From contig CAYLNK010000002.1 in NCBI GenBank assembly GCA_964384675.1, forward strand, positions 1,516 through 65,515: 64,000 nt of DNA, read 5' to 3'. This document shows, piece by piece, positions 1-64,000 of this stretch. The notes under the pieces were generated by a model. That model saw only the letters and a program-made list of their open reading frames with translations, had not been told where the DNA came from and did not search any database. Numbering within the stretch: the stretch's first letter is position 1; every line of letters starts with the position of its first letter. The translations under genes were made by a program, and so were the position numbers. This DNA comes from an uncultured Holophagales bacterium. Its GTDB lineage: Bacteria > Acidobacteriota > Thermoanaerobaculia > UBA5066.

Positions 1-273
1 CGGGGAGACGAGGACCGACTGGAGGAACCCCTCGCGGCGGTCCTCGATGACCGAGATCGTCGCGAAGATCGAGGCGAAGAGGACGACGAGGATGACGGTG
101 CCGGGGAAGAAGTAGGCCGAGAAGGAGCTTCCCGACGACCGGAACGACGAGCCGAATCCGGAGCCGAGGAGGACCCATGCGAAGAGGGGCGGGACGACGG
201 CGCCGACGATCCGGCTCGGCTGGCGGAAGAAGCGAACGAGCTCGCGCCGCGCCAGGGCCAGGGCCGGGCTCAC
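1..273 (-). CDS. ABC-2 type transporter permease, N-terminal part (gene continues past window start)
   Basis: Reverse-strand translation from the GTG at 273 gives MSPALALARRELVRFFRQPSRIVGAVVPPLFAWVLLGSGF..., typical of an ABC-2 permease N-terminus. The start overlaps the stop of the upstream ATPase (GTGA). There is no stop within the window, so it is absent from the ORF track. Confidence 0.6.
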   Translation of the reverse strand, partial: MSPALALARRELVRFFRQPSRIVGAVVPPLFAWVLLGSGFGSSFRSSGSSFSAYFFPGTVILVVLFASIFATISVIEDRREGFLQSVLVSP

Positions 274-1214
274 TCGTCGGCCTCCCGGAAGCGCCGGCCC
301 GTCTTGGCGACGAAGACGTCCTCGAGCGACGGGGCGCCGAGCGTCACGGAGCGGAACCGGCCGGGGAACGCCTCCACCAGCGGAGGGATGAACTCGTGGG
401 CGACCCGCGGCTGGAGGCGCACCGTCGGCCCGACGGTCGTGGGCGTCCCGGCCTGGGCTCCGAAGCGGGCGACGATCTCCCCGGCCAGGCGGGGCGCGTC
501 CTCGGGCTCGGGCGTCTCGACCACGAGGACGTCGCCGCCGAGCGTCTGCTTCAGCTCGCGCGGAGTCCCGAGGGCCAGGAGGTGACCCCGGTCGAGGATG
601 CCGATCCGGTCGGAAGCCTCGGCCTCGTCGAAGAGGTGTGTCGTGATGAGCACGCAGGTCCTGTCCTTGTGGGCGAGCTCGCGGAGCAGCTCGCGCAGGT
701 CGCGGCGGGCCCCCGGGTCGAGCCCGGTCGAGGGCTCGTCGAGGAGGAGCACCGTGGGGCGGTGGAGGAGCGACTTGGCGAGCTCGACGCGGCGCGCGAG
801 ACCGCCGGAGAGCGTCTCGACGAGGTCCGTCTTGCGGTCCAGGATCGAGAAGCGCGCGAGGAGCTCCTCGCCCCGGGTCCGGAGGGCCTCGCCCGAGAGC
901 CCGTACAGCTCCCCCTGGATCCGCACGTTCTCCCAGACGGTCAGCTTCTTGTCGAGGCTGGGCGCCTGGAAAACGACGCCGAGCGCGCGCCGGAGGGCCT
1001 GCAGGTCCCGCTCCGGCGAGAGCCCCTGCACGAGGAAGCTCCCCGAGGAGGGCGGCAGGAGCGTCGCCAGGATCCGGAACAACGTGGTCTTGCCGCCGCC
1101 GTTCGGGCCGAGCAGGCTGAACACCTCGCCGGGCTCGACGGCGAGCGAGACGCGATCGAGGGCGACACGATCCCCGTAGCGGCGGGTCAGCTCGCGGACG
1201 TCGACGGCGGGCAC
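270..1214 (-). CDS. ABC transporter ATP-binding protein (ABC-2/NosF-like family)
   Basis: 314-aa ORF with Walker A GPNGGGKTT, ABC signature LSGGLARR and Walker B LLLDEPSTGLD. GTG start at 1214 lies 4 nt after the ctaB stop. Confidence 0.9.
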   Translation of the reverse strand: MPAVDVRELTRRYGDRVALDRVSLAVEPGEVFSLLGPNGGGKTTLFRILATLLPPSSGSFLVQGLSPERDLQALRRALGVVFQAPSLDKKLTVWENVRIQGELYGLSGEALRTRGEELLARFSILDRKTDLVETLSGGLARRVELAKSLLHRPTVLLLDEPSTGLDPGARRDLRELLRELAHKDRTCVLITTHLFDEAEASDRIGILDRGHLLALGTPRELKQTLGGDVLVVETPEPEDAPRLAGEIVARFGAQAGTPTTVGPTVRLQPRVAHEFIPPLVEAFPGRFRSVTLGAPSLEDVFVAKTGRRFREADE

Positions 1215-1218
1215 GCGG

Positions 1219-2085
1219 TCAGGCGATCCGGTCGACGACCAGGAGGAGCAGGATCGCGGGGAGCCAGGCGATCGAGAACAGGAACAGCGTCAGGGCCGTC
1301 GCGTCCGTGGTGCGGCGCGCGAAGCGCCAGCCGAGGAGCAGGAAGAGGCCGGAGAGGAGGAACGCGATCACGCCGTACAGCGTGCCGGCCATCCCGGTGA
1401 ACGACGGCAGAAGGCTGATCGGCAGCAGCGCGACGCACCAGAGGAGCGCTTCGCGGCCGGAGCGGCGCCCCGACGGGTCGACCGTCGCCAGGATGCGGAT
1501 CCCGGCGCGCCCGTAGTCCTCGCGGTGGCGCCAGCCGATCGCGAGGAAGTGAGGCAGCTGCCAGACGAAGAGGATGGCGAACAGCACCAGGCCGGGCGTC
1601 CCGATGGCGCCGGTGACGGCCGTGTAGCCGCCCAGGGGCGGGAGGGCGCCCGGGATCGCCCCGACGATCGTCGACAGCGGCGAGCGGGTCTTCAGCGGCG
1701 TGTAGGCGAAGACGTAGCTCGTCAGGGTGAGGGCGGCGAGGAGAGCCGTCAGCGCGTTCGCGAAGAGGTAGAGCTGAACCGTCCCCGCCACCGAAACCAG
1801 GAGGGCGAACGAGAAGGCGAGGCCGACGGGGAGGCGTCCGTCGGGGAGCGGACGGTTGCGTGTGCGCGCCATCCGCCGGTCCACCTCCACCTCCCAGAGC
1901 TGGTTGAACGCGCTGGTGCCGCTCGCGACGAGCGCGGTGCCGGCGAGCGTGTGGAGGAGGAGCCCGAGGTCGATCGAGGAGAGCGAGCCCTCGAGACCCG
2001 CGACGAACCCGACGGCGGCGGTGAGCACCACGAAGAACGTGATCCGGGGCTTGGTCAGCGAGATCAGGTCGCGCAGCGTGCTCAC
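1219..2085 (-). CDS. ctaB: Protoheme IX farnesyltransferase (heme O synthase)
   Basis: The C-terminal 288 aa of ORF 1219..2826 is a UbiA-family prenyltransferase (NRPLPDGRL motif, multiple TM segments). The upstream 250 aa is low-complexity GC-frame readthrough. GTG start at 2085 overlaps the ctaA stop (GTGA). Confidence 0.85.
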   Translation of the reverse strand: MSTLRDLISLTKPRITFFVVLTAAVGFVAGLEGSLSSIDLGLLLHTLAGTALVASGTSAFNQLWEVEVDRRMARTRNRPLPDGRLPVGLAFSFALLVSVAGTVQLYLFANALTALLAALTLTSYVFAYTPLKTRSPLSTIVGAIPGALPPLGGYTAVTGAIGTPGLVLFAILFVWQLPHFLAIGWRHREDYGRAGIRILATVDPSGRRSGREALLWCVALLPISLLPSFTGMAGTLYGVIAFLLSGLFLLLGWRFARRTTDATALTLFLFSIAWLPAILLLLVVDRIA

Positions 2086-3050
2086 GCGGGGACCCCCGCT
2101 GCGGCGGGCGCGGCCGGGGACGAGGCCACCGAGGCCCGTGACGGCACCGGGCGCAGCGCCCGCGCCAGCGTCTGGGCCGCGGCGACGCCGACGACCCAGG
2201 TGAGCGCGCCCATCGCGAGGTGCGCCGTGGTCACCGGTACCGCCTTCCTCGTGTAGACCGAGAGGCCGCCGAGGACGACCTGGGTGACCAGGAGGGCGAT
2301 CCACGCGCTTCCGAGGAAGCCGAGAAGCCGCGACGCGGGGGCGAGGCGCCGGAGCGCGAACGCCGCCGAGAGGACGAGGACCGTCACGAGGAGGGCTCCC
2401 GCCCGGTGCGACATGTGGATCGCCACGCCGCGCTGCACCATCTGCGTGGCCGTGGGCCAGAGCCGGCCGAACGCGAGCGGGAGGTCCGGGACCGCGAGCC
2501 CGGCCGCGGTGTGGCGCATCACGGCGCCGAGGAGGATCTGGAGGTAGACGGCGGCCGCCGCCCAGAGCGCCGCCCGGTACGCGAGCCGGAGGGGCCTTTC
2601 GGGCGCCGCAGAGACGAGCGACCCGTCCTCGAAGCCGGGGCTCGCCCGGAGGGCCAGCGAGACGCACAGGGCGAAGACGATCTCGGCGAGCCCGGCGTGG
2701 GCCGACGACACGGCGGGCGGGAGCAGGAAGAGGACGGTGACGCCGCCCAGAACCGCCTGGAGCAGGATCGCGACGAACGCCAGGACCGAGAGGATCCGCA
2801 GATCGCGGCGCCGCGAGAAGCGCCACACGATCGCGACCTGGATCCCGACGAGGAACGAGACCGCCGCCGCCACGAGCCGGTGCCCGTGCTCGTAGAAGAT
2901 CCCGCCCACCATCGGCGGCATCAGACGGCCGTACGAGAGCGGCCAGTCCGGCACCGCGAGGCCCGACTCCGTCGAGGTCACGAGCGCGCCGGCCACCAGG
3001 AGCAGAAAGACGCCCGTCGCCACGACGCGGGTGGTGTGCTTGACGATCAC
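2082..3050 (-). CDS. ctaA: Heme A synthase (COX15/CtaA family)
   Basis: 322-aa polytopic membrane protein with conserved His residues in TM helices (HRLVAAAV, HMSHR) and DWP motif. Its position immediately upstream of ctaB supports the call. Confidence 0.85.
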   Translation of the reverse strand: MIVKHTTRVVATGVFLLLVAGALVTSTESGLAVPDWPLSYGRLMPPMVGGIFYEHGHRLVAAAVSFLVGIQVAIVWRFSRRRDLRILSVLAFVAILLQAVLGGVTVLFLLPPAVSSAHAGLAEIVFALCVSLALRASPGFEDGSLVSAAPERPLRLAYRAALWAAAAVYLQILLGAVMRHTAAGLAVPDLPLAFGRLWPTATQMVQRGVAIHMSHRAGALLVTVLVLSAAFALRRLAPASRLLGFLGSAWIALLVTQVVLGGLSVYTRKAVPVTTAHLAMGALTWVVGVAAAQTLARALRPVPSRASVASSPAAPAAAGVPA

Positions 3051-3078
3051 GTCGGGGTCGGTCTCCTCGCCGCTCGCC

Positions 3079-3924
3079 TCAGGCAGCCGGCTTGAACGTC
3101 CAGGTGGTGGCCTTGGCTTCCTTGTCTCCCACGGTCACCTGCTGCGTCTGGGTGCCGAGCTTCTCGTGCCACGCCTCGACCGTGTAGGTGCCCGGCGGGA
3201 GGTCCTTGATGGTGAACGTGCCGTCGGCCGCGGTCACCCCGAAGAACGGGTGAGGGAGGACGCCGGCGTACGACAGCATCCAGCCGTGCACGTCGCACTT
3301 GATCTTGACCATCACCTCGGGCTTGTCGAACTTCTTGGTGTACTTCATCCCCTGCACGGGCATTCCCAGGTTGAACGCCTCGTTCTTCTCGGGCAGGGCG
3401 TGGATGTTGTGGAGCGTCGCGTCGCTGTTGAGGATCTCGAGCGGCTGGCCCGCGACGATCCCGAAGACGTGCGGGTGGTACATGCACCCCTGCTGGTCGA
3501 TCTGCACGGGCGTCGTCGGGACCGGGTAGGTCCCCTTGATCCCGTCCTTGACGTAGACGAAGACGTGCTGGAGGCCCTTGTCGGGGCCCACGACGAGGTC
3601 TTCCTTGGCCACCTCCGACGCGTGCGCCTTGGTGCAGAAAGCGTCGGCCGTCATCTTGATCTTCTCGGCGATCGGGACCTCGCCGTCGAACGTGATCTTG
3701 CCGGTGATCGAGGCCGTACCGGTGGCTCCTGCGGCCGGGGCCGCCGCCGCGGCCGGGGCGGCTCCGCCCTCCGCCCCCGCCTTCTTCGCTCCGGCGGCCT
3801 TCGGGCGATCCTCGTCCTCGTCCTCGCTCCCGCCCCCGCACGACACGGAGAGGGCGAGGCCCAGGCCCGCCACGGCGACGGCGGTCAGGATTCGGGCGGT
3901 GGCGGCGTTCTTCGGGCTCAGCAC
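3079..3924 (-). CDS. Lipoprotein, His/Met/Cys-rich, putative copper-binding protein linked to the heme A operon
   Basis: Signal peptide with lipobox LSVSCGGG. Ala/Gly-rich linker, then a C-terminal domain with clustered metal-ligand residues (CMYHPH, HNIH, MPVQGM, CDVHGWM). It ends 29 nt upstream of the ctaA start. Confidence 0.5.
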   Translation of the reverse strand: MLSPKNAATARILTAVAVAGLGLALSVSCGGGSEDEDEDRPKAAGAKKAGAEGGAAPAAAAAPAAGATGTASITGKITFDGEVPIAEKIKMTADAFCTKAHASEVAKEDLVVGPDKGLQHVFVYVKDGIKGTYPVPTTPVQIDQQGCMYHPHVFGIVAGQPLEILNSDATLHNIHALPEKNEAFNLGMPVQGMKYTKKFDKPEVMVKIKCDVHGWMLSYAGVLPHPFFGVTAADGTFTIKDLPPGTYTVEAWHEKLGTQTQQVTVGDKEAKATTWTFKPAA

Positions 3925-4060
3925 GATCGGGCCTCCTTGAAAACGGCGGGAAAGGGCGGCGGCGTGGGCCGTTCCGTCCGGCGGGGAATCCTAGCGGCGG
4001 GGCGGGGGGGCGTCAAACGGGGATCCGCCCCGGGCCCCTCTCGCGTAGAGTTCGGGCGTC

Positions 4061-5167
4061 ATGCACGTCGACTTCGCCCGCCTGTTCCACGTCGCGATGC
4101 CGCTCAAGTTCCGCTTCCGGACGTCCTTCGGCGAGACCACGACGAAGCGCTTCCTGCTGCTCGAGCTCCGCTCGGGCGAGCATGCGGGGTGGGGCGAGTG
4201 CGTGGCCGAGGAAGACCCGTTCTACTCGCCCGAGACGACGGCCACCGCCGAGCACGTCCTGTCCCGTCATCTCCTGCCGCTCGTCCTGGGGCGCGAGCTC
4301 GCGGGTCCCGAGGCGTTCGACGCTCTGGCCGCCCGCGTCCGCGGGCATCGGATGGCCAAGGGGGCCGTGGAGGCCGCGCTTCGCGATCTGGCAGCGCGCG
4401 CGGCCGGGGTCTCGCTCGCCCGCTCGATCGGTGGATCGCGGATCGCGAACGAGGTCGGCGTCTCGCTCGGCCTCTCGTCCAGCGTCGCCGAGACCGTGGA
4501 GAACGTGAGGCGCCACGTGGGCCAGGGCTACCGGCGGATCAAGCTGAAGATCGAGCCGGGCGCGGACGTCGACCGGGTCTCGGCGACACGGGAGGCGTTC
4601 CCCGACATCCCGCTCACGGTGGACGCGAACGCGGCGTATCGGCCCGAGCAGGCCGACCTCATCCGCGCGCTCGACCCGTTCCGGCTGGACTACATCGAGC
4701 AGCCCCTCCACCACGAGGACCTCCTCCGGCACGCCGAGCTCCAGAAGTCGATGCAGACCCCGATCTGCCTGGACGAGTCGATCCGATCGGCCGAGGACGC
4801 CCGCGCCGCGATCGCCCTCGGGGCGTGCCGCGTGATCAACGTGAAGCTCGGGCGGGTGGGCGGCTACGGCGAGGCCCTCCGGATCCACGAGATCGCCGCC
4901 GCGGCCGGCGTCCCGCTGTGGTGCGGCGGCATGCTCGAGGCGGGCGTCGGCCGCGCGCACAACATCGCGCTGGCCAGCCTGCCGGCCTTCAGCAAGCCTG
5001 GCGACACGGCCTCCTCCTCGCGCTACTTCGAGGAGGACCTCGTCGAGCCGGCGCCGGAGGCCACCGACGGTCTCATGCCGGTGCCCACCGGGCCCGGGAT
5101 CGGCGTCGAGGTGCGGCACGATCGCCTCCAGAGATTCGTGACCAGCGTGGCGGAGATCCGTCCGTGA
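4061..5167 (+). CDS. Enolase-superfamily enzyme of the o-succinylbenzoate synthase / N-succinylamino acid racemase (MenC/NSAR) family
   Basis: 368 aa. The KxK (RIKLKIE), DxN, D...E...D metal-ligand arrangement and C-terminal K are typical of MenC/NSAR muconate-lactonizing-enzyme subgroup members. Confidence 0.85.
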   Translation: MHVDFARLFHVAMPLKFRFRTSFGETTTKRFLLLELRSGEHAGWGECVAEEDPFYSPETTATAEHVLSRHLLPLVLGRELAGPEAFDALAARVRGHRMAKGAVEAALRDLAARAAGVSLARSIGGSRIANEVGVSLGLSSSVAETVENVRRHVGQGYRRIKLKIEPGADVDRVSATREAFPDIPLTVDANAAYRPEQADLIRALDPFRLDYIEQPLHHEDLLRHAELQKSMQTPICLDESIRSAEDARAAIALGACRVINVKLGRVGGYGEALRIHEIAAAAGVPLWCGGMLEAGVGRAHNIALASLPAFSKPGDTASSSRYFEEDLVEPAPEATDGLMPVPTGPGIGVEVRHDRLQRFVTSVAEIRP

Positions 5168-6318
5168 GCGCGGCTCCGGAGCGGATCGAAGCGCTCGCCG
5201 CGTATTTCACGGCACGCGCGGACGCGCTCCTCGCGGACCTCGAATCGCTCGTGACGCGCGAGAGCCCGTCGGAGGAGGCGGAGAAGGTCTCTGCCCTGGC
5301 GGCGTGGATCGCCGGCCGGCTCACGCGTTCGGGCCTGGTCCCCGAGGCCGTGCCGTGCGAGGGGCGCGGCGACGCCTTCCGGCTCCGGCTCGGAACGGGG
5401 GAGGGTGGCACGCTCCTGCTGGGGCACCTCGACACCGTGTGGCCGGCCGGAACGCTCGGCGAGATTCCGTTCCGGGTCGAGGACGGCAACGCGCGCGGCC
5501 CCGGCGTCTTCGACATGAAGGGCGGCATCGCCGTGGCGCTGTCGGTCCTCGACGCGATTGCCGAGGGTGCGGTCACGCCGGCCGCGCCGGTGACGCTGCT
5601 CCTCACGCCGGACGAGGAGATCGGGAGCCACGCGTCGCGCGACCTGCTGGTGGCCGAGGCCAGGCGGCGTCAGAGGGTGCTGGTGCTCGAGCCGTCGGGC
5701 GACGGCGGGGCGGCGAAGGTGGCCCGCAAGGGGACGGGCCTCGTCGTGGCCCGCTTCCACGGTGTCGCCTCGCACGCCGGGCTCGACCCCGAGAAGGGGG
5801 CCTCGGCCCTCGCGGAGATGGCCCGGTACGTCCTCTACGCCGAGGCGCTCGCCGACCTCGCCGTCGGGACCAGCGTCGTGCCGACCGTCGCGTCGGCGGG
5901 GACGAAGAGCAACGTGGTGCCCGAGCGGGCGGAGGTGACCGTGGACTACCGGGTGTGGGACGGCGCGGAAGGGGATCGCGTGACCTCGGCGCTCACGTCG
6001 TACCGCTGCGCCGATCCGCGCGTGACGGTCGAGGTCGAGGGGGGCGTCAACCGCCCGCCGATGGAGCCGAGCGACACCTCGCTCGCGATCCACCGTCGGG
6101 CCGCCGCGATCGCCGAGCGGCTCGGGTTCGCGCTGCCGGGGACCCGCGTGGGAGGCGGCTCCGACGGCAACCTGACGTCGGCCGCCGGCGTGTCGACCCT
6201 GGACGGTCTCGGCCCGGCCGGTGCCGGCGCGCACGCCCGGCACGAGAGGCTGGAGGTGGCCGACCTGCCCCGCCGCGCGGCCCTCCTCGCGGCGCTCCTC
6301 GAGGAGGTGCCGTCGTGA
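5164..6318 (+). CDS. M20 family metallopeptidase (carboxypeptidase G2 / N-acyl-amino acid deacylase-like; putative desuccinylase)
   Basis: Starts at a GTG overlapping the menC-like stop (GTGA). HLDTVWP, GVFDMKGG and EPSGDGG motifs are typical of M20 dinuclear zinc peptidases. The upstream part of ORF 3031..6318 is frame readthrough. Confidence 0.8.
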   Translation: MSAAPERIEALAAYFTARADALLADLESLVTRESPSEEAEKVSALAAWIAGRLTRSGLVPEAVPCEGRGDAFRLRLGTGEGGTLLLGHLDTVWPAGTLGEIPFRVEDGNARGPGVFDMKGGIAVALSVLDAIAEGAVTPAAPVTLLLTPDEEIGSHASRDLLVAEARRRQRVLVLEPSGDGGAAKVARKGTGLVVARFHGVASHAGLDPEKGASALAEMARYVLYAEALADLAVGTSVVPTVASAGTKSNVVPERAEVTVDYRVWDGAEGDRVTSALTSYRCADPRVTVEVEGGVNRPPMEPSDTSLAIHRRAAAIAERLGFALPGTRVGGGSDGNLTSAAGVSTLDGLGPAGAGAHARHERLEVADLPRRAALLAALLEEVPS

Positions 6319-7094
6319 CGGCGCGCCTGGCGCTCCGCGAGCTGGCGAGTCCCGCCGAGTTCCGTGAGACGATGGACGTCTCCAAGGAGGCGTGGCAGTT
6401 CGCCGACCGCGAGGTCTCCCCGGCGGCCGACCTGATCGCCGCGACGCACGCCGGAGGCCTGACCGCCGGCGCGTTCCTCGGCAAGCGGATGATCGGCTTC
6501 GTCCATGGGGTGCCTCGGGTCAACCGCGGGGAGCCGTGCCTTCACTCGCACCTCCTCGCCATCCGGCCCGAAGCCCAGGGTAAGCGCCTCTCGGCGAAGC
6601 TGAAGCTGTTCCAGCGCGACTGGAGCCTGGCGCGCGGGATCCGTCTCGTCACCTGGACCTACGACCCGTTCCTGATCAAGAACGCCAAGCTGAACCTGGG
6701 CCGTCTGCGCGCCACGGTCTCGGCGCTGCTGCCCGATTTCTACGGTCACATGGGGGGGATCTACGGGGCCATCCCGACGGACCGCTTCGAGGTGTCGTGG
6801 CGGCTCGACGACCCGATCGTCGAGCGGGCCGCGCGCGGGGAGGAGCCGCTCCCGGGCCGGGACACGAGCGAGCTGCCGGTCGCGCTGCCCGGGCGGAGGC
6901 TTCCGTCCGCTCCGTCGGTGCTCGTCCCGTTTCCCGCCGGCGCGCCGGGCCTCTACCGGACCCACCCCGAGGTGGCGATCGCCGCCCGGCGGAGCTTCGG
7001 GAGGACCGTCACCCGCCTCTTCGAGCGGGGCTACGTGGCGATCGGCGTCGTCGAGCGGCCGGACGGTCCCGCCTATCTCCTCGAGCGCCACTAG
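6315..7094 (+). CDS. GNAT-fold acyltransferase-like protein (putative amino acid N-succinyl/acetyl-transferase)
   Basis: 259-aa ORF starting at a GTG that overlaps the M20 stop. Its size, position and secondary-structure-like pattern fit the GNAT members found in NSAR operons. The family assignment rests on context and weak motif recognition. Confidence 0.5.
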   Translation: MTARLALRELASPAEFRETMDVSKEAWQFADREVSPAADLIAATHAGGLTAGAFLGKRMIGFVHGVPRVNRGEPCLHSHLLAIRPEAQGKRLSAKLKLFQRDWSLARGIRLVTWTYDPFLIKNAKLNLGRLRATVSALLPDFYGHMGGIYGAIPTDRFEVSWRLDDPIVERAARGEEPLPGRDTSELPVALPGRRLPSAPSVLVPFPAGAPGLYRTHPEVAIAARRSFGRTVTRLFERGYVAIGVVERPDGPAYLLERH

Positions 7095-7302
7095 TGGCGT
7101 GTCAGCGAAGAATCCGAAGCGCCTGCCCGGCCCTCGACGCCGATAGCGGCATTGGTGCGCAGACGCTCGGCGAAGATGGAGGAGCCCCTTCAGCCCTCGG
7201 TCTGCGCGCCTGGCTCTCGGCGCCGATCGCCGTCGCATACACCTCGCCTTCCTCGCTGGCGCGCCACTAGAATCCCGTGCGTATCGACCGGAAGGAGAAG
7301 AC

Positions 7303-7590
7303 ATGAAACGTCTCAGCAGCCTCGCCGCCGCCCTGGTCCTGGCGTCCGCCCTGACGGCGTCCGCTCACGATCTGAAGACCGACAGCTTCCAGGTCACCGG
7401 GACCGTCTCCGCCGTCGACGACGGCTCGGTCACCGTGATGAAGGGGAAGGAGCGCTTCCACATCACCCGCGACGCGGCCACGAAGGTCACGGGCGACCTG
7501 AAGGTGGGCGCCAAGGTGACGATCGCGTACAAGATGTACGCGGTCTCGGCCGAGGTGAAGGAAGAGAAGGCCGCCGCGAAGAAGAAGTAG
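7303..7590 (+). CDS. Small secreted protein (95 aa), hypothetical
   Basis: Strong SD (GGAAGGAGAAGACATG). Signal peptide MKRLSSLAAALVLASALTASA with an AxA site. Lys-rich C-terminus. Confidence 0.6.
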   Translation: MKRLSSLAAALVLASALTASAHDLKTDSFQVTGTVSAVDDGSVTVMKGKERFHITRDAATKVTGDLKVGAKVTIAYKMYAVSAEVKEEKAAAKKK

Positions 7591-7635
7591 CGGCTGGCTG
7601 CCGGAGCGGGGGCGCGCTGCCTCCGCTCGTCCGCC

Positions 7636-8718
<1,083 letters not shown>

Positions 8719-8787
8719 GGTGCCGGGGGGCGGCGGCGGGAGGCCGCCGGTGGCACCCGCCCGCGTGGCGGGCGGGTGCTAGGCCGT

Positions 8788-9048
8788 TCAGGCGGGTGTG
8801 GCTTCCGGGGCGGCCGCCGCGGTCTTCTTCTTCGGGGCGCTCGCCGGGGTCCGGTTGGCCCAGCGCTTCTGGAAGCGCTCGACGCGGCCCTCGGTGTCGA
8901 CGAGCTTCGCCTTGCCGGTGAAGAACGGGTGGCAGCTGGAGCAGATCTCGAGCCTCAGCTCGTTCTTCGTGCTGCGGGTCTTCCAGGTGGTGCCGCACGC
9001 ACAGTGCACGCTGACTTCCTGGTACTGCGGGTGGATCTTTTCTTTCAT
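8788..9048 (-). CDS. rpmE: 50S ribosomal protein L31
   Basis: [12 protein letters not shown]..CxCG...[10 protein letters not shown] is canonical for zinc-binding L31. The ATG at 9048 is preceded by GGAGACTCCCTC. The longer ORF track start at 9093 is an upstream in-frame extension. Confidence 0.9.
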
Positions 9049-9147
9049 GAGGGAGTCTCCCGGCCGCGGCCGCTTTGGTAAGCCCCGGCGCAAACCGCGG
9101 ATACTAGCATGGGCCGCCGGCCGCGTCGGCCGGCCCGCGCCGCGGGA

Positions 9148-10554
9148 TCAGGCGGTTCGCTCGGCCCGGCCCGTGAAGGCCACGAACTCGCCGCTCCGTC
9201 CCTCGCGCAGCATGCCGTGCCGCTTGAGCATCTCGTTGAGGGTCGTCGGCTTCAGGCCCAGGAGCTCGGCCGCGCGCTTCTGAACGCCTCCGGCGCGGTT
9301 CATGGCGGCGGCCAGGAGGGAGCGCTCGTACGCCGCGACGGCGTCCTTGAAGTCGAGCCCGTCCGACGGGAGGGTCGCGGGCCGTGGCACCGAGCGGCGC
9401 ACCGCGTCCGGCAGCTGCTCGACGTCGATCACCCCGTGCCCGAGCACGAGGGCGCGCTCCAGGACGTTCTCCAGCTCGCGCACGTTGCCGGGCCAGTCGT
9501 GGTCGAGGAGGGCCTTCATCGCGCCCGGCGTGACCGACGGGATCGGCCGGCCGTTCTCGGCGGCCGCTCGCGCGACCAGCGCCTCGACGAGCAGGGGGAT
9601 GTCCTCCTTCCGGTCGCGCAGGGGCGGAAGGGCGATCGTGATGACACAGAGCCGGTAGTAGAGGTCCTCGCGGAAGCGCCCCTCGGAGACGAGGCGAGGC
9701 AGGTCGGCGTTGGTCGCCGCGATGACGCGCACGTCCGAGCGGATCGACTCCACCGCGCCGACCGGCAGGAACTCGCGTTCCTGGAGCACGCGCAGGAGCT
9801 TGGCCTGCGTCTCCATCGGCACGGTCCCGATCTCGTCGAAGAAGATCGTGCCGCCGTCGGCCACCTTGAAGAGCCCCTTCTTGTCGGAGACAGCGCCCGT
9901 GAAGGAGCCGCGCACGTGTCCGAAGAGGTTCGACTCCAGGAGGTCCGGCGGCAGCGCGCCCGAGTGGACGGTCACGAACGGGCCCGCCGCGCGCGGGGAG
10001 AGCCGGTGGAGCGCCTTGGCGACGAGCTCCTTGCCGGTCCCGCTCTCGCCGATGACGAGGATGGTCGAGCGGGCCGAGGCGGCTTGCCGCACGGTCTCGT
10101 ACACCTTCTCCATCACGGGCGCCCGGCCCACCAGCTCGCGCAGGTCCTTGCCCTCCCCGAGCCGGGCCTTCAGCGCGCGGTTCTCGACGACGAGGCGCCG
10201 CTTCTCGAGCGCCTGCTTGACGACGTGGACGACCTCCTCGTTCCGGAACGGCTTCGGCAGGTAATGGAAGGCGCCCTCACGCATCGCCGCGATCGCGCTC
10301 TCGACGGACGAGTACGCCGTCACCACGACGACGGGCATCTCGGGCCATCGGGCGCGCACCTCGCCGAGCAGCTCGAGCCCCGGGCGGTCCGGGAGCATCA
10401 GGTCGAGCAGCAGGAGGTCGAACGGCTCGCGGGCGAGGCGCTCCAGGCCCTCACCGGCGCTCGCGGCCTCGCGGGTCTTGAAGCCCGCCTTGGCCAGGAC
10501 CGTGCGCAGGACGTCGCGGATGACCGGTTCGTCGTCGAGGATGAGGATGGTCAT
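9148..10554 (-). CDS. Sigma-54-dependent two-component response regulator (NtrC family)
   Basis: REC domain ([10 protein letters not shown]...D54-like [10 protein letters not shown]). AAA+ sigma-54 interaction domain with GESGTGKE and GAFTGA-like GSFTGA. C-terminal Fis-type HTH. Confidence 0.95.
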
Positions 10555-10573
10555 GCCGTGGTCCTCTCGCTGG

Positions 10574-13303
10574 TCATGACATCACCGGCAGGGAGACCGT
10601 GAACCGCGACCCGCGGCCGGGTCCGGCGTCCACGTCGAGCGACCCGCCGTGAGCGTGGATGATGTCCTTGGCGATCGCGAGGCCCAGCCCGGTCCCGCCA
10701 GCGGCCTTCTTGGTGGAGAAGAACGGCTCGAAGGCGTGCCGGGCCTCGTCCGGAGTCATCCCTCTGCCGTTGTCCTCCACCTGAAACGTCACCTTCGCCC
10801 CGGTGTGGCCGAGGCGTAGGGAGACGCGCGGCTCGGGCCGGCCGGTCACCGCCTCGAGCCCGTTCTTCAGCAGGTTCACCAGCACCTGAACGAGCGCGTC
10901 CTCGTGCCCGGCGATCCGCGGGGTGTCGGCCGGGAGGTCGAGGATCAGCTGGACGTTACGTCCTTTCAGATCGGTCTCGAGGGAGCGGGCGGCCTCTCGG
11001 GCGACGTGCTGCGGCTCGAGCGGCGCCAGCTCGCGAGGACGGCCGCGGGCGAGGTCGAGGAGACTGCCGACCAGGCGCGAGGCGCGGAAGGCCTGCTCCT
11101 CGATCTTCTCCAGGAAGGGGCGCTTCGGGTCGGAGGCCTCGGTGTCGTCCAGGAGGAGGCGCGCATAGCTCGCGACGCCGGTGAGCGGTGTGTTGACCTC
11201 GTGCGCGACCCCGGCCGAGAGCGTCCCGAGCGCGGCGAGCCGTTCCCGGTCCGCGAGCGCGCGCTCCAGGCGAGCGGTCTCGGTCGCGTCCTGCAGGACG
11301 ATCACCTTCGCGGCGGAGCCCGCGCCCGCACCGGGGAAGCGGGAGATCGCGATGTCGAGGACGCGCGGGCCCTGCCCGAAGTCGACCTCGTGCCGCGGGG
11401 AGCCCGACGAGGCGAGGAGCGTGAGGGGAAGGACGTCCTGGTCGACCTGCCCGAGGATCGACTCCTTCGGCCGCCCGACCAGCTGGGCGAAGGCGTCGTT
11501 CAGCGACGTGAACCGGCCTGCGTCGTCGGTGGCGGCGATGGCCGCGGCGGAGCCCGCCACCACGTCCTCGTGGAACTCCTTCAGGGTCTGGAACTCGGCG
11601 GCCTTGACCCGGAGCTCCTCGTAGAGTCGGGCGTGGTCGAGCGCGAGCGCGGCCGGAGCCAGGACGGTCTCGAGCAGCTCGCGGTCGTCCGACGAGAGCG
11701 GGGTCGGCCCGATCTTGTCTCCGACGGCGAAGAGCGCGAGCAGGCGGCCGGAGACGGCGAGCGGCGAAACCGTGCGGAAGCCGGCCCTCCGGAGGCGGTC
11801 GACCGGGCCGCCCGTCTCCCCGAGGGCACGGCGCAGGCGTGTCGTCCCGACGAGCACCTCCTCCGGCAGGAGCTCGAGGTCCAGAGGCGGTCCGCCGTCG
11901 ACGCGATCGGCGGCCAGATGGCCGTCCGCAAGCACGAGGAGGAGCGCGGCTGGCTGCACGCCCAGGCCGCGGGAGACGCGGGTGGAGAGGAGCTCGTCGA
12001 CCTCGGAGAGCGGACGAGGCGTCGGAAGCTCGCGCACCAGCGACAGGAGGGCCTCGCGGTCGCTCCAGACGTCCCGGTACTGCACGCGGGTCAGGGCCGA
12101 GGAGAGGCCGCGCCGGATCGGGACGAAGCTCAGCGCCAGGAAGAGACCGACGGAGGCCTGGAAGGTCCCCTTGGCGTACGGGAGGTCGGCGGGCACGGCC
12201 CGCGCAAGGACGCGTTCCGTGATCGCCAGGACACCGGCGCCGAAGAAGAGGGCTCCGAGGAGAGCGGTCGTCTCCCGGCCGAGGGCCTCCACGTCCCACA
12301 GCCGGTAGCGCGTCAGGGCCGCGAGGAAGGCCACCGGCACGAGCGCGAGCGGCAGCAGGGAGAGGGACGAGAGGAGGGGAATGGGACCGCCGAGGAGCCG
12401 GGGCAGGAAATCGAGGAGGCAGAGGGGCAGGAGGCCCGCGGCGGTCCCGAGGAGGAGGAAGCGGACCTGCTTCTCGGTGAGGAGGTCCATCCGCCGGCGC
12501 GACAGGACGACGAGCCGCGCCGCGCACGCGATCGCCGCCACGCTCATCCAGACGGCCTGGAGGTGGTCGAGCCGGTCGATGCGCGGCCGGGCGACGCCGG
12601 ACGGTGCCAGGTACGTGCTGGCCCAGAGGATCATGAGGGCGAGCGCCGGTGTCCAGAAGAGCGGGGTCGGGGCCCTGCGGGCGCGACGCGGGAAGGTGAA
12701 GACGAGCTGCAGGAGCAGGGCCGGGAAGAGGGCGCGGGCCAGGTCCTCGAGCGCGACGCCGGTCCGGTACCAGGCGTCGAACGGCGGGGCCGGCGAGAGG
12801 ACGAGCGCGAGGGCGAGGCCCAGGCTGAACGCGGAGAAGAGGAGAGCCTCCGGTCCGGGCGAGCCGGACGCGACCAGCACCCTGAGCCCGGAGAACGCGA
12901 AGACCGCGCCGACGAGGACCAGGAAGAAGTAGCGCACGCTCCACGGGCTCCGCGCGGGCGCCGACTCGACTCGGACGGCCCGATCCTGCCGGAGGACGGT
13001 CAGGTCGGCGCCCGACTCGGCCAGGCGGAGCGAAGGGTCCTCGACGAGGCGAGCCGGCCGCCCGTCGATCAGGACGATCACGTCGCCATCGACGAGACCG
13101 GACGCATGCGCCGACGGCCCGACGCTCTCGACCCTGTAGCCGGACTCCGTCGTCGACACGTAGAGCTCGGCTCTGCGGAACGATCCGAGCTTCCGCCCGA
13201 AGCCGACGATCATCGGCACCAGGGCGGCCAGGTAGAGGCCGATGAGGAGCCCGCGCAACAGGCGTCCCGAACGTCCGCGCTCCATCGCGTGGACGAGACG
13301 CAA
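10574..13303 (-). CDS. Sensor histidine kinase (PDZ-like N-domain, polytopic membrane region, GAF/PAS, HisKA, HATPase_c)
   Basis: H-box GVAHEVNTPL, N box, and G1/G2 boxes (DNGRGM, GGTGLGLAI). The ORF track start is a TTG at 13303. A more likely start is the ATG at 13285 (MERGRSGRLL...). Confidence 0.85.
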   Translation of the reverse strand: MRLVHAMERGRSGRLLRGLLIGLYLAALVPMIVGFGRKLGSFRRAELYVSTTESGYRVESVGPSAHASGLVDGDVIVLIDGRPARLVEDPSLRLAESGADLTVLRQDRAVRVESAPARSPWSVRYFFLVLVGAVFAFSGLRVLVASGSPGPEALLFSAFSLGLALALVLSPAPPFDAWYRTGVALEDLARALFPALLLQLVFTFPRRARRAPTPLFWTPALALMILWASTYLAPSGVARPRIDRLDHLQAVWMSVAAIACAARLVVLSRRRMDLLTEKQVRFLLLGTAAGLLPLCLLDFLPRLLGGPIPLLSSLSLLPLALVPVAFLAALTRYRLWDVEALGRETTALLGALFFGAGVLAITERVLARAVPADLPYAKGTFQASVGLFLALSFVPIRRGLSSALTRVQYRDVWSDREALLSLVRELPTPRPLSEVDELLSTRVSRGLGVQPAALLLVLADGHLAADRVDGGPPLDLELLPEEVLVGTTRLRRALGETGGPVDRLRRAGFRTVSPLAVSGRLLALFAVGDKIGPTPLSSDDRELLETVLAPAALALDHARLYEELRVKAAEFQTLKEFHEDVVAGSAAAIAATDDAGRFTSLNDAFAQLVGRPKESILGQVDQDVLPLTLLASSGSPRHEVDFGQGPRVLDIAISRFPGAGAGSAAKVIVLQDATETARLERALADRERLAALGTLSAGVAHEVNTPLTGVASYARLLLDDTEASDPKRPFLEKIEEQAFRASRLVGSLLDLARGRPRELAPLEPQHVAREAARSLETDLKGRNVQLILDLPADTPRIAGHEDALVQVLVNLLKNGLEAVTGRPEPRVSLRLGHTGAKVTFQVEDNGRGMTPDEARHAFEPFFSTKKAAGGTGLGLAIAKDIIHAHGGSLDVDAGPGRGSRFTVSLPVMS

Positions 13304-13315
13304 GGAAAGTGCCAG
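13300..13315 (-). promoter_or_regulatory. Sigma-54 (-24/-12) promoter upstream of the histidine kinase / response regulator operon
   Basis: Minus strand reads CTGGCACTTTCCTTGCG, which matches TGGCAC-N5-TTGC exactly (GG-N10-GC). It sits directly upstream of the kinase start. Confidence 0.6.
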
Positions 13316-13436
13316 GTATCCGGATCCTTGAATCAGGTCAAATCCCTACAAAATGGGAAGTTATCCCAGAAAGGTCCGGATGTGATCCAAAATGTCGGAT
13401 TAACTCCGAGGAATCTTGGAGGGCCGAGTCCCCGGA

Positions 13437-15311
13437 TCAGAAGGAGAAGGCGAGCCCGCCGGCGAACCGGCGATTGCTTCGCGCCTCGTCCTTGCCTTCC
13501 TGACGGCGGCCGAGCTCGACCGAGAGCAGCGCCCGAAGCTCCGAGCCGAAGCTCCTGAGTGCCGCGATCGGGACCGCTTGGGCGAGGCTGAAGTCGACCG
13601 CCTCGACGTCGTTGCGCAGCCCGTCCCGACCCTGGTGCAGGGTCTGCGTCACGACCCGGTAACCTGCGCCGATCGAGGTGCGGGTCACCGCCACCATCAC
13701 CGAAAAGTCCGCCACCCCGTACGTCGCCTCGTTCTCGTCGATCACGCCGTGGCGGGAGCCGGCAACCCGGCCGCCGCGGGCGGCGATCCGTCCGTCGAGC
13801 CCCGCTCCGAGACGGAACGTCGTGGTGCTCGACAGCTCGGTCGCGACATCGGAGTCGAAGAAGTAGAGGGAGTCGAGGCGGTCCACGAAGTCCCGGTCCA
13901 GGAGCATCCGGTACGTGCCGCCGAGCTCACGCCGCGACACCTCGACCGAGAAGCTTTCGCCGTCCTGGCTGTCGTACCGGATCCCGCCACGGTACGTCGA
14001 GCGGGCGAGGCGGGAGAGATCACCGTCCTCGGTCCCCGCGTACCCGAGCGGGATGCCGTCGAGGAGGCGCCGCTCGAACCGGCGGGAGAGGAAACCGAAC
14101 GCGCGCCAGCCTTCCTCGGTCTTGAGCGTCAGCGTCAGCTCGGGGGTCAGGCCGCGGAGGTGAGTCGAGGTCTCGCCGACGAGTCCACCCTCGAGCACGA
14201 GGTGGGGCAGGACCTCCATTCCGACGGAGCCGCCCATCCGGGTTTCCTGATCCCACGAGCCTGAGGGGGACCGGGTCTCGAGGCCCGTCGTGGTGCGGTA
14301 TCCGACGCTGACGCGGACGAAACGGCCGGCGTCCAGGTCGGTGCGATAGCTCGCGGCGAGCTCGACCGCGTTCGCCGCCCGCGTGAACAGCCCGTCGACC
14401 GGCACGCTGGAGGCGAGGTTCGCCTGGGAGAGAACCCGCGCCGAGACGGACGCGCGGGAGCCGTCCCCCAGAGAGCCGCTCCAGTCGACCCCGTGCGCGG
14501 AGAAGCGGGTGTCGGACGCCCCATCGAGGATCTGACGGCGCGACGAGATCCGGATCGCCTGGTTGTCCGTGGGCGCCACGTCGAGCGCGAGCCGCGAGGC
14601 GTCGCCGAGTCGCGTACCGCCGCTCGAGACACGGCTGTACTCGCCCTCGAGGCCCCAGCGGAAGCGTCCGCCTAGGCTCCCCGACACGTCGAGAGACGTC
14701 CGGGAGAGGTTCGCCGAGCCCTCGGCGCCGAACCCGGTGAGAGACGAGACGGACGCCCGCAAGGGGAGCGACAGGGACGCGCGGGCGAGGGACGACGACG
14801 GAGGGCCGGGCGGGCGAGCCGCGTCCTCGAGCGCCGCCACGACGCCTTCGTCGCGCAGCACGTCACCGGGAGCGAGCGCCCTCGCGATCCAGGGATCCGC
14901 CTCCCCGAGCGGTGTGACGGGAAGGACGCCGCTGGCCTTCTCGAGCTCCACCGAGACGAAGGAGACGGTTTCCCGGCCGGCCCGGTGGAGGATTCGCGTG
15001 ACGACGGGGCGGAAGCCGGGCGCGAAGGACAGGATCGTGTAGAGCCCCGCCGGCGCCCCCGGCAGCACGAAGCTGCCGTCGGACGCGGACCGCAGGACGC
15101 GCACGGTCGCGGCGACTCCGTTCTCGACGCTCCGGATCAGGAGTGTCGCGCCCCCGATGGGAACGCGGCCCACACGCACGATTCCGGCGAGCGGCGCGCC
15201 GGTCGGGACCGAGAGTCCACCGGGAACGGCGAGGGCAATGGCGGGAACCGAGACGGCGAGCAGCACCACCGCGAACCGGAGCCTCGAAGGGATTCGTCGA
15301 TAGCGGCTCAT
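13437..15311 (-). CDS. Outer-membrane beta-barrel protein with N-terminal carboxypeptidase-regulatory-like domain
   Basis: Signal peptide MSRYRRIPSRLRFAVVLLAVSVPAIALA. Alternating-hydrophobic beta-strand pattern throughout. C-terminal aromatic residue (…GGLAFSF). The start is the internal ATG at 15311 because the ORF-track extension has no signal peptide. Confidence 0.6.
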   Translation of the reverse strand: MSRYRRIPSRLRFAVVLLAVSVPAIALAVPGGLSVPTGAPLAGIVRVGRVPIGGATLLIRSVENGVAATVRVLRSASDGSFVLPGAPAGLYTILSFAPGFRPVVTRILHRAGRETVSFVSVELEKASGVLPVTPLGEADPWIARALAPGDVLRDEGVVAALEDAARPPGPPSSSLARASLSLPLRASVSSLTGFGAEGSANLSRTSLDVSGSLGGRFRWGLEGEYSRVSSGGTRLGDASRLALDVAPTDNQAIRISSRRQILDGASDTRFSAHGVDWSGSLGDGSRASVSARVLSQANLASSVPVDGLFTRAANAVELAASYRTDLDAGRFVRVSVGYRTTTGLETRSPSGSWDQETRMGGSVGMEVLPHLVLEGGLVGETSTHLRGLTPELTLTLKTEEGWRAFGFLSRRFERRLLDGIPLGYAGTEDGDLSRLARSTYRGGIRYDSQDGESFSVEVSRRELGGTYRMLLDRDFVDRLDSLYFFDSDVATELSSTTTFRLGAGLDGRIAARGGRVAGSRHGVIDENEATYGVADFSVMVAVTRTSIGAGYRVVTQTLHQGRDGLRNDVEAVDFSLAQAVPIAALRSFGSELRALLSVELGRRQEGKDEARSNRRFAGGLAFSF

Positions 15312-15393
15312 GGGGCCCCCCGCTCGACCGGCGCAACCGGCCTTCGGGAGATCATCCGCCCGGAACCGCCCGCGCGTCAATCGGCCAGGAGCA

Positions 15394-16302
15394 TCACGTG
15401 GCGGGGCCGAGACCCAGGAGGGCCCGGAGCGCGTGCCCGGCGATCGCCGGGTTCTCTTTCAGGCGCCTCGTCGAGTACGCGTACCAGTCCCGTCCGTACG
15501 GCACGTAGACCCGGAGCCGGTGTCCGGCTTCGATGAGGATCTTGCGCAAGAGCGGGTCGACGCCGAGGAGCATCTGGAACTCGTACCGGTCGGGGGAGAG
15601 CTTCAGACGATCGATGGTGGCCAGCGCCAGCTGGACGCAGGCCTCGTCGTGGGTCGCGATGCCGGCGTAGCAGCCGGCCGAAAGGTGCTTGTCGACGAGC
15701 GCCCCGAAGTTCCGGATCACCACATCCCGGTCCTTGAAGGCGTGCGCGCGTGGCTCGATGTAGATCCCCTTGCAGATCCGGACGTTCATCTTCGCGTCGA
15801 TCAGCCGGTCGAGGTCCCGGAGGCTGCGCCGGAGGTACGCCTGGATCACCACTCCGATGTTCGCGTACTCCTTCTTCAGGTCGAGGACCAACGCGAGGGT
15901 GGACTCCGTGTACGGGGTGTCCTCCATGTCGAGGCGGATGAAGAGATTGCTTTCGGCCGCCTTGCGGCAGATGGCGAGGCAGTTCTCGCGAGCCAGACCC
16001 GGATCGATCGAGAGGCCGACGGCGGTTGGCTTGATCGAGACGTTGGCCGGCAAGCCCGAGGCGGCGAGCGCCCCGATCGCGCGCAGGTACTCGTCCCGCG
16101 TGGCGACCGTCTGCTCCCGACGTGTCACGCTCTCTCCGAGCACGTCGAGCGTGGCCATCGCGCCCTCATTCGCGAGCGCGCGGATCGCGGCGAGCCCGTC
16201 GTCGAGCGTTTCGCCCGCCACGTAGCGGGAGGCGAAGCGGCGGACGATCGGCTTCGGGACGGCGGGGAGGGCGGTGACGACGAGCTTGTTGAACAGCGAC
16301 AT
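15394..16302 (-). CDS. Proline dehydrogenase (monofunctional ProDH/PutA-like)
   Basis: 302 aa, TIM-barrel ProDH family pattern (…LDMEDTPYTE…QAYLRRS…NVRICKGIY…YVPYGRDWYAYSTRRLKENP). Confidence 0.85.
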   Translation of the reverse strand: MSLFNKLVVTALPAVPKPIVRRFASRYVAGETLDDGLAAIRALANEGAMATLDVLGESVTRREQTVATRDEYLRAIGALAASGLPANVSIKPTAVGLSIDPGLARENCLAICRKAAESNLFIRLDMEDTPYTESTLALVLDLKKEYANIGVVIQAYLRRSLRDLDRLIDAKMNVRICKGIYIEPRAHAFKDRDVVIRNFGALVDKHLSAGCYAGIATHDEACVQLALATIDRLKLSPDRYEFQMLLGVDPLLRKILIEAGHRLRVYVPYGRDWYAYSTRRLKENPAIAGHALRALLGLGPAT

Positions 16303-16322
16303 TCGTGCTCCGGGCCGGGCGC

Positions 16323-17063
16323 CTACGGTGTGCGGGCGAGGACGAGCAACCTGACCTCCAGCGCCCCGGCGTCGAGGAGGGCGGAGGAGGCGGCGCGCAC
16401 GGTGGCGCCCGTTGTCATGACGTCATCGACGAGGACGAGGCGCTTTCCCCGGGCTTTGGCCGGGATGGCGGCGAAGGCGCCGGCCACGTTACCGCGCCGG
16501 GCCGTGGCGGGGAGCGCGGACTGCGGGGTGGCGTCCCCGCGGCGTTCGAGGGCCTCGACCAGAGGAAGCGCGCTCCGACGCGCGATCTCCGCGGCGAGCA
16601 GCCGGGCCTGGTCGTAGCCTCGATCGCGGTTTCGCCGCCGCGTCGACGGCGCCGGAGTCACGCCGTCGAGGCCCTCGAGGAGCCGGACGCGGCGTGCGGC
16701 AGCCACGAGCCGGATCGCCGCCGGCCTCGCGGCGATGTCCAGCCCCCGGAACTTGAGCGCGGCGACGATCCGGGCGAGCGCGCCTCCGTAGTCTCCGAGA
16801 CAGCTCGCGGCGGTGAAGGGCGGCGGGTCGGTCAGGCAGTCGCGACAGAGTCCCTCGCCGGGGAGGGCGCAGCGTGGGCAGCGGGGTTCCTCGGTCGGCA
16901 GGCCGCCCCAGCAGGTGGCGCAGACGCCACCTCCGCCGAGCCCGCTCCTCGGGGCCCGGCAGCCGGCGCAGAGCGACGGGGCGAAGAGGTCGAGCAGGCG
17001 CCGCACGGCCGGATTCGCGCGCTCCCGAGCCACGCCGATCGCGGCAGCCTGCACGCCGATCAT
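16323..17063 (-). CDS. ComF family protein (phosphoribosyltransferase domain, N-terminal Cys4 zinc finger)
   Basis: N-terminal CxxC…CxxC. C-terminal PRTase PRPP-binding motif LVLVDDVMTTGAT. Confidence 0.85.
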   Translation of the reverse strand: MIGVQAAAIGVARERANPAVRRLLDLFAPSLCAGCRAPRSGLGGGGVCATCWGGLPTEEPRCPRCALPGEGLCRDCLTDPPPFTAASCLGDYGGALARIVAALKFRGLDIAARPAAIRLVAAARRVRLLEGLDGVTPAPSTRRRNRDRGYDQARLLAAEIARRSALPLVEALERRGDATPQSALPATARRGNVAGAFAAIPAKARGKRLVLVDDVMTTGATVRAASSALLDAGALEVRLLVLARTP

Positions 17064-17144
17064 TCTAGACGAACGGCCCGCAGGATCCGTATCTCCGTCG
17101 TGAGCGTTGACGCTTCGTTCGCCCCGCCCCTATCCTGCCGTCCG

Positions 17145-17711
17145 ATGAGCATCTCCCGTCCCCTCCGCGTCCTCGCCCTGGTCCTCTGCTCGGCCACGCT
17201 CGTGGCGAACCCCGCGAAGGCGCAGTCGTTCGCCGTCGGCGGGGGCGGCTCGTTCGTGAACGACACCGGCTCGGAGTTCAGCACGACCGATTTCGTCACG
17301 AGCTTCGACACGGTCGGAGCCCACCTTTTCGGAGACGTCGTTCTCGAGGATGGGGTCGTCTTCGAGGCCCGGACCTCGCAGTTCGGGCTCGAGGGCTCGG
17401 TGGCCGGCGCGCCCAACCTGAAGGCGACCGCCGGCACGTTGTCGGTCACGTACCTCTTTCGCGAGGCCTGGATCCGCGCCGGATTCGTGGCGGGTGGCGG
17501 CGTCTACCGGGTCGTTCCCCGTCCAATCGAGGGCGGTCAGGTCGCGGCCGACGTCTCCCAGACCTCGTTCGGGTTCTTCGGAGGGCTCGTCAGTGTTTTC
17601 GACATCGGCAAGCGGTGGGACGCCAGGCTCGAGGTGACGATCCATTCGATCCGCACCGACTACCGGCACACTCCGGTCTTCCTGACCGGCGGGATCGCGT
17701 ACCACTTCTGA
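17145..17711 (+). CDS. Small outer-membrane beta-barrel protein (OmpW/OmpA-TM-like)
   Basis: Signal peptide MSISRPLRVLALVLCSATLVANPAKAQS. Amphipathic beta-strand pattern. Terminal ...GGIAYHF. The long ORF-track extension upstream is readthrough. Confidence 0.65.
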   Translation: MSISRPLRVLALVLCSATLVANPAKAQSFAVGGGGSFVNDTGSEFSTTDFVTSFDTVGAHLFGDVVLEDGVVFEARTSQFGLEGSVAGAPNLKATAGTLSVTYLFREAWIRAGFVAGGGVYRVVPRPIEGGQVAADVSQTSFGFFGGLVSVFDIGKRWDARLEVTIHSIRTDYRHTPVFLTGGIAYHF

Positions 17712-18161
17712 CCGGGTGAGGGTTCCGTGTCGGGGCCGCGGACGGGCCCGGCGCGGGCCACGTGGTATCGACGGACCGTCCGGAAATGGTGGGACCTGCC
17801 CGGCCTTTTCGGCCGGGCAGGGGTTGCGACGGTGGGATGTTCTAACTTGTGGGCTAGTGAGAGGTAGGACTGAGGTGGCGGGCCCGCAAACCGGGTGATC
17901 TGCGGGTTACGTGGGGAGTGTTTTCGAAGATCGTCTTCATCGGTCTTGCGAACGCTTGGGGTTCGATCTCCTGACCATCTATACGCAAGTCGGATGCCTA
18001 TGGTTTACCTGCTCGCCACGATTCCCGGAAGTCGTTCTTTCGCATTGGCTTGGATCCACCGCTGGCGGGAGCCCCCTCTGGAGCCGTCTCAGAATCAGTC
18101 CAATAAGGTGCAATTCGGCACTCCGGAAGGGAAAAATGTCGCGAAACGGGTGGGGCTTTTT

Positions 18162-18611
18162 TCAGGTCAGGGGAAGGAGCGTCGAGTCCTTCTTGACGGA
18201 CAGCGAGAGCTCGACCTTCGTCCGCACCACGCCCCGGATGGTCTGGATCCGTTCGCGCAGGACGGACTCCACGTGCTCGACGTCGCGCGCCCGGATCTTG
18301 AGCCTGTATCCGTAGTCGCCCGAGAGCGCGTAGCACTCCTGGACATCGAGGAGGTTCTCGATCTCGTCCAGGAAGGGGCGCTCGAAGCGAGGGTGCTCGA
18401 GACCGACGTCGATGTGTGCCACGAGAGGCATGCCGACGAGTCGCGGATCGAGCAGGGCCGTGAACCTCCGGATGAAGCCCCGGGTCTCGAGCTTCTTGAT
18501 CCGCTCGTTCACCGATGGCGTGGTGAGTCCCACGCTCTCGGCGATTCGCGCCTGGGACACCTTGCCGTCCCGCTGCAAGATATCCAGGATCTTTCGATCG
18601 ATCTCATCCAT
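18162..18611 (-). CDS. Lrp/AsnC family transcriptional regulator
   Basis: 149 aa. N-terminal HTH (DEIDRKILDILQRDGKVSQARIAESVGLTTPSVNERIKKLE) followed by a RAM/AsnC_trans_reg domain. Confidence 0.9.
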   Translation of the reverse strand: MDEIDRKILDILQRDGKVSQARIAESVGLTTPSVNERIKKLETRGFIRRFTALLDPRLVGMPLVAHIDVGLEHPRFERPFLDEIENLLDVQECYALSGDYGYRLKIRARDVEHVESVLRERIQTIRGVVRTKVELSLSVKKDSTLLPLT

Positions 18612-18668
18612 AAAATATTCGGCCCGCTTGTCTGCGGGCCGAATATTATTTGGATGCAGGGGTCTGGA

Positions 18669-19940
18669 TCAAGAGGATAGAGCGACCCGGCGAGCCGGCT
18701 CCGGTATCTCGGCGCCCTTGGGCAGGACGACCACGCCCCCTTCCGAGACGTGGAATCGCCGCCGGTCCTCCTCGGGATCGAACCCGATCTCGACCCTCGG
18801 GGGGATCCGGAGCCCCTTGTCGGCGATGACCCGTCTCAGCCGCGCGTGGCGGCCCACTTCCACACCGTCCATCAGGACGCACTCCTCGATGTGCGAGAAG
18901 GAGTTGACCCGGACTCGCGGGAAGAGGATCGACCGGTGGATCGTGCCGCCGGAGATGATGCAGCCGTTCGAGACCATGGAGTCGGTGGCGATCCCGATTC
19001 GGTTCGAGGCGGCGTCGGCGAAGACGAACTTCGCGGGCGGCAGCTGGGGCGAGCGGCTCTTGATCACCCACTTCGGGTTGTAGAGATTGAGCGGGGGAGT
19101 CACCGAGATCAGGTCCATGGAGGCATCCCAGTACGAGTCGACGGTGCCGACGTCCCGCCAATACGGCGGCAGGTCCTCGTCGCCGGGCACCCGGTTGGAC
19201 GAGTAGTCGTAGGCGAAGATCCGTGCGCCGCCGGCCATGAGCGACGGGATGATCGTCTTCCCGAAGTCATGAGAGGTGTCCTGCAGGGCGTCGTGCTCCA
19301 GCGCGTCGATCAGCACATCCGGCTCGAAGACGTAGTTCCCCATCGAGGCCAGGGCGAAACCGGGGCTCCCGGGCATCTCCTTCGGCTCGGCCGGCTTCTC
19401 TTCGAAGCCGAGAACCCGGCCGTCGTCGCCGATCTCCAGGACGCCGAATCGCGAGGCCTCCTCGAGCGGGACGGGGATCGCCGCGATCGTCAGGTCGTGG
19501 CCGCCGTCCTCGTGGAAGACCAGCATGGGGCTGACGTCCATCATGTAGATGTGGTCGCCGCCGAAGACGCAGACGTGGGACGGCCGCTCGTCGAAGATGA
19601 GGTCGAGGTTCTGGTACACGGCGTCCGCCGTTCCCCGGAACCAGTGGGGCCCGCGCCGCATCTGGGCCGGAACCGGGTCGACGAACTGGCCGATGTCCGC
19701 GGTGAGCCGCCAGGTCCGGATGATGTGCTCGATGAGGGAGTTCGACTTGAACTGCGTCAGGACCTTGATCTTGGTGAGACCCGAGTTGACGAAGTTATTC
19801 AAGGCGAAGTCGATGATCCGGTAGCGGCCGCCGAACGGGACGGCGGGCTTGGCGCGGTCCCGGGTCAGGGGGAACAGCCGCTCTCCCATCCCTCCGGCGA
19901 GGATGATGGACAGAACGTCCCGGTGCTGGATGACCTTCAC
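18669..19940 (-). CDS. glgC: Glucose-1-phosphate adenylyltransferase
   Basis: ILAGGMGERLFPLTRDRAKPAVPFGGRYRIIDFALNN is the canonical GlgC N-terminus, and the protein has a left-handed beta-helix C-terminus. Start is the GTG at 19940 (SD GGCGAGGGG). Codons upstream of it are AT-ending and atypical for this genome. Confidence 0.85.
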   Translation of the reverse strand: MKVIQHRDVLSIILAGGMGERLFPLTRDRAKPAVPFGGRYRIIDFALNNFVNSGLTKIKVLTQFKSNSLIEHIIRTWRLTADIGQFVDPVPAQMRRGPHWFRGTADAVYQNLDLIFDERPSHVCVFGGDHIYMMDVSPMLVFHEDGGHDLTIAAIPVPLEEASRFGVLEIGDDGRVLGFEEKPAEPKEMPGSPGFALASMGNYVFEPDVLIDALEHDALQDTSHDFGKTIIPSLMAGGARIFAYDYSSNRVPGDEDLPPYWRDVGTVDSYWDASMDLISVTPPLNLYNPKWVIKSRSPQLPPAKFVFADAASNRIGIATDSMVSNGCIISGGTIHRSILFPRVRVNSFSHIEECVLMDGVEVGRHARLRRVIADKGLRIPPRVEIGFDPEEDRRRFHVSEGGVVVLPKGAEIPEPARRVALSS

Positions 19941-20008
19941 GTGTGCCCCTCGCCGATTTTCGCACCGCTGCATCGCTCGTGGCGGTCCGAAGTGAGTATC
20001 TTTGACGC

Positions 20009-20983
20009 ATGGCAACGAAGGACCCGTACGAGCTGCTCGGGGTCGAGCGGAACGCGTCGGACGCGGAGATCAAGAAGGCGTATCGGCGGCTGGCGCGCAA
20101 GCACCATCCGGACGTCAACCCCGGTGACGTCTCGGCGCAGAAGAAGTTCCAGGAGATCGCGTCGGCGTACGAGGTCCTGAAGGACCCGGCGCGACGTGCC
20201 CGCTACGACCGCACGGGCTCCGCGGACGAGACCCCTCCGCCGCCCCCGGCGGCGAGCGGGAGCCCGTTCGGGGGCGGTGGAGGGGTCCGGTGGAGCGCCG
20301 ATTTCGGGGACCTCTTCTCCGAGATCTTCTCGGGAGCCTCCCGCGCTGGCTTCGGGGCCCCCGAGGAGGAGGATGACGACGTCGCGGTTCCCCTCACGAT
20401 CCCGTTCAAGGACGCGGTCCTCGGCGGTCCGGTGACGTTCAAGGCGAGGATCCCGCGACGCTGCTCCCGTTGCGGGGGCTCGGGGCGCTCCGGGCGCAGC
20501 TCCTGTCCTGCCTGCCATGGCGGGCGCTTCGTGGTGGAGAACGAGAAGCTGTCGGTTCGAATCCCGGCTGGCGTGCAGAGCGGCTCGAAGATACGGGTGC
20601 CGGGAAAGGGCCGCTCCGAGGGGGGCGACCTCTACATCACCCTGACCGTGGAGGCACATCCCTATTTCCAGCGGGATGGTGACGACATCCAGGCCGAGGT
20701 CCCGATCACGGTGGCGGAAGCGTACGTCGGGGCGGAGATCGAGGTGCCGACGATCCACGGCCCGGTGAGGGCGCGCATCCCGTCCGGGACGGCCGGTGGC
20801 CAGCGTTTCCGATTGCGAGGGCGGGGGATCCTGAATGGGCATACCAGCATCACGGGCGATCACTACTACCGGATCGCCATCGTGATGCCGAGTCGTGTGA
20901 CGGACGAAGGACGGGTGGCCGCCGAAAGGTTCGCGACGCTGTACACGGAGGATCCGCGAGCGACGCTACCGAAGGGGCTGTAG
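20009..20983 (+). CDS. DnaJ-domain chaperone (DnaJ/CbpA-like with Cys-rich zinc finger)
   Basis: J domain with HPD (KHHPDVNP), G/F-like region, CxxCxGxG zinc-finger repeats (CSRCGGSG, CPACHGG), C-terminal substrate-binding domain. Confidence 0.85.
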   Translation: MATKDPYELLGVERNASDAEIKKAYRRLARKHHPDVNPGDVSAQKKFQEIASAYEVLKDPARRARYDRTGSADETPPPPPAASGSPFGGGGGVRWSADFGDLFSEIFSGASRAGFGAPEEEDDDVAVPLTIPFKDAVLGGPVTFKARIPRRCSRCGGSGRSGRSSCPACHGGRFVVENEKLSVRIPAGVQSGSKIRVPGKGRSEGGDLYITLTVEAHPYFQRDGDDIQAEVPITVAEAYVGAEIEVPTIHGPVRARIPSGTAGGQRFRLRGRGILNGHTSITGDHYYRIAIVMPSRVTDEGRVAAERFATLYTEDPRATLPKGL

Positions 20984-21145
20984 GGTTCGGGGAGGCCCAG
21001 CGAGGGCCTCCCCGCCTCACCAAGGAAAGCGATTCGTGTGGGAGGGGTTCGGGGAGGCCCAGCGGGGGCCTCCCCGCCTCACCAAGGGAAGCGATTCGTG
21101 TGGGAGGGGTTCGGGGAGGCCCAGCGGGGGCCTCCCCGCCTCACT
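20984..21145. repeat. Tandem 61-bp repeat (2.6 copies), each unit carrying a 10-bp-stem GC hairpin, between convergent genes
   Basis: Unit GGGTTCGGGGAGGCCCAGCGGGGGCCTCCCCGCCTCACCAAGGGAAGCGATTCGTGTGGGAG repeats at about 20984, 21045 and 21107, the last copy truncated. The hairpin is GGGGAGGCCC-agcgg-GGGCCTCCCC. The array fills the gap from the stop of the DnaJ-like gene to the stop of the minus-strand gene at 21146. Confidence 0.85.
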
Positions 21146-22198
21146 TCAGTGCCGTTCCGCCATCTGGCGCAGGAGGCCGAGCGCGCGATCGATGTTGAAG
21201 TCGTCGCGGATGGAGATGGTGGTCGCGGGGAGATCGGGCGTGGCGTCCCCGCGAACGAACCTCAGGCTGCTCGGCTCCTCCCAATAGAAGGTCGGCATCC
21301 CCTCAGGCGAGATCAGCGTCCGGACGCTCTCTCCACGCACGTCGACGCGGACCGGAATCGCCCCTTCGCGGACTCCACGGCTGATCGGAATGTGAGCGCG
21401 AACGTAGGAGTCGCGGTCGGGGGTCTTCGAGCCCTCGGACAGCAGCTTCGAGATGTCGTCCGGGAAGTTGATCCGGATGACGCAGTGCTTCTGCGCCGCC
21501 AGGTTCACGAAGCTGACGAGGACGCCGCCGTTGGCGCCCGGATCGGGGACGACGTCGGGGTACTGATACGAGGAGAAGGGGAGTCCGGACGCCGGCGTCG
21601 GGCCGGTCACGCCGTGCAGGGCGTTCAGGTCGAACGCGCGCACGCCGTCGGAGTCGAGCACGCCGTCTTCGACGAAGAGGCAGGCATAGCGGGCCTGGGC
21701 GTAGGAGCTCTCCTCCCACCAGACCACCGACACGACCGAGCGGGTCTTCGGGACGCGCGCGCCGTCCTTGTCCACGTCGGTGTACTTCTGCCGCGTGACC
21801 AGGAGGCGCGGGTTCTTCGAGCTGTAGAGTCCCGCGTTCGGGAGGATGTTCTGGCTGATCCAGCGGCCGTCGCGTCGGACCGCGATGTTGATGTCGGAGT
21901 GGTAGCCCCGCATCTTCGTGAAGACGACGAACACGGTCTTCGTCACGCTGTCGTAGTCGAGCGACGCCACACCCTCGAGGTCGGAGTCGAGCGAGCCCTC
22001 GACGATGTCCGCCGAGGCCCAGCCGTCCGGCCGGGTAGACCGCAGCACAAGCATGCTGCCGAGGGACGACTTCGCGGAGACGACCTCCAGGAGAGTTCCG
22101 TCCGGGGTCATCAGGTCGGCGCGGCGGGAGTCCGCCTGAGCGGGCAACGCGAGGAGGACCGGAAGGACGGCGAGGAGACCGAACCGGACGCGGCGCAT
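21146..22198 (-). CDS. Secreted hypothetical protein (350 aa)
   Basis: Signal peptide MRRVRFGLLAVLPVLLALPAQA. No recognisable catalytic motifs. Codon usage is typical for the genome. Confidence 0.6.
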   Translation of the reverse strand: MRRVRFGLLAVLPVLLALPAQADSRRADLMTPDGTLLEVVSAKSSLGSMLVLRSTRPDGWASADIVEGSLDSDLEGVASLDYDSVTKTVFVVFTKMRGYHSDINIAVRRDGRWISQNILPNAGLYSSKNPRLLVTRQKYTDVDKDGARVPKTRSVVSVVWWEESSYAQARYACLFVEDGVLDSDGVRAFDLNALHGVTGPTPASGLPFSSYQYPDVVPDPGANGGVLVSFVNLAAQKHCVIRINFPDDISKLLSEGSKTPDRDSYVRAHIPISRGVREGAIPVRVDVRGESVRTLISPEGMPTFYWEEPSSLRFVRGDATPDLPATTISIRDDFNIDRALGLLRQMAERH

Positions 22199-22201
22199 GA
22201 C

Positions 22202-23128
22202 TCAGCCCCTCAGGTTGATGACGTTTCGAAAGTCGAAGACGTCGAGGTAGGCCCGGAGGTTGCGGAATTCCGGGTAGTGGGCGGCGAGTCGATCGAAGTA
22301 CCCCTCGGCGGCGCCTGAGTCTCCGCTCAGGTGGCACGTTTCGCCGAGGAGGTAGAGGAAGTTCTTCTCCAGGTCCTTCTCGCCGACCAGCTCGACCCGC
22401 TCGAGCCCGGCTTCACCGAAGTAGCGTGCCTCCGCGTAGCGGTCGAGCTTGAGGTATCCGAAGCAGAGGTCGAGGAGCGGGAAGACCGTCAGACCGGGCG
22501 ACTGGGTCCGCTCGAGCTGCTCGAACGAGTCGTGAACCAGCGCGAGCCCGTCCGGGACGAGGTCCAGCGCCATCAGGCAGTAGCCCAGGTTGTCCTGGAT
22601 GATCGCCTGTACCGTCGGGGAGACACCGCCGTTCTCCCGGGACGAGGTCCAAGCCGTCCGGTAGGTTTCCGCGGCCTCGCCGAAGCGGCTGTCCGCCACG
22701 AGGAGCATCCCGCTCTGGTTCGCGGCGCCGATCGCCAGCAGCGGCTCGCCGGGCAGCGCGCTCGCGTGCTGCACCGCGATGCGGTTGTAGAAGAGGGCCT
22801 TCTTGAGGTCCTTTCTGAGCTCGCAGACGCGCGCGATGTTGTAGGCCGCCCGGAAGCTGGTGCCCGGATCGGTACTGCGCAGGAGTATCCGCTTGAGCTC
22901 GAGGAACTCGGCGTCGGCGGAGCCGGTCTCGACGGCGGCGGTCGAGCGGCAGACGTAGATCCAGTCCACGAAGGCATCGTCCCCGGTCTCGCGAGCCGCC
23001 GCGAGCGCGGCATCGAAGACGGCGAGCGCCTCGGTGTACTGGCCACGATCGTTGAGGGGGACGCCTTCGAGCCGCAGCCTCTCGGCCTCGGCGCGCCGGC
23101 CGTCCGGGGTCCTGATCTCTTCGGCCAT
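22202..23128 (-). CDS. TPR-repeat protein
   Basis: 308-aa helical repeat protein with TPR-like A/L/Y/F periodicity. Tightly linked (3-6 nt gaps) to the upstream HTH gene and the downstream secreted protein. Confidence 0.6.
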   Translation of the reverse strand: MAEEIRTPDGRRAEAERLRLEGVPLNDRGQYTEALAVFDAALAAARETGDDAFVDWIYVCRSTAAVETGSADAEFLELKRILLRSTDPGTSFRAAYNIARVCELRKDLKKALFYNRIAVQHASALPGEPLLAIGAANQSGMLLVADSRFGEAAETYRTAWTSSRENGGVSPTVQAIIQDNLGYCLMALDLVPDGLALVHDSFEQLERTQSPGLTVFPLLDLCFGYLKLDRYAEARYFGEAGLERVELVGEKDLEKNFLYLLGETCHLSGDSGAAEGYFDRLAAHYPEFRNLRAYLDVFDFRNVINLRG

Positions 23129-23134
23129 GCTTCG

Positions 23135-23563
23135 CTACGCCTCGTCCTCGCTGGAGTCGACGTCGTCGACCGAGCCAGTCGCGTCGCGCCGTCGGGCTTC
23201 GTTTTGCATCCTCTTGAAGGCCACGAACTCCCGCACCTCACGGCGCGAGCTCTCGGACAACGCCGACCAGTCCGAAAGGAGACCGGCCTGATCGGCGGGC
23301 AGTCCATCCGGAACGGCCACGGGCTCTGGCTCGGCCGGGGCCTCCTCGAAGAACCGGCTCATCGAGAGCTCGAAGACCTGGAGGATCCGGAAAAGGGTGT
23401 CCAGGCCGACCTTGTACTCCCCGTTCTCCATCCGCGACAGGTCCGACTGCGTCACGCCGATGCGTGCCGCGAGGTCGGCCTGGGTCAGATGACGGCTCTT
23501 CCGGATCTGCCGGATCTTCTGGCCGACCATCTGGATCTGGCGAACGGGTGGAGCTGCGCTCAT
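23135..23563 (-). CDS. XRE-family helix-turn-helix transcriptional regulator
   Basis: IRQIRKSRHLTQADLAARIGVTQSDLSRMENGE is a canonical HTH_XRE motif. Acidic C-terminal tail. Confidence 0.8.
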   Translation of the reverse strand: MSAAPPVRQIQMVGQKIRQIRKSRHLTQADLAARIGVTQSDLSRMENGEYKVGLDTLFRILQVFELSMSRFFEEAPAEPEPVAVPDGLPADQAGLLSDWSALSESSRREVREFVAFKRMQNEARRRDATGSVDDVDSSEDEA

Positions 23564-23610
23564 GGTCCAGGTTCTAAGATACGCCGCGAAAGGCTGCTGT
23601 CAAGCTCCAT

Positions 23611-24387
23611 ATGACTGGGAACCATAGACCGCTCTTCGTGGTCCAGCAGCTCGTCAGACGAGACCTGGAGACGCGATTCGCCGGGAGCGCCGGCGGCCTG
23701 CTCTGGACGATCCTGAACCCCGTCATCCTCTGCCTGCTCTACGCGTTCGTCTTCTCCCGGGTCCTCCAGGTCTCGCCCCCGGAGGGCTTCCGCGGGACGT
23801 ACGCCCTCTTCGTCCTCGCCGGTCTCGTGCCGTGGCTCGGGCTCCAGGAGGCCGCCCTGCGGGGTGCGACCGCGGTGACCGACCAGGCGCACCTCGTCCG
23901 GAAGCTGTCGTTCCCGGCCGTGCTCCTTCCCCTCTCGGCCCTGGCGACGGCGCTTCTCGTGCAGCTCGCGGGCCTCGTCCTGGTGGCCGCGTTCGCGGCG
24001 GTCGACGGGGCCCTGCGCCTCGATCCGCTCCGGCTCGCCGGAGCGCTGGCGCTCCAGGCGGCCGCGCTGTCGGGCCCGATCATCGCTCTCGCCGCGGTCA
24101 ACGTCTTCGTGCGGGATCTCCCCCAGCTCCTCGCGCCTGCCCTCCAGATCCTCTTCTATCTGACTCCGATCCTCTATCCGGCCGAGAGGGTGCCTGCCTC
24201 GGTCTCCCGATTCACGGCCTTGAATCCGTTCGCGGACCTCACCGGCCTCTTCCGGGCCGGCCTCCTCGGGACACCCTCCCCACCCGTTAGCCGGCTGGTC
24301 CTGTGGGCACTCCTGAGCGCTGTGATATGCTTTTTCAGCATCCGCCTTTTCAGGCGATGCAGCCAGCATTTTTCGGACCTTCTGTAG
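23611..24387 (+). CDS. ABC-2 type polysaccharide/polyol-phosphate exporter permease (Wzm/KpsM/TagG-like)
   Basis: 258 aa, six TM segments. The N-terminal RRDLETRFAGSAGGLLWTILNP motif is typical of Wzm/TagG permeases. No adjacent ATPase. Confidence 0.8.
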   Translation: MTGNHRPLFVVQQLVRRDLETRFAGSAGGLLWTILNPVILCLLYAFVFSRVLQVSPPEGFRGTYALFVLAGLVPWLGLQEAALRGATAVTDQAHLVRKLSFPAVLLPLSALATALLVQLAGLVLVAAFAAVDGALRLDPLRLAGALALQAAALSGPIIALAAVNVFVRDLPQLLAPALQILFYLTPILYPAERVPASVSRFTALNPFADLTGLFRAGLLGTPSPPVSRLVLWALLSAVICFFSIRLFRRCSQHFSDLL

Positions 24388-24463
24388 CGCTGACTGACGT
24401 GCCTTCCTTCCTATCTCTGGCGTGGGGCTGCCGCCCCGCGAACCGTGCGCCCAAGGAGTCCTC

Positions 24464-26227
24464 TTGAAGCGTTTCCTCGCCCTGGCCCTGCCTGCCGTCG
24501 TCGCCGTCGCCGGCTGCTCCACGTCGCAGGCTCCCGGCCCGAAGGCGGCCGCGCCGGCCGCCGCCCCGCAATCCTCGCCGACCGCGACACCGACTCCGCT
24601 GCCGGAGTCGCCCGCCCTGGCCGAGGACGTGGCACGCCTCGAGCTGCAGAAGAAGTTCCGGGCCACGGAGGCCGCGGTCACGGGCAAGTCCTCGACGGGA
24701 GACGACCAGGTCACCCCCGCCCCCGTCGTCTTCGTGGATCCGGCCACCGGCAAGAAGATGGAGCGGATCCCGAAGAACCCGGCCCTCTACGTGGTGCGGG
24801 GCCGCCTCTACTTCGCTGGGCTGGCCGCCAGCAAGGGGATCCCGCTCGTCCGGGAGGATGCCGACGCCTACTACGTGGAGGTCAAGGCCGAGAAGCCCGT
24901 GGCTCCGCCAGCCTCACCCACGCCGGCTGCGGAATCCCTCGAGGGGCTCAAGCCGATCGTGGAGGTGCCCGAGGAGGAAGCCGTCGAGATCGTCCCTCCG
25001 ACGTCCGCCATCCAGATCCACCTCGAGGACGCCTCCCACGGCCTTCCCAACGCCGGAATCTGGCGGGACAACTTCGACGTCAAGGACGTGGACGGTGACG
25101 GGCGGCCCGAGATCGTGACCCCGCCCGCCCGCCTCTCGGGTGACGACATCCAGGCTTACAAGCTCAAAGGGAACCAGTGGTCCCGCGTTCCCCTCAAGTT
25201 CGACGATCCCCAGCAGATCGGCTTCGAATACGGGGGCGTCGCGGTCGGGGACATGGACGGCGACGGCCGGAACGACATCATCTTCGGGAAGCACGGGGGC
25301 GGCCCGACGATCGCCTACAACAAGGGAAAGGGGCTCTTCCGGGTGGAGACGAGGGGCCTGCCGAAGCTGATGACCACCCGGGCCCCCGTCGTCGGGGACC
25401 TGGACGGCGATGGCCGGCTCGACGTCTTCGCCGTCTCCGACATGCCGGAGGCCGCCGACATCGCGCTCGCGGAGCGGAACGGGAATGCCTCGGCGCGGCT
25501 CCCCCGGGTCGACGGCTACCTGCCGGGCTTCGACGCACGCGGCTTCCTCTCGCGGGGCGGGAAGTACGAGGAGGTCCACGCAGGCCTCGAAGAGTGCTGC
25601 TTCGGCTACAACATCGGCCTGATGGCGCCGGCCCCGGACGGCGGCAACCCGTTCTACGTCTCGTCCTGCCGCTACATCAACGGGACGGGGATGCTGTACG
25701 AGTTCGATGCCCGAACCTCGAAGTGGCTCTACGTGGGCCGCAACGTCGTCGAGCTCTACGCCAACCACGTCGGCAGCGCGGTCGGACGTTACATGGGGCA
25801 CCCCGCGGCGTTCGTGGCGGTCACGAAGAACACCCCTCCGGGGGCCTCGAAGAACGTGACCGGGGACGGTCTCTCGATCTACTACCGCGACGGGGGCGTC
25901 TGGAAGCGGACGCGCATCATGAAGGTCATCAAGGACCCGAGCGCCTCGCAGGGCCTGGCGGTGGGGGACCTGAACGGGGACGGCCTCGACGACGTGGTGT
26001 ACGCCGACGACGGCCTGCTGCGGGTGCGGGTCTTCTTCCAGACGGCCAAGGGCGGCTTCGAGGAGCTCGCCTCGGACCTCGAGCCGACCTACACGAATCA
26101 CTCGTCGGCCATCCGGCTCGCCGACGTGGACGGAGACAAGCGGCTCGACATCGTCCTGATGACCCACTACCTCACGGGCGACGAATCGCGGGCCGGGGGC
26201 TTCCGGGTGTTCCGGAACCTACGCTAG
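24464..26227 (+). CDS. Lipoprotein with FG-GAP/VCBS-like (integrin-alpha beta-propeller) repeats
   Basis: TTG start 5 nt after a perfect AAGGAG SD. Lipobox LPAVVAVAGCS. Repeated DxDGDG calcium-binding-like motifs (DVDGDGRPEI, DMDGDGRNDI, DLDGDGRLDV, DLNGDGLDDV, DVDGDKRLDI). Confidence 0.7.
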   Translation: MKRFLALALPAVVAVAGCSTSQAPGPKAAAPAAAPQSSPTATPTPLPESPALAEDVARLELQKKFRATEAAVTGKSSTGDDQVTPAPVVFVDPATGKKMERIPKNPALYVVRGRLYFAGLAASKGIPLVREDADAYYVEVKAEKPVAPPASPTPAAESLEGLKPIVEVPEEEAVEIVPPTSAIQIHLEDASHGLPNAGIWRDNFDVKDVDGDGRPEIVTPPARLSGDDIQAYKLKGNQWSRVPLKFDDPQQIGFEYGGVAVGDMDGDGRNDIIFGKHGGGPTIAYNKGKGLFRVETRGLPKLMTTRAPVVGDLDGDGRLDVFAVSDMPEAADIALAERNGNASARLPRVDGYLPGFDARGFLSRGGKYEEVHAGLEECCFGYNIGLMAPAPDGGNPFYVSSCRYINGTGMLYEFDARTSKWLYVGRNVVELYANHVGSAVGRYMGHPAAFVAVTKNTPPGASKNVTGDGLSIYYRDGGVWKRTRIMKVIKDPSASQGLAVGDLNGDGLDDVVYADDGLLRVRVFFQTAKGGFEELASDLEPTYTNHSSAIRLADVDGDKRLDIVLMTHYLTGDESRAGGFRVFRNLR

Positions 26228-26265
26228 GGCTTATGGGGAGAAAGCATATTCCGGCCGAAAAATAC

Positions 26266-26294
26266 TTGACATTCATATCCACGGTTCCTTACAT
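26266..26294 (+). promoter_or_regulatory. Candidate sigma-70-type promoter (TTGACA-17-TTACAT) in an AT-rich intergenic region
   Basis: TTGACATTCATATCCACGGTTCCTTACAT lies about 230 nt upstream of the Cys-rich secreted protein gene. The intergenic region 26228-26523 is markedly AT-richer than its surroundings. Confidence 0.35.
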
Positions 26295-26523
26295 TCCCCT
26301 TTAAGTCGGATGTGGACCATCACGAGTCTCCGCCTGGATTTGCATTCCCGTGGCGCCGCGCTGCCGCACGCCACTCGATCGAACTGGACGTCGAACATGA
26401 CAGGAACTCTCGGAGCTGCGACTCGAACGATGATGACGGAGGTGATCCAGTATCGCGGGAGGATGGAGTTTGGAGTTTCGCGAATTGAACCCGGTCTCAA
26501 TAACTGAATCGGTAGGAGTAAAG

Positions 26524-28077
26524 ATGAAAAAGCTTTCCGCTCTGGCAGCTCTCGGCCTTCTGGCGGCCTCTGGAGCTGGCTACGCGGCGACGTGCTCGCA
26601 GGACAACGTGCCTGCCGCGACGCTGCTCGTGCCCCACTTCAAGGTCAGCCGCGGCACCGCCGACGGCACGGGTCAGATCGCGCCGCAGGGCACGAACACC
26701 GTGATGGCGATCACGAACGTGTCCAACAACGGCGTCATCGCCCACTTCGTCGTGTACAACAAGTACTCGGCGCTGGTCGTCGACTTCAACGTTCCCCTCA
26801 CGGGTAACGACGTCGCGTTCTTCGACATGCGTCAGATCCTCAACGGGGACCTGAACCTGAACAAGAACCTGCAGGCGACCGGCAAGACCGACGCGTGCAC
26901 GACGACCCCCGGCTACGGCCCCACCCGGTACGTCCGCTTCACGAACCCGGACTCGACGGACAAGCTCCTGGCCATCTCGATCTATCCGCCGCTCTCCGGC
27001 TCCTTCCTCAGCGACATGCGCGACTCGCTCGACGAGTCGGGCGACGTCACGTCGTTCCTCAGCGCCAAGTCCGCCAACATCCTCGACGAGGACAACCAGC
27101 GGTGCGGCTCTGACGTCGACGGCAAGGTCGCGGGCGACTTCTCGGGGTACATCACGATTGACGTCGTGAACTACTGCACCCTGCACAACCCGTCCGACAA
27201 CGACGCGCTCTACTTCATCAACGACGCGATCGCGACGACCGGCTGGTCCCCGAACGGCTGGACGCCGAACGTGCTCATGGGCGACATCTTCTATGTCGAC
27301 CCGGCGGCCGCCGGCGGCAACATCAGCGGCGATCCGATGGTCGCCCTGGAGTTCGACGCTCGCCTCGCGACCTCGACCTGCAACTGGTTCAACATCGCCG
27401 GCGTCGCCGGTGAGACCAGCTGCAAGACCTTCTACAACCGCTACTACAACTACCCGGCCTCCCAGAACGACAACGCGGCCACCCCGGCCTCCGTCCCGGT
27501 TGCCTACCGTGGCATCGGCGACGGCCGCGAGCCGCTCACCTCGCGCTACGGCTTCCGCTACCTGTCCGACCAGACCAACGGCCTGACCTCGTGGGCCCTG
27601 GTGTGGCGCTCCGACCTCTGGACCGCCATCAGCATCGCTCCGGACAAGTCCACCACCCTCTGCGAGTGGTGGGGCGACTGCCTCTCGTCCGACATCAACA
27701 ACTGCCGCGGCTGGGGCTCCTGGGATACCCCGCACCAGCTCTCGATCGGCATCTACAACAACGACGAGGGTCAGTACGCCGCCAGCCAGCAGGGCTGCCC
27801 GTCGCCCTGCCAGACTCTCCCGACCCCGTACATCTACCTCGAGACGCAGCGCATCTCCCTCGCGGGCAACGCTGACATCGGCCTCAACGACCCGGGCTTC
27901 AAGGGCGGCTGGATCGACCTGACCATGGGCGGCTTCCCGGCCACCCACCAGGCCTGGGTTGGCATCCAGCACTCGGCCCCCGGCCAGTTCGTGTCCGTCG
28001 GCCACTCGGCCACGGTCCTCTCGAACCAGTTCATCTGCGTTCCGTCGCTCTTCGGCGCCGGCAACATCGTCAACTAG
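26524..28077 (+). CDS. Secreted Cys-rich protein (517 aa), hypothetical
   Basis: SD GGTAGGAGTAAAG-ATG. Signal peptide MKKLSALAALGLLAASGAGYAA. About 14 Cys in the mature protein and many Asn/Asp/Trp. 5' codon usage (AAA, AAG, CTT) is less GC-biased than in neighbouring genes. Followed by a canonical terminator. Confidence 0.7.
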   Translation: MKKLSALAALGLLAASGAGYAATCSQDNVPAATLLVPHFKVSRGTADGTGQIAPQGTNTVMAITNVSNNGVIAHFVVYNKYSALVVDFNVPLTGNDVAFFDMRQILNGDLNLNKNLQATGKTDACTTTPGYGPTRYVRFTNPDSTDKLLAISIYPPLSGSFLSDMRDSLDESGDVTSFLSAKSANILDEDNQRCGSDVDGKVAGDFSGYITIDVVNYCTLHNPSDNDALYFINDAIATTGWSPNGWTPNVLMGDIFYVDPAAAGGNISGDPMVALEFDARLATSTCNWFNIAGVAGETSCKTFYNRYYNYPASQNDNAATPASVPVAYRGIGDGREPLTSRYGFRYLSDQTNGLTSWALVWRSDLWTAISIAPDKSTTLCEWWGDCLSSDINNCRGWGSWDTPHQLSIGIYNNDEGQYAASQQGCPSPCQTLPTPYIYLETQRISLAGNADIGLNDPGFKGGWIDLTMGGFPATHQAWVGIQHSAPGQFVSVGHSATVLSNQFICVPSLFGAGNIVN

Positions 28078-28107
28078 GTCTCGAGAGAAACCCGGTTTTT
28101 CCGGATC

Positions 28108-28142
28108 GGAGCGGGGGGAAACCCCCGCTCCTTTCTTTTTTT
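28108..28142 (+). terminator. Rho-independent terminator
   Basis: GGAGCGGGGGG-aaa-CCCCCGCTCC followed by TTTCTTTTTTT, immediately downstream of the Cys-rich secreted protein gene. Confidence 0.75.
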
Positions 28143-28189
28143 CGGGAAAGATCCCCGTGACGCAGGGCACTACCCGTCACCGGTCCAGG

Positions 28190-28218
28190 TTGCCGGACTT
28201 ACGTAAATGACTTAGCAT
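28190..28218 (+). promoter_or_regulatory. Candidate sigma-70-type promoter (TTGCCG-17-TAGCAT) with an embedded TTACGTAA palindrome
   Basis: About 40 nt upstream of the giant protein 1 start codon. The spacer contains the perfect 8-bp palindrome TTACGTAA. Confidence 0.3.
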
Positions 28219-28256
28219 GCCAGGGGTACGGGTTTGTCCTTCCTCTTCGTGCAGGG

Positions 28257-31200
28257 GTGAAAATGGTCTCAGCTCCGCTTCGCCGATGCGTTCTGCTGTC
28301 GGTCGCCGCCACCGCGCTCCTCGGGGCCCCCGTGAGGGATGCCGAGGCCCAGTGCACCGTGAGCGCCCCCCAGCAGTTCCTGTCGAACCCGTCGCCCTAC
28401 CCTCGTTTCCGGACGGCGGGATACGTCAACAGTCTGGGTCTCTACAAGGACCAGAGCGGCATCCAGCGGATGCTCTCCATCGACAACTACGGCTACTACA
28501 TCTTCAATCTGGCGGACCCCAGCTCTCCGAGCTACATGAGCCAGCTCGACATCGAGCAGACGGTGCCTCGAGTCGGGGACACGTTCTCGATCCTGGGCTC
28601 GCTGGCGACCGCGCCGGACGGGTCGAGGGCTCTCGTCACCACGGGCCACACCGCCGAGAACGGCGTCCTCCTCATGAAGGGGAACAGCAGCGCATTCGTC
28701 TACGGAGGCGATTTCAAGCCGAAGGAAGCGCGCGCCGTGGTCCTCGACCAGAACGGGAGCAAGTGGTGGGGATACGCCCTCAAGGACCAGTATCTCTACG
28801 TCGCCGACGTGAGCAGCTTCTGGACCGGCAACCCGTCGACCAAGCCTAACTCGGTCCCCTCGAGCTTCTACGACATCGGGCCCGTCGTTCCCCGCAGCGC
28901 GTCGGTGGCGAACCACCTGATCGTCTTCGCCGTCGGATCCTCGGGAATTCGCGTGGCCGACGCTCGCAACCCAGGATCCGGCTCGTTCCCGATCTACTCC
29001 GTGAGCGCGACGACGCTCGGCTTCGGGGCCGGCACCAGCGTCGAGCGCGTCAGCTCGACCGTCCACCCGAACGGCACGGTCTACATCGTCGCGGAGGGCG
29101 TGATCAACGGGAACCAGACCGCTGGCTTCGTGATGGGGACCCTCTCCTCCGACGGCAGCAGCTTCAGCCGGAAGGGGAACCTCTGGATGCCGCCGTCGCC
29201 GTATTCGGGGACGGGTTCGATCACCTCGGCCTCCCGCCCTGCTCTGGTGTCCGATTCCAGCAACGGGGAGGTCTGGGCCTTCGTGTGGGGCGGTTCCGCC
29301 GCCAGCCGCTTCAAGCTCTTCGGCCTCTCTCTGAAGGAATGGGAGGGGAGCGGCAGCCCCTCCGACCTGACCCCGAACGCGTCGTACCAGTCCTCCGACT
29401 CGTGGGCCACCATCGCGACGACCGAGCCGCTCAAGGTCGGCTCGACGATCTACCTCTACGTGGGCGCGACGAACTCCGGGCAGGCCCTCACGGTATCGTG
29501 TACGTCCCAGAACTCGCCACCGACCGCCACGATCTCCGTCACGAACGTCTCCGACGGCGACACGGTTTTCGTCGGTGACTCGCTCCGCGTGCACGCTGCC
29601 GTGGCGCCCGCTCCTTCCTCGTCCCAGCTCGCGGACTGGGCCTTCGACTTCAACTACCACTCGAACGAGGGGTCGGGATCGACCTATCCCATCCTGCAGA
29701 CGCCGGACCGCACGCAGTCGGCCGCGAGCAGCCAGCCGTTCTCGAACGAGCTCGTGATAGGTCCGTGTGACCCGCGCACCGGCGGGGCGCTGGCCAGCGG
29801 GGCGGGTTGCTGGGCCTCCGTGCTGGGAGACTTCGCCTCGACGGCCGAGGGAGCGGTGCAGCCGCTCCGATTCGCGATGGAGGCGAGGAACGGGTTCGGC
29901 TCCTCTTCGCTGCGCACCTTCACGATCAACTGGAAGATCCCCAAGGCGAGGTTCACCCCCGTCGCCGTGCTGAACGGCGGCCAGCTCAGCGATGCGTCGG
30001 AGGGGAGTCCCCGCAGCGACGGCGCCGGGTTCCGCTGGTACTTCGGGGAGACGCCGGGCAGTACCGCCGTGGTCGAGGACGTCGGCTGCCGGGACAAGCG
30101 GACCTGCACGCACCCGTTCAACAACGGCAAGGGAAAGTACAAGGCCTGGATCCAGGCGGCGTACTCGAACGGCTTCGTCACGGCGGGCGTGCCGGCCAGC
30201 TCCGCCAGCCTTCGCGACGTCGACGTCCAGGACGTCGTCCTCGGTGTGACGGGCGCCTCCGCGTCCGTGACCCGTACGGGCAGCGCGACGAGCATCCCGC
30301 TCAAGGTGACGAAGACCGCGTCGGGCTCGATCAACGACTGCCCGGCCAGCGGCAGCCCGTACGCCTACAGCATCTGCAAGACGACCGACTCCGCCTGCGC
30401 CAGCGCCAGCTCGGCCACCTACCTCCCTCTCACCGTGGACGGTAGCGGGAACGCCCCCATCTCGTTCCTCTTCCCGGAGAACGGCGACTACTACCTGCGC
30501 GTGAAGTACACCTACGGAACCGGCAGCTGCACGTCGCCCCTCTCGGAGTCGTGGAAGCCGGGCCTGGAGAGCGACCCGACGGCGTTCAAGATCAGCGCGA
30601 CGGACGTCGTCACCGTTCCCTCGATCTACCTCGCCGGGCTCAACGGCTCGCAGGAGTACCCGCTCTGCGCTCTCTATTGCAGCGGCGGCAAGTTCAGCGT
30701 CTCACCGGGCCAGACCATCGTCGTGTACGCCTACGTGAACGGCGTCGTCGATCCGAATCCGCCCCCGGGTCTCAGCTGGTCCTTCGGCTCCGCGGGAAGC
30801 CCGAGCCCGTCGAGCGGCAACGGGCAGGGCGTCCGGTTCTCGTATTCGACGGCGGCCACGACCGCGACGATCACCATGCAGGGGTATCCCCAGACGTACA
30901 CCTTCCTCGGCAAGGTGTCCGGCACCACGCCGCCGCCGCCCACCGGCCTCTCGGTGACCGCGTCGGCCAACCCCAACCCGGGCACGGTGAACCAGGCGGT
31001 GTCGTTCACGGCGGCCGCCTCGGGGGGGACCTCGCCCTACACGTACTCGTGGAACTTCACCGACGGGGCCACGTCGAACCAGCAGAACCCCTCCCACTCC
31101 TACTCGGCGACCGGCTCGTACTCCGTGGTCTGCACCGCGACCGATCAGACCGGTGCGCAGGCATCCCGGACGGTCTTCCTGACGGTCAATCCCGTGGCCG

Positions 31201-33284
31201 CGCCCACGCTCGCGGTGGCGCTCACCGACACGCAGACCGGGACGGGGCTCTTCGCGTACCAGGGGAAGTTCCAGGCCGCCAGCGGACAGAGCATCACCTT
31301 CACCGCACGGCTCGGTGAGTCCCTGGCCTCGAACGTGATCTGGGTGTTCGGTGACGGCCAGCAGTCGGCGGCGAACCCGGCCACCTACGTCTACACGAAC
31401 ACGACGGCGTCGGACAAGACGTTCAACGGGTCGATCTCGAACGGTGGCTCCACGATCAATTTCGCCGTGCTGGTCACGAAGGCCGTCAACCAGAACCCGA
31501 CGGGCGCCTACACGTATCGCTACGTCGACACCAGCGCCGTCGACATCGCCAAGGTCGACGCGTCCAAGGCGGTCCGCTTCACGGCCTCCGAGGACGCCGA
31601 CAGCTACGACTGGGACTTCGGGGACAGCAGCCTCCACGGGACCACCAAGAGCGTCGACCACACGTTCCCCGCGACCGGCGGCGCGTACCGGGTCGCGCTC
31701 AAGGAAGTGAAGGCGGGCACGACGTACACCACGGCGAGCCCGGTGACCTTCACGATCCCGGCCCCCCCCGAGCCGCCGCGCTGGATGCTCGTCGGCATGG
31801 CGTCGACGGAGGGGCAGGGCGGCGCGTACTGGAGGTCCGACGTCACGATCTACAACCCGAGCGCCGAGCAGGGGATGGCGCTGCGCCTCGCCTTCCTGGA
31901 CGCCAGCAAGACGGTGAAGCCCGAGGACCTCAAGTGGGCGGTCGTGATCCTGCCTCCGCTCGGGACCAAGACGGTCGTCGACATCCTCGGGAACGGGGCG
32001 CTCCCGGACTGGGGCCTCTTCACGGCGAACCGCTCGGGGGCCCTGCTCATCCAGGGCGACACGCTCCCGACCAACACCGACCCGGTGGTGGTCGGGAAGA
32101 CCTACAACACGGGTACCGTGGAATCGGGGACCTACGGCCTCTCGATCCCGGCGGTGCGCGTCACCGAAGGCGTCAAGCCCTCGAGCGTGGCGGCGGCCAG
32201 CCAGCTGATCGGCCTCCGGCAGACCGACGATTTCTACACGAACCTCGCTGTGGTGAACCTGCGCGCCGACGACGCCGAGGTAGAGGTCCGGTTCTACAAC
32301 GCCGCCGGCGCCCTGGTCGGCCAGCCGGTCACCTACCAGGTCGGGCCGTACGGCATCCAGCAGAAGAACAACATCCTGCGCGACGTCGCGGGGTATCCGG
32401 ACCCGCTCGACTCGTTCCGGGCCGTGCTGACGATCAAGAAGGGGACCGGGGTCACGGCGTTCGCGTCGGTGACCGACGTGAGGTCCAAGGACCCGATCTT
32501 CATCGCCCCCCAGCCGAAGACGAACCCGTCCTACCGTCTGCCGGGCATCGTCCGCGCGGCGGGGGCAAACAACTCGCTGTTCCGGAGCGACGTCGTGCTC
32601 TACAACACGTCCTCCGCGGCGCGCACGGCGACGCTCGCGTTCACCTACCGCTCGTCGAAGGACACCTCGGTCACCAACAAGTTCTGGGAAATCCCCCTCG
32701 CCGCCAACCAGGTGGTGGACATCAACGACTTCGTCAAGACGCAGCTGAACCTGGCGGAGTCCGACGACACCTCGTACTACGACTCGTTCGTCGACGTCCA
32801 GCAAAACGACTCGGGGCAGGACCCGATCCTGGTCATGGGCCGCACCTACAACAAGCAGGACAACGGCAGCACCGGGCTGCAGGTGAAGGCCTTCGGGCCC
32901 GACGACACCGCCTCGGCGTCGGGCGTGAAGAAGCGCCTGATCCTGACGGGGCTCAAGTCGTCCGCCGACCAGTCGGTCGGGTTCCGCTCCAACGTCGCCG
33001 TCTTCCTCGGCACACCCGGTCAGTCGGGCTCGGCGCAGCTGAAGATCCGACTCTACGACGGCAACGGCGACTCGCAGGGGACGCTCAACGTGAGCCTGAG
33101 CGCGGCCAAGCCGTTCCTCCAGATCGGCGACCGCGAGCTGTTCGGAGGCGCGCGGTGGGACCTGTCGAACATCACGGTCGTCGTCGACGTCATCTCCGGG
33201 ACGGTGCCCGTCGCGGGATACGCGACCACGCTCGACAACCGGTCCAACGACGCGGTCTTCACCGGCGCGGTCGCCCTCCCGTAG
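28257..33284 (+). CDS. Giant secreted protein 1 (1675 aa): conserved N-terminal domain, PKD domain, two tandem C-terminal ~250-aa modules
   Basis: Signal peptide MKMVSAPLRRCVLLSVAATALLGAPVRDAEA. The N-terminal ~430 aa is about 70-80% identical to the next gene. PKD domain at about nt 30940-31200 (…SPYTYSWNFTDG…GSYSVVCTATDQTG…). Two C-terminal modules share GGAYWRSDVTIYNPS / NNSLFRSDVVLYNTS motifs. Confidence 0.8.
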   Translation: MKMVSAPLRRCVLLSVAATALLGAPVRDAEAQCTVSAPQQFLSNPSPYPRFRTAGYVNSLGLYKDQSGIQRMLSIDNYGYYIFNLADPSSPSYMSQLDIEQTVPRVGDTFSILGSLATAPDGSRALVTTGHTAENGVLLMKGNSSAFVYGGDFKPKEARAVVLDQNGSKWWGYALKDQYLYVADVSSFWTGNPSTKPNSVPSSFYDIGPVVPRSASVANHLIVFAVGSSGIRVADARNPGSGSFPIYSVSATTLGFGAGTSVERVSSTVHPNGTVYIVAEGVINGNQTAGFVMGTLSSDGSSFSRKGNLWMPPSPYSGTGSITSASRPALVSDSSNGEVWAFVWGGSAASRFKLFGLSLKEWEGSGSPSDLTPNASYQSSDSWATIATTEPLKVGSTIYLYVGATNSGQALTVSCTSQNSPPTATISVTNVSDGDTVFVGDSLRVHAAVAPAPSSSQLADWAFDFNYHSNEGSGSTYPILQTPDRTQSAASSQPFSNELVIGPCDPRTGGALASGAGCWASVLGDFASTAEGAVQPLRFAMEARNGFGSSSLRTFTINWKIPKARFTPVAVLNGGQLSDASEGSPRSDGAGFRWYFGETPGSTAVVEDVGCRDKRTCTHPFNNGKGKYKAWIQAAYSNGFVTAGVPASSASLRDVDVQDVVLGVTGASASVTRTGSATSIPLKVTKTASGSINDCPASGSPYAYSICKTTDSACASASSATYLPLTVDGSGNAPISFLFPENGDYYLRVKYTYGTGSCTSPLSESWKPGLESDPTAFKISATDVVTVPSIYLAGLNGSQEYPLCALYCSGGKFSVSPGQTIVVYAYVNGVVDPNPPPGLSWSFGSAGSPSPSSGNGQGVRFSYSTAATTATITMQGYPQTYTFLGKVSGTTPPPPTGLSVTASANPNPGTVNQAVSFTAAASGGTSPYTYSWNFTDGATSNQQNPSHSYSATGSYSVVCTATDQTGAQASRTVFLTVNPVAAPTLAVALTDTQTGTGLFAYQGKFQAASGQSITFTARLGESLASNVIWVFGDGQQSAANPATYVYTNTTASDKTFNGSISNGGSTINFAVLVTKAVNQNPTGAYTYRYVDTSAVDIAKVDASKAVRFTASEDADSYDWDFGDSSLHGTTKSVDHTFPATGGAYRVALKEVKAGTTYTTASPVTFTIPAPPEPPRWMLVGMASTEGQGGAYWRSDVTIYNPSAEQGMALRLAFLDASKTVKPEDLKWAVVILPPLGTKTVVDILGNGALPDWGLFTANRSGALLIQGDTLPTNTDPVVVGKTYNTGTVESGTYGLSIPAVRVTEGVKPSSVAAASQLIGLRQTDDFYTNLAVVNLRADDAEVEVRFYNAAGALVGQPVTYQVGPYGIQQKNNILRDVAGYPDPLDSFRAVLTIKKGTGVTAFASVTDVRSKDPIFIAPQPKTNPSYRLPGIVRAAGANNSLFRSDVVLYNTSSAARTATLAFTYRSSKDTSVTNKFWEIPLAANQVVDINDFVKTQLNLAESDDTSYYDSFVDVQQNDSGQDPILVMGRTYNKQDNGSTGLQVKAFGPDDTASASGVKKRLILTGLKSSADQSVGFRSNVAVFLGTPGQSGSAQLKIRLYDGNGDSQGTLNVSLSAAKPFLQIGDRELFGGARWDLSNITVVVDVISGTVPVAGYATTLDNRSNDAVFTGAVALP

Positions 33285-33350
33285 CACCACCCGCCGACAC
33301 CATCCTTCCGGCCCGGGCGTGAGCCCGGGCCGTTCCCGTCTGGAGCCCCG

Positions 33351-36300
33351 ATGTCCCGCGCCTCGTCCCGACGCCTCCTGATCGCCGCGGTCATCGCGCT
33401 CTCCCTGGGGCCGTGGGACCGCTCCGCGAGCGCGCAGTGCACGGTGGGCCCGCCGTACGAGTTCCTCTCGGCGCCCGGCCCCTACTCGCGCTTCCGGACC
33501 GAGGGCTACGTCAACAGCCTCGGCGTCTACGAGGACGGGAGCGGGGCCCGCCGGCTCCTCTCGGTCGACAACTACGGCTACTACGTCTTCAGCCTCGGGA
33601 CCCCTGGAGCGCCGAGCCACATGGGCCAGCTCGACATCGAGCAGACCGTGCCGCGCCTCGGCGACACGTTCTCGATCCTGGGACCGCTCGCCGTGGCGCC
33701 CGACGGCTCGCGCGCGCTCGTCTCCACCGGGCACACCGCGGCGAACGGCGTCCTCCTGATGAAGGGCGCGAGCAGCTCGTTCTCGTACGGAGGTGACTTC
33801 AAGCCGACCGGGGCCCGCGACGTGGTGCTCGACCAGGTCGGGAGCAAGTGGTGGGGCTACGCCCTGAAGGACGGTTACCTGTACGCGGCCGACGTGACGT
33901 CGTTCTGGAGCGGCGTCCCGGCCACGAAGCCGGGCTCGATCGCTTCGGAATTCCACGGGATCGGGAGCGTGGTGCCACGGAGCGCGTCCGTGGCGAACCA
34001 CCTGATCGTCTTCGCGACCGGCGGCGGCGTGACCGTGGTCGACGCTCGTAACCCGACGTCGTACTTCCCGTACAACGCGCACTCCGCGGCCTCCCTCGGG
34101 TTCCCGGCCGGCACGAGCCTGGAGCGGGTCAGCGCGGTCACGCGTCCCAACGGCACGGTCCTGATCGTGGCGGAGGGAGTCGTGAACGGGAACCAGACCG
34201 CGGGCTTCGTGATGGGGACGCTCTCGGCCGACGGGGGCACGTTCACGCAGCTCGGGAATCGCTGGGTGCCTCCCGCGCCGTTCTCGGGAGACGGCTCGAT
34301 CACGACGGGCTCCAGGCCCGCGCTCGTGTCGGACGGCGACGCGGGCGACGTCTGGATCTTCGTCTGGGGCGGCTCGTCGACGGGCCAGCTCAAGCTGTAT
34401 GGCCTCTCGGCGAACGACTGGGAGACACGTGGAGCTCCGGCCGACCTCACGCCGACGGCGTCGTACCAGGCCTCCTCGAGCTGGGCCTACGTCGCCACCA
34501 CCGAGCCGCTCATGGTCGGCTCGAGCATCTACCTCTACGTCGGCGCGACCAACTCCGCGCAGGCGATCCGCCTGAGCTGCAAGGCCCCGGCTGCCACGCC
34601 GTCGATCTCGCTCGCGTTCGTGAACGGCGGCGTCGAGTATCCGCTCTGCAGCATGGCGGGCTCCTGCGGCGGGGGGCGCTTCTCGGTGGAGACCGGGCAG
34701 GAGCTGGTCGCGTACGCCTACAAGGGCGGCGTGAAGGACCCGACGCCGCCGGCGGGGCTGGCCTGGTCGTTCGGCGGCGCCGGAGCCCCGTCTCCGACCG
34801 GCGGGACCGGCCAGGGCGTTCATTTCACGTTCACGGCGCCCGCCGGGGACGTCGCGGTCACCATGACCGGGTATCCCGAGACGTACACCTTCACGGGGGC
34901 CGTCTCGAATGCCCTCGCCGTCACGGCCACGGCCGCTCCCAATCCAGGGCGGGTGGGGGAGCCGGTGCAGCTGGGCGCCACGGTGACGGGCGGAACGCCT
35001 CCCTACACGTACGTCTGGACGTTCGGCGACGGCACCACGTCGGCGCTGCCGGCGCCCGTCCACGCCTACGCGAACGCGGGCACCTACTCCGTGACGTGCT
35101 CGGTCAGGGACGCCAACGGGCTCACGAAGGCGGCCGTCGTGCCGGTGACCGTCGACGTCGTGGTCCCGTCCGCGCTCGCGGCCGCGGTGACCGACACCGA
35201 GACCGGCGCGCCTCTCGTCGAATCCGGTGGCCTGCTCCTTTCGGCGAGCGGGCAGAGCCTCACCTTCACGGCGCGCGACGGCGAGACCCTGGCCCCGTCG
35301 GTCGTGTGGAGGTTCGGGGACGGCCAGCTCTCGGCTCTCAACCCGGTGACCCACGTCTACGGGAACAACGGCGCCCTGGACCTCGTCTACAACGGCTCGA
35401 TCTCCGCGGGCGGCGTCACGATCCTCTTCTCGATCGCCGTCGCGCCCGCGGACGCGCCTCCGACGGGCGCCTACTCCTACACCTATTCCGACGGCGGCCC
35501 CGTCGTGGCCACGAAGGTCGATCGGGGGCGCGCCGTCCGGTTCACCGCCGCCGAGAAGGCGGACGGCTACGACTGGGACTTCGGGGACGGCAGCCCGCAC
35601 GGCGCGGCGCGAAGCGTCGACCACACCTTCCCGACGACGGGAGGGGACTACACGGTGACCCTCCGCGAGACGAAGGGCGCCCTGACGGCCGTCACGGCGA
35701 GTCCGGTGACGTTCCACGTTCCGCCTCCCCCCGAGCCGCCACGCTGGATGCTGGTCGGCATGGCGTCGACCGAAGGGCAGGGCGGGGCGTACTGGCGTTC
35801 CGACGTCACGATCGGCAACCCGAGCGGCGCGGCGCCGATGACGGTGCGTGTCGCGCACCTCGACGCCGAAAGGAGCGTCCCGGCGTCCGGGCTCGCCTGG
35901 TCGGTGGTCACGCTCGCCCCGCGCGCCACGCGAACCCTCGTCGATGTCCTCGGCGCCGGCGCCCTGCCCGAGTGGGGCCTCGCGCCCGCGAACCGCTCCG
36001 GCGCCCTTCTCGTGGAGGGCGTCTCGTTGCCCTCGGACGTCGAGCCGGTCCTGGTGGGAAGGACGTACAACACCGGGACCTCGGGGTCCGGGACGTTCGG
36101 GCTCTCGATCCCGGCGGTCCGTACCACGGAGGGGATCCGTCCCCAGGGCGCGGCGTGGGCGTCGCAGCTGATCGGCCTCCGCCAGACCGAAGCGCACTAC
36201 ACGAACCTCGCGGTCGTGAACCTCGGGACGGACGACGCCGAGGTCGAGGTGAGGTTCTTCGATCCGACGGGCGCGGTGCTCGGGCAGCCGGTGCTGTACC

Positions 36301-37247
36301 AGGTCGGGCCGTACGGGATCCAGCAGCGGAACAACGTGCTCCGGGACGCCGCGGGCGTCGCGAGCCCGACCGACTCGTTCCGCGCGTCTCTCACCGTCCG
36401 CCGTGGGACCGGCGTCACCGCGTACGCGTCCGTCACCGACGTGGCGTCCAAGGACCCGGTCCTGAGCGTCCCGGCGGCCGGCGTGAGCGCGTCTTATCGC
36501 CTGCCGGGGATCATCCGGGCGGCGGGCGCGAACGGCTCGCTCTTCCGGAGCGACGTGGTCCTGTACAACGCCGCGGCGGCGGCGCGAGTCGCCACGTTCA
36601 CTTACTCGTATCGCACGAGCCGCGACCCGTCGCTCCGCAGCCTCACCTGGCAGGCTCCGCTCGCGGCCGGGCAGGTCCTCGACATCGTCGACTTCGTGAA
36701 GGCCCGGCTTCCCGTGCCCGACGGCGACGAGACGTCGTACACGGACTCCTTCGTCGACGTGGCGCAGGACGACGGGGGGCCGGATCCGATCCTCGTGATG
36801 GGACGCACGTACAACCAGCAGGGCTCGGGCAGCACCGGACTCCAGGTGAAGGCGTTCGGACCGGCGGACACCGCGTCCGCCGCCGGGCCGAAGCGGCGTC
36901 TCTACCTCACCGGACTCCGCTCCTCGACCGACGGGACGACGGGCTTCCGCTCCAACGTCGCGCTCTTCCTGGGGACGCCGGGAGCCCAGGGGACGGCCCA
37001 GGTGGAGGTGAAGGTCCTGGACGGAAGCGGCGACGTGAAGGGCACGACCGGCGTCACCCTCTCGGCGGGCCAGCCGTTCGTCCAGCTCGGGGACCGGACG
37101 CTCTTCGGCGGGGCGGCCTGGGACCTCTCGAGCATCACGGTCGTCCTCGAGGTGGTCGCCGGCCCGGAGCCGGTCGCCGCCTACGCCACGTCCCTGGACA
37201 ACGTGTCGAACGACGCGGTGTTCCTGCCCGCGGCTCCGCTCCCGTAG
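33351..37247 (+). CDS. Giant secreted protein 2 (1298 aa), tandem paralog of protein 1
   Basis: Signal peptide followed by SASAQCTVGPPYEFLSAPGPYSRFRTEGYVNSLGVYEDGSG…, closely paralogous to gene 1. PKD domain at about nt 34920-35160 (PPYTYVWTFGDGTTS…GTYSVTCSVRDANG). The same two C-terminal modules are present. It lacks a ~370-aa segment that gene 1 has. Confidence 0.8.
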   Translation: MSRASSRRLLIAAVIALSLGPWDRSASAQCTVGPPYEFLSAPGPYSRFRTEGYVNSLGVYEDGSGARRLLSVDNYGYYVFSLGTPGAPSHMGQLDIEQTVPRLGDTFSILGPLAVAPDGSRALVSTGHTAANGVLLMKGASSSFSYGGDFKPTGARDVVLDQVGSKWWGYALKDGYLYAADVTSFWSGVPATKPGSIASEFHGIGSVVPRSASVANHLIVFATGGGVTVVDARNPTSYFPYNAHSAASLGFPAGTSLERVSAVTRPNGTVLIVAEGVVNGNQTAGFVMGTLSADGGTFTQLGNRWVPPAPFSGDGSITTGSRPALVSDGDAGDVWIFVWGGSSTGQLKLYGLSANDWETRGAPADLTPTASYQASSSWAYVATTEPLMVGSSIYLYVGATNSAQAIRLSCKAPAATPSISLAFVNGGVEYPLCSMAGSCGGGRFSVETGQELVAYAYKGGVKDPTPPAGLAWSFGGAGAPSPTGGTGQGVHFTFTAPAGDVAVTMTGYPETYTFTGAVSNALAVTATAAPNPGRVGEPVQLGATVTGGTPPYTYVWTFGDGTTSALPAPVHAYANAGTYSVTCSVRDANGLTKAAVVPVTVDVVVPSALAAAVTDTETGAPLVESGGLLLSASGQSLTFTARDGETLAPSVVWRFGDGQLSALNPVTHVYGNNGALDLVYNGSISAGGVTILFSIAVAPADAPPTGAYSYTYSDGGPVVATKVDRGRAVRFTAAEKADGYDWDFGDGSPHGAARSVDHTFPTTGGDYTVTLRETKGALTAVTASPVTFHVPPPPEPPRWMLVGMASTEGQGGAYWRSDVTIGNPSGAAPMTVRVAHLDAERSVPASGLAWSVVTLAPRATRTLVDVLGAGALPEWGLAPANRSGALLVEGVSLPSDVEPVLVGRTYNTGTSGSGTFGLSIPAVRTTEGIRPQGAAWASQLIGLRQTEAHYTNLAVVNLGTDDAEVEVRFFDPTGAVLGQPVLYQVGPYGIQQRNNVLRDAAGVASPTDSFRASLTVRRGTGVTAYASVTDVASKDPVLSVPAAGVSASYRLPGIIRAAGANGSLFRSDVVLYNAAAAARVATFTYSYRTSRDPSLRSLTWQAPLAAGQVLDIVDFVKARLPVPDGDETSYTDSFVDVAQDDGGPDPILVMGRTYNQQGSGSTGLQVKAFGPADTASAAGPKRRLYLTGLRSSTDGTTGFRSNVALFLGTPGAQGTAQVEVKVLDGSGDVKGTTGVTLSAGQPFVQLGDRTLFGGAAWDLSSITVVLEVVAGPEPVAAYATSLDNVSNDAVFLPAAPLP

Positions 37248-37279
37248 GGGCGGGATCCACCTTCGGGTACCCTCGAGCC

Positions 37280-38488
37280 GTGGCGTTCGAGCCGGCGGTC
37301 CCCGTGGACGACGTGATCGCGTTCACGGATCTCTCCAAGGTGTATCGCGTCTACGCGAGCCCGCGCGAGAGGCTCGTCTCGGCCCTCTTCGGGGGCGGGC
37401 GGGGCACCGAGGTCCACGCGCTGCGCGGCGTGTCGGGTCGCGTCCCGAGGGGGCGTGTCATGGGGCTGGTGGGAGAGAACGGCTCGGGCAAGAGCACCCT
37501 CCTGAAGGTCCTCTCCGGCACGACTCCGCCGACGGCCGGCACGGTGAGCGTATCGGGCCGCGTGGCGTCGATCCTGGAGCTCGGCTCCGCCTTCCACCCC
37601 GAGGTGACGGGACGGAAGAACGTCGTCCTGCAGGCCGCGCTCCTCGGTCTCTCGCGCGCCGAGACGGAGGCCGCGCTTCCGGAGATCGAGCGCTTCGCCG
37701 AGCTGGGGGAGTTCTTCGACCGGCCGGTGAAGACGTACTCGTCCGGGATGGCGATGCGTCTCGCGTTCGCGGCGGCCACCGCCGTCCTGCCCGACGTCGT
37801 GCTCCTCGACGAGGCGCTCGCCGTCGGAGACGGCCGCTTCCAAAAGAAGTGCGTGGACCGGATCCACGATCTGAAGGCCTCGGGCCGGACGATCCTCTTC
37901 TGCAGCCACGCGATGTACTACGTCTCCACGATCTGTGACGAGGCCATCTGGCTGCGACATGGCGAGGTCGCCGCCTCGGGGGACGCGCAGAAGGTCGTCC
38001 TCGAGTACGAACGGTTCCTCGCCGGCAAGGAGCAGCGCGACCAGTCGGCGGCTCCGGCGCACGCCGTCCAGCCCGATTCGCACGGCCGGATCGTCTCGGT
38101 CGACGTCGTCGGCGCCGGCGGGGAGCCGCGCACCGCCTTCGCTCCGGGCGAGCCGTGGGGGGTCGTGCTCGACCTCGCCGTCGACCGCGCGGACCGCCCG
38201 GTCCAGATCCACCTCGCGGTGTCGACGCGTGACAACGTCGTTTGCCTTTCCTTCGACACGCGCCTGGACGGCTTCGGCCCGCTCTTGGGCGCGGAGCGGT
38301 ACCGCGTGCGGATCGGGCTCGACTCGCTCCCGCTCGCGAAAGGGGAATTCATCGTCTACGCGTACCTGGCCGACGAGAAATCCCTGGCGCTCTACGACGC
38401 CCGGAGCGACCGCGCCTTTCACGTGGAGTCCGAGGCGTGGCAGAGCGGCCTCTTCCTGGCGCCGGGGCGCTGGGAGCGCCTGACCTGA
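37280..38488 (+). CDS. ABC transporter ATP-binding protein, Wzt/KpsT/TagH type with C-terminal Wzt_C-like substrate-binding domain
   Basis: Walker A GENGSGKST, signature YSSGMAMRL, Walker B VVLLDEALAVGD, H-loop CSHAM. About 170-aa C-terminal beta-rich extension as in Wzt. Start set to the in-frame GTG at 37280. No strong SD, so the start is uncertain. Confidence 0.75.
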   Translation: MAFEPAVPVDDVIAFTDLSKVYRVYASPRERLVSALFGGGRGTEVHALRGVSGRVPRGRVMGLVGENGSGKSTLLKVLSGTTPPTAGTVSVSGRVASILELGSAFHPEVTGRKNVVLQAALLGLSRAETEAALPEIERFAELGEFFDRPVKTYSSGMAMRLAFAAATAVLPDVVLLDEALAVGDGRFQKKCVDRIHDLKASGRTILFCSHAMYYVSTICDEAIWLRHGEVAASGDAQKVVLEYERFLAGKEQRDQSAAPAHAVQPDSHGRIVSVDVVGAGGEPRTAFAPGEPWGVVLDLAVDRADRPVQIHLAVSTRDNVVCLSFDTRLDGFGPLLGAERYRVRIGLDSLPLAKGEFIVYAYLADEKSLALYDARSDRAFHVESEAWQSGLFLAPGRWERLT

Positions 38489-38597
38489 GGTCCCGGCGCG
38501 CCATTCGCCTCGGGTTGCGAGCCCCGGGCCGGGTTGCTATCGTGGAACGAGGACAGGCCGGGCTCGCACCCTCGCGGCCGCCGGATCCGGCTCTCCC

Positions 38598-39593
38598 ATG
38601 AACGACGAACATCGCTCTCCGGCCAACCCTCCCCCGGCGCACGTGTCGGTCCGCTCGCTCTTCCGTGGGGCGGCGGGCGAGACGTTCGACGAGCGGCTGA
38701 GGCTCATGGCGTCGTCCGACCCGGCCGACTGGGACGGCGTGGCGTTCCCCACCGAGGTGGCGATCGAGCTGGCCGCGCTCTGCAACCTGGCCTGTGTCAT
38801 GTGCCCGGTCCCGACGACGAAGCGGCCGCCGGAGCTGATGAAGGAGAAGCTCTTCCTCGAGACGGTGGACCAGCTCGCCACCGAGAAGGGCTACGTCCTC
38901 CTGCCTCAGGGCTTCGGCGAGTCGATGCTCCACCCGAAGTGGGCGGGCCTCATCGCGGCCGCGCGGGAGCGCGGGATCGGCCCGATCATCATGCTGACGA
39001 ACGGCATGCTCCTCAACGAGAAGAACGTGTCGCGAGTCCTGGAGCTGGACGTCGACGCGCTCGTCGTCTCGATCGACGGCACGACCGCCGCGACGTACGC
39101 GTCGGTGCGCGTCGGCGGAGACCTCGACGTCGTCGAGCGGAACGTCGAGCTCTTCCTGGCGCGGCGTGGCGCCAGGTCCTCCCCGAAGCTGGTGGTGCGC
39201 ATCATCCGGATGCAGGACACGGCGAACGAGATCGACGCCTTCTTCGAGCGGTGGACGCCGCGCCTTCAGGGTGGCGACGAGATCCGGATCAACGAGTACA
39301 ACAACTGGTCGGGGCGCGTCGAGGACAGGGCGGCGGCCGGCGCCGCCGCCCCCGACGTCGCGCACCGCGCGCCGTGCCGCATGCTCTGGTCGAACCTCTC
39401 CGTCCACGCCGACGGCAAGGTGTCGGCGTGCTGCCACGACAGCGAGGACGAGCTCGTCGTCGGCGACCTCGCGGCGGGCGACACGCTCCAGTCGATCTGG
39501 CGCGGAGAGAAGCTGAGGGCCCTCCGGACGATCCACCGCGAGGGCCGCACCGCCGAGCTGCCGATCTGCCGCGACTGCCGCAACTGGACCTGA
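38598..39593 (+). CDS. Radical SAM / SPASM-domain protein (putative peptide- or protein-modifying maturase, anSME-like)
   Basis: CNLACVMC (Cx3Cx2C) radical-SAM cluster motif. C-terminal Cys cluster (CRMLW…SACCHDS…ICRDCRNW) is typical of the SPASM/twitch auxiliary Fe-S domain. Confidence 0.8.
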   Translation: MNDEHRSPANPPPAHVSVRSLFRGAAGETFDERLRLMASSDPADWDGVAFPTEVAIELAALCNLACVMCPVPTTKRPPELMKEKLFLETVDQLATEKGYVLLPQGFGESMLHPKWAGLIAAARERGIGPIIMLTNGMLLNEKNVSRVLELDVDALVVSIDGTTAATYASVRVGGDLDVVERNVELFLARRGARSSPKLVVRIIRMQDTANEIDAFFERWTPRLQGGDEIRINEYNNWSGRVEDRAAAGAAAPDVAHRAPCRMLWSNLSVHADGKVSACCHDSEDELVVGDLAAGDTLQSIWRGEKLRALRTIHREGRTAELPICRDCRNWT

Positions 39594-40720
39594 GCGGGCC
39601 GGCCATCCTTCGCCGAGTCGTCGACCGATTCCGTGGGCTCCTGGGCGCGGGAGCCAGCCGCGACGTCGCCCCGGCGGAGCCGGCTCCGTCCGGCCCGGCG
39701 GGGCCGAGCGTCCTCTACATCCTCCCCGCCACGACGATCTACGGCGGGCACCGGGTTGTCTTCGAGCACGCGAACCTCCTCGTCGCCCGAGGCTACGACG
39801 TCACCGTGGTGAGCCCCGGGCCCGCGCAGCAGTGGCATCCCCTGGTGGCGCGCTATCTCACCGTCGACCTCGACGACCCCGCCTCGATGCCGAAGGCCGA
39901 CATCGTGATCGGCACGTCGTGGACGACGATCCGCGCGGCGGTGGCGACGGGGGCGCCCACGATCTTCCACTTCTGCCAGGGGTTCGAGGGGGTCCATCGC
40001 GAGTACGCGCCGATCCTGCCCAAGATCGACGAGGCGTACGCCGTGCCGATCCCGAAGCTCCTCATCTCGGCGCACCTCGAGCCCGTGCTGCGCGAACGGT
40101 ACGGCTCGCGGTGCTACCTGATCGGGCAGTCGATCGACACCACGATCTTCACGCCCGGACCCTTCCGTGAGGACGCCAGGCCGCTCCGGGTGGGTGTGGT
40201 CGGGCCGTACGGGATCCGCCCCAAGGGGATCGACGAGCTGCTCCGGGGGCTGCGCCTCACGAGGGAGGCCGGGCACGAGATCGAGGTGCACCACGCGTCG
40301 CCCGCGTCCCTGGACGAGGGAGAGGCTGCGCTCGGTGTCACCGACCGCTACTACGAACGCCTTTCGACCGCCGAGATGGCGGAGTTCTACCGGGGCCTCG
40401 ACGTCTACATCCATCCGTCGTGGGACGAGGAGGGCTTCCCGCTGCCGCCGCTCGAAGCCATGGCGAGCGGCGTGGCGGTCGCCCTCACCGACATCCGCTC
40501 GTTCAGGCCGATCCCCGAGGACGCCGCCCTGCGCTTCCGTTGGGGAAGCCCCGAGGCGATCCCGCCGCTCTTCTCCCGCTTCGCCGACCCGGCCACGCGC
40601 CGGCGTCTGCGGGAGGCCGGTCTCCGCCTGATCGCGGACTACCGTCACGATGCGGTGATGGACAAGGTCGAGGAGGCGTTCGCGGCCGAGGGGGCCGGGC
40701 GCCGGCGGGGCCCAGGCTAG
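39590..40720 (+). CDS. Glycosyltransferase family 4 (GT-B fold)
   Basis: Conserved GT4 core through to the EX7E region (HPSWDEEGFPLPPLEAMASGVAV). The N-terminus VLYILPATTIYGGHRVV is typical. Between the rSAM stop and this N-terminus the frame has no ATG/GTG/TTG, only a CTG overlapping the rSAM stop, so the start is unresolved. Confidence 0.65.
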   Translation: MSGPAILRRVVDRFRGLLGAGASRDVAPAEPAPSGPAGPSVLYILPATTIYGGHRVVFEHANLLVARGYDVTVVSPGPAQQWHPLVARYLTVDLDDPASMPKADIVIGTSWTTIRAAVATGAPTIFHFCQGFEGVHREYAPILPKIDEAYAVPIPKLLISAHLEPVLRERYGSRCYLIGQSIDTTIFTPGPFREDARPLRVGVVGPYGIRPKGIDELLRGLRLTREAGHEIEVHHASPASLDEGEAALGVTDRYYERLSTAEMAEFYRGLDVYIHPSWDEEGFPLPPLEAMASGVAVALTDIRSFRPIPEDAALRFRWGSPEAIPPLFSRFADPATRRRLREAGLRLIADYRHDAVMDKVEEAFAAEGAGRRRGPG

Positions 40721-42262
40721 GTGCCGGCGCCACCCCGGAATCGGTTCGAGCGGTTCCACGCCCAGGCGCTCGCGCCCGCCGTCCTGCTGCTGGCGGCGCT
40801 CGCCTCCCTCTTCGTTCTTCGGGGTCACGGGTCGAGCTTCGGCCCCGGGAACCAGGGCTTCCTCTCGTCGCACGGGATGACGCTCGCGGCGAACCTCTCG
40901 CCGCGGCACGGCTTCCTGATGTTCAACCGGATGTCGCTCGGGAAGGACGGGGCCGTCTCGTACGATGCCTACAACAGCTTTCCGCCGGGCGCGTTCGCCC
41001 TGATCAAGCTCGTGACTCTCCCGGTGGGAGAGCTGGGCGTCCAGATCTCCGTGGCGCGCCGCCTGATGATCGCGTTCTTCGCGGGCGCGGCGTGGCTGGC
41101 CTACCTCTCGATCCTGCGGCTCACCCGGAGCCGGTGGGTCGCCGCGACGGCGACGCTCCTGGCGTTCTCCTCGTACTACGCCCTCTACTACGGTGACCTG
41201 ATCTTCAACGACGTGCCGGCCCTGTTCGGTCTCCTTCTCACGTTTCACGGCATGGTGCTCTTCGTCGAGGAGGGTCGTTTCCCGCAGCTCCTCGCCAAGG
41301 CCCTCGGCTCGCTCTTCCTGGGGTGGCAGGTCTACGCCCTGCTCCTCCCGTTCACGTTCCTCGGCTGCGTGCGGGTGTGGATCGACTCGCGGTCGCTGCG
41401 GGCCGCCGTGCGGAGCCGCTTCTTCGGGCTGGGCCTCGCCGCGCTCCTCGGTGGGGTCGCGATCCTCGCCGGGAACCTCCTCAACGAGCGACTGGCGATC
41501 GGCGGACGGCTCGACGACCTGCCGACGTTCCGCCACATGGTGGGGCGCCTCGGTCTCGCGCCCGCCGAGGTGTACGTCCCGTACGCCCACCAGCTCGCCT
41601 TCGGGCCCTTCGTGAAGGACCAGCTCGTGCGGATCGGGCGGATGTCGGTCCCGCACGTCCTCGCCCGGCAGGGACTTCCGTCGGCCACGATCCCCCTGCT
41701 CGGAGGAGCGGCACTTCTCCTGGCCCTGGTGGGCGGGGCTCTGATCCGCCGGGGGGCCCTCGTCGCGAGCCTCGTCCTGTCGGGCCTCTGCTGGGCGATC
41801 CCGATGCGCCACTTCGTGGCCTTCCACGACTTTCAGAGTCTCTTCTGGATCGGCGTTCCCCTGGTCTTCTTCTCGGGGCTCGCCCTTGCCGCCGAGCGGG
41901 CCGGCCGTGGCCCGAGCGTCGGCGTGGCGGCGGCCGCGTTCCTCCTCTTCACCTGCTCCGCCCTCGGCGTCGACCGAATCAAGGACGCCTCCTCCGGGCC
42001 GAACGAGGTCCTGGCCGATTTCCAGAGGATCCGCGACGTGGTCGGAGCCGGCCGTCGGGTCCACGTGGAAGGAGACCTGTATGCCATCGGCGGGGCGTAC
42101 CACGCCGCCGAGTTCTATCTCTCGGGCTGCCATATCCAGCCGACCCCGGAGGAGGCCGACTTCGTCGTCTCTGGCCGCGCGCGGAATCCCGGGGCTCTCA
42201 CGCCCGGCAACGCCGGCGTCTTCCTGTACAGGAGCGAGAAGTCCGCACCCGACCTGAGGTGA
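40721..42262 (+). CDS. Polytopic membrane protein, possible GT-C-type glycosyltransferase / glycan polymerase-ligase-like
   Basis: 513 aa with about 11 TM segments and loops between them. GTG start abuts the GT4 stop (TAGGTG). Family assignment is tentative. Confidence 0.45.
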   Translation: MPAPPRNRFERFHAQALAPAVLLLAALASLFVLRGHGSSFGPGNQGFLSSHGMTLAANLSPRHGFLMFNRMSLGKDGAVSYDAYNSFPPGAFALIKLVTLPVGELGVQISVARRLMIAFFAGAAWLAYLSILRLTRSRWVAATATLLAFSSYYALYYGDLIFNDVPALFGLLLTFHGMVLFVEEGRFPQLLAKALGSLFLGWQVYALLLPFTFLGCVRVWIDSRSLRAAVRSRFFGLGLAALLGGVAILAGNLLNERLAIGGRLDDLPTFRHMVGRLGLAPAEVYVPYAHQLAFGPFVKDQLVRIGRMSVPHVLARQGLPSATIPLLGGAALLLALVGGALIRRGALVASLVLSGLCWAIPMRHFVAFHDFQSLFWIGVPLVFFSGLALAAERAGRGPSVGVAAAAFLLFTCSALGVDRIKDASSGPNEVLADFQRIRDVVGAGRRVHVEGDLYAIGGAYHAAEFYLSGCHIQPTPEEADFVVSGRARNPGALTPGNAGVFLYRSEKSAPDLR

Positions 42263-42308
42263 GCGGCATTCCCTGAGTGCCGCGGCGGGCGCGATACGAT
42301 CCAAGATC

Positions 42309-43331
42309 ATGGCCAGCGAGATAGAGCCCGCGCCGGACGTCTCCGCGTACGACACCGCCGTGCTGTCGGCTGGCTGGACTCCCGAGCTGACCGGGCACGA
42401 GCCGGTCGTGCTCTGGGAGAAGGGCGAACGGACGGGCGGCGCCGTCCTTCTCGTCGCGGGCACCGCTGCCTTCACGATGGAGACGCCGCTCGGGCCGTAC
42501 ACGTTGTGCCAGCTGACCGCGCCATGCCTGGTCGGGGTCGGCGAGCTCCTGATGATCGGATCGGGGCGGCTCCACGGCGTGACGGTGGGACCCCGGTCCG
42601 CGTTCGTGAAGATCCCGGCGAGCGAGCTGCGCCCCCACCTCCTCCACGAGGACCCGGTCGGCGCGTCCTGCCGCCGGCTGGCGCTCGCCTCGCTGGGGCG
42701 CGCCATCCGCCGCACGAACGCTGGGCTGGGCCGCTTCTTCTCGACGCCGGGCAGGGAAGGCGCCGGGCACCTCCCCGGCGCGGGGCCGAAGCCGGCGGCC
42801 TCCGATCCGGCCGACTCGCAGAAGGCGGGGAGCCTCTTCGAGACGCTCGGCCTCGACCCGCGGACGCTCCCGAACCTCGGCCTCCGCGAGCGCCGCTACG
42901 CACCGGGGGAGCGGCTGGCGAGCGAGGGGGAAGAGGCCGACGAGGCGTTCCTCATCGAGACGGGACGGGTGCGCGTGTCGAAGGACATCGCCGGGCAGGG
43001 CGAGGAGGCCCTCGGCTTCTGCGAGGCGGGGGAGTTCGTGGGCGAGATGGCGCTCCTCGACCGGTCGGCGCGCTCCGCGGACCTGATCGCCCACGAGGGA
43101 CCGGTCTCGGTCTTCGTCCTCTCGCGCGACGTCTTTCGCGCGCTGCTGGACCACCCGCCGCGCGGGTCGGCTCCGCTCCTCTCGGGGATCGCCATGGCGC
43201 TCTCGCTCCGGCTCGAGCAGGCGATCAAGAGGTCGGTCGCGTTCTTCGTGATGTCGGGGGGGAACACGTCGTCGGAGATGCCGCCGGCCGGCTTCCTCTT
43301 CGGCGAGGACGAGACGGCCGACGAGGGCTGA
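42309..43331 (+). CDS. Protein with two cyclic-nucleotide-binding (cNMP/CAP-like) domains, no recognisable output domain
   Basis: The C-terminal domain has the canonical FCEAGEFVGEMALLD…RSA signature. The N-terminal domain is degenerate but has similar topology. Confidence 0.6.
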   Translation: MASEIEPAPDVSAYDTAVLSAGWTPELTGHEPVVLWEKGERTGGAVLLVAGTAAFTMETPLGPYTLCQLTAPCLVGVGELLMIGSGRLHGVTVGPRSAFVKIPASELRPHLLHEDPVGASCRRLALASLGRAIRRTNAGLGRFFSTPGREGAGHLPGAGPKPAASDPADSQKAGSLFETLGLDPRTLPNLGLRERRYAPGERLASEGEEADEAFLIETGRVRVSKDIAGQGEEALGFCEAGEFVGEMALLDRSARSADLIAHEGPVSVFVLSRDVFRALLDHPPRGSAPLLSGIAMALSLRLEQAIKRSVAFFVMSGGNTSSEMPPAGFLFGEDETADEG

Positions 43332-43353
43332 CGCGGAGCCGCCCAGGATCCGA

Positions 43354-46300
43354 TTGCTGACCGAATCCCGTCCGCGCGTCGCCCCGGTGGCCCTGCTGCT
43401 CTTCGGCTCCGGGCTCTGCTCCCTCGTCTATCAGATCGTCTGGCTGCGCGAGCTCCGGAACGTCTTCGGGTCCTCGACGCCGGCCACCGCGGCCGTCCTC
43501 GGGATCTTCATGGGCGGGCTGGGGCTCGGGGGGCTGCTGCTGGGGCGGCGGGCGGACCGGCACCGGAATCCGCTGCTCCTCTACGCGAGGCTGGAGGGCG
43601 GGATCGCGGCCGCCGCGCTCCTCACGCTCCCGCTGGTGAGGCTGGTCGAGCTGGCCTACTACGCGAGCGGCGGCTCGCCCGCGCTGGGGATGACCGGTGC
43701 GACGCTCCTGCGCCTCCTCCTCGCCGCGTCGATGCTCGGCGTGCCGACGTTCCTGATGGGCGGGACGCTCCCGGCGGCGGTCCGCGCCGTCCTGCGGCCT
43801 GGCGACGTGAGGCGGCGGGCGGTCGCGACGCTGTACGGCGTCAACACCCTCGGGGCGGTCGCCGGCGTCGTCGGGGCGAACTTCTTCGCGCTCGAGATCC
43901 TCGGCAACCGGCGGACGCTCCTGATCGGTGTGCTGCTGAACCTGCTGGTCGCCATCACCGCCCGCGCCCGCTCGCGGGTCGCCGGCGAGACGGCCGTCGA
44001 TGGGGCCGAGGCGCCCACCCCCTCCGGCTGGCCCGAGACGCCGAGCGGCGGGGCCGCGGGGGTCTTCACCTGGGCGGCGGCGGCGGTGGCCGGCTTCTCG
44101 TTCCTCCTCCTCGAGCTGGTCTGGTACCGGATGCTCGCGCCGATCCTCGGTGGCTCGACGTTCACGTTCGGCCTCATCCTGGCGACGGCGCTCCTCGGCA
44201 TCGGACTCGGCGGGCTTCTCTACGCGCTCTCCGCCGGCGACCAGCCGGCGTCCCTGCCTCTGTTCGCCGCGACCTGCGGGCTCGAGGCCCTCGCCATCGT
44301 GGTCCCGTTCGCCCTCGGGGACCGCCTGGCCGTGCTGGCGGCGCTGCTGCGCCCCCTGGAGACGCTCGGTTTCACGGGCAACCTGATCGGCTGGTCGCTC
44401 GTGTGCGGCGCCGTCGTGCTCCCCGCGGCGATCGTGTCGGGGGTCCAGTTTCCCCTCCTGATCTCGCTCGCGGGCGCGGGGCGGGACAACGCCGGCCACG
44501 ACGTGGGGCGGGTCTACGCGTTCAACACGCTCGGTGCCATCGCGGGCTCTCTGGCTGGCGGATTCGGCCTGATGCCGCTGCTCACGGCTCCCGGCTGCTG
44601 GAAGCTGGCGGCGTGGCTGATGGTCGTCCTGTGCGCCGCGTCGGCGCTCCTGGCGTTCCGTGCGCGCCGTCCCGGCTGGAGCGGACCGGTCTTCGCGGCG
44701 AGCGCGGCGCTCCTCCTCCTCTCGGCGCGTGGCCCGACGGCCGTCTGGCGCCATTCGCCGATCGGGGCGGGCCGGATCGACCTGACCCACAAGACCACCA
44801 ACGAGGTGCGCGACTGGATGGCGCACGTGAGTAGCGGCCCCGTCTGGGAGACCGAGGGCGTGGAGAGCAGCATCGCCCTGGACGGTCTCGACGGCTACGC
44901 GTTCATCGTGAACGGCAAGTCCGACGGCAACGCGGTCGGCGACGCCCCGACGCAGGTGATGGGCGGCCTCCTCGGGGCCCTTCTCCACCCCGGGCCGAAG
45001 CGCAGCCTCGTGGTCGGTCTGGGGACCGGGAGCACCGCGGGCTGGCTGGGGAAGGTGCCGGGCATGGAACGCGTCGACGTGGTCGAGATCGAGCCCGAGA
45101 TCCGGGAGGTCGCGGCGCGGTGCGCGGCGGCCAATCAGGACGTCCTCGGGCAGCCCAACGTCCGGATCGTCTACGGAGACGCGCGCGAGCTGCTCCTCGT
45201 CACGCGGGACCGCTACGACCTCGTCTTCTCGGAGCCGTCCAACCCGTTCCGCGCGGGGATCGCCAGCCTCTTCACCGAAGAGTTCTACGGGGCCGTGGCC
45301 CGGCGGCTGACGGAAGGCGGCGTCTTCGTCCAGTGGGTCCAGGCGTACGAGATCGACGCACGCACGGTCGAGACGATCATGCGGACGCTCCAGGGCGCGT
45401 TCGGCCACGTCCAGGTGTGGCAGACGATCGACAAGGACATGGTCCTCGTCGCGTCCCGGGCCGCGCGACCGGTCGACGCGGACGAGCTCCGGAGGCGGAT
45501 CGCCGGGGAGCCGTATCGCGCGGCGCTGCGCATCGCGTGGCGCGTCGACTCGGTGGAGGGGCTCCTCGCGCACCTGGTCGCGGACGACACGTTCACGCGA
45601 CACGTCGCGACGTACACGGCGAGCCCGGTCAACACGGACGATCGGAACGCGGTGGAGTTCGGGCTGGCCCGGAGCGTGGGCCGCGGACGGGGCGACGTGG
45701 TCGCGGAGATCCGGGCCGCCGCCGCGCGGCTCGGCATGCGGGACCGTTCGTTCCGGGGGGCGTTCGACCCGGAGCTGGTCCGGCGCCATCGGACGACCTC
45801 GCCGTTGATCGCCGGGACGGACGTGCTCGAGGACCCCCGGATCGCGAGCGTGGTCTCCGCTCATCGCGACGGCCGTTACGCGGAGGCGGGCCGGCGCTTT
45901 CGGGAGCTCGGTCTGACGCCGGCCTCGCACGCGGAGACCCTGATCGCCGCCGAGAGCTTCGCCCGCACCGGAGACGACGCCTGCCTCCCCCTTCTCGGGC
46001 CGCTCCGCGAGTACGACGCCGTCGAGGGGCACCTCGTGGCCGCGACCTACCTGGACGCGAAGGGCCGTCCGGACGACGCCACGCGCGCCCTCGCGGCCGG
46101 CTTCCGGCTCTGCCGAAGCTGGCCCTGGGCCGACACGGGCCTCCTGTTCCGCGCCGTCGGGCTCGCCAACGAGCTGGTGACGGGCGCCGCGAGCGCGGCC
46201 GCGGTGGAGGCGCTGGCCGAGGCCGTCGACGAGCCGTTCGTCCTCCACCGGCTCGGGGAGGTGCGCCGGCTCCTCGTCCTGAACGTCGCCCGGCGCCTCG

Positions 46301-46509
46301 AGAAGGGGTGCGGACCGCGGGTCATGAAGGCGCTCGCGCTCCAGGAGCCGCACGTGCGGATGAGGGCCGACCTCCTCGACATCCGCGCGGCGTGCTACGC
46401 GGAGAATGGCCACCCGCTGGCCGCGCTCGCCGCGCGGGAGCGCGACGAGTTCCGAGAGGGGGAGCCCCAGGTGCTCGGTAGTGACCTGCCTGCCCCCCGG
46501 CCGCGCTGA
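43354..46509 (+). CDS. Fused membrane (MFS-like) domain / spermidine-synthase-like (SpeE-fold) / TPR-like C-terminal protein
   Basis: About 8 N-terminal TM helices. Central Rossmann region VVGLGTGSTAGW…VDVVEIEPEI…VYGDAREL…DLVFSEPSNPF matches the polyamine aminopropyltransferase fold. Helical-repeat C-terminus. Confidence 0.7.
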   Translation: MLTESRPRVAPVALLLFGSGLCSLVYQIVWLRELRNVFGSSTPATAAVLGIFMGGLGLGGLLLGRRADRHRNPLLLYARLEGGIAAAALLTLPLVRLVELAYYASGGSPALGMTGATLLRLLLAASMLGVPTFLMGGTLPAAVRAVLRPGDVRRRAVATLYGVNTLGAVAGVVGANFFALEILGNRRTLLIGVLLNLLVAITARARSRVAGETAVDGAEAPTPSGWPETPSGGAAGVFTWAAAAVAGFSFLLLELVWYRMLAPILGGSTFTFGLILATALLGIGLGGLLYALSAGDQPASLPLFAATCGLEALAIVVPFALGDRLAVLAALLRPLETLGFTGNLIGWSLVCGAVVLPAAIVSGVQFPLLISLAGAGRDNAGHDVGRVYAFNTLGAIAGSLAGGFGLMPLLTAPGCWKLAAWLMVVLCAASALLAFRARRPGWSGPVFAASAALLLLSARGPTAVWRHSPIGAGRIDLTHKTTNEVRDWMAHVSSGPVWETEGVESSIALDGLDGYAFIVNGKSDGNAVGDAPTQVMGGLLGALLHPGPKRSLVVGLGTGSTAGWLGKVPGMERVDVVEIEPEIREVAARCAAANQDVLGQPNVRIVYGDARELLLVTRDRYDLVFSEPSNPFRAGIASLFTEEFYGAVARRLTEGGVFVQWVQAYEIDARTVETIMRTLQGAFGHVQVWQTIDKDMVLVASRAARPVDADELRRRIAGEPYRAALRIAWRVDSVEGLLAHLVADDTFTRHVATYTASPVNTDDRNAVEFGLARSVGRGRGDVVAEIRAAAARLGMRDRSFRGAFDPELVRRHRTTSPLIAGTDVLEDPRIASVVSAHRDGRYAEAGRRFRELGLTPASHAETLIAAESFARTGDDACLPLLGPLREYDAVEGHLVAATYLDAKGRPDDATRALAAGFRLCRSWPWADTGLLFRAVGLANELVTGAASAAAVEALAEAVDEPFVLHRLGEVRRLLVLNVARRLEKGCGPRVMKALALQEPHVRMRADLLDIRAACYAENGHPLAALAARERDEFREGEPQVLGSDLPAPRPR

Positions 46510-46540
46510 GGCGGGATCCCCTCGTCTCGGGATCCCTTCG

Positions 46541-48319
46541 TCACCACCCCGCGATCGACCGCTCGCCGCGCACGTCGGCGCCGCCGAAAAGGGTGCCGTT
46601 CTTCGGGTCCACGCCGACCGCCGTCACCGCGGTCCCCATCCGCCAGGGGCCGACGACCCGCAGGTCGTGGCCGCGGCGCTTCAGGTCTTCGAGCACGTCC
46701 CAGGAGAAGCGGTCCTCCACGGTCAGGACGCCCGGCTGGTCGAGGTGCTCGCGGAACGAGTTCCGCATGTGCTCGGAGTTGATCCGTGGCGCCTCGATCG
46801 CGGCCTGGATCGGCATGCCGAAGTCGAGGTGGGCGAGGAGGACGTTCAGCAGCTGCTGGTCCTGGCTGTCGCCGCCCGGCGTCGCGATCGCGAGGTACGG
46901 CGCGCCGTCCTTCAGGATCACGGTCGGCGTCAGGGTGATGCGGGGCCTCTTGCGGGGCGCCACGACGTTCGGGCTCTTCGGGTCGAGGGAGAACTGCTGC
47001 ATCCGCTGCGACAGCGGGACCCCGGTGTCTCCGGCGATGAACGCTCCGTCCAGGACCCAGGCGCCCGACGTCACCGCGGAGAAGAGGTTCCCCGAGGCGT
47101 CGACGGCGTTCACCGCCGTGGTGTCGCCGGCGACGCCGGTCGCGCCGGAAGGGCGCGGCTCCGCGGTCACGGGAGCCGGGGCACCCCCCGGCACGCCGGG
47201 CCGGTGCTCCCTGGACGCGCGCTTCGGGTCGATCAGCTTGCGTCGCTCGTCCGCGTACGCCAGGGAGAGAAGCGCCTCGGCGGGTACCTTCGCGAAGTCC
47301 GGGTCGCCGTAGAAGGCGTCGCGATCGTCGAAGGCCAGCTTCATCGCCTCGGTGAAGTGGTGCAGGTGATCGGCCGACTGGAACCCCATCGCCTTCAGAT
47401 CGAACCCGGACAGCAGGTTCAGGGTCTGGAGCAGCACCGGCCCCTGCGTGAAGAAGCCTGGCTTGTAGACGTCGTAGCCGCGGTACCGCGCCGAGACCGG
47501 CTTCTCGAGCCGCCCCCGGTACGTGGCGAGGTCGTCCTCGGAGAGGAGGCCGCCCGCGTCGCGGCATGCCTTCACCAGGCGCTTCGCGACACTTCCCGTG
47601 TAAAACGCGTTGCGCCCCGCCTCGATCGCCTTCTTCCGGTCCATCGAGCGGCGGAACTCGGCGTCGTCCGCCGCGGCGATCGCGCGAAGGGTGCGGGCCA
47701 GGTCGGGCTGCCGGAACACCTCGCCGATCGCCGGGACGCGCCCGTCGGGGTAGTAGACGGCCATCGTGCTCGGGTATCGCTCGCTGTTCTTGCGCTCCCG
47801 TTCGAGCGTGTCGTGGAGGATCGAGTACATCGGGAAGCCGTCCGCGAGCTCGATCGCCGGGGCGAGCACCTCCGAGAGGCGGCGGGTGCCGTAGCTCGAC
47901 AGGACGAGCGCCATCGCGTCCAGCACGGCGGGCACGGTCGCCGCTTTCGGGCCGTGGAAGTCGACGTACGGCTTCCCGGCCCAGACCTCGGGCCGCGCCG
48001 CGGCCGGGGCGACGCCCTGCCCGTTCACGACGACGACCTCCTTCCGCTTGGCGTCGTACAGGACGACCGGCGCCTCTCCCCCGAACCCGAACAGCTGGAT
48101 CTCGGTGACGCTCGCCGCGAAGACCGCGGCGACGCCCGCGTCGAAGGCGTTCCCGCCGTCCCGGAACGTCCTCATCGCCGCCTCGGTCGCGAAGTGGCGT
48201 CCCGCCGCCACCGCGTACCTCCGGGCGTTCATCTCGGGGCGCATCCGCTGATCGGAGCGGGCCGGGGACGCGAGCAGGGCGAGGGTGGCCAGGGCGGCCA
48301 GGGTGGCTCGGTTGCGCAT
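46541..48319 (-). CDS. ggt: Gamma-glutamyltranspeptidase
   Basis: Signal peptide. GGT family with the autoprocessing Thr in a …GDTTAVNAVD… context and a C-terminal small-subunit fold (GG…ADVRGERS). Confidence 0.85.
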   Translation of the reverse strand: MRNRATLAALATLALLASPARSDQRMRPEMNARRYAVAAGRHFATEAAMRTFRDGGNAFDAGVAAVFAASVTEIQLFGFGGEAPVVLYDAKRKEVVVVNGQGVAPAAARPEVWAGKPYVDFHGPKAATVPAVLDAMALVLSSYGTRRLSEVLAPAIELADGFPMYSILHDTLERERKNSERYPSTMAVYYPDGRVPAIGEVFRQPDLARTLRAIAAADDAEFRRSMDRKKAIEAGRNAFYTGSVAKRLVKACRDAGGLLSEDDLATYRGRLEKPVSARYRGYDVYKPGFFTQGPVLLQTLNLLSGFDLKAMGFQSADHLHHFTEAMKLAFDDRDAFYGDPDFAKVPAEALLSLAYADERRKLIDPKRASREHRPGVPGGAPAPVTAEPRPSGATGVAGDTTAVNAVDASGNLFSAVTSGAWVLDGAFIAGDTGVPLSQRMQQFSLDPKSPNVVAPRKRPRITLTPTVILKDGAPYLAIATPGGDSQDQQLLNVLLAHLDFGMPIQAAIEAPRINSEHMRNSFREHLDQPGVLTVEDRFSWDVLEDLKRRGHDLRVVGPWRMGTAVTAVGVDPKNGTLFGGADVRGERSIAGW

Positions 48320-48459
48320 TCTCGGGGCCTCCGCTCGGCATTCGAGCAGTCGCTTCCCGGCGCGTCAAGGCATCGGCTGGTACCGGGCGGTTCCATGTGG
48401 CAGGATCGGTGTCGGGGTGCCTCCGGCATCCCCCAATACTGAGGAGGTATCAAGTTCAG

Positions 48460-49269
48460 ATGAGCGTTCGAAAAGGCGGCTTCCGTTCCCGCTCGCTTCT
48501 CGCGTTCGGTGCGGTCCTGTTCCTCTTTCAGCTCGGTTGCGCCTGCACGAAGCCGGGGTGCGGCGGCTTCGCGATCACATCGCCCAAGGCGGGCCAGGTA
48601 CTTCCGGCCGGTGATGTCGACGTGATCCTCGACCCCCTGCGTTCCGACTTCTGCAACCTCCCTCCGTCCGCCTACCAGGTGACCCTGGACGACGGTACTC
48701 CGGTCAGCGTCCCGGTCGCGGAGGTCCTGAAGGCCCGCTTCGCGAACGTGAAGCCGGGTGAGCACACCGCGCGCGCCGTCGCGCTCGACTCCAAGGGGCG
48801 GCCGCTCCAGTCGACCGCCGTCAAGTTCAGGGTCGAGGCGCCGGCGCCCGTCGCGCCTCCGCCGACCCCGACGCCCACCCCGACGCCGAAGCCCACCGAC
48901 GAGACCCTGACGGTGACGAAGATCAACGATGGGGGCTACCTCAAGGACCTGTTCTTCGATTTCGACAAGTACGACGTCCGGGAGGACCAGCGCGCCAACC
49001 AGGAGGCGAACGGGGCGTTCCTCGGCAAGAACTCCATGGTGAAGCTCACCGTCGAGGGCCACTGCGACGAGCGCGGGACGCGCCAGTACAACCTGGCCCT
49101 GGGCGAGAAGCGGGCGAACGCGGCCAAGGAGTACCTGGAGCGGCTCGGCATCGACGGTCGGCGGATGACGACGATCAGCTACGGCAAGGACAAGCCGTTC
49201 GCGGACGGACACGACGAGACCGCCTGGCAGAAGAACCGCCGGGCTCACTACGTCGCCACGTCCAACTGA
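48460..49269 (+). CDS. pal: Peptidoglycan-associated lipoprotein (OmpA-family, Pal-like)
   Basis: SD GAGGAGG. Lipobox LFQLGCAC. Pro/Thr-rich linker. C-terminal OmpA domain (…FDFDKYDVRED…LTVEGHCDERGT…YNLALGEKRANA…). Confidence 0.8.
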   Translation: MSVRKGGFRSRSLLAFGAVLFLFQLGCACTKPGCGGFAITSPKAGQVLPAGDVDVILDPLRSDFCNLPPSAYQVTLDDGTPVSVPVAEVLKARFANVKPGEHTARAVALDSKGRPLQSTAVKFRVEAPAPVAPPPTPTPTPTPKPTDETLTVTKINDGGYLKDLFFDFDKYDVREDQRANQEANGAFLGKNSMVKLTVEGHCDERGTRQYNLALGEKRANAAKEYLERLGIDGRRMTTISYGKDKPFADGHDETAWQKNRRAHYVATSN

Positions 49270-49291
49270 CCTGACCCCGTTCCGGGTCGAA

Positions 49292-49327
49292 AAGGCGGGT
49301 CGAGACCCGCCTTTTCGTTTTTCTTTG
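49292..49327 (+). terminator. Rho-independent terminator
   Basis: AAAGGCGGGTC-gag-ACCCGCCTTT followed by TCGTTTTTCTTTGGG, downstream of pal. Confidence 0.7.
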
Positions 49328-49369
49328 GGTTCCTGAAACCTGGAGGGCGGCAGGGCATCGAAAGCGCGC

Positions 49370-49951
49370 ATGGCACGCCTCGTCCTCCTGCCCGACCCTG
49401 CCGCGGTTTCCCTGAAGGGGGCCTTCCGCGTGGGCCGTCGCGTCGCCCAGCTGGCTCGCTCGAGCCAGCCCGTGCGGCTCCTGGTCGCAGGCGGACGGGC
49501 GCTGGGCCCGCTCCTCGATCTCTTGGCGGCCGAGGGTCAGGGGTTCCGCGACGCGCTGCCCTGGGGCGGGCTGGAGATCGCCTGCCACGGCGAGGAGGCC
49601 CTCCGCCAGGTCGAGGAGCGGATCGTTGCGACCGGAATCCGTCCGGGGCTCGGCGTGACCGCGCCATCGGCCGGGGACGACACGTTCCAGCTGGCGCTCC
49701 TGGCGCTCGACGCCACCGGCCGGATACCTGCCCCCGACGACCTCGTGACGCGCGCCGACGAGGTCTGGGTGCTCGCCTCCGGCGAGGAGGACTCGGAGCC
49801 GACGGCGCGGCTCTTCGCCGAGATGGAGGGCTGGACGTGCGGCTTCGAGCCGACTCTCCTGGCCGATACCGCCGCGGCGAGCCGGATCGACCCCGCGTCG
49901 ATCAGCCGGGAGAGCTGCCGGTCCGACGTCTGCCTGCGGGTGGTGGTGTGA
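49370..49951 (+). CDS. Hypothetical protein (193 aa), possibly a sugar-phosphate isomerase/lactonase-like fold
   Basis: Codon usage is consistent with coding. Weak resemblance to the NagB/Pgl fold (LLVAGGRALGPLL…). It precedes the ECF sigma gene. Confidence 0.4.
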   Translation: MARLVLLPDPAAVSLKGAFRVGRRVAQLARSSQPVRLLVAGGRALGPLLDLLAAEGQGFRDALPWGGLEIACHGEEALRQVEERIVATGIRPGLGVTAPSAGDDTFQLALLALDATGRIPAPDDLVTRADEVWVLASGEEDSEPTARLFAEMEGWTCGFEPTLLADTAAASRIDPASISRESCRSDVCLRVVV

Positions 49952-49997
49952 GCCGCGGAGACTCTTTCGTGGTGCGGCGCACCGGACGTGAGAGAGC

Positions 49998-50618
49998 ATG
50001 AGCGCGATGACCGTGCCGGCCACCGAGGAGCTGCTGGTCCTGGGGCTCAGGGCTGGCGACGAGGAAGCGTTCGTCCAGGTGGTACGCCGCTACGGCGGTC
50101 CGCTCCTGGCCACGGCGCGCCGCTATCTGCGCAACGAGGAGGACGCCCGTGACGTCCTCCAGGAATCGCTGCTGCGGGCCCACCAGGCGATCGGCCGGTT
50201 CCAGGGAGGCTCGACGCTCTCCACGTGGCTCCACCGGATCGTGATCAACTCGTGCCTGATGCGGCTCCGCCGCACGCGACGCCATCCCGAGGACTCGATC
50301 GAGGAGCTGCTGCCGGGCTTCCTCGAGGAGGGGCATTCCGCGGGAGGGCCGTTCGTCTCCTGGAGCGACGATGCGGCGGCGGCTCTCGAACGGAAGGAGC
50401 TGTGCGCTCGGGTCCGGGGTGCGATCGATCGCCTGCCCGACACGTACCGCACCGTCCTCCTCCTGCGTGACATGGAGGAGCTCGACACCGCGGAGGTCGC
50501 CTCGCTCCTCGGCGTCACCGAGAACGCCGTCAAGATCCGCCTTCACCGGGCCCGGCAGGCGCTGCGCACGCTGCTCGACCAGGACCTCTTCAGGAGCCCT
50601 TCATGTCCCGCCTCATGA
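49998..50618 (+). CDS. RNA polymerase sigma-70 factor, ECF subfamily
   Basis: Region 2 (LLRAHQAIGRFQGGSTLSTWLHRIVIN) and region 4 HTH (ELDTAEVASLLGVTENAVKIRLHRARQAL). Confidence 0.9.
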   Translation: MSAMTVPATEELLVLGLRAGDEEAFVQVVRRYGGPLLATARRYLRNEEDARDVLQESLLRAHQAIGRFQGGSTLSTWLHRIVINSCLMRLRRTRRHPEDSIEELLPGFLEEGHSAGGPFVSWSDDAAAALERKELCARVRGAIDRLPDTYRTVLLLRDMEELDTAEVASLLGVTENAVKIRLHRARQALRTLLDQDLFRSPSCPAS

Positions 50619-50866
50619 CCTGCCGCGAGCTCATCGAGTTCCTCTGGCGCTACCTCGACGGCGAGGTGAACGACGCCGAGCGCCTGGAGTTCGAGCTGCA
50701 CCTCGCCCAGTGCACGTCGTGCGCGGCGTACATGGAGTCGTACCGGACGACGAAGCGGCTGGAGCGGCTCGGCTTCGAAGACCTCGACGCACCGGTGCCG
50801 GAGGAGGTCCCGGACGAGCTGGTGCAGGCCGTCCTGACCGCCAAGAGGCGGGGGCTCGCGACCTGA
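50603..50866 (+). CDS. Anti-sigma factor, zinc-finger (zf-HC2/ChrR-N-like)
   Basis: 87 aa with the H-x3-C-x2-C motif (HLAQCTSCAAY). Overlaps the 3' end of the sigma gene by 16 nt. Confidence 0.75.
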   Translation: MSRLMTCRELIEFLWRYLDGEVNDAERLEFELHLAQCTSCAAYMESYRTTKRLERLGFEDLDAPVPEEVPDELVQAVLTAKRRGLAT

Positions 50867-50872
50867 TCCGGC

Positions 50873-51184
50873 CTACGTCCGGGCGCGCTCCACGCGCCAG
50901 GTGGCGAGGAACCCGTCCTGCGGCCCGAGCCAGGTGACGACGGTGGCCCGATCGCCCGGCTCGAGCGTGAACCCGTCCGCGGTGACGCCGGACGGCAGCG
51001 CGTACCCGCTCGTCGACTCGCCGCCCCGCGCCACGAACGTCGCTCCTTCCGCGGGGCAGAGGTAGAGCATCGTCCAGCCAGGCGGACGGTACGTGATGTG
51101 ACCGGGATAAGCGTCCTCGACGTGCGGCGTCACCAGGTTGCGGCAGGCGCGAAAGGTCTCGACACGGGTCACGGCCTGGCTCAT
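50873..51184 (-). CDS. Small hypothetical protein (103 aa), cupin-like
   Basis: ATG at 51184 preceded by the SD GGAGAGGAG. Overlaps the ftsH stop (ATGA). The rest of ORF-track entry 50873..52258 is antisense readthrough of ftsH. Confidence 0.5.
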   Translation of the reverse strand: MSQAVTRVETFRACRNLVTPHVEDAYPGHITYRPPGWTMLYLCPAEGATFVARGGESTSGYALPSGVTADGFTLEPGDRATVVTWLGPQDGFLATWRVERART

Positions 51185-53007
51185 CTCCTCTCCACGCGCT
51201 GCGCCCGTCCGAGGAGCTCCGCCAGCTCCGGATCGGCCAGCGTCTCCTTCTCGAGGAGGGTCGCGGCTCCGCTCTCCAGGAGCGCCCGGTTCAGGTCCAG
51301 GATCGTCCGGGCCTGCTGGAAGGCCCGCTCCACGATCTCCCGCACGGCCACGTCGATCTCCCGGGCCGTCTCCTCGCTGTAGAGGCGCCGCTCGAAGGCC
51401 GGACCGCCCGGCCCGAGGAACGTGCCCGGCTCCGACTCGTAGCTCACCGGTCCGAGGTCGGGGACCATCGCGTACCGCGTCGCCATCGCGCGGGCGATCT
51501 GGGTGGTCTTCGAGAGGTCGTCGGAGGCGCCGGTCGAGAAGTGCCCGTAGATCAGGTGCTCCGCGGCGCGGCCGCCGAGGAGGACCGCCATCTTCCCCTC
51601 CAGCTCCTCGCGCGTCATCAGGAACCGGTCCTCGATGGGGCGCTGGAGCGTGTAGCCGAGCGCCCCGATGCCGCGCGGGATGATCGAGATCTTCTGGACC
51701 GGATCGCTTCCGTGCGTCGCCGCCGCCACCAGGGCATGGCCCATCTCGTGGTGCGCGACCACCTGCCGCTCCTTCGGGTTCAGGATCCGGTTCTTCTTCT
51801 CGAGCCCCGCGACGATCCGCTCGATGGCGACCGTGAAGTCGTTCGTGGAGATCGACGTGGCGTTCCGCCGCGTGGCGACGAGGGCCGCCTCGTTGACGAG
51901 GTTCGCGAGGTCGGCGCCGGTGAACCCGGGCGTCAGCGCCGCCACCTGGTCGAGCGCGACGTCGGGCGCCAGCGTCACGTTCTTCACGTGGACCTTCAGG
52001 ATCTCGACGCGCCCGATCTTGTCCGGGCGGTCCACGAGCACCTGCCGGTCGAAGCGCCCCGCCCGCAGCAGGGCGGGGTCGAGGATCTCGGGCCGGTTCG
52101 TCGCGCCGAGGAGGACGATGCCGCTGGTCGGGTCGAAGCCGTCCAGCTCGACGAGGAGCTGGTTCAACGTCTGCTCCTTCTCGTCGTGCCCGCCGAGGCT
52201 GGACCCGGAGCTCCGTGCCCGCCCCATCGCGTCGAGCTCGTCGATGAAGATGATGCACGGCGCCTTCAGGCGTGCCTGCTCGAAGAGGTCGCGCACCCGG
52301 GCCGCCCCGACGCCGACGAACATCTCCACGAACTCCGAGCCGCTGATCGAGAAGAACGCCACGCCGGCCTCGCCGGCGACGGCCCGCGCCAGGAGCGTCT
52401 TGCCGGTGCCCGGGGGCCCGACGAGGAGGACTCCCTTCGGCATCCGCGCGCCGAGGCGCCCGTACGACTTCGGGTCCTTCAGGAAGGAGACGATCTCCTC
52501 CAGCTCGTGCCGCGCCTCGTCGACGCCGGCGACGTCGGTGAAGCGCACCTTCACCTCGGTCTCGACGTACACCTTCGCCTTGCTCTTGCCGATCGAGAGG
52601 AGGCTCCCGCCGGGACCGCCGGCCCCGCCCATCTTCCTCGAGAGATAGACCCAGACGCCGAAGAAGATCAGGACGGGGAGGATCCAGGAAAGGAGCGTCG
52701 CGAAGAACTTGCTCTCGACGCGGCCCGAGAACGTGACGCCTGACGTGCCGAGCTCCTTGGCCAGGTCGACGTCGACGCGCGTCGCGATCACGGTCGTCTT
52801 GCCGTCGTGGGGCTCCTTGAGCGTCCCTTCCACCTGGTCCAGGGTGACGACGACCGACTTCACCTTCCCGTCCTTCACGAGCTTCTGGAACTCGCTGTAC
52901 GGGATCGGCTCGATGGTGGCGTAGCGCACCCAGACGTCGTGGATCAGGAGGATCCCGAGGAGCGCGATCGGGAGGTAGCCGAGGTTGAACTTGGTCTTCG
53001 GGTGCAT
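51181..53007 (-). CDS. ftsH: ATP-dependent zinc metalloprotease FtsH
   Basis: Two N-terminal TM segments. AAA+ Walker A GPPGTGKT and SRH. Protease HEMGH zinc motif. Confidence 0.95.
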
Positions 53008-53062
53008 CTCCCCCGAACTCTACTCCCCGGGGGACCCGGCCGGATCCCCCGGGGGGAACGCC

Positions 53063-56000
53063 TCAGAATCCGAGGCTCGCCTGCTGCGGCGGCCCCGGCG
53101 GGGCGAGCACCAGGACGCGGGGGCTGGCCGTGCTGTTGTCGATCACCGTGAGCGCCCCGACCACGAAGCCGGGCTCGTCGCCGATGGGCTCCAGCGACAT
53201 CGCCACGCGGTCGATCGAGGCCGATCCGATCCCGAATCCGCCCTCGCCGTTCCAGATGTCGTTGATCTGCACCCGCTGCCACGGGTCGAGGAGCCGCTCG
53301 ATCTCGGCGAGGACGCCTCCGGTGGTCCCGTTCACGACGCGGAGCCGCACGCGGGCCTTCTGGCCGCTCACCTCGGCGAGGATCAGGTTCGTCCGGATCC
53401 CGGCGTACTTCTGGAGGCCCGGGTACGTCGTCACCGGGGTGCGGGCCTTGCCTACGGCCTCGGGCGAGAACGCGGTGTAGCTCTGGAACTCGGCCCCCTT
53501 CGTGCCGCGGGAGGGGTTGCCGACCTCGACCGGGGTCGTGACCGAGGCGCGGGCGACGACGCGCCCGATGCCCTCGCCCTCGATCCGGAGCGGGCCCGCG
53601 GTGTTCACGTCGTCCGGCAGGCCGAACAGGTTCTTCACGACGTCCTGGCCCTTGGCGGCCGGCAGGGAGCCGCGCGGGGGAAGCGTCAGCGAGACGCGAG
53701 CGGTGCCGGAGACGTCGCCCACGTAGTCGTAGATGAAGGTCAGCGCGGCCGGCGATGCCGAGCCGTTCGTGACCGAGAGCTCGGTCGTGAAGAACGTGCC
53801 CGAGCCGCCGCGGCTGTGGACGATCGACGGGATGACCCGCGGCGAAGGGGGCGTGGCGAGCGGAGCCGCCGGGACCCGGGTCGCGGTCGTCTCGGCGGGT
53901 CTGAAGCGTCCCGAGAGCGCCTGGAAGCTGGCCGAGAAGTTGTCGATCAGCGTTCCGATCGCGGTGACGCGCCCGCCCCCCGAGATCGGCTCCACGAGGA
54001 GGGAGGCGGCCTCCACCGCGCCGGAAACCCCCAGCCGTTCCAGGAGCGGGAACTGGGTGTTGCCCGACGCGGGAACGTCGACCTCGGCCGAGCCCAGGTC
54101 CGCCCCGTCGCTCCCGACGAGGCGCAGCCGGACGCGCGCCGCGGTGCCGAGCGTCTCGGCCAGGATGATGTTGAGGCGGAACCGGTCGGACACCTTGATG
54201 CCGGTCAGGAGGAGGGGCGAGAGGCCGGCGCCGGTGCCGCTGCCGGAGCCGTAGACCGGGATCTCCGTGCCGTAGCGCGACGAGACGTCGCCGGTCCCCG
54301 GCAGGCCCGACGCCGTGGTGCGCAGCGAGAGCTGCGCGAAGCTCTTCGAGCGGATCTCGACGTGGGCGGCGAGGTCGGTGGTGCCGAAGAGACCCTGGAT
54401 GAAGTCGTAGAGCCGTACCGTGGCGAAACCGGGAATCGCCTGGGTCACCTTCGTGGCGGAGACCTGCCCGTCCTGCCCCGACGGAGACGCGTAGACGTCG
54501 AACGACACCGGGTCGGGCGAGAGGTTGCGGAGCCAGCCGTCGGACGTGAACACGGTGCCGCCGGCGCCTTCCTTGTGGACGCTCGTCGGCACGATGAAGG
54601 ACGCCTCACCGGGGGCGAGGAAGCCGCGGCCGTTGCCGACGACGACGTCGTTCTCCAGGGAGTAGAAGACCTTCACCTGCGCGAGGTCGCCGCCGTCGCC
54701 GCCGGCCGGCGTGAGCGAGAGGACCGTCCAGATCGGGAGAGGGTAGTCGGCCGGCGTGATCCGGGACGGGTCGGCCGAGAGCCTGATGTCGCGCGACGCC
54801 CCGGGCGCCAGCTCGGCCGCGAAGTCGGCGGGGTCGAGGCGGAGCCACGCGCCGCCCGGGCCTATGGACGGGACGAGGAAGATCGGCGAGGAGCCCGGGT
54901 TCGTCACACGCACGGTCTGGATCGGCGCGGCGAGCGGGACGCGGCCCGCCGTCCGGGCGTCGACGATGAGGAGCTCGTCCTGGTCGAGGCGCGGGCGGAT
55001 GCCGGTCGAGCGCGTTCCGGTGACGGTGAGGAACACCTCGGCCGATGCCGAGCCTTGCGGGTAGTCGGCGACCAGGCTGCCGCGCTTCGTGCCGGCGCTG
55101 CCGACAGCGGCGGGAAGCGTGTTCAGCGTGACGGTGACCTCCTGCCCGGCGGCCAGGTTGGCGCTCGAGGGGGAGAACGTGAAGATCGAGTCGGGGGTGC
55201 GGAACGTCACCGAGGCGGAGCTGCCGCCGACGTTCCGGAACCTCACGGTCGCGGCGGGCGGAAGCTCGCCCACCCTCACGGTCCACGCGGGCTCGGCCTC
55301 CTGGGAGACGACGAGGGACGGCGGATTCGGGGCGACGTTGATCGGCACGACGCGCGAGAAGCCGCTCTCCTGTCCGCAGCCGGCGATCGCCGAGACCCGG
55401 AAGAAGAGCGTCCCGTTGGTGGTGGCCGCGGTCGGGTAGGAGAGCGCGAGGTTCCGCGTCCGGATCTCGGTGAGGATCGACCCGGCGCCGAAGTCCGCCG
55501 AGGACGCCAGCTGGGTCCGGTACGTCCCGTCGGCGTCGGTCGGTCCGTAGACGTCGGTCCAGGAGACCGTGAACGAGTCGCCGGCGCGCACGAGGCCCTC
55601 GGGCGCGGAGACGACGTCCGGGGGCGAGGGCGGGCAGGCGGCCACGTTGGGCAGTACGACCGTGTCGAGGACGCTCTGGTCGTTGGTGGGGTTCGGGTCG
55701 GGCTCGGTCGCCTTCACCGAGACGCGGTTGACGAGCGTCGTCGGCTCGGGCGGCGCGGAGACGAACAGCGTCACGGTCCTCGACGTGCCGGCCGGGATCG
55801 TCCCGAGGCCGCAGGTGATCGGGGCCGTTCCGGTGCAGGTGCCGAGGCTCGGCGTCACCGAGATCGGCGAAACCCCGGCGGGCAGGGTCTCGGTGAGGGT
55901 GACGTTCGTCGCCGGCGCCGGGCCGTTGTTCTGGATGAAGAGCGTGTAGGTGAGGAGACGCGTGGCACGGGCCGGACTGGGCGACGCGCTCTGGAACACA

Positions 56001-58798
56001 CCGAGGTCGGCGGAGCCGGGCGGTGCGACGCGCGTCGTCGACGCCGCGGAGTTGTCGTCCAGGCTCGGGTCCGGCTCGAGCGCGCTGATGCGGGCGCGGT
56101 TGGTGATCTGGGGCGCGGCACCGGCGGTGACCGTGGCGGCGATCGAGAGCGTCACGTCCTGTCCCGGCACCAGGGTGCCGAGCGCGCAGAGGATCGGCGC
56201 CGTGCCGGTGCACGAGCCCTGCCCGGAGGTCGCCGAGACGAGCGTCAGGCCGGCCGGGAGGGTGTCGGCGACGACGGCTCCCGTCGCGGTCGTCGGACCG
56301 TTGTTGCGAGCCGTCAGGACGTACGTGATCCGCTGGCCCGGGATCACCGGATCGGGCGAGGCGGTCGAGCTCAGGCGCAGGTCCGCGAGCCTGTCCGTGA
56401 CCGTGACCGTGGCCGTGAAGCTGTCGGTGGCGCCGCAGCCATCGGAGACGCGCACCCAGTAGCCGGTGGTCACGGACAGCGGCGGGGTCGTGAGGCTGTA
56501 CGACGCGGCGCCCGCGACCGGCCGTCCGGTGTCGCCGCTCGCCCCCTCGTACCACTGGTAGCGGAGCGTCCCCGTCCCCGCGATCGCCGCCACCTCGAGG
56601 ACCGCCGCCGTCCCGGTCAGGACGATGGGGCTCGCGGGCTGCTGCGTGATGGTGGGCAGCGCGCAGCCGCCGATCGCGACGCGCCGGATCCGGTGGTTGA
56701 ACGAGTCGGCGATGAAGATCGAGCCGTCGGAGCCGACGGCGACGCTGCCCGGGCCGTTCAGCTTCGCGGCCGTCGCGGTGCCGCCGTCCCCGGAGAAGCC
56801 CTCCTGGTAGTACGGGTTGCCGCTCCCGGCGACGGTGCCGATCACTCCGGTCGAGGCCGAGATGCGGCGGACGCGGTGGGCGTCGGCGATCAGGAGGTTC
56901 CCGGCGGCGTCGAGCGCGGCGTTCCCGATCGGACCGTTCAGCCGCGCCAGCGTCGCGGTCCCACCGTCGCCGAAGCCGTCGGTGGGGTCGCCGCCGCCGG
57001 CGATCGTCGCGATGGTGCCGTTCGCGGCGACCATCCGGAGCCGGCCGTTGCCGGAGTCGGTGATGATCACGGTGCCGTCGGGCATCGCGAGGACGCCGCT
57101 CGGGACGTTGAGCCGGGCCGAGGTGGCGGGGCCGCCGTCGCCCGAGAACGCCCCGTTCTCGTTCCCGACCGGCCCGCTGCCCGCGACCGTGGAGATGGTT
57201 CCGTCGAGGGCGACCCGGCGGATCCGCTGGTTGTCCCGATCGGCGATGTAGACGACGCCGTTCGCCGCGACGGAGGCGGCGACCGGGTAGTTCAGCTGCG
57301 CGGACGTGGCGGGGCCTCCGTCGCCCAGCTTGTCCTCCGGGGTCCCGCCCCCCGCGATCCGGGCGATCTTCCCGCTCGCCGCGTCGACCTTGAAGACCAT
57401 GCCGTTGAAGCCGTCGACGATGTAGAGGTTCTTCGCGGCGTCGAGCGCCACGCCCCGCGGGAAGCCGATCGCGGCCTCCGTCGCGGGGAGGCTGGCCGCC
57501 GTGTCGAAGTAGTAGCCGCCGTTGCCGGCGGCGGTGGAGACGACGCCCTGGGAGACCTTCCGCACGCGCTGGTCGATGTAGTCCGCGACGTAGAACGTGC
57601 CGTCCGTGCCGAGCGCGATCCCGCGCGGCTCGCGCAGGATCGCCCGGGTGGCGGGCCCTCCGTCGCCCAGGTACTTTCCCGCGCCCGCGACGGTCGAGAC
57701 GAGGGTGGTGGCGGCGTCCACCTTGCGCACGTCGCCGTCCGAGACGTAGAGGTTCCCGGCGGCGTCGAAGGCGAGGCCGTACGGCGCGCGCAGTCCGGCC
57801 TCGACCGCGGGCTTGCCGTCCCCGCCGCCGTACGAGCCGTCCCCGAAGACCGTGGTGATGGTCCCGGTCACCGTGTCGATCCGGCGGATCCGGCCGTGGT
57901 AGCGGTCCGCGACGTGGAGGTACCGGCCCGAGGCGTCGAACGCGAGGAAGGAGGGGACGCGGAAGGTGGCTTGCGTGGCGGGCCCGCCGTCGCCGATCGG
58001 GGGCTCGAAGCTGCCGGTCCCGGCGATCGTGGTGATGGTACGCGTCGCGGCGTCCACGCGCCGGATCCGGTTGTTTCCGGCGTCTGCGATGTAGAGGTTG
58101 CCGGCCGGGTCCAGCGCGAGACCGTACGGGCTGTCCAGCGCGGCCTGCGTCGCCGGCCCGCCATCCCCGGAGAACCCCTGTGTGCCGTTCCCCGCGACGG
58201 TCTCGATCAGACCCGTCGACAGCGTCACCTTCCGGACCCGGTGCTGGTTGTACGCGGTGTCCGTGACGTAGAGGTTGCCGTCCTTGTCCAGGGCGAGCCC
58301 GTTCGGGGAGCCGAGCCCGGCTGATGTCGCGGGACCGCCGTCTCCGACCCCGTCCTGCGGGGAGCCCCCGCCCGCCACGGTGCGGATCTGTCCGGTGGCC
58401 GCGTCGATTCGCCGCACCCGGCCTTCGCCGTTGCTGGAGACGTAGACGTTGCCCGCCTTGTCGATGGCGAGACCGAGGGGCGTGCGGATGGTCGCGCTCG
58501 TCGCCGGGCCGCCGTCCCCGCCGCTGCCGCCGCCGCCGTTCCCGGCGACGTTCCTGACGAGGCCCGTCGCGGCGTCGATCCGGGAGACCCGGTTCGACGC
58601 GTCCTCGGCGATGTAGACGTTCCCGGCGGCGTCGACGGCCAGGCCGGTGGCCGCGTAGAGCCCGACCGTGGTCGCGGGCTGGCCGTCGTTCGAGCCGCCG
58701 CCGGCGATCGTCTGGATCGGCTGGGCAGCGAGCGGAGCGGCCAGGAGCGCGAGGAAGACGGGGATCGAAGCGCGAAGCGCTGCCGGGAGAGTACGCAT
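53063..58798 (-). CDS. Giant secreted NHL-repeat / DUF11-domain surface protein (1911 aa)
   Basis: Start at the ATG at 58798 (SD GAGGTGAGG, signal peptide MRTLPAALRASIPVFLALLAAPLAAQ). More than 25 NHL-type beta-propeller blades (…AGNLYIAD…NRIRRVD…). Then 3-4 DUF11 conserved-repeat domains (ADTLPAGLTLVSATSGQGSCTG…) and a long C-terminal region. The upstream ATG at 58831 uses rare codons. Confidence 0.75.
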   Translation of the reverse strand: MRTLPAALRASIPVFLALLAAPLAAQPIQTIAGGGSNDGQPATTVGLYAATGLAVDAAGNVYIAEDASNRVSRIDAATGLVRNVAGNGGGGSGGDGGPATSATIRTPLGLAIDKAGNVYVSSNGEGRVRRIDAATGQIRTVAGGGSPQDGVGDGGPATSAGLGSPNGLALDKDGNLYVTDTAYNQHRVRKVTLSTGLIETVAGNGTQGFSGDGGPATQAALDSPYGLALDPAGNLYIADAGNNRIRRVDAATRTITTIAGTGSFEPPIGDGGPATQATFRVPSFLAFDASGRYLHVADRYHGRIRRIDTVTGTITTVFGDGSYGGGDGKPAVEAGLRAPYGLAFDAAGNLYVSDGDVRKVDAATTLVSTVAGAGKYLGDGGPATRAILREPRGIALGTDGTFYVADYIDQRVRKVSQGVVSTAAGNGGYYFDTAASLPATEAAIGFPRGVALDAAKNLYIVDGFNGMVFKVDAASGKIARIAGGGTPEDKLGDGGPATSAQLNYPVAASVAANGVVYIADRDNQRIRRVALDGTISTVAGSGPVGNENGAFSGDGGPATSARLNVPSGVLAMPDGTVIITDSGNGRLRMVAANGTIATIAGGGDPTDGFGDGGTATLARLNGPIGNAALDAAGNLLIADAHRVRRISASTGVIGTVAGSGNPYYQEGFSGDGGTATAAKLNGPGSVAVGSDGSIFIADSFNHRIRRVAIGGCALPTITQQPASPIVLTGTAAVLEVAAIAGTGTLRYQWYEGASGDTGRPVAGAASYSLTTPPLSVTTGYWVRVSDGCGATDSFTATVTVTDRLADLRLSSTASPDPVIPGQRITYVLTARNNGPTTATGAVVADTLPAGLTLVSATSGQGSCTGTAPILCALGTLVPGQDVTLSIAATVTAGAAPQITNRARISALEPDPSLDDNSAASTTRVAPPGSADLGVFQSASPSPARATRLLTYTLFIQNNGPAPATNVTLTETLPAGVSPISVTPSLGTCTGTAPITCGLGTIPAGTSRTVTLFVSAPPEPTTLVNRVSVKATEPDPNPTNDQSVLDTVVLPNVAACPPSPPDVVSAPEGLVRAGDSFTVSWTDVYGPTDADGTYRTQLASSADFGAGSILTEIRTRNLALSYPTAATTNGTLFFRVSAIAGCGQESGFSRVVPINVAPNPPSLVVSQEAEPAWTVRVGELPPAATVRFRNVGGSSASVTFRTPDSIFTFSPSSANLAAGQEVTVTLNTLPAAVGSAGTKRGSLVADYPQGSASAEVFLTVTGTRSTGIRPRLDQDELLIVDARTAGRVPLAAPIQTVRVTNPGSSPIFLVPSIGPGGAWLRLDPADFAAELAPGASRDIRLSADPSRITPADYPLPIWTVLSLTPAGGDGGDLAQVKVFYSLENDVVVGNGRGFLAPGEASFIVPTSVHKEGAGGTVFTSDGWLRNLSPDPVSFDVYASPSGQDGQVSATKVTQAIPGFATVRLYDFIQGLFGTTDLAAHVEIRSKSFAQLSLRTTASGLPGTGDVSSRYGTEIPVYGSGSGTGAGLSPLLLTGIKVSDRFRLNIILAETLGTAARVRLRLVGSDGADLGSAEVDVPASGNTQFPLLERLGVSGAVEAASLLVEPISGGGRVTAIGTLIDNFSASFQALSGRFRPAETTATRVPAAPLATPPSPRVIPSIVHSRGGSGTFFTTELSVTNGSASPAALTFIYDYVGDVSGTARVSLTLPPRGSLPAAKGQDVVKNLFGLPDDVNTAGPLRIEGEGIGRVVARASVTTPVEVGNPSRGTKGAEFQSYTAFSPEAVGKARTPVTTYPGLQKYAGIRTNLILAEVSGQKARVRLRVVNGTTGGVLAEIERLLDPWQRVQINDIWNGEGGFGIGSASIDRVAMSLEPIGDEPGFVVGALTVIDNSTASPRVLVLAPPGPPQQASLGF

Positions 58799-58853
58799 GG
58801 CGAACCTCACCTCTAAGTGTAGGTGTCTCACGGCGGACGCGCTGTGAGGGGTC

Positions 58854-60203
58854 TCACCGGGTCTCCGCCTCCCCCCAGGCCCCGACGGCGTCTTCGACGT
58901 GCCCGAGGCTCCTCATGCCGAGGAGGACGACGGCGACTCCGTCCGTCCCGGCGAGGCCGCGAAGGACGCGCTGCGACAGCGTCCTGCCCGGGACGGGACC
59001 GAAGGCGTCCGCGACGAGCCGATCGAGAGCCGCCCGCCGGAGGCCTTCCCCGGCCAGGGCCGGGACGATCGCCTGCGTCGCCGCGGCATGCACCGCCGCG
59101 GTGTAGCGCTCGGCGAACTCGTGGAACGCCTCGTCTCCGGCGAAGGCCTCCGCGAGCTGGGGAAGCGTCTCCTCGAGGCGCGGCGCGATCTCACGGGCGA
59201 AGACGCGGCCCACGTGGATCAGGTCGCGCGCGTCGCGCTCGATTCCCCGGAGGACCGCTCGCGAGGCCAGGAGGTCGTCGGTCGACGCGCCCAGCCGGAG
59301 GAGCGGCGCCCACACGCGTGCGAACTCGGTCTCCGCGGACTCCAGCCTCTCCCAGCCGTCTTCGGGGACGGGATGGACGGGTACGAACGGTGGCCGGGCA
59401 TCGACGAAGCGGCCCGCCCCCGACTGGAGCGGGCGGTTGACGAGGACGTGGAGCCCGGCGGCGCGGGCCACGTCGAGGACGCTACGTCCGTCGCGGGTGT
59501 GGATCGAGTCCCGGGCGCCGAGCTCCGCCGGGTTCATCGGGAGCTGGATCGCGCGGAACCGCGGCCCCGCGACGGACAGGACGCGGGCGAGGTCCACCGC
59601 GCGCGCCTCTCCGCGCGCCAGGACGAGGCCGTTCGAGGAGATGCCGTAGGCCGTGATTCGCCCGGCGTCGGCCTCGTGCTCCAGATGCTCGAAGGCGAGC
59701 CCCAGCCGGGCATAGAAGGCGTCGAGCGCCGCGTCTGCGCCGTGCGAGGGGATGCCCTCGAGGAGGCCCTCGGGGTTGTGGAGGAGGTAGAGATCGACGC
59801 GCTCCTTGCGGAGCCGGGAGAGAGAGGACGAGAGCCGGTCCCCCAGGAACCCGGGCGCGACGCAATATCGGAGTCCTCCGCGTCCCTCGTGGACGTCCCC
59901 CGCCCATCTCGCGCCGGCTGGCTCCCGACCCTTCACGTACCCCGCCTTCGTCACGAGCACGACGTCACGCGCGCCGGTCTCGGCGAGCACCTCCCCGACG
60001 AGCGTCTCGGCGCGCCCGCCGCCGTACGTGGCGGCGGTGTCGATCAGATTGAGGCCGGCCTCGAGGGCTGCCCGAAGAGCTTCCCGGTGAGCCGCGATCC
60101 GGTCGTCCAGCTGGCTGGTCCCGACCCCGACCCGCGAGACGCGGTCGGAGAGCGGAGGGAGAGGTGTGAACGCATTTTCGGAAAGTCGAAGGCGATCCGT
60201 CAT
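58854..60203 (-). CDS. Aldo/keto reductase family oxidoreductase with C-terminal extension
   Basis: AKR N-terminal pattern (VGVGTSQL…LIDTAATYGGGRAE…DVVLVTKAG…). Start taken as the internal ATG at 60203 (MTDRLRLSEN). The ORF-track upstream extension is low-complexity. Confidence 0.65.
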   Translation of the reverse strand: MTDRLRLSENAFTPLPPLSDRVSRVGVGTSQLDDRIAAHREALRAALEAGLNLIDTAATYGGGRAETLVGEVLAETGARDVVLVTKAGYVKGREPAGARWAGDVHEGRGGLRYCVAPGFLGDRLSSSLSRLRKERVDLYLLHNPEGLLEGIPSHGADAALDAFYARLGLAFEHLEHEADAGRITAYGISSNGLVLARGEARAVDLARVLSVAGPRFRAIQLPMNPAELGARDSIHTRDGRSVLDVARAAGLHVLVNRPLQSGAGRFVDARPPFVPVHPVPEDGWERLESAETEFARVWAPLLRLGASTDDLLASRAVLRGIERDARDLIHVGRVFAREIAPRLEETLPQLAEAFAGDEAFHEFAERYTAAVHAAATQAIVPALAGEGLRRAALDRLVADAFGPVPGRTLSQRVLRGLAGTDGVAVVLLGMRSLGHVEDAVGAWGEAETR

Positions 60204-60341
60204 TTCCGGCGGGCCCGCACGGCCGCCGCGACGACGGAGCGAGTCGCCGCGAGACTTCCCGCCTGGTTTCCGGTTGACATGGTTTTCGACCCCCGGATAT
60301 AAGACTACTCTCGGTCTCAACTGGGATAGGAGGAGGAGAGT

Positions 60342-60821
60342 TTGATGCTACCGAAGGCTAGGGTGGAGGGGCTGGTGCTCCGGACCGTCGGGCAGGACCT
60401 CGTCATCTACGACAAGGCCGCCGACAAGAGCCACACGCTCAACGAGACGGCGGCCCTGATTTTCAGGGCGTGCGACGGCACGCGAGGCGTGGCGGAGCTG
60501 GCAGCCCTTCTGCCCGAGGGCGGCGAGGCTTCCGAGCGCGAGTCGCTCGTCTGGTCGGCGATCGCTCAGCTCAACCGGGGCGACCTCCTCGTCGAGAAGG
60601 TCGCGGTCCCGGGCGAAATGAACCGGCGCGAGAGCTTCGCGAAGCTCGCCGCCGCGGTGGCCCTGCCCGTCGTCCTGTCGATGCTGGCTCCCAAGAAGGC
60701 CCAGGCCGTCAGCGGCGACCAGGCGGACGGTGCGCAGGGGAACGACGGGGGCTTGATCATCACGGACGACTCCACGTTCGACGACCCGATCGTCATCGAC
60801 CCGGATCCGATCGACCCCTAG
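60342..60821 (+). CDS. PqqD-family (RiPP recognition element-like) protein with C-terminal hydrophobic segment and Asp/Pro-rich tail
   Basis: Strong SD AGGAGGAGGAGA. Residues about 1-90 follow the PqqD pattern (EGLVLRTVGQDLVIYDKAADKSHTLNETAALIFRACDGTRGVAELAALL). Next comes a signal-peptide-like stretch MNRRESFAKLAAAVALPVVLSMLAPKKAQA. The tail is VSGDQADGAQGNDGGLIITDDSTFDDPIVIDPDPIDP. Confidence 0.65.
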   Translation: MMLPKARVEGLVLRTVGQDLVIYDKAADKSHTLNETAALIFRACDGTRGVAELAALLPEGGEASERESLVWSAIAQLNRGDLLVEKVAVPGEMNRRESFAKLAAAVALPVVLSMLAPKKAQAVSGDQADGAQGNDGGLIITDDSTFDDPIVIDPDPIDP

Positions 60822-60845
60822 GGCTCCGCGAACCGCGCCGACGAG

Positions 60846-60878
60846 CTGGGGCCGCCTTCGGGCGGCTCCTTTCGTTCG
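60846..60878 (+). terminator. Candidate terminator/attenuator hairpin
   Basis: GGGGCCGCC-ttcg-GGCGGCTCC followed by TTTCGTTCG. The T-tract is weak. Confidence 0.3.
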
Positions 60879-60943
60879 ATGCGGCCGCGGGGCGTCCGCT
60901 CGTCTTTCGGGCATCATCCGGCACGGGGGAGGGGACGCGAGGG

Positions 60944-62233
60944 GTGGAGCGAGCCGTACCGAAGCGAGGGAGCATCGACTGGCTGATCCAACCGGTCGAG
61001 AAGACGACCTTCTTCTCCGAGTACTGGGAGACGAGACCGCTGCTCGTCCACCGGGAGGCGCCGGGTCATCTCGACGGGCTCCTCACCATCGCCGACGTCG
61101 ACGAGCTGATCGGCTCGGGCCGCGTCGCGTATCCGACGCTGCGGCTCGTTCGCCAGGGGGTCGAGACGCCTCCCGGTGACTACGAGGTCGAATTCCGGAA
61201 CACCTCCGGTGTCGAACGGCTCGCGGACCCGGGAAAGGTGGCGGACCACTTCCGGAACGGCGGCACGGTTTCCTTGAACCAGGTCCACCGGGTCTTCGCC
61301 GGCGTCGCCGACCTGTGCGCCCGTCTCGAGGGCGACCTCTCGCACACGGTCGAGTCGAACCTCTATCTGACGCCGCCCCACGCCCAGGGCGCGCCGTCCC
61401 ACTACGACGTCGTCGACGTCTTCGTCCTTCAGGTGGAGGGTCGAAAGACCTGGCGGGTCTACGAGGACCCGCCCGTTCCGCTCCCTCTTCCGACCGACCG
61501 AGCCCAGCGCGGCGCGGATCCGGGGCGCGCCGCGACGCTGCTGTTCGAGACGGAGCTGCATCGCGGGGACGTCCTGTACCTCCCTCGCGGCTGGGTGCAC
61601 GAGGCGCGGACGACCAGCGAGACGTCCCTGCACCTCACGGTCGTGGTCGACGTCCTGCGGTACGCGGATCTCGCGAGGATGCTGCTCGAGGACGCGTCGC
61701 GCTCGGGCGGCGGCCTGCGTCGGGCGCTTCCGCCCGGGTTCCTCGGGCCGGCGGCCGGCGTCGACGTGATGCGACGCGAGCTGGCGTCGCTCCTCGACGC
61801 GGCCCTCGACCCCGAGGCGCTGACCTCGGTCGTCCGCCGGCTCCGCCAGAAGCGTCGCTCCGCTCCGCGCTTCCTCATCGGGGGCCGCTTGCTGCAGGCC
61901 GAGGCCGCCGAGCGCGCGACGCCGGTGACGCCTGTCCGGCGGCGAGACGGCCTGCCCCTCGAGATCGAGGCCTCGGACCCGGGAATCACGCTTCACTTCG
62001 CGGGGCGCTCCGTGGAGCTGCCGTCCTTCGCGCAGCCCGTGCTCGACCTGACCCTTTCGGATCGCGCCTTCCGCGCGGTCGACGCCGAGCCGCGGCTCGA
62101 CGCCGGGACCGCGCTGACGCTGCTCCGCTCGCTGGTGCGCGAAGGGGTCCTGGTGATCGACCTCGCCACGGAGCCGCCCGATGGCGCCGGCGCCTCCCGT
62201 TCGCGGTCCTCGACGAGCTCGACGAACCCTTGA
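60944..62233 (+). CDS. JmjC/cupin-4 domain Fe(II)/2-oxoglutarate-dependent oxygenase (RoxA/YcfD-like), paralog 1
   Basis: GTG start with an upstream GGGAGGG. Motif NLYLTPPHAQGAPSHYDVVDVFVLQVEGRKTWRVY with HxD…H iron ligands (HYD, …LPRGWVHEA). C-terminal winged-helix-like region. Confidence 0.75.
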   Translation: MERAVPKRGSIDWLIQPVEKTTFFSEYWETRPLLVHREAPGHLDGLLTIADVDELIGSGRVAYPTLRLVRQGVETPPGDYEVEFRNTSGVERLADPGKVADHFRNGGTVSLNQVHRVFAGVADLCARLEGDLSHTVESNLYLTPPHAQGAPSHYDVVDVFVLQVEGRKTWRVYEDPPVPLPLPTDRAQRGADPGRAATLLFETELHRGDVLYLPRGWVHEARTTSETSLHLTVVVDVLRYADLARMLLEDASRSGGGLRRALPPGFLGPAAGVDVMRRELASLLDAALDPEALTSVVRRLRQKRRSAPRFLIGGRLLQAEAAERATPVTPVRRRDGLPLEIEASDPGITLHFAGRSVELPSFAQPVLDLTLSDRAFRAVDAEPRLDAGTALTLLRSLVREGVLVIDLATEPPDGAGASRSRSSTSSTNP

Positions 62234-62243
62234 GATCCGCGCC

Positions 62244-63113
62244 GTGTCGACGTCCGTGACGCCGCCCTTTCTCGAAGCGGGAGTGGTCGAGGCCTTCGGC
62301 GTGCGGCTCGGCGTGCGCTCGACCGAGCCGGGGACCCTGGAGAAGGTCGAATCGCGGCTTCCCGAGGACCTGACGTTCGTCCCGCACGACGTGGCGTTCT
62401 CCGGGGTCGAGCTCGACGGCACTCTCTCCCTCGTGGTGGACGGCGGCGCGCGGGTTCTCCTCGGCCAGGAGACGGTCGCGCTCGCCGAAGACCCGGCCGC
62501 CGGTGTCGACCGGCTGGTGCCCGAGATCCAGCTCTTCCTCCACGAGTTCGCGAGGACCCACGCCGTCGTGCACGCGGGCGTCGTGGGGGTCCGCGGCGAG
62601 GCGGTGGTCCTGCCGGGGCGCTCGTTCGCGGGGAAGAGCGCGCTCGTGGCGGCCCTGGTCGCCGCCGGCGCGACGTACTACTCGGACGAGCTGGCGGTCT
62701 TCGACGAGCACGGCCGGGTGCACCCGTTCCGCCGTCCCCTCGGCCTCCGGCTCGAGCCGGGCCGCCCCCGGGCTCACGTCCCCGTCGAGGAGCTGGGCGG
62801 CCGGGCCGGGCAGGAGCCCCTGCCGCTGGGACTGGTGCTGGTGACGCGCTACGTCCCGGGCGCGCCGTTCGCGCCGAAGCCGATGCAGCGGTCCGAAGCG
62901 TACCGGTCGCTCGTCCGGCACGCGATCGGCCTTCGCCGCCGTCCGGACCTGGTGACCTCGATCCTGAGCCGCGCCGTCGCCGGGGCTCATTGCTGGGCGA
63001 GCAAGCGCGGCGAGGCCGCGCCGGTCGCCGAGTTCCTGATGCAGCAGGCGCCGAGCACGCGGTTCCCCGTGCCGCGGTACGGCGCGATCCGTTTCGTGGA
63101 GCGACCCCGATGA
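62244..63113 (+). CDS. HPr kinase/phosphorylase C-terminal-domain-like P-loop protein (HprK-related kinase)
   Basis: P-loop GRSFAGKSALVAALVAAGATYYSDELAVF matches the HprK catalytic-domain Walker A context. An alternative ATG at 62181 would overlap the JmjC gene by 53 nt. The next gene overlaps its stop (ATGA). Confidence 0.6.
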   Translation: MSTSVTPPFLEAGVVEAFGVRLGVRSTEPGTLEKVESRLPEDLTFVPHDVAFSGVELDGTLSLVVDGGARVLLGQETVALAEDPAAGVDRLVPEIQLFLHEFARTHAVVHAGVVGVRGEAVVLPGRSFAGKSALVAALVAAGATYYSDELAVFDEHGRVHPFRRPLGLRLEPGRPRAHVPVEELGGRAGQEPLPLGLVLVTRYVPGAPFAPKPMQRSEAYRSLVRHAIGLRRRPDLVTSILSRAVAGAHCWASKRGEAAPVAEFLMQQAPSTRFPVPRYGAIRFVERPR

Positions 63114-64000
63114 CACGACGCACGTTCGATCTCGCCTGGCTCCTCTCCCCGGTGGAGGAGTCGGTCTTTCGCGCCGAGCACTGGGAGCGCCGGCCGCTCC
63201 TCGTCCGCCGCGAGGACCGCCGCTACTTCGACGGGCTCCTCTCCTTCGACGACGTGGACCACCTCCTCGGCGCGGGCTGGCTCGCGAAGTCCAGGATCCG
63301 GCTCCTGCGCGACGGGGACGAGCTGAAGGCCGAGACTTTCCACCACTCCTTCCGCGACGGCGAGGCGGTCGCCAACCCGGACAAGATCGCCTCCCACTAC
63401 CTGTCCGGCGGGACGATCGCGGTGAACCAGCTCCACCTCTCGTGGCCGCCGCTCGCCGAGCTGTGCGCCAAGCTGGAAGCGATCTTCTCGCAGCGCGTGC
63501 AGACGAACATCTACTTCACGCCACCCGAGGGGCAGGGCTTCAACGCTCACTTCGACACGCACGACGTCTTCGTCCTGCAGGTCGCGGGGCGGAAGACGTG
63601 GCGCGTCTACGACCGTCCGCCGGTGGAGCTGCCGCTCGTCGAGCAGAGCTGGAAGCGGACGGACGGTCCGACGCCGCCGCACGAGACGCTCCTGTTCGAG
63701 ACCGAGCTCTGCACCGGCGATCTCCTCTACCTGCCCCGGGGCTACGTACACGAGGCGCACACGAGCTCGGAGCTGTCGCTCCACCTGACCGTCGGCGTCA
63801 TCGCGCTCACCTACGCCGACCTGGCCAAGAAGGCGATCGACCTCCTGGCGCGGCGGGACGTGCGGTTCCGGAGGACGCCGCCGATCGGCTTCCTCAACGG
63901 CGGCGAGGCGCTCGAGGGCGCGGCGGCGGCCCTCGCCGAGCTCGCCCCGGAGATCGGGAAGCCGGAGACGGTCGGCGCGGTCGTGGCGCGCCTCGAGGAG
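63110..64000 (+). CDS. JmjC/cupin-4 domain Fe(II)/2OG oxygenase, paralog 2 (partial, continues past window end)
   Basis: Translation from the ATG at 63110 is MTRRTFDLAWLLSPVEESVFRAEHWERRPLLV…NIYFTPPEGQGFNAHFDTHDVFVLQVAGRKTWRVY…LPRGYVHEAHT, about 45% identical to paralog 1. There is no stop in the window, hence it is absent from the ORF track. Confidence 0.75.
   Translation, partial: MTRRTFDLAWLLSPVEESVFRAEHWERRPLLVRREDRRYFDGLLSFDDVDHLLGAGWLAKSRIRLLRDGDELKAETFHHSFRDGEAVANPDKIASHYLSGGTIAVNQLHLSWPPLAELCAKLEAIFSQRVQTNIYFTPPEGQGFNAHFDTHDVFVLQVAGRKTWRVYDRPPVELPLVEQSWKRTDGPTPPHETLLFETELCTGDLLYLPRGYVHEAHTSSELSLHLTVGVIALTYADLAKKAIDLLARRDVRFRRTPPIGFLNGGEALEGAAAALAELAPEIGKPETVGAVVARLEE

Follow-up and report, generated by a model that had tools for sequence, protein, structure and literature searches.

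The window (the whole 64,000-nucleotide stretch analyzed here) contains what we judge, at a probability of roughly 0.6, to be a conserved envelope locus in which a conventional Wzm/Wzt exporter has been ancestrally split and lies beside candidate glycan-binding surface-coat proteins. The locus consists of five modules that sit side by side and are apparently transcribed separately: a divergent unit of XRE, TPR, and secreted-protein genes; wzm with an FG-GAP lipoprotein gene; a monocistronic gene for a 517-aa protein, probably very highly expressed; one giant PKD protein (two here, by tandem duplication) ending in two TM1070/ASRT-like domains; and wzt, heading a variable cassette of a twitch-type radical SAM enzyme (rSAM), a GT4, and a polytopic GT-C-like protein. 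Together, Wzm and Wzt would export a lipid-linked glycan, with the C-terminal domain of Wzt recognizing its capped end, and the rSAM would tailor a sugar. The 517-aa protein and the giants may make up a surface coat, bound to the exported glycan by their sugar-binding-type β-sandwiches. The features are as follows.

21146–22198, minus strand: secreted 350-aa protein, function not assigned; signal peptide in the translation; last gene of the divergent XRE-TPR unit
22202–23128, minus strand: TPR protein, 308 aa (TPR_12, E 3e-14)
23135–23563, minus strand: XRE-family HTH regulator, divergent from wzm (HTH_3, E 7e-15)
23611–24387, plus strand: Wzm-like ABC-2 permease, 258 aa (PF01061, ABC2_membrane, 52 bits)
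24422–26227, plus strand: FG-GAP β-propeller lipoprotein (FG-GAP_3, E 7e-30; lipobox AVAGC)
26266–26295, plus strand: predicted σ70-like promoter for the 517-aa gene (10/12 matches; TTGACA-18-TACATT)
26438–26448, plus strand: STAB-SD-like box GGAGGTGATCC, 86 nt upstream of the ATG in the 5' leader
26524–28077 (alternative start 26470), plus strand: secreted 517-aa protein with 12 Cys, no Pfam match
28108–28141, plus strand: predicted strong intrinsic terminator downstream of the 517-aa gene (10-bp stem, then TTTCTTTTTT)
28257–33284, plus strand: giant secreted PKD protein 1, 1675 aa (PKD_4, E 6e-23)
33351–37247, plus strand: giant secreted PKD protein 2, 1298 aa, tandem paralog of giant 1
37280–38488, plus strand: Wzt ATPase with C-terminal Wzt_C domain (ABC_tran, E 2e-21; Wzt_C, 33.2 bits)
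38598–39593, plus strand: rSAM with twitch-type C-terminal domain (Radical_SAM and SPASM matches)
39590–40720, plus strand: GT4 glycosyltransferase (Glyco_trans_1_4, E 4e-12)
40721–42262, plus strand: polytopic membrane protein, possibly of GT-C fold (PMT match, E 4e-4, below cut-off)

GC3-based gene calling and Pfam/NCBIfam scans confirmed the nine genes reported in the first-pass annotation at their positions; the divergent XRE-TPR-secreted module is present as described, and wzm and wzt are indeed separated by surface-protein genes, approximately 13 kb apart. The 350-aa protein has no Pfam or NCBIfam match, including at Pfam E ≤ 1. The Cys-rich 517-aa gene had been described as lower in GC. 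This gene has a GC1 of 0.55 and a GC3 of 0.93–0.94; its low GC derives from amino acid composition and, since its GC3 matches that of its neighbors, does not signify foreign origin. Across the intervening genes GC3 is 0.92–0.94, equal to the rest of the window. Neither mobile-element genes nor tRNAs appeared in the gene calls for the window, and an Rfam scan of the window returned no match.

The permease scores well above the PF01061 cut-off of 26.9 bits and has five to six hydrophobic segments by hydropathy. Its best NCBIfam matches are Wzm/RfbD and KpsM, both below their equivalog cut-offs. In the Wzt translation the nucleotide-binding domain (NBD) motifs GENGSGKST, YSSGM, and LLDEAL are visible, the best NCBIfam matches are TagH and Wzt/RfbE, and the Wzt_C domain at residues 268–378 exceeds its cut-off of 30.4 bits. 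Hundreds of Wzt homologs share 60–71% identity. Wzt had been described as the only matching ATPase. It is not the sole ABC ATPase in the window, which also contains a DrrA-type ATPase (270–1214, minus strand), but the latter is already paired: we rejected it as an alternative Wzm partner because its own ABC-2 permease starts directly downstream, at the window edge. The window has no further unpaired permease; Wzm and Wzt are its only unpaired ABC halves. Most likely the two pair in one ordinary O-polysaccharide/EPS-type exporter.

Like the O-antigen WzmWzt exporters of E. coli O9a, Klebsiella, and Aquifex aeolicus, this pair combines an ABC-2 permease with an NBD and a Wzt_C domain. The Wzt CBD reads the glycan cap (PMC9445017). 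A GT4 gene lies downstream here, and in relatives a methyltransferase gene follows wzt, as a methyl cap predicts (PMC9445017, PMC3482155). Conversely, there is no WbdD-like kinase/coiled-coil terminator at this locus, where a twitch-type rSAM takes the methyltransferase place, and there are very few glycosyltransferases: the window contains one clear example (the GT4) and no initiating transferase, ligase, or outer-membrane export component. Adjacency and co-transcription of wzm and wzt, both typical of such exporters, are also not seen, with a predicted promoter and a strong predicted terminator lying between the two genes, which would place them on different transcripts. Adjacency is typical of the class rather than a biochemical requirement.

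We compared the locus with 51 related loci from Thermoanaerobaculia/Acidobacteriota MAGs. The conserved order is the divergent XRE-TPR-secreted protein unit, followed on the other strand by wzm, the FG-GAP lipoprotein gene, the 517-aa gene, and a PKD giant. Permease, FG-GAP, and 517-aa genes occur together in 44 of the 51 loci, with the FG-GAP gene following the permease in 44. XRE adjoins the permease in 42 loci, and XRE, TPR, 350-aa, and permease genes are all present in 36. Median identity is 58% for the TPR protein (36 loci) and 43.5% for the 350-aa protein (33 loci with a long alignment). The same AsnC-GlgC-DnaJ housekeeping flank is present in 34 of the 51. In syntenic relatives the permease is only 42–55% identical, with the intervening genes still in order; the cluster genes are fast-evolving (30–50% identity), yet gene order is kept. 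In 21 loci wzt lies 5.4–8.2 kb after the 517-aa gene, and wzt and a GT4 gene follow the giant, as in the window. The distance between wzm and wzt is 12.9 kb in the window, about 10 kb in relatives, and approximately 36 kb in a sister group, the 13-kb spacing in the window being due to the tandem duplication of the giant gene. Seven of the 51 loci have no wzt within 10 kb. In one of these seven genomes, from the sister group, wzt lies on the opposite strand at a distance of approximately 36 kb, embedded in a GT2/GT4/PIG-L cluster and with no permease within 10 kb. Even with wzt this distant, the permease is never parted from the genes for the FG-GAP, 517-aa, and giant proteins. A similar case was also seen. 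Lone 517-aa paralogs at two loci (L020 and L055) are frameshifted or lie in an uninformative context.

The first-pass annotation had proposed an accessory island, with surface-protein genes inserted between once-adjacent wzm and wzt. These genes are usually adjacent, and the somewhat lower GC at 26–29 kb of the window would fit an insertion. However, comparative genomics contradicts it, because relatives retain the intervening genes in synteny: about 45 species-level genomes show this order between identical housekeeping flanks, and 21 show the same wzm-wzt split. Conserved synteny was among the findings that the first-pass annotation had itself named as refuting an insertion. GC3, native throughout the region, gave no support either, and mobile-element genes and tRNAs are absent from the gene calls. 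Since the order is shared across the group, any insertion must predate the divergence of the whole group, and we regard the island reading as highly improbable. The most likely reading of these comparisons is that the separation is ancestral, in a layout common to about 50 related uncultured Acidobacteriota species. We found no literature on this locus or on non-adjacent wzm/wzt. The permease and Wzt might also not be partners at all, each having its partner elsewhere in the genome, which would suit their predicted separate transcripts and the 36 kb between them in some genomes. A distant permease homolog (P0033) likewise has no adjacent ATPase, though its context is unrelated. This arrangement is unlikely: both genes are of the Wzm/Wzt-TagGH-KpsMT type, they are linked within 10–13 kb in 21 or more genomes, and no second partner occurs within 10 kb of wzm or wzt in any locus inspected.

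The 517-aa protein contains a signal peptide in its translation and has no Pfam, NCBIfam, or PDB sequence match. Its 238 close homologs are all named hypothetical, as is every distant member, and the family comprises at least 1394 representative sequence clusters; by these sequence searches it is a new family. Upstream of the gene, 47 related leaders share the promoter pattern TTGAC[AT]-N17-TAnnnT at the corresponding position. The leader box GGAGGTGATCC is unique in the window, and the exact GGAGGTGAT is present in 47 of 47 leaders, 61–125 nt upstream of the start. The rest of the leader is poorly conserved, unlike this invariant anti-16S GGAGGTGAT box. The box resembles the STAB-SD mRNA stabilizer of Bacillus thuringiensis cry3A, although the host here is an acidobacterium and not a Firmicute. 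In the predicted terminator, 9 of the 10 stem base pairs are G-C, and more than 40 loci have a near-identical GCGGGCGGC-TTCG-GCCGCCCGC with a T-run downstream of the gene. The 517-aa gene also has the strongest codon bias in the window. It is predicted to be monocistronic and is probably very highly expressed, so that secretion, a monocistronic gene, and high expression, as expected of a major surface-coat protein, are all indicated by its sequence. Its 12 Cys residues are atypical of S-layer proteins.

Elsewhere in the locus, a promoter-like site for XRE lies on the minus strand (23603–23576). The gap between wzm and the FG-GAP lipoprotein gene is 34–76 nt, and the two are probably co-transcribed. 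A hairpin followed by TTTT is found after the giant in 14 of 19 testable group A loci. With promoters and terminators called by prediction only, the region appears to be several transcription units rather than one operon.

The two giants share 66% identity across the N-terminal 430 aa and 60.5% across the C-terminal 900 aa. Giant 1 is built of an N-terminal region of approximately 430 aa, an extra middle region of approximately 345 aa, PKD domains, and two C-terminal repeats of approximately 250 aa. Outside the PKD domains, the giants gave nothing new in Pfam at E ≤ 1. The AF2 model of the 517-aa protein (pLDDT 82.5, pTM 0.88) has no whole-protein fold match, and only a TM1070/ASRT-like sub-domain matches the PDB. 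For both this model and that of the giants' repeat, the top fold matches are TM1070 and ASRT, although the shared match covers only about 100 residues of far larger proteins and confidence in the repeat model is modest (pLDDT 66). Sugar binding is predicted for the TM1070/ASRT superfamily (PMC2739507). The models of the 517-aa protein and of the giants' C-terminal repeats thus match a sugar-binding-type β-sandwich of this superfamily (ASRAH), with no detectable sequence similarity to it. At the sequence level, hhalign did not relate the 517-aa protein to the giants' repeat (probability 0.2%).

Sequence comparison with the closest relative indicates that wzt and the genes downstream form a strain-variable cassette headed by wzt. 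Nucleotide identity is 93% for the giants and 91–94% for the flanking cNMP and GGT genes, and 82% for wzt; the relative has a methyltransferase and a GT4-hydrolase (GT4-DLH) fusion where the window has the rSAM, GT4, and GT-C-like genes. It appears that wzt moves together with the genes specific to the glycan, and that wzm remains with those for the surface proteins. A sharp divergence of the Wzt C-terminal domain along with the cassette was considered but is weakly supported, as this domain is 80% identical between the two closest strains and the NBD 87%, though the cassettes differ. A GT4 of 35–43% identity follows Wzt in 21 loci.

The rSAM gene overlaps the GT4 gene by 4 nt and follows a gap of 109 nt. 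The enzyme had been called a radical-SAM/SPASM maturase. The Radical_SAM domain stands, with a CX3CX2C core, but the full 7-Cys SPASM motif, which binds two auxiliary clusters, is not present in this protein; its tail reads CX13GX4C...CX2C. Because there are only five Cys and the protein ends after CX2C, the auxiliary domain is twitch-like, and a peptide maturase is doubtful. No precursor peptide gene adjoining the rSAM was found in the window. Among solved structures, the best matches are BtrN (E 6.5e-9) and BlsE (E 1e-5), sugar/aminocyclitol enzymes that share the CX3CX2C core, a single-cluster twitch-type C-terminal domain, and a carbohydrate context, though identity is low. Among NCBIfam models the enzyme matches N_Twi_rSAM, with every match far below cut-off. 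Orthologs in relatives lie within Wzt-GT4-GT2-PIG-L clusters with further rSAM genes. Being twitch-type and BtrN-like and recurring in Wzt glycan modules, this rSAM is probably a sugar-tailoring enzyme. The GT-C-like protein is a polytopic membrane protein with at least eight hydrophobic segments, but its family call depends on a sub-threshold PMT match (20.4 bits against a cut-off of 22.7). It has no PDB sequence match and nothing new in Pfam at E ≤ 1, and no homolog of its gene was found in any related locus fetched, including the closest relative.

A functional tie between the exporter and glycan genes and the surface proteins is plausible, and we infer it from wzm staying with the surface genes even with wzt 36 kb away and from the TM1070/ASRT folds predicted on both surface proteins. 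The housekeeping flanks are as syntenic as the cluster, so conserved adjacency by itself does not prove shared function. It is possible, though less likely, that the genes are neighbors by descent only. Wzm/Wzt would then export an ordinary O-antigen or EPS; the FG-GAP, 517-aa, and giant proteins would be surface proteins of unrelated function, their genes kept there by a low rate of rearrangement across the region. The predicted separate transcription units and the ability of wzt to move off without the surface genes are consistent with such an arrangement. Against it are the sugar-binding-type folds, the order kept despite fast evolution, and wzm, which is never apart from its module and is probably co-transcribed with the FG-GAP lipoprotein gene.

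In the slg loci of Geobacillus and Paenibacillus and the RsaA S-layer of Caulobacter, which is anchored by O-antigen, an abundant surface-protein gene likewise adjoins or depends on an ABC-transporter-type glycan, and the gene is monocistronic with a strong promoter, long leader, and terminator; at our locus, abundance and these signals are predicted from sequence. The 517-aa protein is homologous to SgsE, SpaA, or RsaA neither in sequence nor in fold and contains Cys, no OTase or T1SS genes are present at the locus, and the organism is presumably a diderm acidobacterium. By analogy with the Gram-positive slg loci, the GT-C-like transferase might covalently attach the exported glycan to the 517-aa protein and/or the giants, as in an S-layer glycoprotein. 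Its weak PMT match and the PMT_2 proteins near Wzt in a relative would agree with this. Such attachment is nonetheless rather improbable, given that no related locus has the GT-C-like gene while the surface proteins are universal, and that the window has no Wzy_C/PglL-type oligosaccharyltransferase.

To our knowledge, Thermoanaerobaculia are widespread and almost entirely uncultured, with an essentially unknown cell envelope. Extending the envelope-locus reading, the class may have an undescribed polysaccharide-anchored coat, in which a capped glycan exported by the split Wzm/Wzt pair would anchor a new, abundant surface-protein family made up of the 517-aa protein and the giants, attached via ASRT/TM1070-type lectin domains, the FG-GAP protein would be a periplasmic partner of Wzm, and the rSAM would make a strain-specific cap; we offer this as a speculative and fairly unlikely elaboration. 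The locus leaves the current understanding of Wzm/Wzt exporters intact. It represents a class-wide marker region and a case in which the Wzm and Wzt halves are stably apart, with wzt appearing to travel with serotype-like variable genes. The 517-aa protein, from a large family without annotation, is a strong candidate for a major surface protein, and the rSAM enzymes found within glycan clusters may carry out new sugar chemistry.

The gene list that the first-pass annotation gave for the locus was borne out by third-position GC (GC3) gene calling and Pfam/NCBIfam scans of the window, which has a GC content of about 71%. The genes and signals of the locus are as follows.

Upstream of wzm, divergent: XRE gene, TPR gene, gene for a secreted 350-aa protein
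23611-24387: Wzm-like ABC-2 permease (wzm; Pfam/NCBIfam)
24422-26227: FG-GAP lipoprotein (Pfam/NCBIfam)
Between the FG-GAP and 517-aa genes: predicted σ70-like site, TTGACA-18-TACATT
26438-26448: GGAGGTGAT leader box of the 517-aa gene (leader 26266-26523), unique in the window
26524-28077: secreted 12-Cys protein, 517 aa, no family match (ORF from 26470, real ATG at 26524)
26587-26595: conserved N-terminal Cys site of the 517-aa gene
28108-28141: strong predicted terminator after the 517-aa gene
28257-33284: giant secreted PKD protein 1
28350-28355: conserved N-terminal Cys site, giant 1
33351-37247: giant secreted PKD protein 2
33435-33440: conserved N-terminal Cys site, giant 2
37280-38488: Wzt ATPase with Wzt_C domain (wzt)
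38598-39593: radical SAM enzyme
39590-40720: GT4
40721-42262: polytopic membrane protein, 513 aa, GT-C-like (PMT match sub-threshold)

The two PKD giants are tandem paralogues. Wzt had been called the only matching ATPase, but a second ABC ATPase, of DrrA type, is present at 270-1214 (minus strand). Its own ABC-2 permease begins immediately downstream and extends past the window start, which leaves the Wzm-like permease and Wzt as the sole unpaired ABC halves in the window. Neighbors of the DrrA-type gene (window 1-3050, minus strand) include a heme O synthase-like ORF (1214-2082) and CtaA (2082-3050). Unrelated to the exporter, there is another giant secreted protein of 1922 aa, with an NHL/teneurin-like β-propeller and DUF11 repeats (53063-58831, minus strand), and near it a small PqqD-like gene (60342-60821, plus strand).

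A 70.7-kb metagenome contig matches the window. Relatives of the permease form a tight group at 48-54% identity, the next falling to 36%, and the neighborhood of the window permease recurs around this group. With aligned 517-aa protein sequences as query, we scanned one genome per species for related loci and mapped all window proteins onto the 51 obtained, nearly all of them labeled as Thermoanaerobaculia, Holophagales or Acidobacteriota MAGs. The permease, FG-GAP and 517-aa genes keep the window order in 44/51 loci, with the divergent XRE gene also present in 42, the TPR and 350-aa genes in 36, and the same AsnC-GlgC-DnaJ housekeeping flank in 34. Identity across loci is 30-50% for the cluster genes versus 80-86% for the flanks, so the cluster is fast-evolving yet fixed in position. 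The intervening genes have GC3 values of 0.92-0.94, as elsewhere in the window, and the slightly reduced GC of the Cys-rich 517-aa gene, previously remarked upon, is due to amino-acid composition rather than foreign origin. With this synteny and native composition, we reject the proposal of an accessory island with an exporter split by insertion; the separation of wzm and wzt by surface-protein genes is itself confirmed.

Downstream of a single giant, 21 loci carry wzt (61-70% identical) and a GT4 gene, with wzt 5.4-8.2 kb after the 517-aa gene; the duplicated giant, common to the window and its closest relative, accounts for the 13-kb spacing here. Seven loci, all from a sister group, have no wzt within 10 kb. 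In one sister-group genome, wzt lies about 36 kb away on the opposite strand of the same 88-kb contig, inside a GT2/GT4/PIG-L/carbamoyltransferase cluster and with no permease within 10 kb, and a second case resembling this arrangement was found. The neighbors of each gene are thus constant across loci: for wzm, the FG-GAP, 517-aa and giant genes; for wzt, genes of glycan synthesis.

We compared the wzt cassette with that of the closest relative (L063), whose permease is 97% identical. Nucleotide identity is 93% in the giants and 91-94% in cNMP, GGT and the genes beyond, versus 82% in wzt (protein 84%; NBD 87%, C-terminal domain 80%). In place of the radical SAM, GT4 and GT-C-like genes, L063 has a methyltransferase and a GT4-hydrolase fusion, and it carries an extra 294-aa gene, weakly radical SAM-like, before wzt. 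It lacks the 1051-aa fused MFS/spermidine-synthase gene (NF037959; window 43327-46540), a clean presence/absence difference amid flanks of 91-94% identity. No homolog of the GT-C-like protein was found in any related locus fetched. By sequence comparison, wzt and its downstream genes show the pattern of serotype-like glycan loci. The Wzt carbohydrate-binding domain reads a terminal glycan cap, for example a methyl group, and the variable cassette fits this established role in cap-reading exporters (PMC9445017, PMC3482155).

The radical SAM enzyme had been described as a radical-SAM/SPASM maturase, of which the radical SAM assignment stands. Beyond its CX3CX2C core there are just five Cys, in the arrangement CX13GX4C...CX2C, after which the protein ends; as read from these motifs, the auxiliary domain is a twitch-type truncated SPASM. 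The solved structures that match best are those of two sugar-modifying enzymes, BtrN and the cytosylglucuronate decarboxylase BlsE. Orthologs of 62-65% identity adjoin Wzt and GT4 on other contigs, one of which, annotated fully (L068), also has GT2, PIG-L and two further radical SAM genes. The gaps flanking the window gene are too small to contain a gene for a precursor peptide. Because of the twitch domain, the sugar-modifying relatives, the glycan-cluster orthologs and the lack of space for a precursor, we infer a glycan-tailoring enzyme rather than a maturase, possibly one making the glycan cap. In relatives, one Wzt-GT4-GT2-PIG-L cluster can contain as many as three distinct radical SAM genes (L068:3577-8984; L063:9068-9952). 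Such multiplicity within one glycan cluster suggests that this lineage has a radical chemistry of polysaccharides still to be explored.

Searches of Pfam, NCBIfam and PDB sequences gave no match for the 517-aa protein, whose 238 close homologs are all named hypothetical. An exhaustive profile search with the family returned 1,394 representative clusters, including 700-1,900-aa proteins that repeat its ~105-aa N-terminal module; the sources gave no informative names for family members. Each giant comprises a signal peptide, a ~430-aa N-terminal region without family match, PKD domains and two ~250-aa C-terminal repeats sharing 27-30% identity. Models of the 517-aa protein and of this repeat match the β-sandwich fold of ASRT/TM1070, a superfamily predicted to be sugar-binding, also within cell-surface proteins (PMC2739507). 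At the sequence level, hhalign detected no relationship of the 517-aa protein to the giants. A conserved Cys occupies position 2-3 of the predicted mature N-termini (A/VTC... in the 517-aa protein, QCTV... in both giants); these sites are not lipoboxes. Lone paralogs of the 517-aa gene occur away from the cluster on two contigs (L020 and L055, match 10001-11600 in each), where the conserved terminator is kept and the promoter motif is absent. The L055 copy looks frameshifted, and one of the two shares a MAG with another related locus, L047.

The promoter-like site before the 517-aa gene is present in 47 related loci, those whose leaders could be extracted, and in more than 40 a terminator of almost the same sequence, GCGGGCGGC-TTCG-GCCGCCCGC with a T-run, stands 3' of the gene. 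The leader, about 180-220 nt, is poorly conserved apart from a GGAGGTGAT box, exact in 47/47 leaders at 61-125 nt before the start codon. This box lies upstream of the gene's real Shine-Dalgarno sequence and ATG, and would base-pair with the 3'-terminal tail of 16S rRNA, which is conserved. It resembles the STAB-SD stabilizer of cry3A mRNA (PMC12970973) and may be a STAB-SD-like mRNA stabilizer in an Acidobacteriota lineage. Codon bias is likewise stronger in this gene than in any other of the window (C3/(C3+G3) 0.68, GGC/Gly 0.86, CGC/Arg 0.73), its GGC/Gly exceeding that of ribosomal protein L31. Together, promoter, leader box, terminator and codon bias predict that the 517-aa gene is monocistronic and very highly expressed. 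The promoter and terminator signals between wzm and wzt likewise predict that the two are on different transcripts. A GC hairpin with TTTT separates the giant from wzt in 14 of the 19 testable loci with wzt after the giant; none is found in the 32-nt gap between giant 2 and wzt of the window. Between the two giants (33285-33350) there is a GC hairpin, GGCCCGGGC-GTGA-GCCCGGGCC, without a T-run, which may be a remnant carried by the tandem duplication since it resembles the hairpin after the single giant in relatives.

Wzm and Wzt most likely form an ordinary cap-dependent glycan exporter whose genes would have been kept apart since before the lineage diversified. In this arrangement wzt would belong to a variable glycan module, and wzm to a constant module with the FG-GAP lipoprotein, adjoining the genes for the presumably abundant secreted protein and the giant surface proteins. 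Because the 517-aa protein and the giants carry sugar-binding-type domains, we favor a coat in which they would bind the exported glycan. Covalent glycosylation of the surface proteins via the GT-C-like protein is less likely, as that gene is strain-specific. Alternatively, the surface proteins may be conserved neighbors of the exporter genes and nothing else, a reading consistent with the equal synteny of the housekeeping flanks and the predicted separate transcription of the units. The link originally proposed between glycan and surface proteins is plausible but unproven. The most useful leads are the unannotated surface-protein family, predicted to be highly expressed, and its conserved leader element.

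Follow-up and report, generated by a model that had tools for sequence, protein, structure and literature searches.

What are the two adjacent genes for giant secreted proteins in this locus, and why are there two of them? In the window, by which we mean the whole 64,000-nt stretch of DNA that was analyzed, two open reading frames are separated by a spacer of 66 bp (33285-33350), as the preliminary description had reported. The start of gene 1 is likely ATG 28263 and not GTG 28257. AGGGG is located 5 nt upstream of this ATG, and the resulting 1673 aa, rather than the 1675 aa given initially, is the length of database entry P0002. Both products are secreted multi-domain proteins of an unrecognized family, as had been stated; Pfam and NCBIfam recognize only their PKD domains. 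We consider, with a probability of about 0.6, that the pair is a lineage-specific duplicate of one giant gene and that its products most likely belong to the cell envelope and are connected with an ABC-exported glycan. The features of the locus are summarized in Table 1.

Table 1. Features of the giant gene pair and its surroundings (window positions)
Feature	Position	Strand	Basis or remark
wzm-like ABC-2 permease, first cassette gene	23611..24387	+	Pfam ABC2_membrane E 8.5e-14
FG-GAP repeat protein, probably lipoprotein (VAGC lipobox by inspection)	24422..26227	+	FG-GAP_3 E 7e-30
Sigma-70-like promoter match, TTGACA-18-TACATT, upstream of p517	26266..26295	+	consensus scan 10/12, consensus match only
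p517, 517-aa secreted acidic Cys-containing protein	26524..28077	+	conserved partner just 5' of giant
Strong intrinsic terminator, p517-gene 1	28108..28141	+	10-bp stem, 9 GC pairs, then T-run
Gene 1, full-architecture giant, 1673 aa	28263..33284	+	ORF, BLASTP, Pfam; same-architecture orthologs
Gene 1 signal peptide	28263-28349	+	AxA/QC cleavage motif, by inspection only
Gene 1 N-terminal domain	28350-29516	+	
Gene 1 ancestral Cys-containing segment	29517-30611	+	
Gene 1 PKD-like stalk	30612-31763	+	
Gene 1 C-module 1	31764-32531	+	
Gene 1 C-module 2	32532-33281	+	
GC-rich hairpin in gene 1-gene 2 spacer	33309..33332	+	centroid fold: 10-bp stem, z-score -2.1, U-run absent
Gene 2, derived short paralog, 1298 aa	33351..37247	+	ORF, BLASTP, AF2
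Gene 2 signal peptide	33351-33434	+	AxA/QC cleavage motif, by inspection only
Gene 2 N-terminal domain	33435-34604	+	
Gene 2 deletion junction	~34580-34610	+	
Gene 2 PKD-like stalk	34605-35726	+	
Gene 2 C-module 1	35727-36494	+	
Gene 2 C-module 2	36495-37244	+	
wzt-like ABC ATPase with Wzt_C carbohydrate-binding domain, closes cassette	37280..38488	+	Pfam
Strain-variable glycan block	38598..42262	+	Pfam; differs in sibling strain
Radical SAM/SPASM	38598-39593	+	Pfam
GT4-type glycosyltransferase	39806-40720	+	Pfam
PMT-like membrane protein	40721-42262	+	Pfam
Unrelated 1949-aa NHL/DUF11 protein with C-terminal module pair	53066..58912	-	Pfam TEN_NHL, NHL, DUF11

The two giants are tandem paralogs, as proposed. 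BLASTP aligns their N-terminal domains with 66% identity over 428 aa and their C-terminal parts with 61% identity over 902 aa (E = 0 for both), and the mature N-domains are 71% identical in a global alignment. The similarity is not of the kind that low-complexity composition alone produces, and the earlier figure of 70-80% for the N-terminal ~430 aa is slightly high because these alignments give 66-71%. A comparison of copy number across relatives finds a single giant, carrying one module pair, at 28 loci from uncultured Acidobacteriota (23 genome and 5 metagenome loci). Two giants occur only in the window and in L043, a sibling strain that is 93-97% identical. The duplication is specific to the window lineage. 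It had been called recent, but the paralogs are separated by dS ~0.75 (64% amino acid identity), against dS ~0.22 (range 0.21-0.25) between the two strains carrying both genes, indicating that the duplication is not very recent.

The main difference between the paralogs is an extra Cys-containing segment in gene 1, noticed beforehand as ~370 aa. In the alignment, gene 2 has nothing that corresponds to residues ~421-785 of gene 1 (~365 aa), which hold 8 of the 14 Cys of gene 1. About 20 genome loci and the distant single-copy orthologs P0003 (29% identity, E 6e-27) and P0004 carry the segment at the matching position, and gene 1 has kept the ancestral layout. It is therefore ancestral and gene 2 lost it; of the domain gain or loss envisaged at first, the loss holds and the gain does not. 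Its first half is the best-conserved stretch of the whole giant family, with 46% and 38% identity for residues 500-600 of gene 1. Among 186 relatives, an N-domain without the segment is found in the gene 2 cluster only. The alignments indicate one deletion in gene 2, exactly in frame and at a domain boundary. Loss of the best-conserved segment might mean that gene 2 is a redundant decaying copy, an incipient pseudogene without its own function, and gene 2 does evolve faster than gene 1 (dN 0.040 versus 0.015, ~2.6 times faster at non-synonymous sites). We regard such decay as highly improbable, with the deletion in frame, the reading frame of 1298 codons intact in two strains at dS ~0.22, and the GGAG ribosome-binding site upstream of the gene 2 ATG retained. 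Both genes are under purifying selection, which also speaks against decay: measured against the sibling strain, dN/dS comes to 0.07 in gene 1 and, in gene 2, to 0.18 overall and 0.07 in the N-domain.

The N-domain comprises ~390 aa with a conserved Cys on either side, and these two Cys could be joined in a disulfide. Pfam, LVIVD and YVTN repeats included, gives no match for the N-domain of gene 1 or six orthologs, and the N-domain, Cys segment, C-modules and p517 show no sequence match in Pfam, NCBIfam or PDB. The motifs GYYIFNLADPSSP and IRVADARNPG look similar by eye to those of LVIVD/YVTN-type propellers. The AF2 model of the N-domain is poor (pLDDT 49, pTM 0.53). All top Foldseek matches of this model are beta-propellers, with probability 0.85-1.0 and TM-scores of 0.2-0.3. 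The N-domain is probably a beta-propeller, though the assignment is weak because of the pLDDT of 49. The matched folds include GH43, GH62 and GH32-type propellers, neuraminidase-like folds and rhamnose-glucuronate lyase, and the giant genes lie within a locus for glycan export and biosynthesis. Both points would suit extracytoplasmic glycan-processing enzymes, in which a propeller glycosidase, lyase or transferase trims or remodels the Wzm/Wzt polymer and the Ig-like and C-terminal domains are carbohydrate-binding accessories. We find this quite unlikely. With the same model, non-enzymatic propellers (Nup, WD40, clathrin) are equally high-ranking matches, and none of the glycoside hydrolase or lyase families is matched by sequence. 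Read by eye, the invariant residues lie in repeated GDG, PDGxR and IDAxNPG-type motifs, whose appearance suggests a structural role and not a catalytic triad. The giant also diverges faster than its neighbors (~30-38% identity versus ~80% for GlgC and 65% for Wzt), as is frequent in surface-exposed proteins, although an enzyme is still compatible with this.

The stalk that precedes the C-modules contains PKD domains. One per protein had been counted, which is an undercount; both giants contain PKD domains (PF00801 / PF18911) in three Pfam stretches each. PKD_4 matches residues 905-974 of gene 1 (E 5.7e-23) and 531-599 of gene 2 (E 2.4e-26), and gene 1 has an additional stretch at residues ~1098-1150 (E 7.9e-12). 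The PKD domains of ColH collagenase in the PDB match with E 2.6e-13. By eye, WxFGD-type motifs suggest 4-5 PKD-like domains per giant.

The C-terminus of both giants is a ~500-aa module pair ending in P-x-P. C-modules 1 and 2 are homologs: gene 2 taken alone gives 30% identity at E 4e-8, and ortholog profiles compared by hhalign give a probability of 99.5% at E 2e-22. They contain RSDV(T/V)(I/L)(Y/G)N motifs. The duplicated ~250-aa module of the preliminary description is confirmed, but it is superfamily-wide and not particular to these genes. Cluster representatives matching the module at E <= 1e-3 number 8,008. Exactly two modules are present in 152 of 167 relatives, and in 134 of these 167 no more than 10 aa separate the end of the pair from the C-terminus. 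The module duplication is ancient, and the superfamily that includes the tandem pair comprises at least 8,000 protein clusters. N-terminal partners of the pair include PKD, fn3, M10 and S8 peptidase, FGE-sulfatase and LVIVD domains, and in the window it is also carried by the NHL/DUF11 protein (module HMM, residues 1437-1661 with E 5e-14 and 1693-1940 with E 4e-21). Shorter proteins with the same pair show no linkage to wzm/wzt, so the pair cannot be specific to the glycan exported here.

Structure prediction, recommended at the outset for the repeated module, gives an all-beta AF2 model for residues 793-1298 of gene 2 (pLDDT 88, pTM 0.86). In the PDB, Foldseek matches this model best to macroglobulin-domain and other beta-sandwich arrays, at very low TM-scores of 0.1-0.16, and the model supports only the beta-sandwich domain class and nothing finer. 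GH2 and rhamnosidase beta-sandwich domains are also matched, a point in favor of the enzymatic alternative. Alpha-2-macroglobulin and complement C3 have the best Foldseek E-values (1.8e-7 and weaker) with TM-scores of only 0.10-0.13 and no Pfam A2M match, and we rejected them as relatives. A thioester (CGEQ) is impossible in this region because it has zero Cys, and the macroglobulin likeness is one of generic beta-sandwich arrays. DUF5719 (PF18986) covers the module in the distant superfamily members P0160 (33.8 bits) and P0156 (31.7 bits; gathering score 26.2), with weaker matches in 12 of 44 members, whereas the window giants give no Pfam match to it even at E <= 10, nor do their isolated modules at E <= 1-10. 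The modules would thus be linked to DUF5719 at most transitively, at the superfamily level. This family is uncharacterized, and our literature search found no paper mentioning it.

The surroundings of the giant are conserved. The cassette consists of wzm, the FG-GAP lipoprotein gene, p517 with its strong terminator, the giant, wzt and glycosyltransferases, and the order GlgC-DnaJ-unknown-TPR-wzm-FG-GAP-p517-giant-wzt-GT4 recurs in ~30 MAGs. The locus is conserved in Thermoanaerobaculia (Acidobacteriota), and the giant is one of its fixed components. A wzm-like gene occupies the same position in ~30 loci (38-53% identity), wzt lies directly 3' of the giant in ~22 loci, and the FG-GAP protein, conserved in the cassette, is 47% identical to the syntenic L002 gene. 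The p517 protein, with 12 Cys and a mature pI of 4.5, is encoded at 37 genome loci, mostly in Thermoanaerobaculia/Acidobacteriota. It is 50% identical to its L002 ortholog and has a near-invariant signal peptide in 22 loci. An equivalent hairpin and T-run follow p517 in 23 of 23 loci checked. Having its own promoter-like site and terminator, p517 may be made in larger amounts.

The flanking genes have the composition of a Wzm/Wzt ABC glycan exporter, an ABC-2 permease and a Wzt_C ATPase (ABC_tran E 2.4e-21; Wzt_C 33.2 bits versus a cut-off of 30.4). Their NCBIfam similarity to TagH, Wzt, Wzm and KpsM is below equivalog cut-offs. The sibling strain has different genes in the glycan block, with a methyltransferase directly after wzt. 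Wzt itself is 84% identical between the strains (dS 0.69), and its neighbors are ~97% identical. Because the giant is nested between the exporter halves and the adjacent glycan genes are strain-swapped, it most likely acts with the exported glycan and p517. Three genes between wzm and wzt in every locus would also be typical of the subunits of one apparatus, so that the giant, p517 and the FG-GAP lipoprotein might be export machinery, a periplasm-to-outer-membrane conduit or scaffold like KpsE/KpsD for KpsMT, and not surface-displayed. This is very unlikely in our view, as a terminator lies between p517 and the giant, neither similarity to PCP or OPX families nor any predicted membrane or beta-barrel segment was noted, and the C-module pair is common to peptidases and other cargo-like proteins. 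Fast evolution of the giant and its variable stalk length (gene 2, the L040 ortholog) are likewise unusual for machinery.

With the giant always inside a sugar-polymer export locus, the pair is best read as an ordinary duplication of an undescribed cell-envelope component. The giants would be Sec-exported cell-envelope or surface proteins. The N-domain and the conserved first part of the Cys segment may form a binding head, which the Ig-like stalk would hold away from the cell. The C-module pair, which also ends thousands of otherwise unrelated secreted proteins, may serve as a generic envelope-attachment or sorting unit, and gene 2 would encode a version whose stalk is shorter and whose head is altered or reduced. 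It is gene context that suggests glycan binding, a surface location and high p517 expression. A broader proposal, which we consider speculative and rather unlikely, is that the module pair is an unrecognized widespread surface sorting or anchoring domain, with a role like that of the T9SS CTD or SLH domains, and the cassette an undescribed Thermoanaerobaculia envelope layer. The strain-variable ABC-exported glycan would either display abundant p517 and the giant or be attached to them by glycosylation, and duplication with stalk deletion of the gene 2 type would be one means of diversifying the surface.

Acidobacteriota, with Thermoanaerobaculia among them, are frequent in environmental metagenomes, yet few have been cultured and, to our knowledge, their envelopes are essentially uncharacterized. 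The locus offers a concrete conserved candidate envelope gene set, with a conserved protein part beside a strain-variable glycan part. It exposes three unannotated sequence families: p517, the giant N-domain with the Cys segment, and the module pair, present in at least 8,000 protein clusters. Should this pair prove to serve in anchoring or sorting, sequence alone would allow prediction of the surface proteome in these phyla. The duplication is a clean example of a multi-domain surface protein altering its stalk length by in-frame deletion of whole domains.

Known S-layer systems show partial parallels. High Cys content is atypical for S-layer proteins, whereas p517 contains 12 Cys and the mature gene 1 product 13. 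The S-layer gene sgsE of Geobacillus stearothermophilus NRS 2004/3a adjoins the slg glycan cluster. This cluster contains wzm, wzt and glycosyltransferases, and its Wzt is predicted to bind the capped glycan chain (PMC2943079). Here, a large secreted envelope protein is similarly tied to glycan genes and Wzt has Wzt_C, but the protein genes are placed between wzm and wzt, and the organism is a member of the Acidobacteriota. Pfam finds no SLH or other known anchoring domain in the giants, and no WsaB-type oligosaccharyltransferase was identified. The likeness to S-layer glycoprotein loci is one of gene context only. In Tannerella forsythia, tfsA and tfsB are adjacent genes. Their products TfsA and TfsB are large S-layer glycoproteins and T9SS cargo, each with a conserved C-terminal domain that recurs in many other secreted proteins of the organism (PMC4175972, PMC8869499). 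The likeness is a conserved C-terminal unit common to other secreted proteins, here also the NHL protein of the window. In the giants, however, this unit consists of double beta-sandwich modules in a tandem pair of ~500 aa and is not the ~80-aa T9SS CTD, and no secretion or sorting machinery was identified. Neither giant matches Por_Secre_tail or a T9SS CTD in Pfam or NCBIfam, and we rejected them as T9SS cargo.

Residues 864-971 of gene 1 match the PKD region of the Methanosarcina mazei surface layer protein (PDB 1L0Q) with E 1.3e-6. 1L0Q is a cell-surface protein pairing a YVTN beta-propeller with a PKD domain. If the N-domain of gene 1 is a propeller, the propeller-plus-PKD layout is the same; however, the sequence match is in PKD only and the remaining architecture is unrelated. 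Within the gene pair itself, the stem of the spacer hairpin is identical in the sibling strain.

Gene 1 and gene 2, the two adjacent genes for giant secreted proteins, are paralogs. BLASTP aligns the N-termini of their products with 66% identity over 428 aa and the C-termini with 61% identity over 902 aa, both with E = 0. A low-complexity origin of this similarity, the merely compositional resemblance that the preliminary description had set against its own reading, is ruled out by these alignments and by profile-profile matches. That reading of the pair holds in part: the tandem paralogy and the internally duplicated C-terminal module stand, while the "recent" date and the single PKD domain per protein do not. 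The window has a GC content of ~70%, and the probable start codon of gene 1, ATG 28263, has AGGGG 5 nt upstream; counted from it, the protein has 1673 aa, as does database entry P0002.

Coordinates of the features within the window
Feature	Coordinates	Strand	Remarks
p517	26524-28141 (terminator-inclusive span)		517-aa secreted acidic protein
Gene 1	28257-33284 (ORF)	+	likely start ATG 28263
Hairpin	33309-33332		in the 66-bp gene 1-gene 2 spacer; 10-bp GC-rich stem, GUGA loop, no U-run
Gene 2	33351-37247 (ORF)	+	66 bp beyond gene 1
Radical SAM/SPASM gene	38598-39593		directly after wzt in the variable block; absent from the sibling strain
NHL/TEN_NHL + DUF11 + Ig_7 protein, 1949 aa	53066-58912	-	ends in the same module pair (E 5e-14 and 4e-21)

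Pfam and NCBIfam recognize PKD domains alone in both giants. Each protein has three PKD stretches, the second clear one in gene 1 at ~aa 1098-1150. Scanned one by one at E <= 10, the N-terminal domain, the Cys-containing segment of gene 1 and the C-terminal modules hit no Pfam family, and a profile search of PDB sequences returns no match for the N-domain plus Cys segment. A word-indexed homolog search with the N-domain alone listed no further proteins. By inspection only, both giants and all orthologs carry a signal peptide ending in AxA|QC(T/S) or a G|QC / QGC variant. The N-domain is closed by a second Cys (C33/C415 in gene 1, C30/C410 in gene 2), which is invariant in seven orthologs; the first Cys is conserved, with a one-residue shift in one ortholog. 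The AF2 model of this domain, built from a 5-sequence alignment, is poor (pLDDT 49, pTM 0.53), and the leading Foldseek matches to this low-confidence model are all β-propellers; we take a β-propeller as the likely fold of the N-domain. A series of PKD-like domains makes up the middle region. For the last 506 aa of gene 2, the model is good and gives an all-β structure (pLDDT 88, pTM 0.86) that we read as four β-sandwich domains. Its best Foldseek/PDB matches are macroglobulin, GH2 and Ig-like domain arrays with TM-scores of just 0.10-0.16; they support the class of domain but no closer assignment. Cys is absent from this region, so there is no thioester. That the giants are a glycan-processing enzyme is possible, with less support than our reading of them as envelope or surface proteins.

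Residues ~421-785 of gene 1 have no partner in gene 2 and contain 8 of the 14 Cys of gene 1. From its motifs, this segment looks like three β-sandwich domains, of which the second has a PKD-like WYFG motif. It occurs at the same position in distant orthologs, including P0003 (E 6e-27), P0004 and most genome loci, and no other stretch of the giant family is as well conserved as its first half (gene 1 aa ~500-600), which carries an invariant GPCD...GxGCWxSV motif. Among 186 relatives, only the gene 2 cluster has the N-domain without the segment. Since the segment is ancestral and this cluster alone lacks it, gene 2 has lost it; of the "domain gain or loss" proposed earlier, loss in gene 2 is retained and gain in gene 1 is ruled out. 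The deletion junction in gene 2 is in frame and lies where the two flanks in gene 1 resemble each other (ALTVSCTS... / AFKISATD...). The most divergent giant ortholog (L040 11941-16938) lacks the first two-thirds of the segment but retains its last sub-domain. It was shortened there independently of the loss in gene 2, so the stalk has become shorter more than once. A 4.3-kb metagenome contig (L053 755-3623) has fragments homologous to the segment on both strands with frame changes, perhaps through an inverted duplication or an error of assembly.

The tandem pair is found only in the window and in the sibling strain L043 (from SRR19226368). All other loci with enough downstream DNA, 23 from genomes and 5 further ones from metagenomes, have a single giant with a single module pair; the duplication is lineage-specific. 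It is also older than "recent" implies, as dS is ~0.75 between the paralogs and ~0.22 between the strains. Between window and sibling strain, gene 1 is 97% and gene 2 93% identical, with dN/dS of 0.07 and 0.18, respectively. These ratios indicate that both giants are maintained by purifying selection. A decaying second copy is possible for gene 2, less well supported than two functional envelope proteins. The duplication itself is ordinary evolution.

Homology links the two ~250-aa C-terminal modules: in gene 2 alone they share 30% identity (E 4e-8), and with ortholog profiles hhalign gives a probability of 99.5% (E 2e-22). A genome scan with exact C-module peptides gave no match, and a word-indexed search found the module pair also at the end of 600-850-aa proteins with NHL or PKD N-termini in Holophagales and Thermoanaerobaculia MAGs. 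Three such shorter proteins sit in unrelated contexts, which rules out that the pair is specific to the wzm/wzt locus. The pair is widespread: against 1.84 billion cluster representatives, the module profile has 8,008 matches at E <= 1e-3 and 2,219 at E <= 1e-30. Exactly two tandem modules are present in 152 of 167 module-bearing proteins, and in 134 of these 167 the pair reaches to within 10 residues of the C-terminus, frequently finishing in a P-x-P tail. In 44 distant members, the domains N-terminal to the pair include PKD, fn3, M10 and S8 peptidases, FGE-sulfatase and LVIVD propellers; within the window, the 1949-aa protein has an N-terminal part unrelated to the giants. Pfam DUF5719 matches 12 of the 44 weakly, and two members exceed its gathering score over the module. 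It does not match the window giants, and the papers searched do not mention it. A profile search of PDB sequences finds no solved structure for the pair. A C-terminal unit that stays constant behind varying passenger domains is the pattern seen with anchoring or sorting domains, and by this architecture the module pair may be such a unit.

The exact sequence of gene 2 is on record in JGI metagenome contig 3300024274. By Pfam domains, this contig reads HTH regulator, ABC-2 permease, FG-GAP protein, a 517-aa protein without family, gene 1, gene 2, a Wzt_C-bearing ABC ATPase, radical SAM/SPASM, GT4 glycosyltransferase and further genes. Distant giant homologs are few: P0003 is 37% identical and P0004, from a Thermoanaerobaculia MAG, 28-29%. 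Both are single genes directly upstream of a Wzt-type ATPase and GT4, and upstream of P0003 lie an FG-GAP homolog (47% identity) and a p517 homolog (50%). Scanning species-representative genomes with p517 gives 37 loci, almost all labelled Thermoanaerobaculia or Acidobacteriota MAGs. By tblastn with window proteins, these keep a fixed order of GlgC, DnaJ, unknown, TPR, wzm, FG-GAP, p517, giant, wzt and GT4; the cassette from wzm to GT4 is conserved. Across loci, identity is ~80% for GlgC, ~65% for Wzt, ~45% for p517 and FG-GAP and about 30-38% for the giant. By this gene order and these identities, the source of the window belongs to this lineage, and the giant is a core yet fast-evolving gene of a conserved locus. 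A part in the export apparatus is possible for the giants, again with less support than an envelope role.

Neither Pfam, NCBIfam nor PDB, profile search included, has a match to p517, and derivation from the giants' module, an idea based on a shared WRSDL motif, is ruled out (hhalign E 0.1). Across 22 loci its signal peptide hardly varies, a promoter-like site precedes the gene, and a canonical strong intrinsic terminator follows at 28108-28141, with an equivalent in 23/23 loci checked. p517 thus seems to be transcribed on its own as a major envelope product of Thermoanaerobaculia, one that may be abundant. The giant would be made by read-through past this terminator or from its own promoter. 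The spacer hairpin has an identical stem in the sibling strain and may serve in processing, stability or attenuation. Two p517 homologs (L014 10001-11617 and L038 10001-11568) have no wzm, FG-GAP or giant nearby; L038 and the cassette locus L031 belong to one MAG, so a second p517 paralog is present in some genomes.

Downstream of gene 2, the window (37280-42262) has wzt, the radical SAM/SPASM gene, GT4 and a PMT-like gene, whereas L043 (13971-19359) has an extra 294-aa gene, wzt, a 482-aa methyltransferase and a fused GT1 gene. The two Wzt proteins are 84% identical with dS 0.69, compared with ~97% and ~0.22 for the neighbours. This looks like a serotype-like replacement with a breakpoint just after gene 2, and such block replacement is typical of O-antigen-type loci. 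We infer that the giants are envelope or surface proteins, whose head, stalk and attachment unit would act together with p517 and with a Wzm/Wzt-exported glycan that differs between strains. The locus, with its three unannotated families, has not been described before but is of a familiar kind, large secreted multi-domain proteins beside glycan export genes. A review of S-layer glycan clusters sets out the same ABC-transporter logic, in which Wzm/Wzt work on a capped glycan that Wzt is predicted to bind, and the last step is transfer to the protein (PMC2943079). A literature search on Thermoanaerobaculia S-layers found nothing relevant. The best NCBIfam likenesses of the radical SAM/SPASM protein are spiro-SPASM and metalloenzyme maturases, far below cut-offs. 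Elsewhere in the window, a PqqD-like small protein (60330-60821), which could be a peptide-recognition element, adjoins an unannotated 318-aa ORF (62157-63113), and 43354-46509 encodes a 1051-aa fused MFS/spermidine-synthase-type protein; neither seems connected with the giants.

Follow-up and report, generated by a model that had tools for sequence, protein, structure and literature searches.

rSAM1, a gene at 38598..39593 on the + strand, encodes a 331-amino-acid radical SAM enzyme with a C-terminal twitch domain for a single auxiliary cluster, as judged from its open reading frame, Pfam, an AF2 model, and PDB matches. We favor, with moderate confidence, the view that it is a twitch enzyme of a large uncharacterized family and that it modifies a glycan or sugar together with a GT4 glycosyltransferase in a Wzm/Wzt pathway. 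We infer that the substrate is most likely a carbohydrate and not a peptide, since the protein has the cysteines for one auxiliary cluster and its gene travels with GT4 and polysaccharide exporter genes, not with the giant proteins encoded nearby. The window referred to below is the whole stretch of DNA analyzed (64,000 nucleotides, 70.6% GC).

Domain architecture and cysteine pattern of rSAM1

The reading frame runs from ATG to TGA exactly over 38598-39593, and its GC content by codon position (0.67/0.48/0.96) is usual for true genes in this window. Homologues form 97 clusters, whose close members are 55–72% identical and of equal length; the named relatives in this identity range are Acidobacteriota MAGs. 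Same-length homologues at such identity show that the gene and its start codon are not due to chance: rSAM1 is a real gene and a real radical SAM enzyme. Pfam assigns two domains only, Radical_SAM (PF04055; E = 5e-14, 53 bits, cutoff 29.5) and SPASM (PF13186; E = 2.7e-13, 50 bits, cutoff 21.5). The Cx3Cx2C motif noticed in the preliminary description is present in the translation as C62-x3-C66-x2-C69 (38781..38804, +), is invariant in 55 aligned homologues, and is predicted to ligate the SAM-cleaving [4Fe-4S] cluster; with the PF04055 match, well above its cutoff, it places rSAM1 in the radical SAM superfamily. A GGE-like stretch (G105-F-G107-E108) has both G107 and E108 invariant in the aligned homologues. 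The AF2 model (pLDDT 95.1) has a core of six alternating strands and helices, which by the model and by Foldseek is the partial TIM-barrel (beta/alpha) core of the superfamily, and all top Foldseek matches are radical SAM enzymes. The N-terminal extension of ~50 residues is modeled as short helices only, and no RRE was detected by Pfam.

The preliminary description also recognized C-terminal SPASM cysteines. An Fe-S domain of the SPASM type is indeed there, but it has only four or five cysteines of the twitch kind, and the seven-cysteine SPASM motif for two auxiliary clusters, AuxI and AuxII (CX9-15GX4C ... CX2CX5CX3C ... C), is absent. All eight cysteines of rSAM1 can be assigned, three to CX3CX2C and five to the C-terminal domain (C260, C278, C279, C324, and C327); seven are invariant across the 55 aligned homologues and C279 is conserved in at least 90%. 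What exists of the SPASM motif is C260-x12-G273-x4-C278(C279) and C324-x2-C327, and nothing more. [quoted passage not shown] The region C260-x17-C278(C279)...C324-x2-C327 (39375..39578, +) was assigned to this class from the conserved cysteines and from a HMMER alignment in which the invariant C260, C278, C324, and C327 coincide with the cysteines that ligate the auxiliary cluster in the BtrN twitch domain. The chain stops four residues past the C-terminal CX2C, too soon to hold a second auxiliary cluster. By its sequence, the domain is a single-cluster twitch and not a seven-cysteine SPASM domain. PF13186 matches it nonetheless, so a Pfam match alone cannot separate twitch from full SPASM here, and the case warns against taking every Pfam "SPASM" match for a peptide maturase.

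A family-profile search of the PDB returned BtrN as the best match (E = 2e-26), with the core and twitch domains aligned cysteine for cysteine, followed by SkfB (1e-15), DesII (3e-13), BlsE (2.5e-11), PqqE (7e-10), and anSME (2.6e-7). Foldseek likewise ranked BtrN first among PDB folds (4m7t; E = 9e-15, target TM 0.78, ~17% identity), with SuiB, CteB, and anSME also among the fold matches. Placement of the protein with anSME, PqqE, and the peptide maturases, as originally proposed, is therefore not supported by the ranking of either search or by the truncated twitch domain. The auxiliary cluster of BtrN has four cysteine ligands, and the enzyme carries out the two-electron oxidation of an aminocyclitol alcohol (PMC9012708). 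We rejected rSAM1 as an orthologue of BtrN (a DOIA dehydrogenase) on the grounds of the ~17% identity and of the annotated neighbors, which include no aminoglycoside-pathway gene in the window or in related loci.

Among the 25 best NCBIfam matches listed, no model reached its cutoff. The best, TIGR04321 "spiro-SPASM protein" (E = 4e-27), scored 94.9 bits against a cutoff of 250 and matched over model positions 229-505, the radical SAM and twitch part; the N-terminal domain of that 510-aa architecture (~228 aa) is missing from rSAM1, which was accordingly rejected as a member. A literature search found no paper on TIGR04321, itself an uncharacterized family. Other matches raise the idea that rSAM1 modifies a membrane-spanning lipid or a hopanoid side chain, or matures a metallocofactor: the radical SAM core matches GDGT-MAS in the PDB profile search (E = 1e-12), and there are weak NCBIfam matches to rSAM_Geo_metal (1.5e-24), a tungsten-cofactor maturase family (1.4e-21), and HpnH (1.5e-5). 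These matches (anSME excepted) cover the common radical SAM core alone (residues ~50-219) and lie far under the family cutoffs, and no recognizable lipid-synthesis, hopanoid, or tungsten/molybdenum family occurs among the annotated genes of the window or of related loci; we regard a lipid or cofactor role as very unlikely.

Gene neighborhood in the window and in related loci

rSAM1 lies, as first described, between a Wzt-like ATPase and a GT4 gene. The upstream gene (37280..38488, +; its start could be 37280, 37304, 37313, or 37340) encodes an ABC ATPase of the Wzt type that carries the carbohydrate-binding Wzt_C domain at its C-terminus (Pfam ABC_tran 2.4e-21, Wzt_C 6e-8; NCBIfam TagH/Wzt-like), and the downstream gene (39590..40720, +) a GT4 glycosyltransferase (Pfam Glyco_trans_1_4 and Glycos_transf_1) whose GT domain begins at ~39707. 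The reported overlap between stops and starts of neighboring genes holds in part: a gap of 109 nt separates the Wzt stop (38488) from the rSAM1 ATG (38598), whereas rSAM1 and GT4 overlap only if GT4 starts at the CTG at 39590, which shares CTGA with the rSAM1 stop. A codon listing of the GT4 frame shows no ATG, GTG, or TTG between 39428 and 39806. GC3 switches to this frame at ~39560-39600, and the GT4 is 69% identical to that of the closest relative, locus L090, from residue 3 of the latter. The start called by the gene finder at 39806 (304 aa) was rejected, as it would drop ~33 N-terminal residues that align with the full-length GT4s of L090 and L019. A programmed frameshift joining rSAM1 to GT4 was also discarded; no slippery site was seen near the stop, and a +1 shift would not lead into the GT frame.

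The spacer of ~105 nt between rSAM1 and the GT4 domain (39594..39700, +) coincides in position with a 364-aa second radical SAM gene (rSAM2) in L090 that is absent from the window. Spacer DNA is weakly similar to both junctions of the L090 rSAM2, and where L090 has ATGA the window has GCGGGG, so that the spacer may be the scar of a lost rSAM2. Given this missing gene and a GT4 without a canonical start codon, the copy of the pathway in the window may be reduced or decaying.

A Wzm-type ABC-2 permease (23611..24387, +; Pfam ABC2_membrane), the presumed partner of Wzt, is encoded further upstream. The window hence holds the set expected of a Wzm/Wzt export locus (ABC2_membrane, ABC_tran with Wzt_C, and GT4), and the same set is found around orthologues. 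Secreted repeat proteins lie within 15 kb of rSAM1, and the window encodes an FG-GAP repeat protein (24422..26227, +; Pfam FG-GAP_3) and a Cys-rich secreted protein (26470-28077). Directly after GT4 comes a polytopic membrane protein of 513 aa (40721..42262, +) with a below-cutoff Pfam PMT match (E = 4e-4), no PDB or NCBIfam match, and no sequence conservation near rSAM1 homologues in the 24 loci described below. It is possibly a GT-C-fold glycosyltransferase, to judge from this weak match; related loci contain YfhO and PMT_2 proteins, membrane families that we take to be of the GT-C type. Rfam gave no match in the window.

Synteny was assessed in 24 non-redundant loci from several phyla (named as Acidobacteriota, Nitrospirota, Desulfobacteraceae, Planctomycetota, and others) that carry rSAM1 homologues at ≥39% identity. 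Counts were taken from tblastn matches, as GC3-based gene calls had picked antisense ORFs in several high-GC loci. GT4 genes were found near the homologue in 17 of the 24 loci, Wzt with Wzt_C in 12, a second twitch paralogue in 10, and Wzm in six. The Wzt orthologues are 36–65% identical and lie within 7 kb of the rSAM1 homologue; the Wzm orthologues are 30–42% identical (L012, L013, L019-L021, and L023). GT4 often abuts the homologue: the two genes are contiguous (gap 0) in L019-L022, overlap by 4 nt in L023, and lie 3 nt apart in L004. Except in L090 (69%) and L038 (27%), these adjacent GT4s are just 31–36% identical to the GT4 of the window and may therefore not be strict orthologues of it. 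GT2 proteins occur in the same clusters, one of them with three GT2 domains, alongside SAM methyltransferases, deacetylases of the PIG-L or YdjC type, and a YfhO membrane protein; most close relatives also have the second twitch radical SAM gene, and in one relative GT4 is fused to a methyltransferase. Two close orthologues, L005 and L007, are solitary: neither GT4 nor Wzt was found within 10 kb of them.

The wider family comprises ~2,000 clusters at 50% identity (E = 1e-30 or better). Around distant relatives (29–37% identity), the 75 flanking ORFs were enriched in B12-binding radical SAM proteins (18), NAD-dependent epimerase/dehydratases (five), NeuB (five), DAHP_synth_1 (four), WbqC (three), and flippase-type Polysacc_synt proteins (three); the DAHP_synth_1 family takes in Kdo-8-phosphate synthases. 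Among its members, P0204 carries a fused cytidylyltransferase domain (CTP_transf_3) and P0221 a fused hexapeptide acyltransferase domain. The wider family also takes in proteins of 505-508 aa that follow the TIGR04321 layout, one of them with a cytidylyltransferase-like N-terminus.

These neighborhoods bear on the suggestion that rSAM1 matures proteins encoded in cis, for which the Cys-rich protein and two PKD giants had been put forward as substrates. Homologues of these candidates occur in none of the 24 related loci, which speaks against them when set beside GT4, Wzt, and Wzm. More broadly, a peptide or protein maturase could introduce a crosslink, a formylglycine, or an epimerized residue into the Cys-rich protein, the PKD giants, or the FG-GAP protein. 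The SPASM/twitch superfamily is rich in peptide modifiers, the twitch enzyme SkfB is the second-best PDB match, SuiB, CteB, and anSME share the fold, and secreted repeat proteins are close by. FG-GAP homologues were seen in L020, L021, and L023, making this the sole protein of the secreted type in the locus to be met repeatedly near homologues, although it passes the coverage filter in one of the 24 loci only, with weaker partial matches in two more, against 17 for GT4. FG-GAP, CARDB, and Big_7 surface proteins recur in Nitrospirota and Desulfobacteraceae loci, and the recurrence of FG-GAP proteins may point to a link between rSAM1 and proteins. Yet the four auxiliary cysteines, if they serve as in BtrN, would leave no open iron site such as thioether-forming enzymes employ to bind a substrate cysteine, and distant members are found in clusters for sugar biosynthesis and fused to domains that activate or acylate sugars. 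No recurrent small ORF was seen beside rSAM1 homologues on an unsystematic inspection of the gene maps; with no RRE detected, this lowers the possibility of a RiPP maturase, though some RiPP enzymes lack an RRE. Taken together, we consider a peptide or protein maturase improbable.

A housekeeping anSME, or a similar maturase serving a protein encoded elsewhere, is harder still to reconcile with the data, and we judge it extremely unlikely. A 42%-identical homologue (L008/L009) does lie two genes downstream of a sulfatase-family gene (PF00884), and anSME is among the weaker PDB matches. The sulfatase neighbor was seen in just one lineage, however, and there is none among the annotated genes of the window; the match to anSME (2.6e-7) is far behind that to BtrN (2e-26), and the 25 best NCBIfam matches listed include no anSME model. 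Moreover, the SPASM domain of anSME is complete and holds two auxiliary clusters, whereas the cysteines of rSAM1 serve one. The result that the preliminary description had named as refuting its own proposal, an orthologue of a housekeeping anSME paired with its cognate sulfatase, is thus not what was found.

Proposed role in surface-glycan assembly

We return to a carbohydrate-modifying enzyme as the preferred reading. From the gene order and the likeness to BtrN we infer both a partnership of rSAM1 with GT4 and an oxidation chemistry. rSAM1 would bind two [4Fe-4S] clusters, one that cleaves SAM and an auxiliary one whose ligands are all cysteines, and would act at the cytoplasmic face of a surface-glycan pathway that depends on an ABC transporter (Wzm/Wzt). 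Its substrate could be an activated sugar, or a sugar that GT4 has attached beforehand to a lipid-linked glycan. Reductive cleavage of SAM would generate a 5'-deoxyadenosyl radical, which would take a hydrogen atom from a hydroxyl-bearing sugar carbon; the electron of the substrate radical would then pass to the auxiliary cluster, yielding a keto-sugar in a two-electron oxidation of the BtrN type. The keto-sugar might be the end product or an intermediate on the way to epimerization, amination, or dehydration.

A bolder version, which we offer as doubtful, is that rSAM1 and the abutting GT4 form a chain-capping module, in which GT4 adds a terminal sugar, rSAM1 oxidizes, epimerizes, or rearranges it, and the unusual non-reducing-end residue is recognized by Wzt_C for export. 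The GT-C-like membrane protein might then attach the glycan to surface proteins of the FG-GAP, PKD, or CARDB kind. Were capping correct, it would be the first case of a radical SAM enzyme making the terminator of an ABC-transporter-dependent polysaccharide.

Gene order and fusions tie a large unnamed family to the assembly and export of cell-surface glycans, in loci named as Acidobacteriota, Nitrospirota, Desulfobacteraceae, Planctomycetota, and Chloroflexota. If a sugar is indeed the substrate, radical chemistry would build a novel sugar in envelope polysaccharides or glycoproteins, and rSAM1 with GT4 would be a compact two-gene system for discovering it.

Comparison with known systems

The literature search found no paper on the rSAM1 family and none that places a radical SAM enzyme within a Wzm/Wzt cluster, and we know of no characterized ABC-transporter-dependent glycan pathway that includes one. 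The Wzm/Wzt pathways for O-antigen and S-layer glycans resemble the present system in that Wzm, Wzt with Wzt_C, GT4, GT2, and methyltransferases are likewise found in the window or in orthologous loci. They differ in that no polymerizing GT2 and no methyltransferase lie near rSAM1 in the window, and in that two giant PKD proteins sit there between Wzm and Wzt.

The maturases anSME, PqqE, SuiB, CteB, and SkfB belong to the same superfamily as rSAM1, which has a similar overall fold and matches Pfam SPASM above cutoff. Compared with the SPASM maturases, rSAM1 is without the second auxiliary cluster, its seven-cysteine motif being truncated after CX2C; an RRE, a precursor peptide, and a sulfatase partner were all looked for in vain or not encountered, and its conserved neighbors are glycan genes. 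Twitch enzymes are not all sugar enzymes: SkfB is a peptide-modifying twitch sactisynthase, and MoaA acts on GTP.

The closest counterpart is BtrN, the 2-deoxy-scyllo-inosamine dehydrogenase of the butirosin pathway (PDB 4M7T/4M7S). Like rSAM1, it combines a radical SAM core with a twitch domain and has the auxiliary cysteine layout CX17-18C...CX2C near the C-terminus, and its substrate is a non-peptide polyol. BtrN is smaller (~250 aa) with an abridged core, whereas rSAM1 is predicted to have six core strands and begins with a conserved extension of 50 aa. DesII, BlsE, and SpeY, sugar-modifying radical SAM enzymes with a SPASM/twitch-type C-terminus, are among the next-best PDB matches by sequence or fold and are weaker than BtrN (E = 1e-7 to 1e-13). 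DesII acts on a TDP-sugar, and the PDB names SpeY a twitch dehydrogenase and BlsE a cytosylglucuronate decarboxylase. Known sugar-acting radical SAM enzymes come almost entirely from antibiotic pathways (BtrN, DesII, BlsE, and SpeY, and also AprD4 and NeoN), that of BtrN being an aminoglycoside (2-deoxystreptamine) pathway, whereas rSAM1 lies in a Wzm/Wzt and GT4 glycan cluster and its family in clusters for cell-surface polysaccharides.

The rSAM1 gene and its cysteine pattern

The rSAM1 open reading frame (38598–39593, forward strand) begins at the first possible start, an ATG, ends in a TGA and specifies a protein of 331 amino acids. Its codon-position GC (0.67/0.48/0.96) has the same signature as the real genes of the window, which has an overall GC content of 70.6%. 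Exact copies of the protein occur on nine metagenomic contigs (JGI sample 3300024274 and Logan assemblies). The homologues form 97 clusters; close ones have the same length and are 55–72% identical, and those with names are Thermoanaerobaculia, Holophagales or Acidobacteriota MAGs. Given the same-length homologues, the exact copies and the coding-type GC, the gene and its start codon are real.

The preliminary description had placed rSAM1 among the SPASM peptide maturases. The radical SAM motif it named is present (C62-x3-C66-x2-C69), with a Pfam Radical_SAM match above the curated cutoff (E = 5e-14). Pfam SPASM also matches above its cutoff (E = 2.7e-13), but the cysteine layout does not fit that assignment. 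SPASM domains bind two auxiliary clusters, whereas a twitch domain has one. An alignment of 55 homologues, with identities down to 26% (a smaller version held 18 sequences), has 14 invariant columns, seven of which are cysteines (C62, C66, C69, C260, C278, C324, and C327). C279 is conserved at 90% or above, which accounts for all eight cysteines of rSAM1. The C-terminal pattern, C-x12-G-x4-C(C) ... C-x2-C with the stop only four residues further on, is by sequence that of a twitch domain.

When a profile of the family was compared with all PDB sequences, the ranking ran from the aminocyclitol dehydrogenase BtrN (E = 2e-26) through SkfB (1e-15), DesII (3e-13), GDGT-MAS (1e-12), BlsE (2.5e-11), PqqE (7e-10), and MoaA (1e-7) to anSME (2.6e-7). 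The BtrN alignment spans core and C-terminal domain alike, and the four family cysteines land on those in BtrN's auxiliary-cluster domain. From the 55-sequence alignment AlphaFold2 produced a model of very high confidence (mean pLDDT 95.1, pTM 0.92); among PDB entries, Foldseek matched it best to BtrN bound to SAM and its substrate (4m7t, E = 9e-15, target TM 0.78). The one argument for a lipid or cofactor role is a set of matches to the common core, and we consider such a role very unlikely. An anSME-type role is less plausible still, scarcely credible in our judgment: one 42%-identical homologue lies near a sulfatase-family gene, but the cysteine pattern and the E-value ranking contradict this role and the window contains no sulfatase.

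No NCBIfam model reached its cutoff; the best match was the uncharacterised "spiro-SPASM" family (95 bits, where 250 are required). When 1.84 billion representative proteins were searched by profile, 2,061 clusters matched at E ≤ 1e-30, mostly of 300–350 amino acids, so the family is large and unnamed. Longer members have an N-terminal domain of cytidylyltransferase or hexapeptide acyltransferase type; fusions to CTP_transf_3 (cytidylyltransferase-like) or the acyltransferase are found in proteins P0204 and P0221 of the wider family, where forms of ∼505 amino acids fit the layout of the spiro-SPASM model.

Genes that accompany rSAM1 in related loci

Using tblastn, we located window proteins in 80 related loci, drawn from GTDB species representatives, and in several contigs of close rSAM1 homologues. 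Neighbours were counted in 24 non-redundant loci whose radical SAM protein is at least 39% identical to rSAM1. The glycosyltransferase GT4 accompanies it in 17 (16 by tblastn and L023 by Pfam), the ABC ATPase Wzt with its Wzt_C domain in 12 (within 7 kb, 36–65% identical), and Wzm, the presumed permease partner, in six. The gene often adjoins GT4, with no gap in four Nitrospirota-type loci (L019–L022), a 4-nt overlap in L023 and a 3-nt gap in L004. PMT-like, cNMP-binding and spermidine-synthase-like proteins were found in none of the 24.

Orthologous clusters also encode SAM methyltransferases and GT2 enzymes, one of which (1,655 amino acids) combines a PIG-L domain with three GT2 domains. A YdjC-like protein, whose Pfam family we interpret as sugar deacetylases, a YfhO membrane protein, presumably of GT-C type, and FG-GAP, CARDB and Big_7 surface proteins are present as well. 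Chains of some Wzm/Wzt pathways end in a terminal methyl group. The single GT4-methyltransferase fusion (Nitrospirota locus L020, 10934–12916, 660 amino acids), which adjoins the radical SAM gene, looks by analogy like a chain-capping enzyme.

One Pfam run covered 75 ORFs flanking distant relatives (29–37% identity). B12-binding radical SAM proteins were most frequent (18), followed by NAD epimerase/dehydratase (5), NeuB (5), DAHP_synth_1, a family including Kdo-8-phosphate synthases (4), WbqC (3), and flippase-type Polysacc_synt (3), with GT2, methyltransferases and PMT_2 lower. An apparent operon in L008 (5642–11005), and in L009, encodes a sulfatase-family protein, a B12-binding radical SAM protein, an NAD epimerase/dehydratase and a twitch protein 42% identical to rSAM1, a context unlike that of GT4/Wzt. 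The family's context points to carbohydrate biosynthesis on every line, and on none to a peptide substrate.

The substrates initially proposed in cis were a Cys-rich secreted protein and two PKD giants, the three genes between Wzm plus the FG-GAP gene (23611–26227) and Wzt. Neither type occurs in any of the 24 loci; none of the three was seen at other loci, and no PKD-giant homologue lies near the radical SAM gene in any related locus. The Cys-rich protein (26470–28077, 535 amino acids, 12 cysteines) has no Pfam or NCBIfam match, and the loci retrieved for comparison contain no relative of it; GC at the first codon positions of its gene is unusually low (0.55). The giants (28257–33284 and 33351–37247; 1675 and 1298 amino acids) are paralogous, both starting with a signal peptide and then AQCTV. 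The only recurring surface-type protein of the locus is the FG-GAP repeat protein (24422–26227), found in Wzm/Wzt-rSAM clusters of Nitrospirota-, Thermodesulfovibrionia- and Desulfobacteraceae-named loci (L020 17731–18966, L021 14353–15579, L023 8132–9391). That recurrence, and the fact that SkfB is a twitch enzyme, would suit a peptide or protein maturase. Such a function is nevertheless improbable: the proposed substrates are not conserved, Pfam found no RRE, no small precursor-like ORF was seen to recur beside the gene in the gene maps, and the four invariant cysteines, by analogy with BtrN, would leave no open Fe site.

Apparent reduction of the window locus

The expected flanking genes are in place, the Wzt_C-containing ATPase at ∼37280–38488 and GT4 ending at 40720. 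The reported overlaps fare less well. The Wzt stop at 38488 lies 109 nt before the rSAM1 ATG, and rSAM1 overlaps GT4 only if the CTG at 39590 is a start (CTGA), there being no canonical start at that point. The GT4 frame from 39428 to 39806 lacks ATG, GTG and TTG, though full-length homologues begin in this region; its sole start-like codons are CTG 39590, ATC 39605, and CTG 39641. The GC3 signal shifts into the frame of GT4 just at the rSAM1 stop, and full-length homologues align from about 39704–39710 onward. The public gene call (304 amino acids, start 39806) drops ∼33 alignable N-terminal residues.

In the closest relative, L090 (rSAM1 72% and GT4 69% identical), the order is rSAM1-rSAM2-GT4, with rSAM2 at 2768–3862. 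This second twitch paralogue (∼364 amino acids), present in 10 of the 24 loci, is missing from the window, where a ∼105-nt spacer (39594–39700) that weakly resembles the two ends of the L090 gene takes its place; the ATGA that starts L090 GT4 reads GCGGGG. Three independent contigs share this junction exactly, which excludes an assembly error. Read most simply, these sequences point to a deletion of rSAM2 that took the canonical GT4 start with it; the spacer looks like a deletion scar. GT4 may be translated from CTG 39590, for example by termination-reinitiation, and the window copy of the system looks reduced.

Directly downstream of the glycan genes, after the cNMP-binding protein, lies a 1051-amino acid fused MFS/spermidine-synthase-like membrane protein (43354–46509; NCBIfam NF037959). 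Another giant surface-type protein (53063–58831, reverse strand; 1922 amino acids) has NHL/teneurin-NHL repeats and DUF11 domains.

Proposed function and known systems

We lean modestly toward rSAM1 being a glycan- or sugar-modifying twitch enzyme that works with GT4. It combines a radical SAM core with one auxiliary-cluster site, its four invariant cysteines aligned with those of BtrN; the linkage to GT4 and the Wzm/Wzt exporter is conserved, and sugar-pathway neighbours or fusions occur across the family. The enzyme would abstract a hydrogen atom from a carbon of its sugar substrate, which may be an activated sugar or the lipid-carried product of GT4. By analogy with BtrN, the second electron would pass to the auxiliary cluster, yielding a keto sugar. 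The BtrN cluster has four cysteine ligands and is thought to accept an electron in a two-electron oxidation (PMC9012708). Given a sugar-modifying enzyme, dehydrogenase chemistry has perhaps an even chance; the same substrate radical may instead lead to epimerisation, dehydration or rearrangement, which the sequence does not tell apart.

A literature search found no characterised Wzm/Wzt pathway containing a radical SAM enzyme, and we know of none. For this reason the biosynthetic setting predicted here would be new for a twitch radical SAM enzyme. The family is a large one, and its rSAM-GT4 pair lends itself readily to testing. rSAM1 falls outside BtrN, anSME, PqqE, spiro-SPASM and any other curated family. 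Nothing about it is mechanistically unprecedented: by its model, its nearest structural relatives are BtrN and other sugar-modifying radical SAM enzymes, and it probably works as they do.
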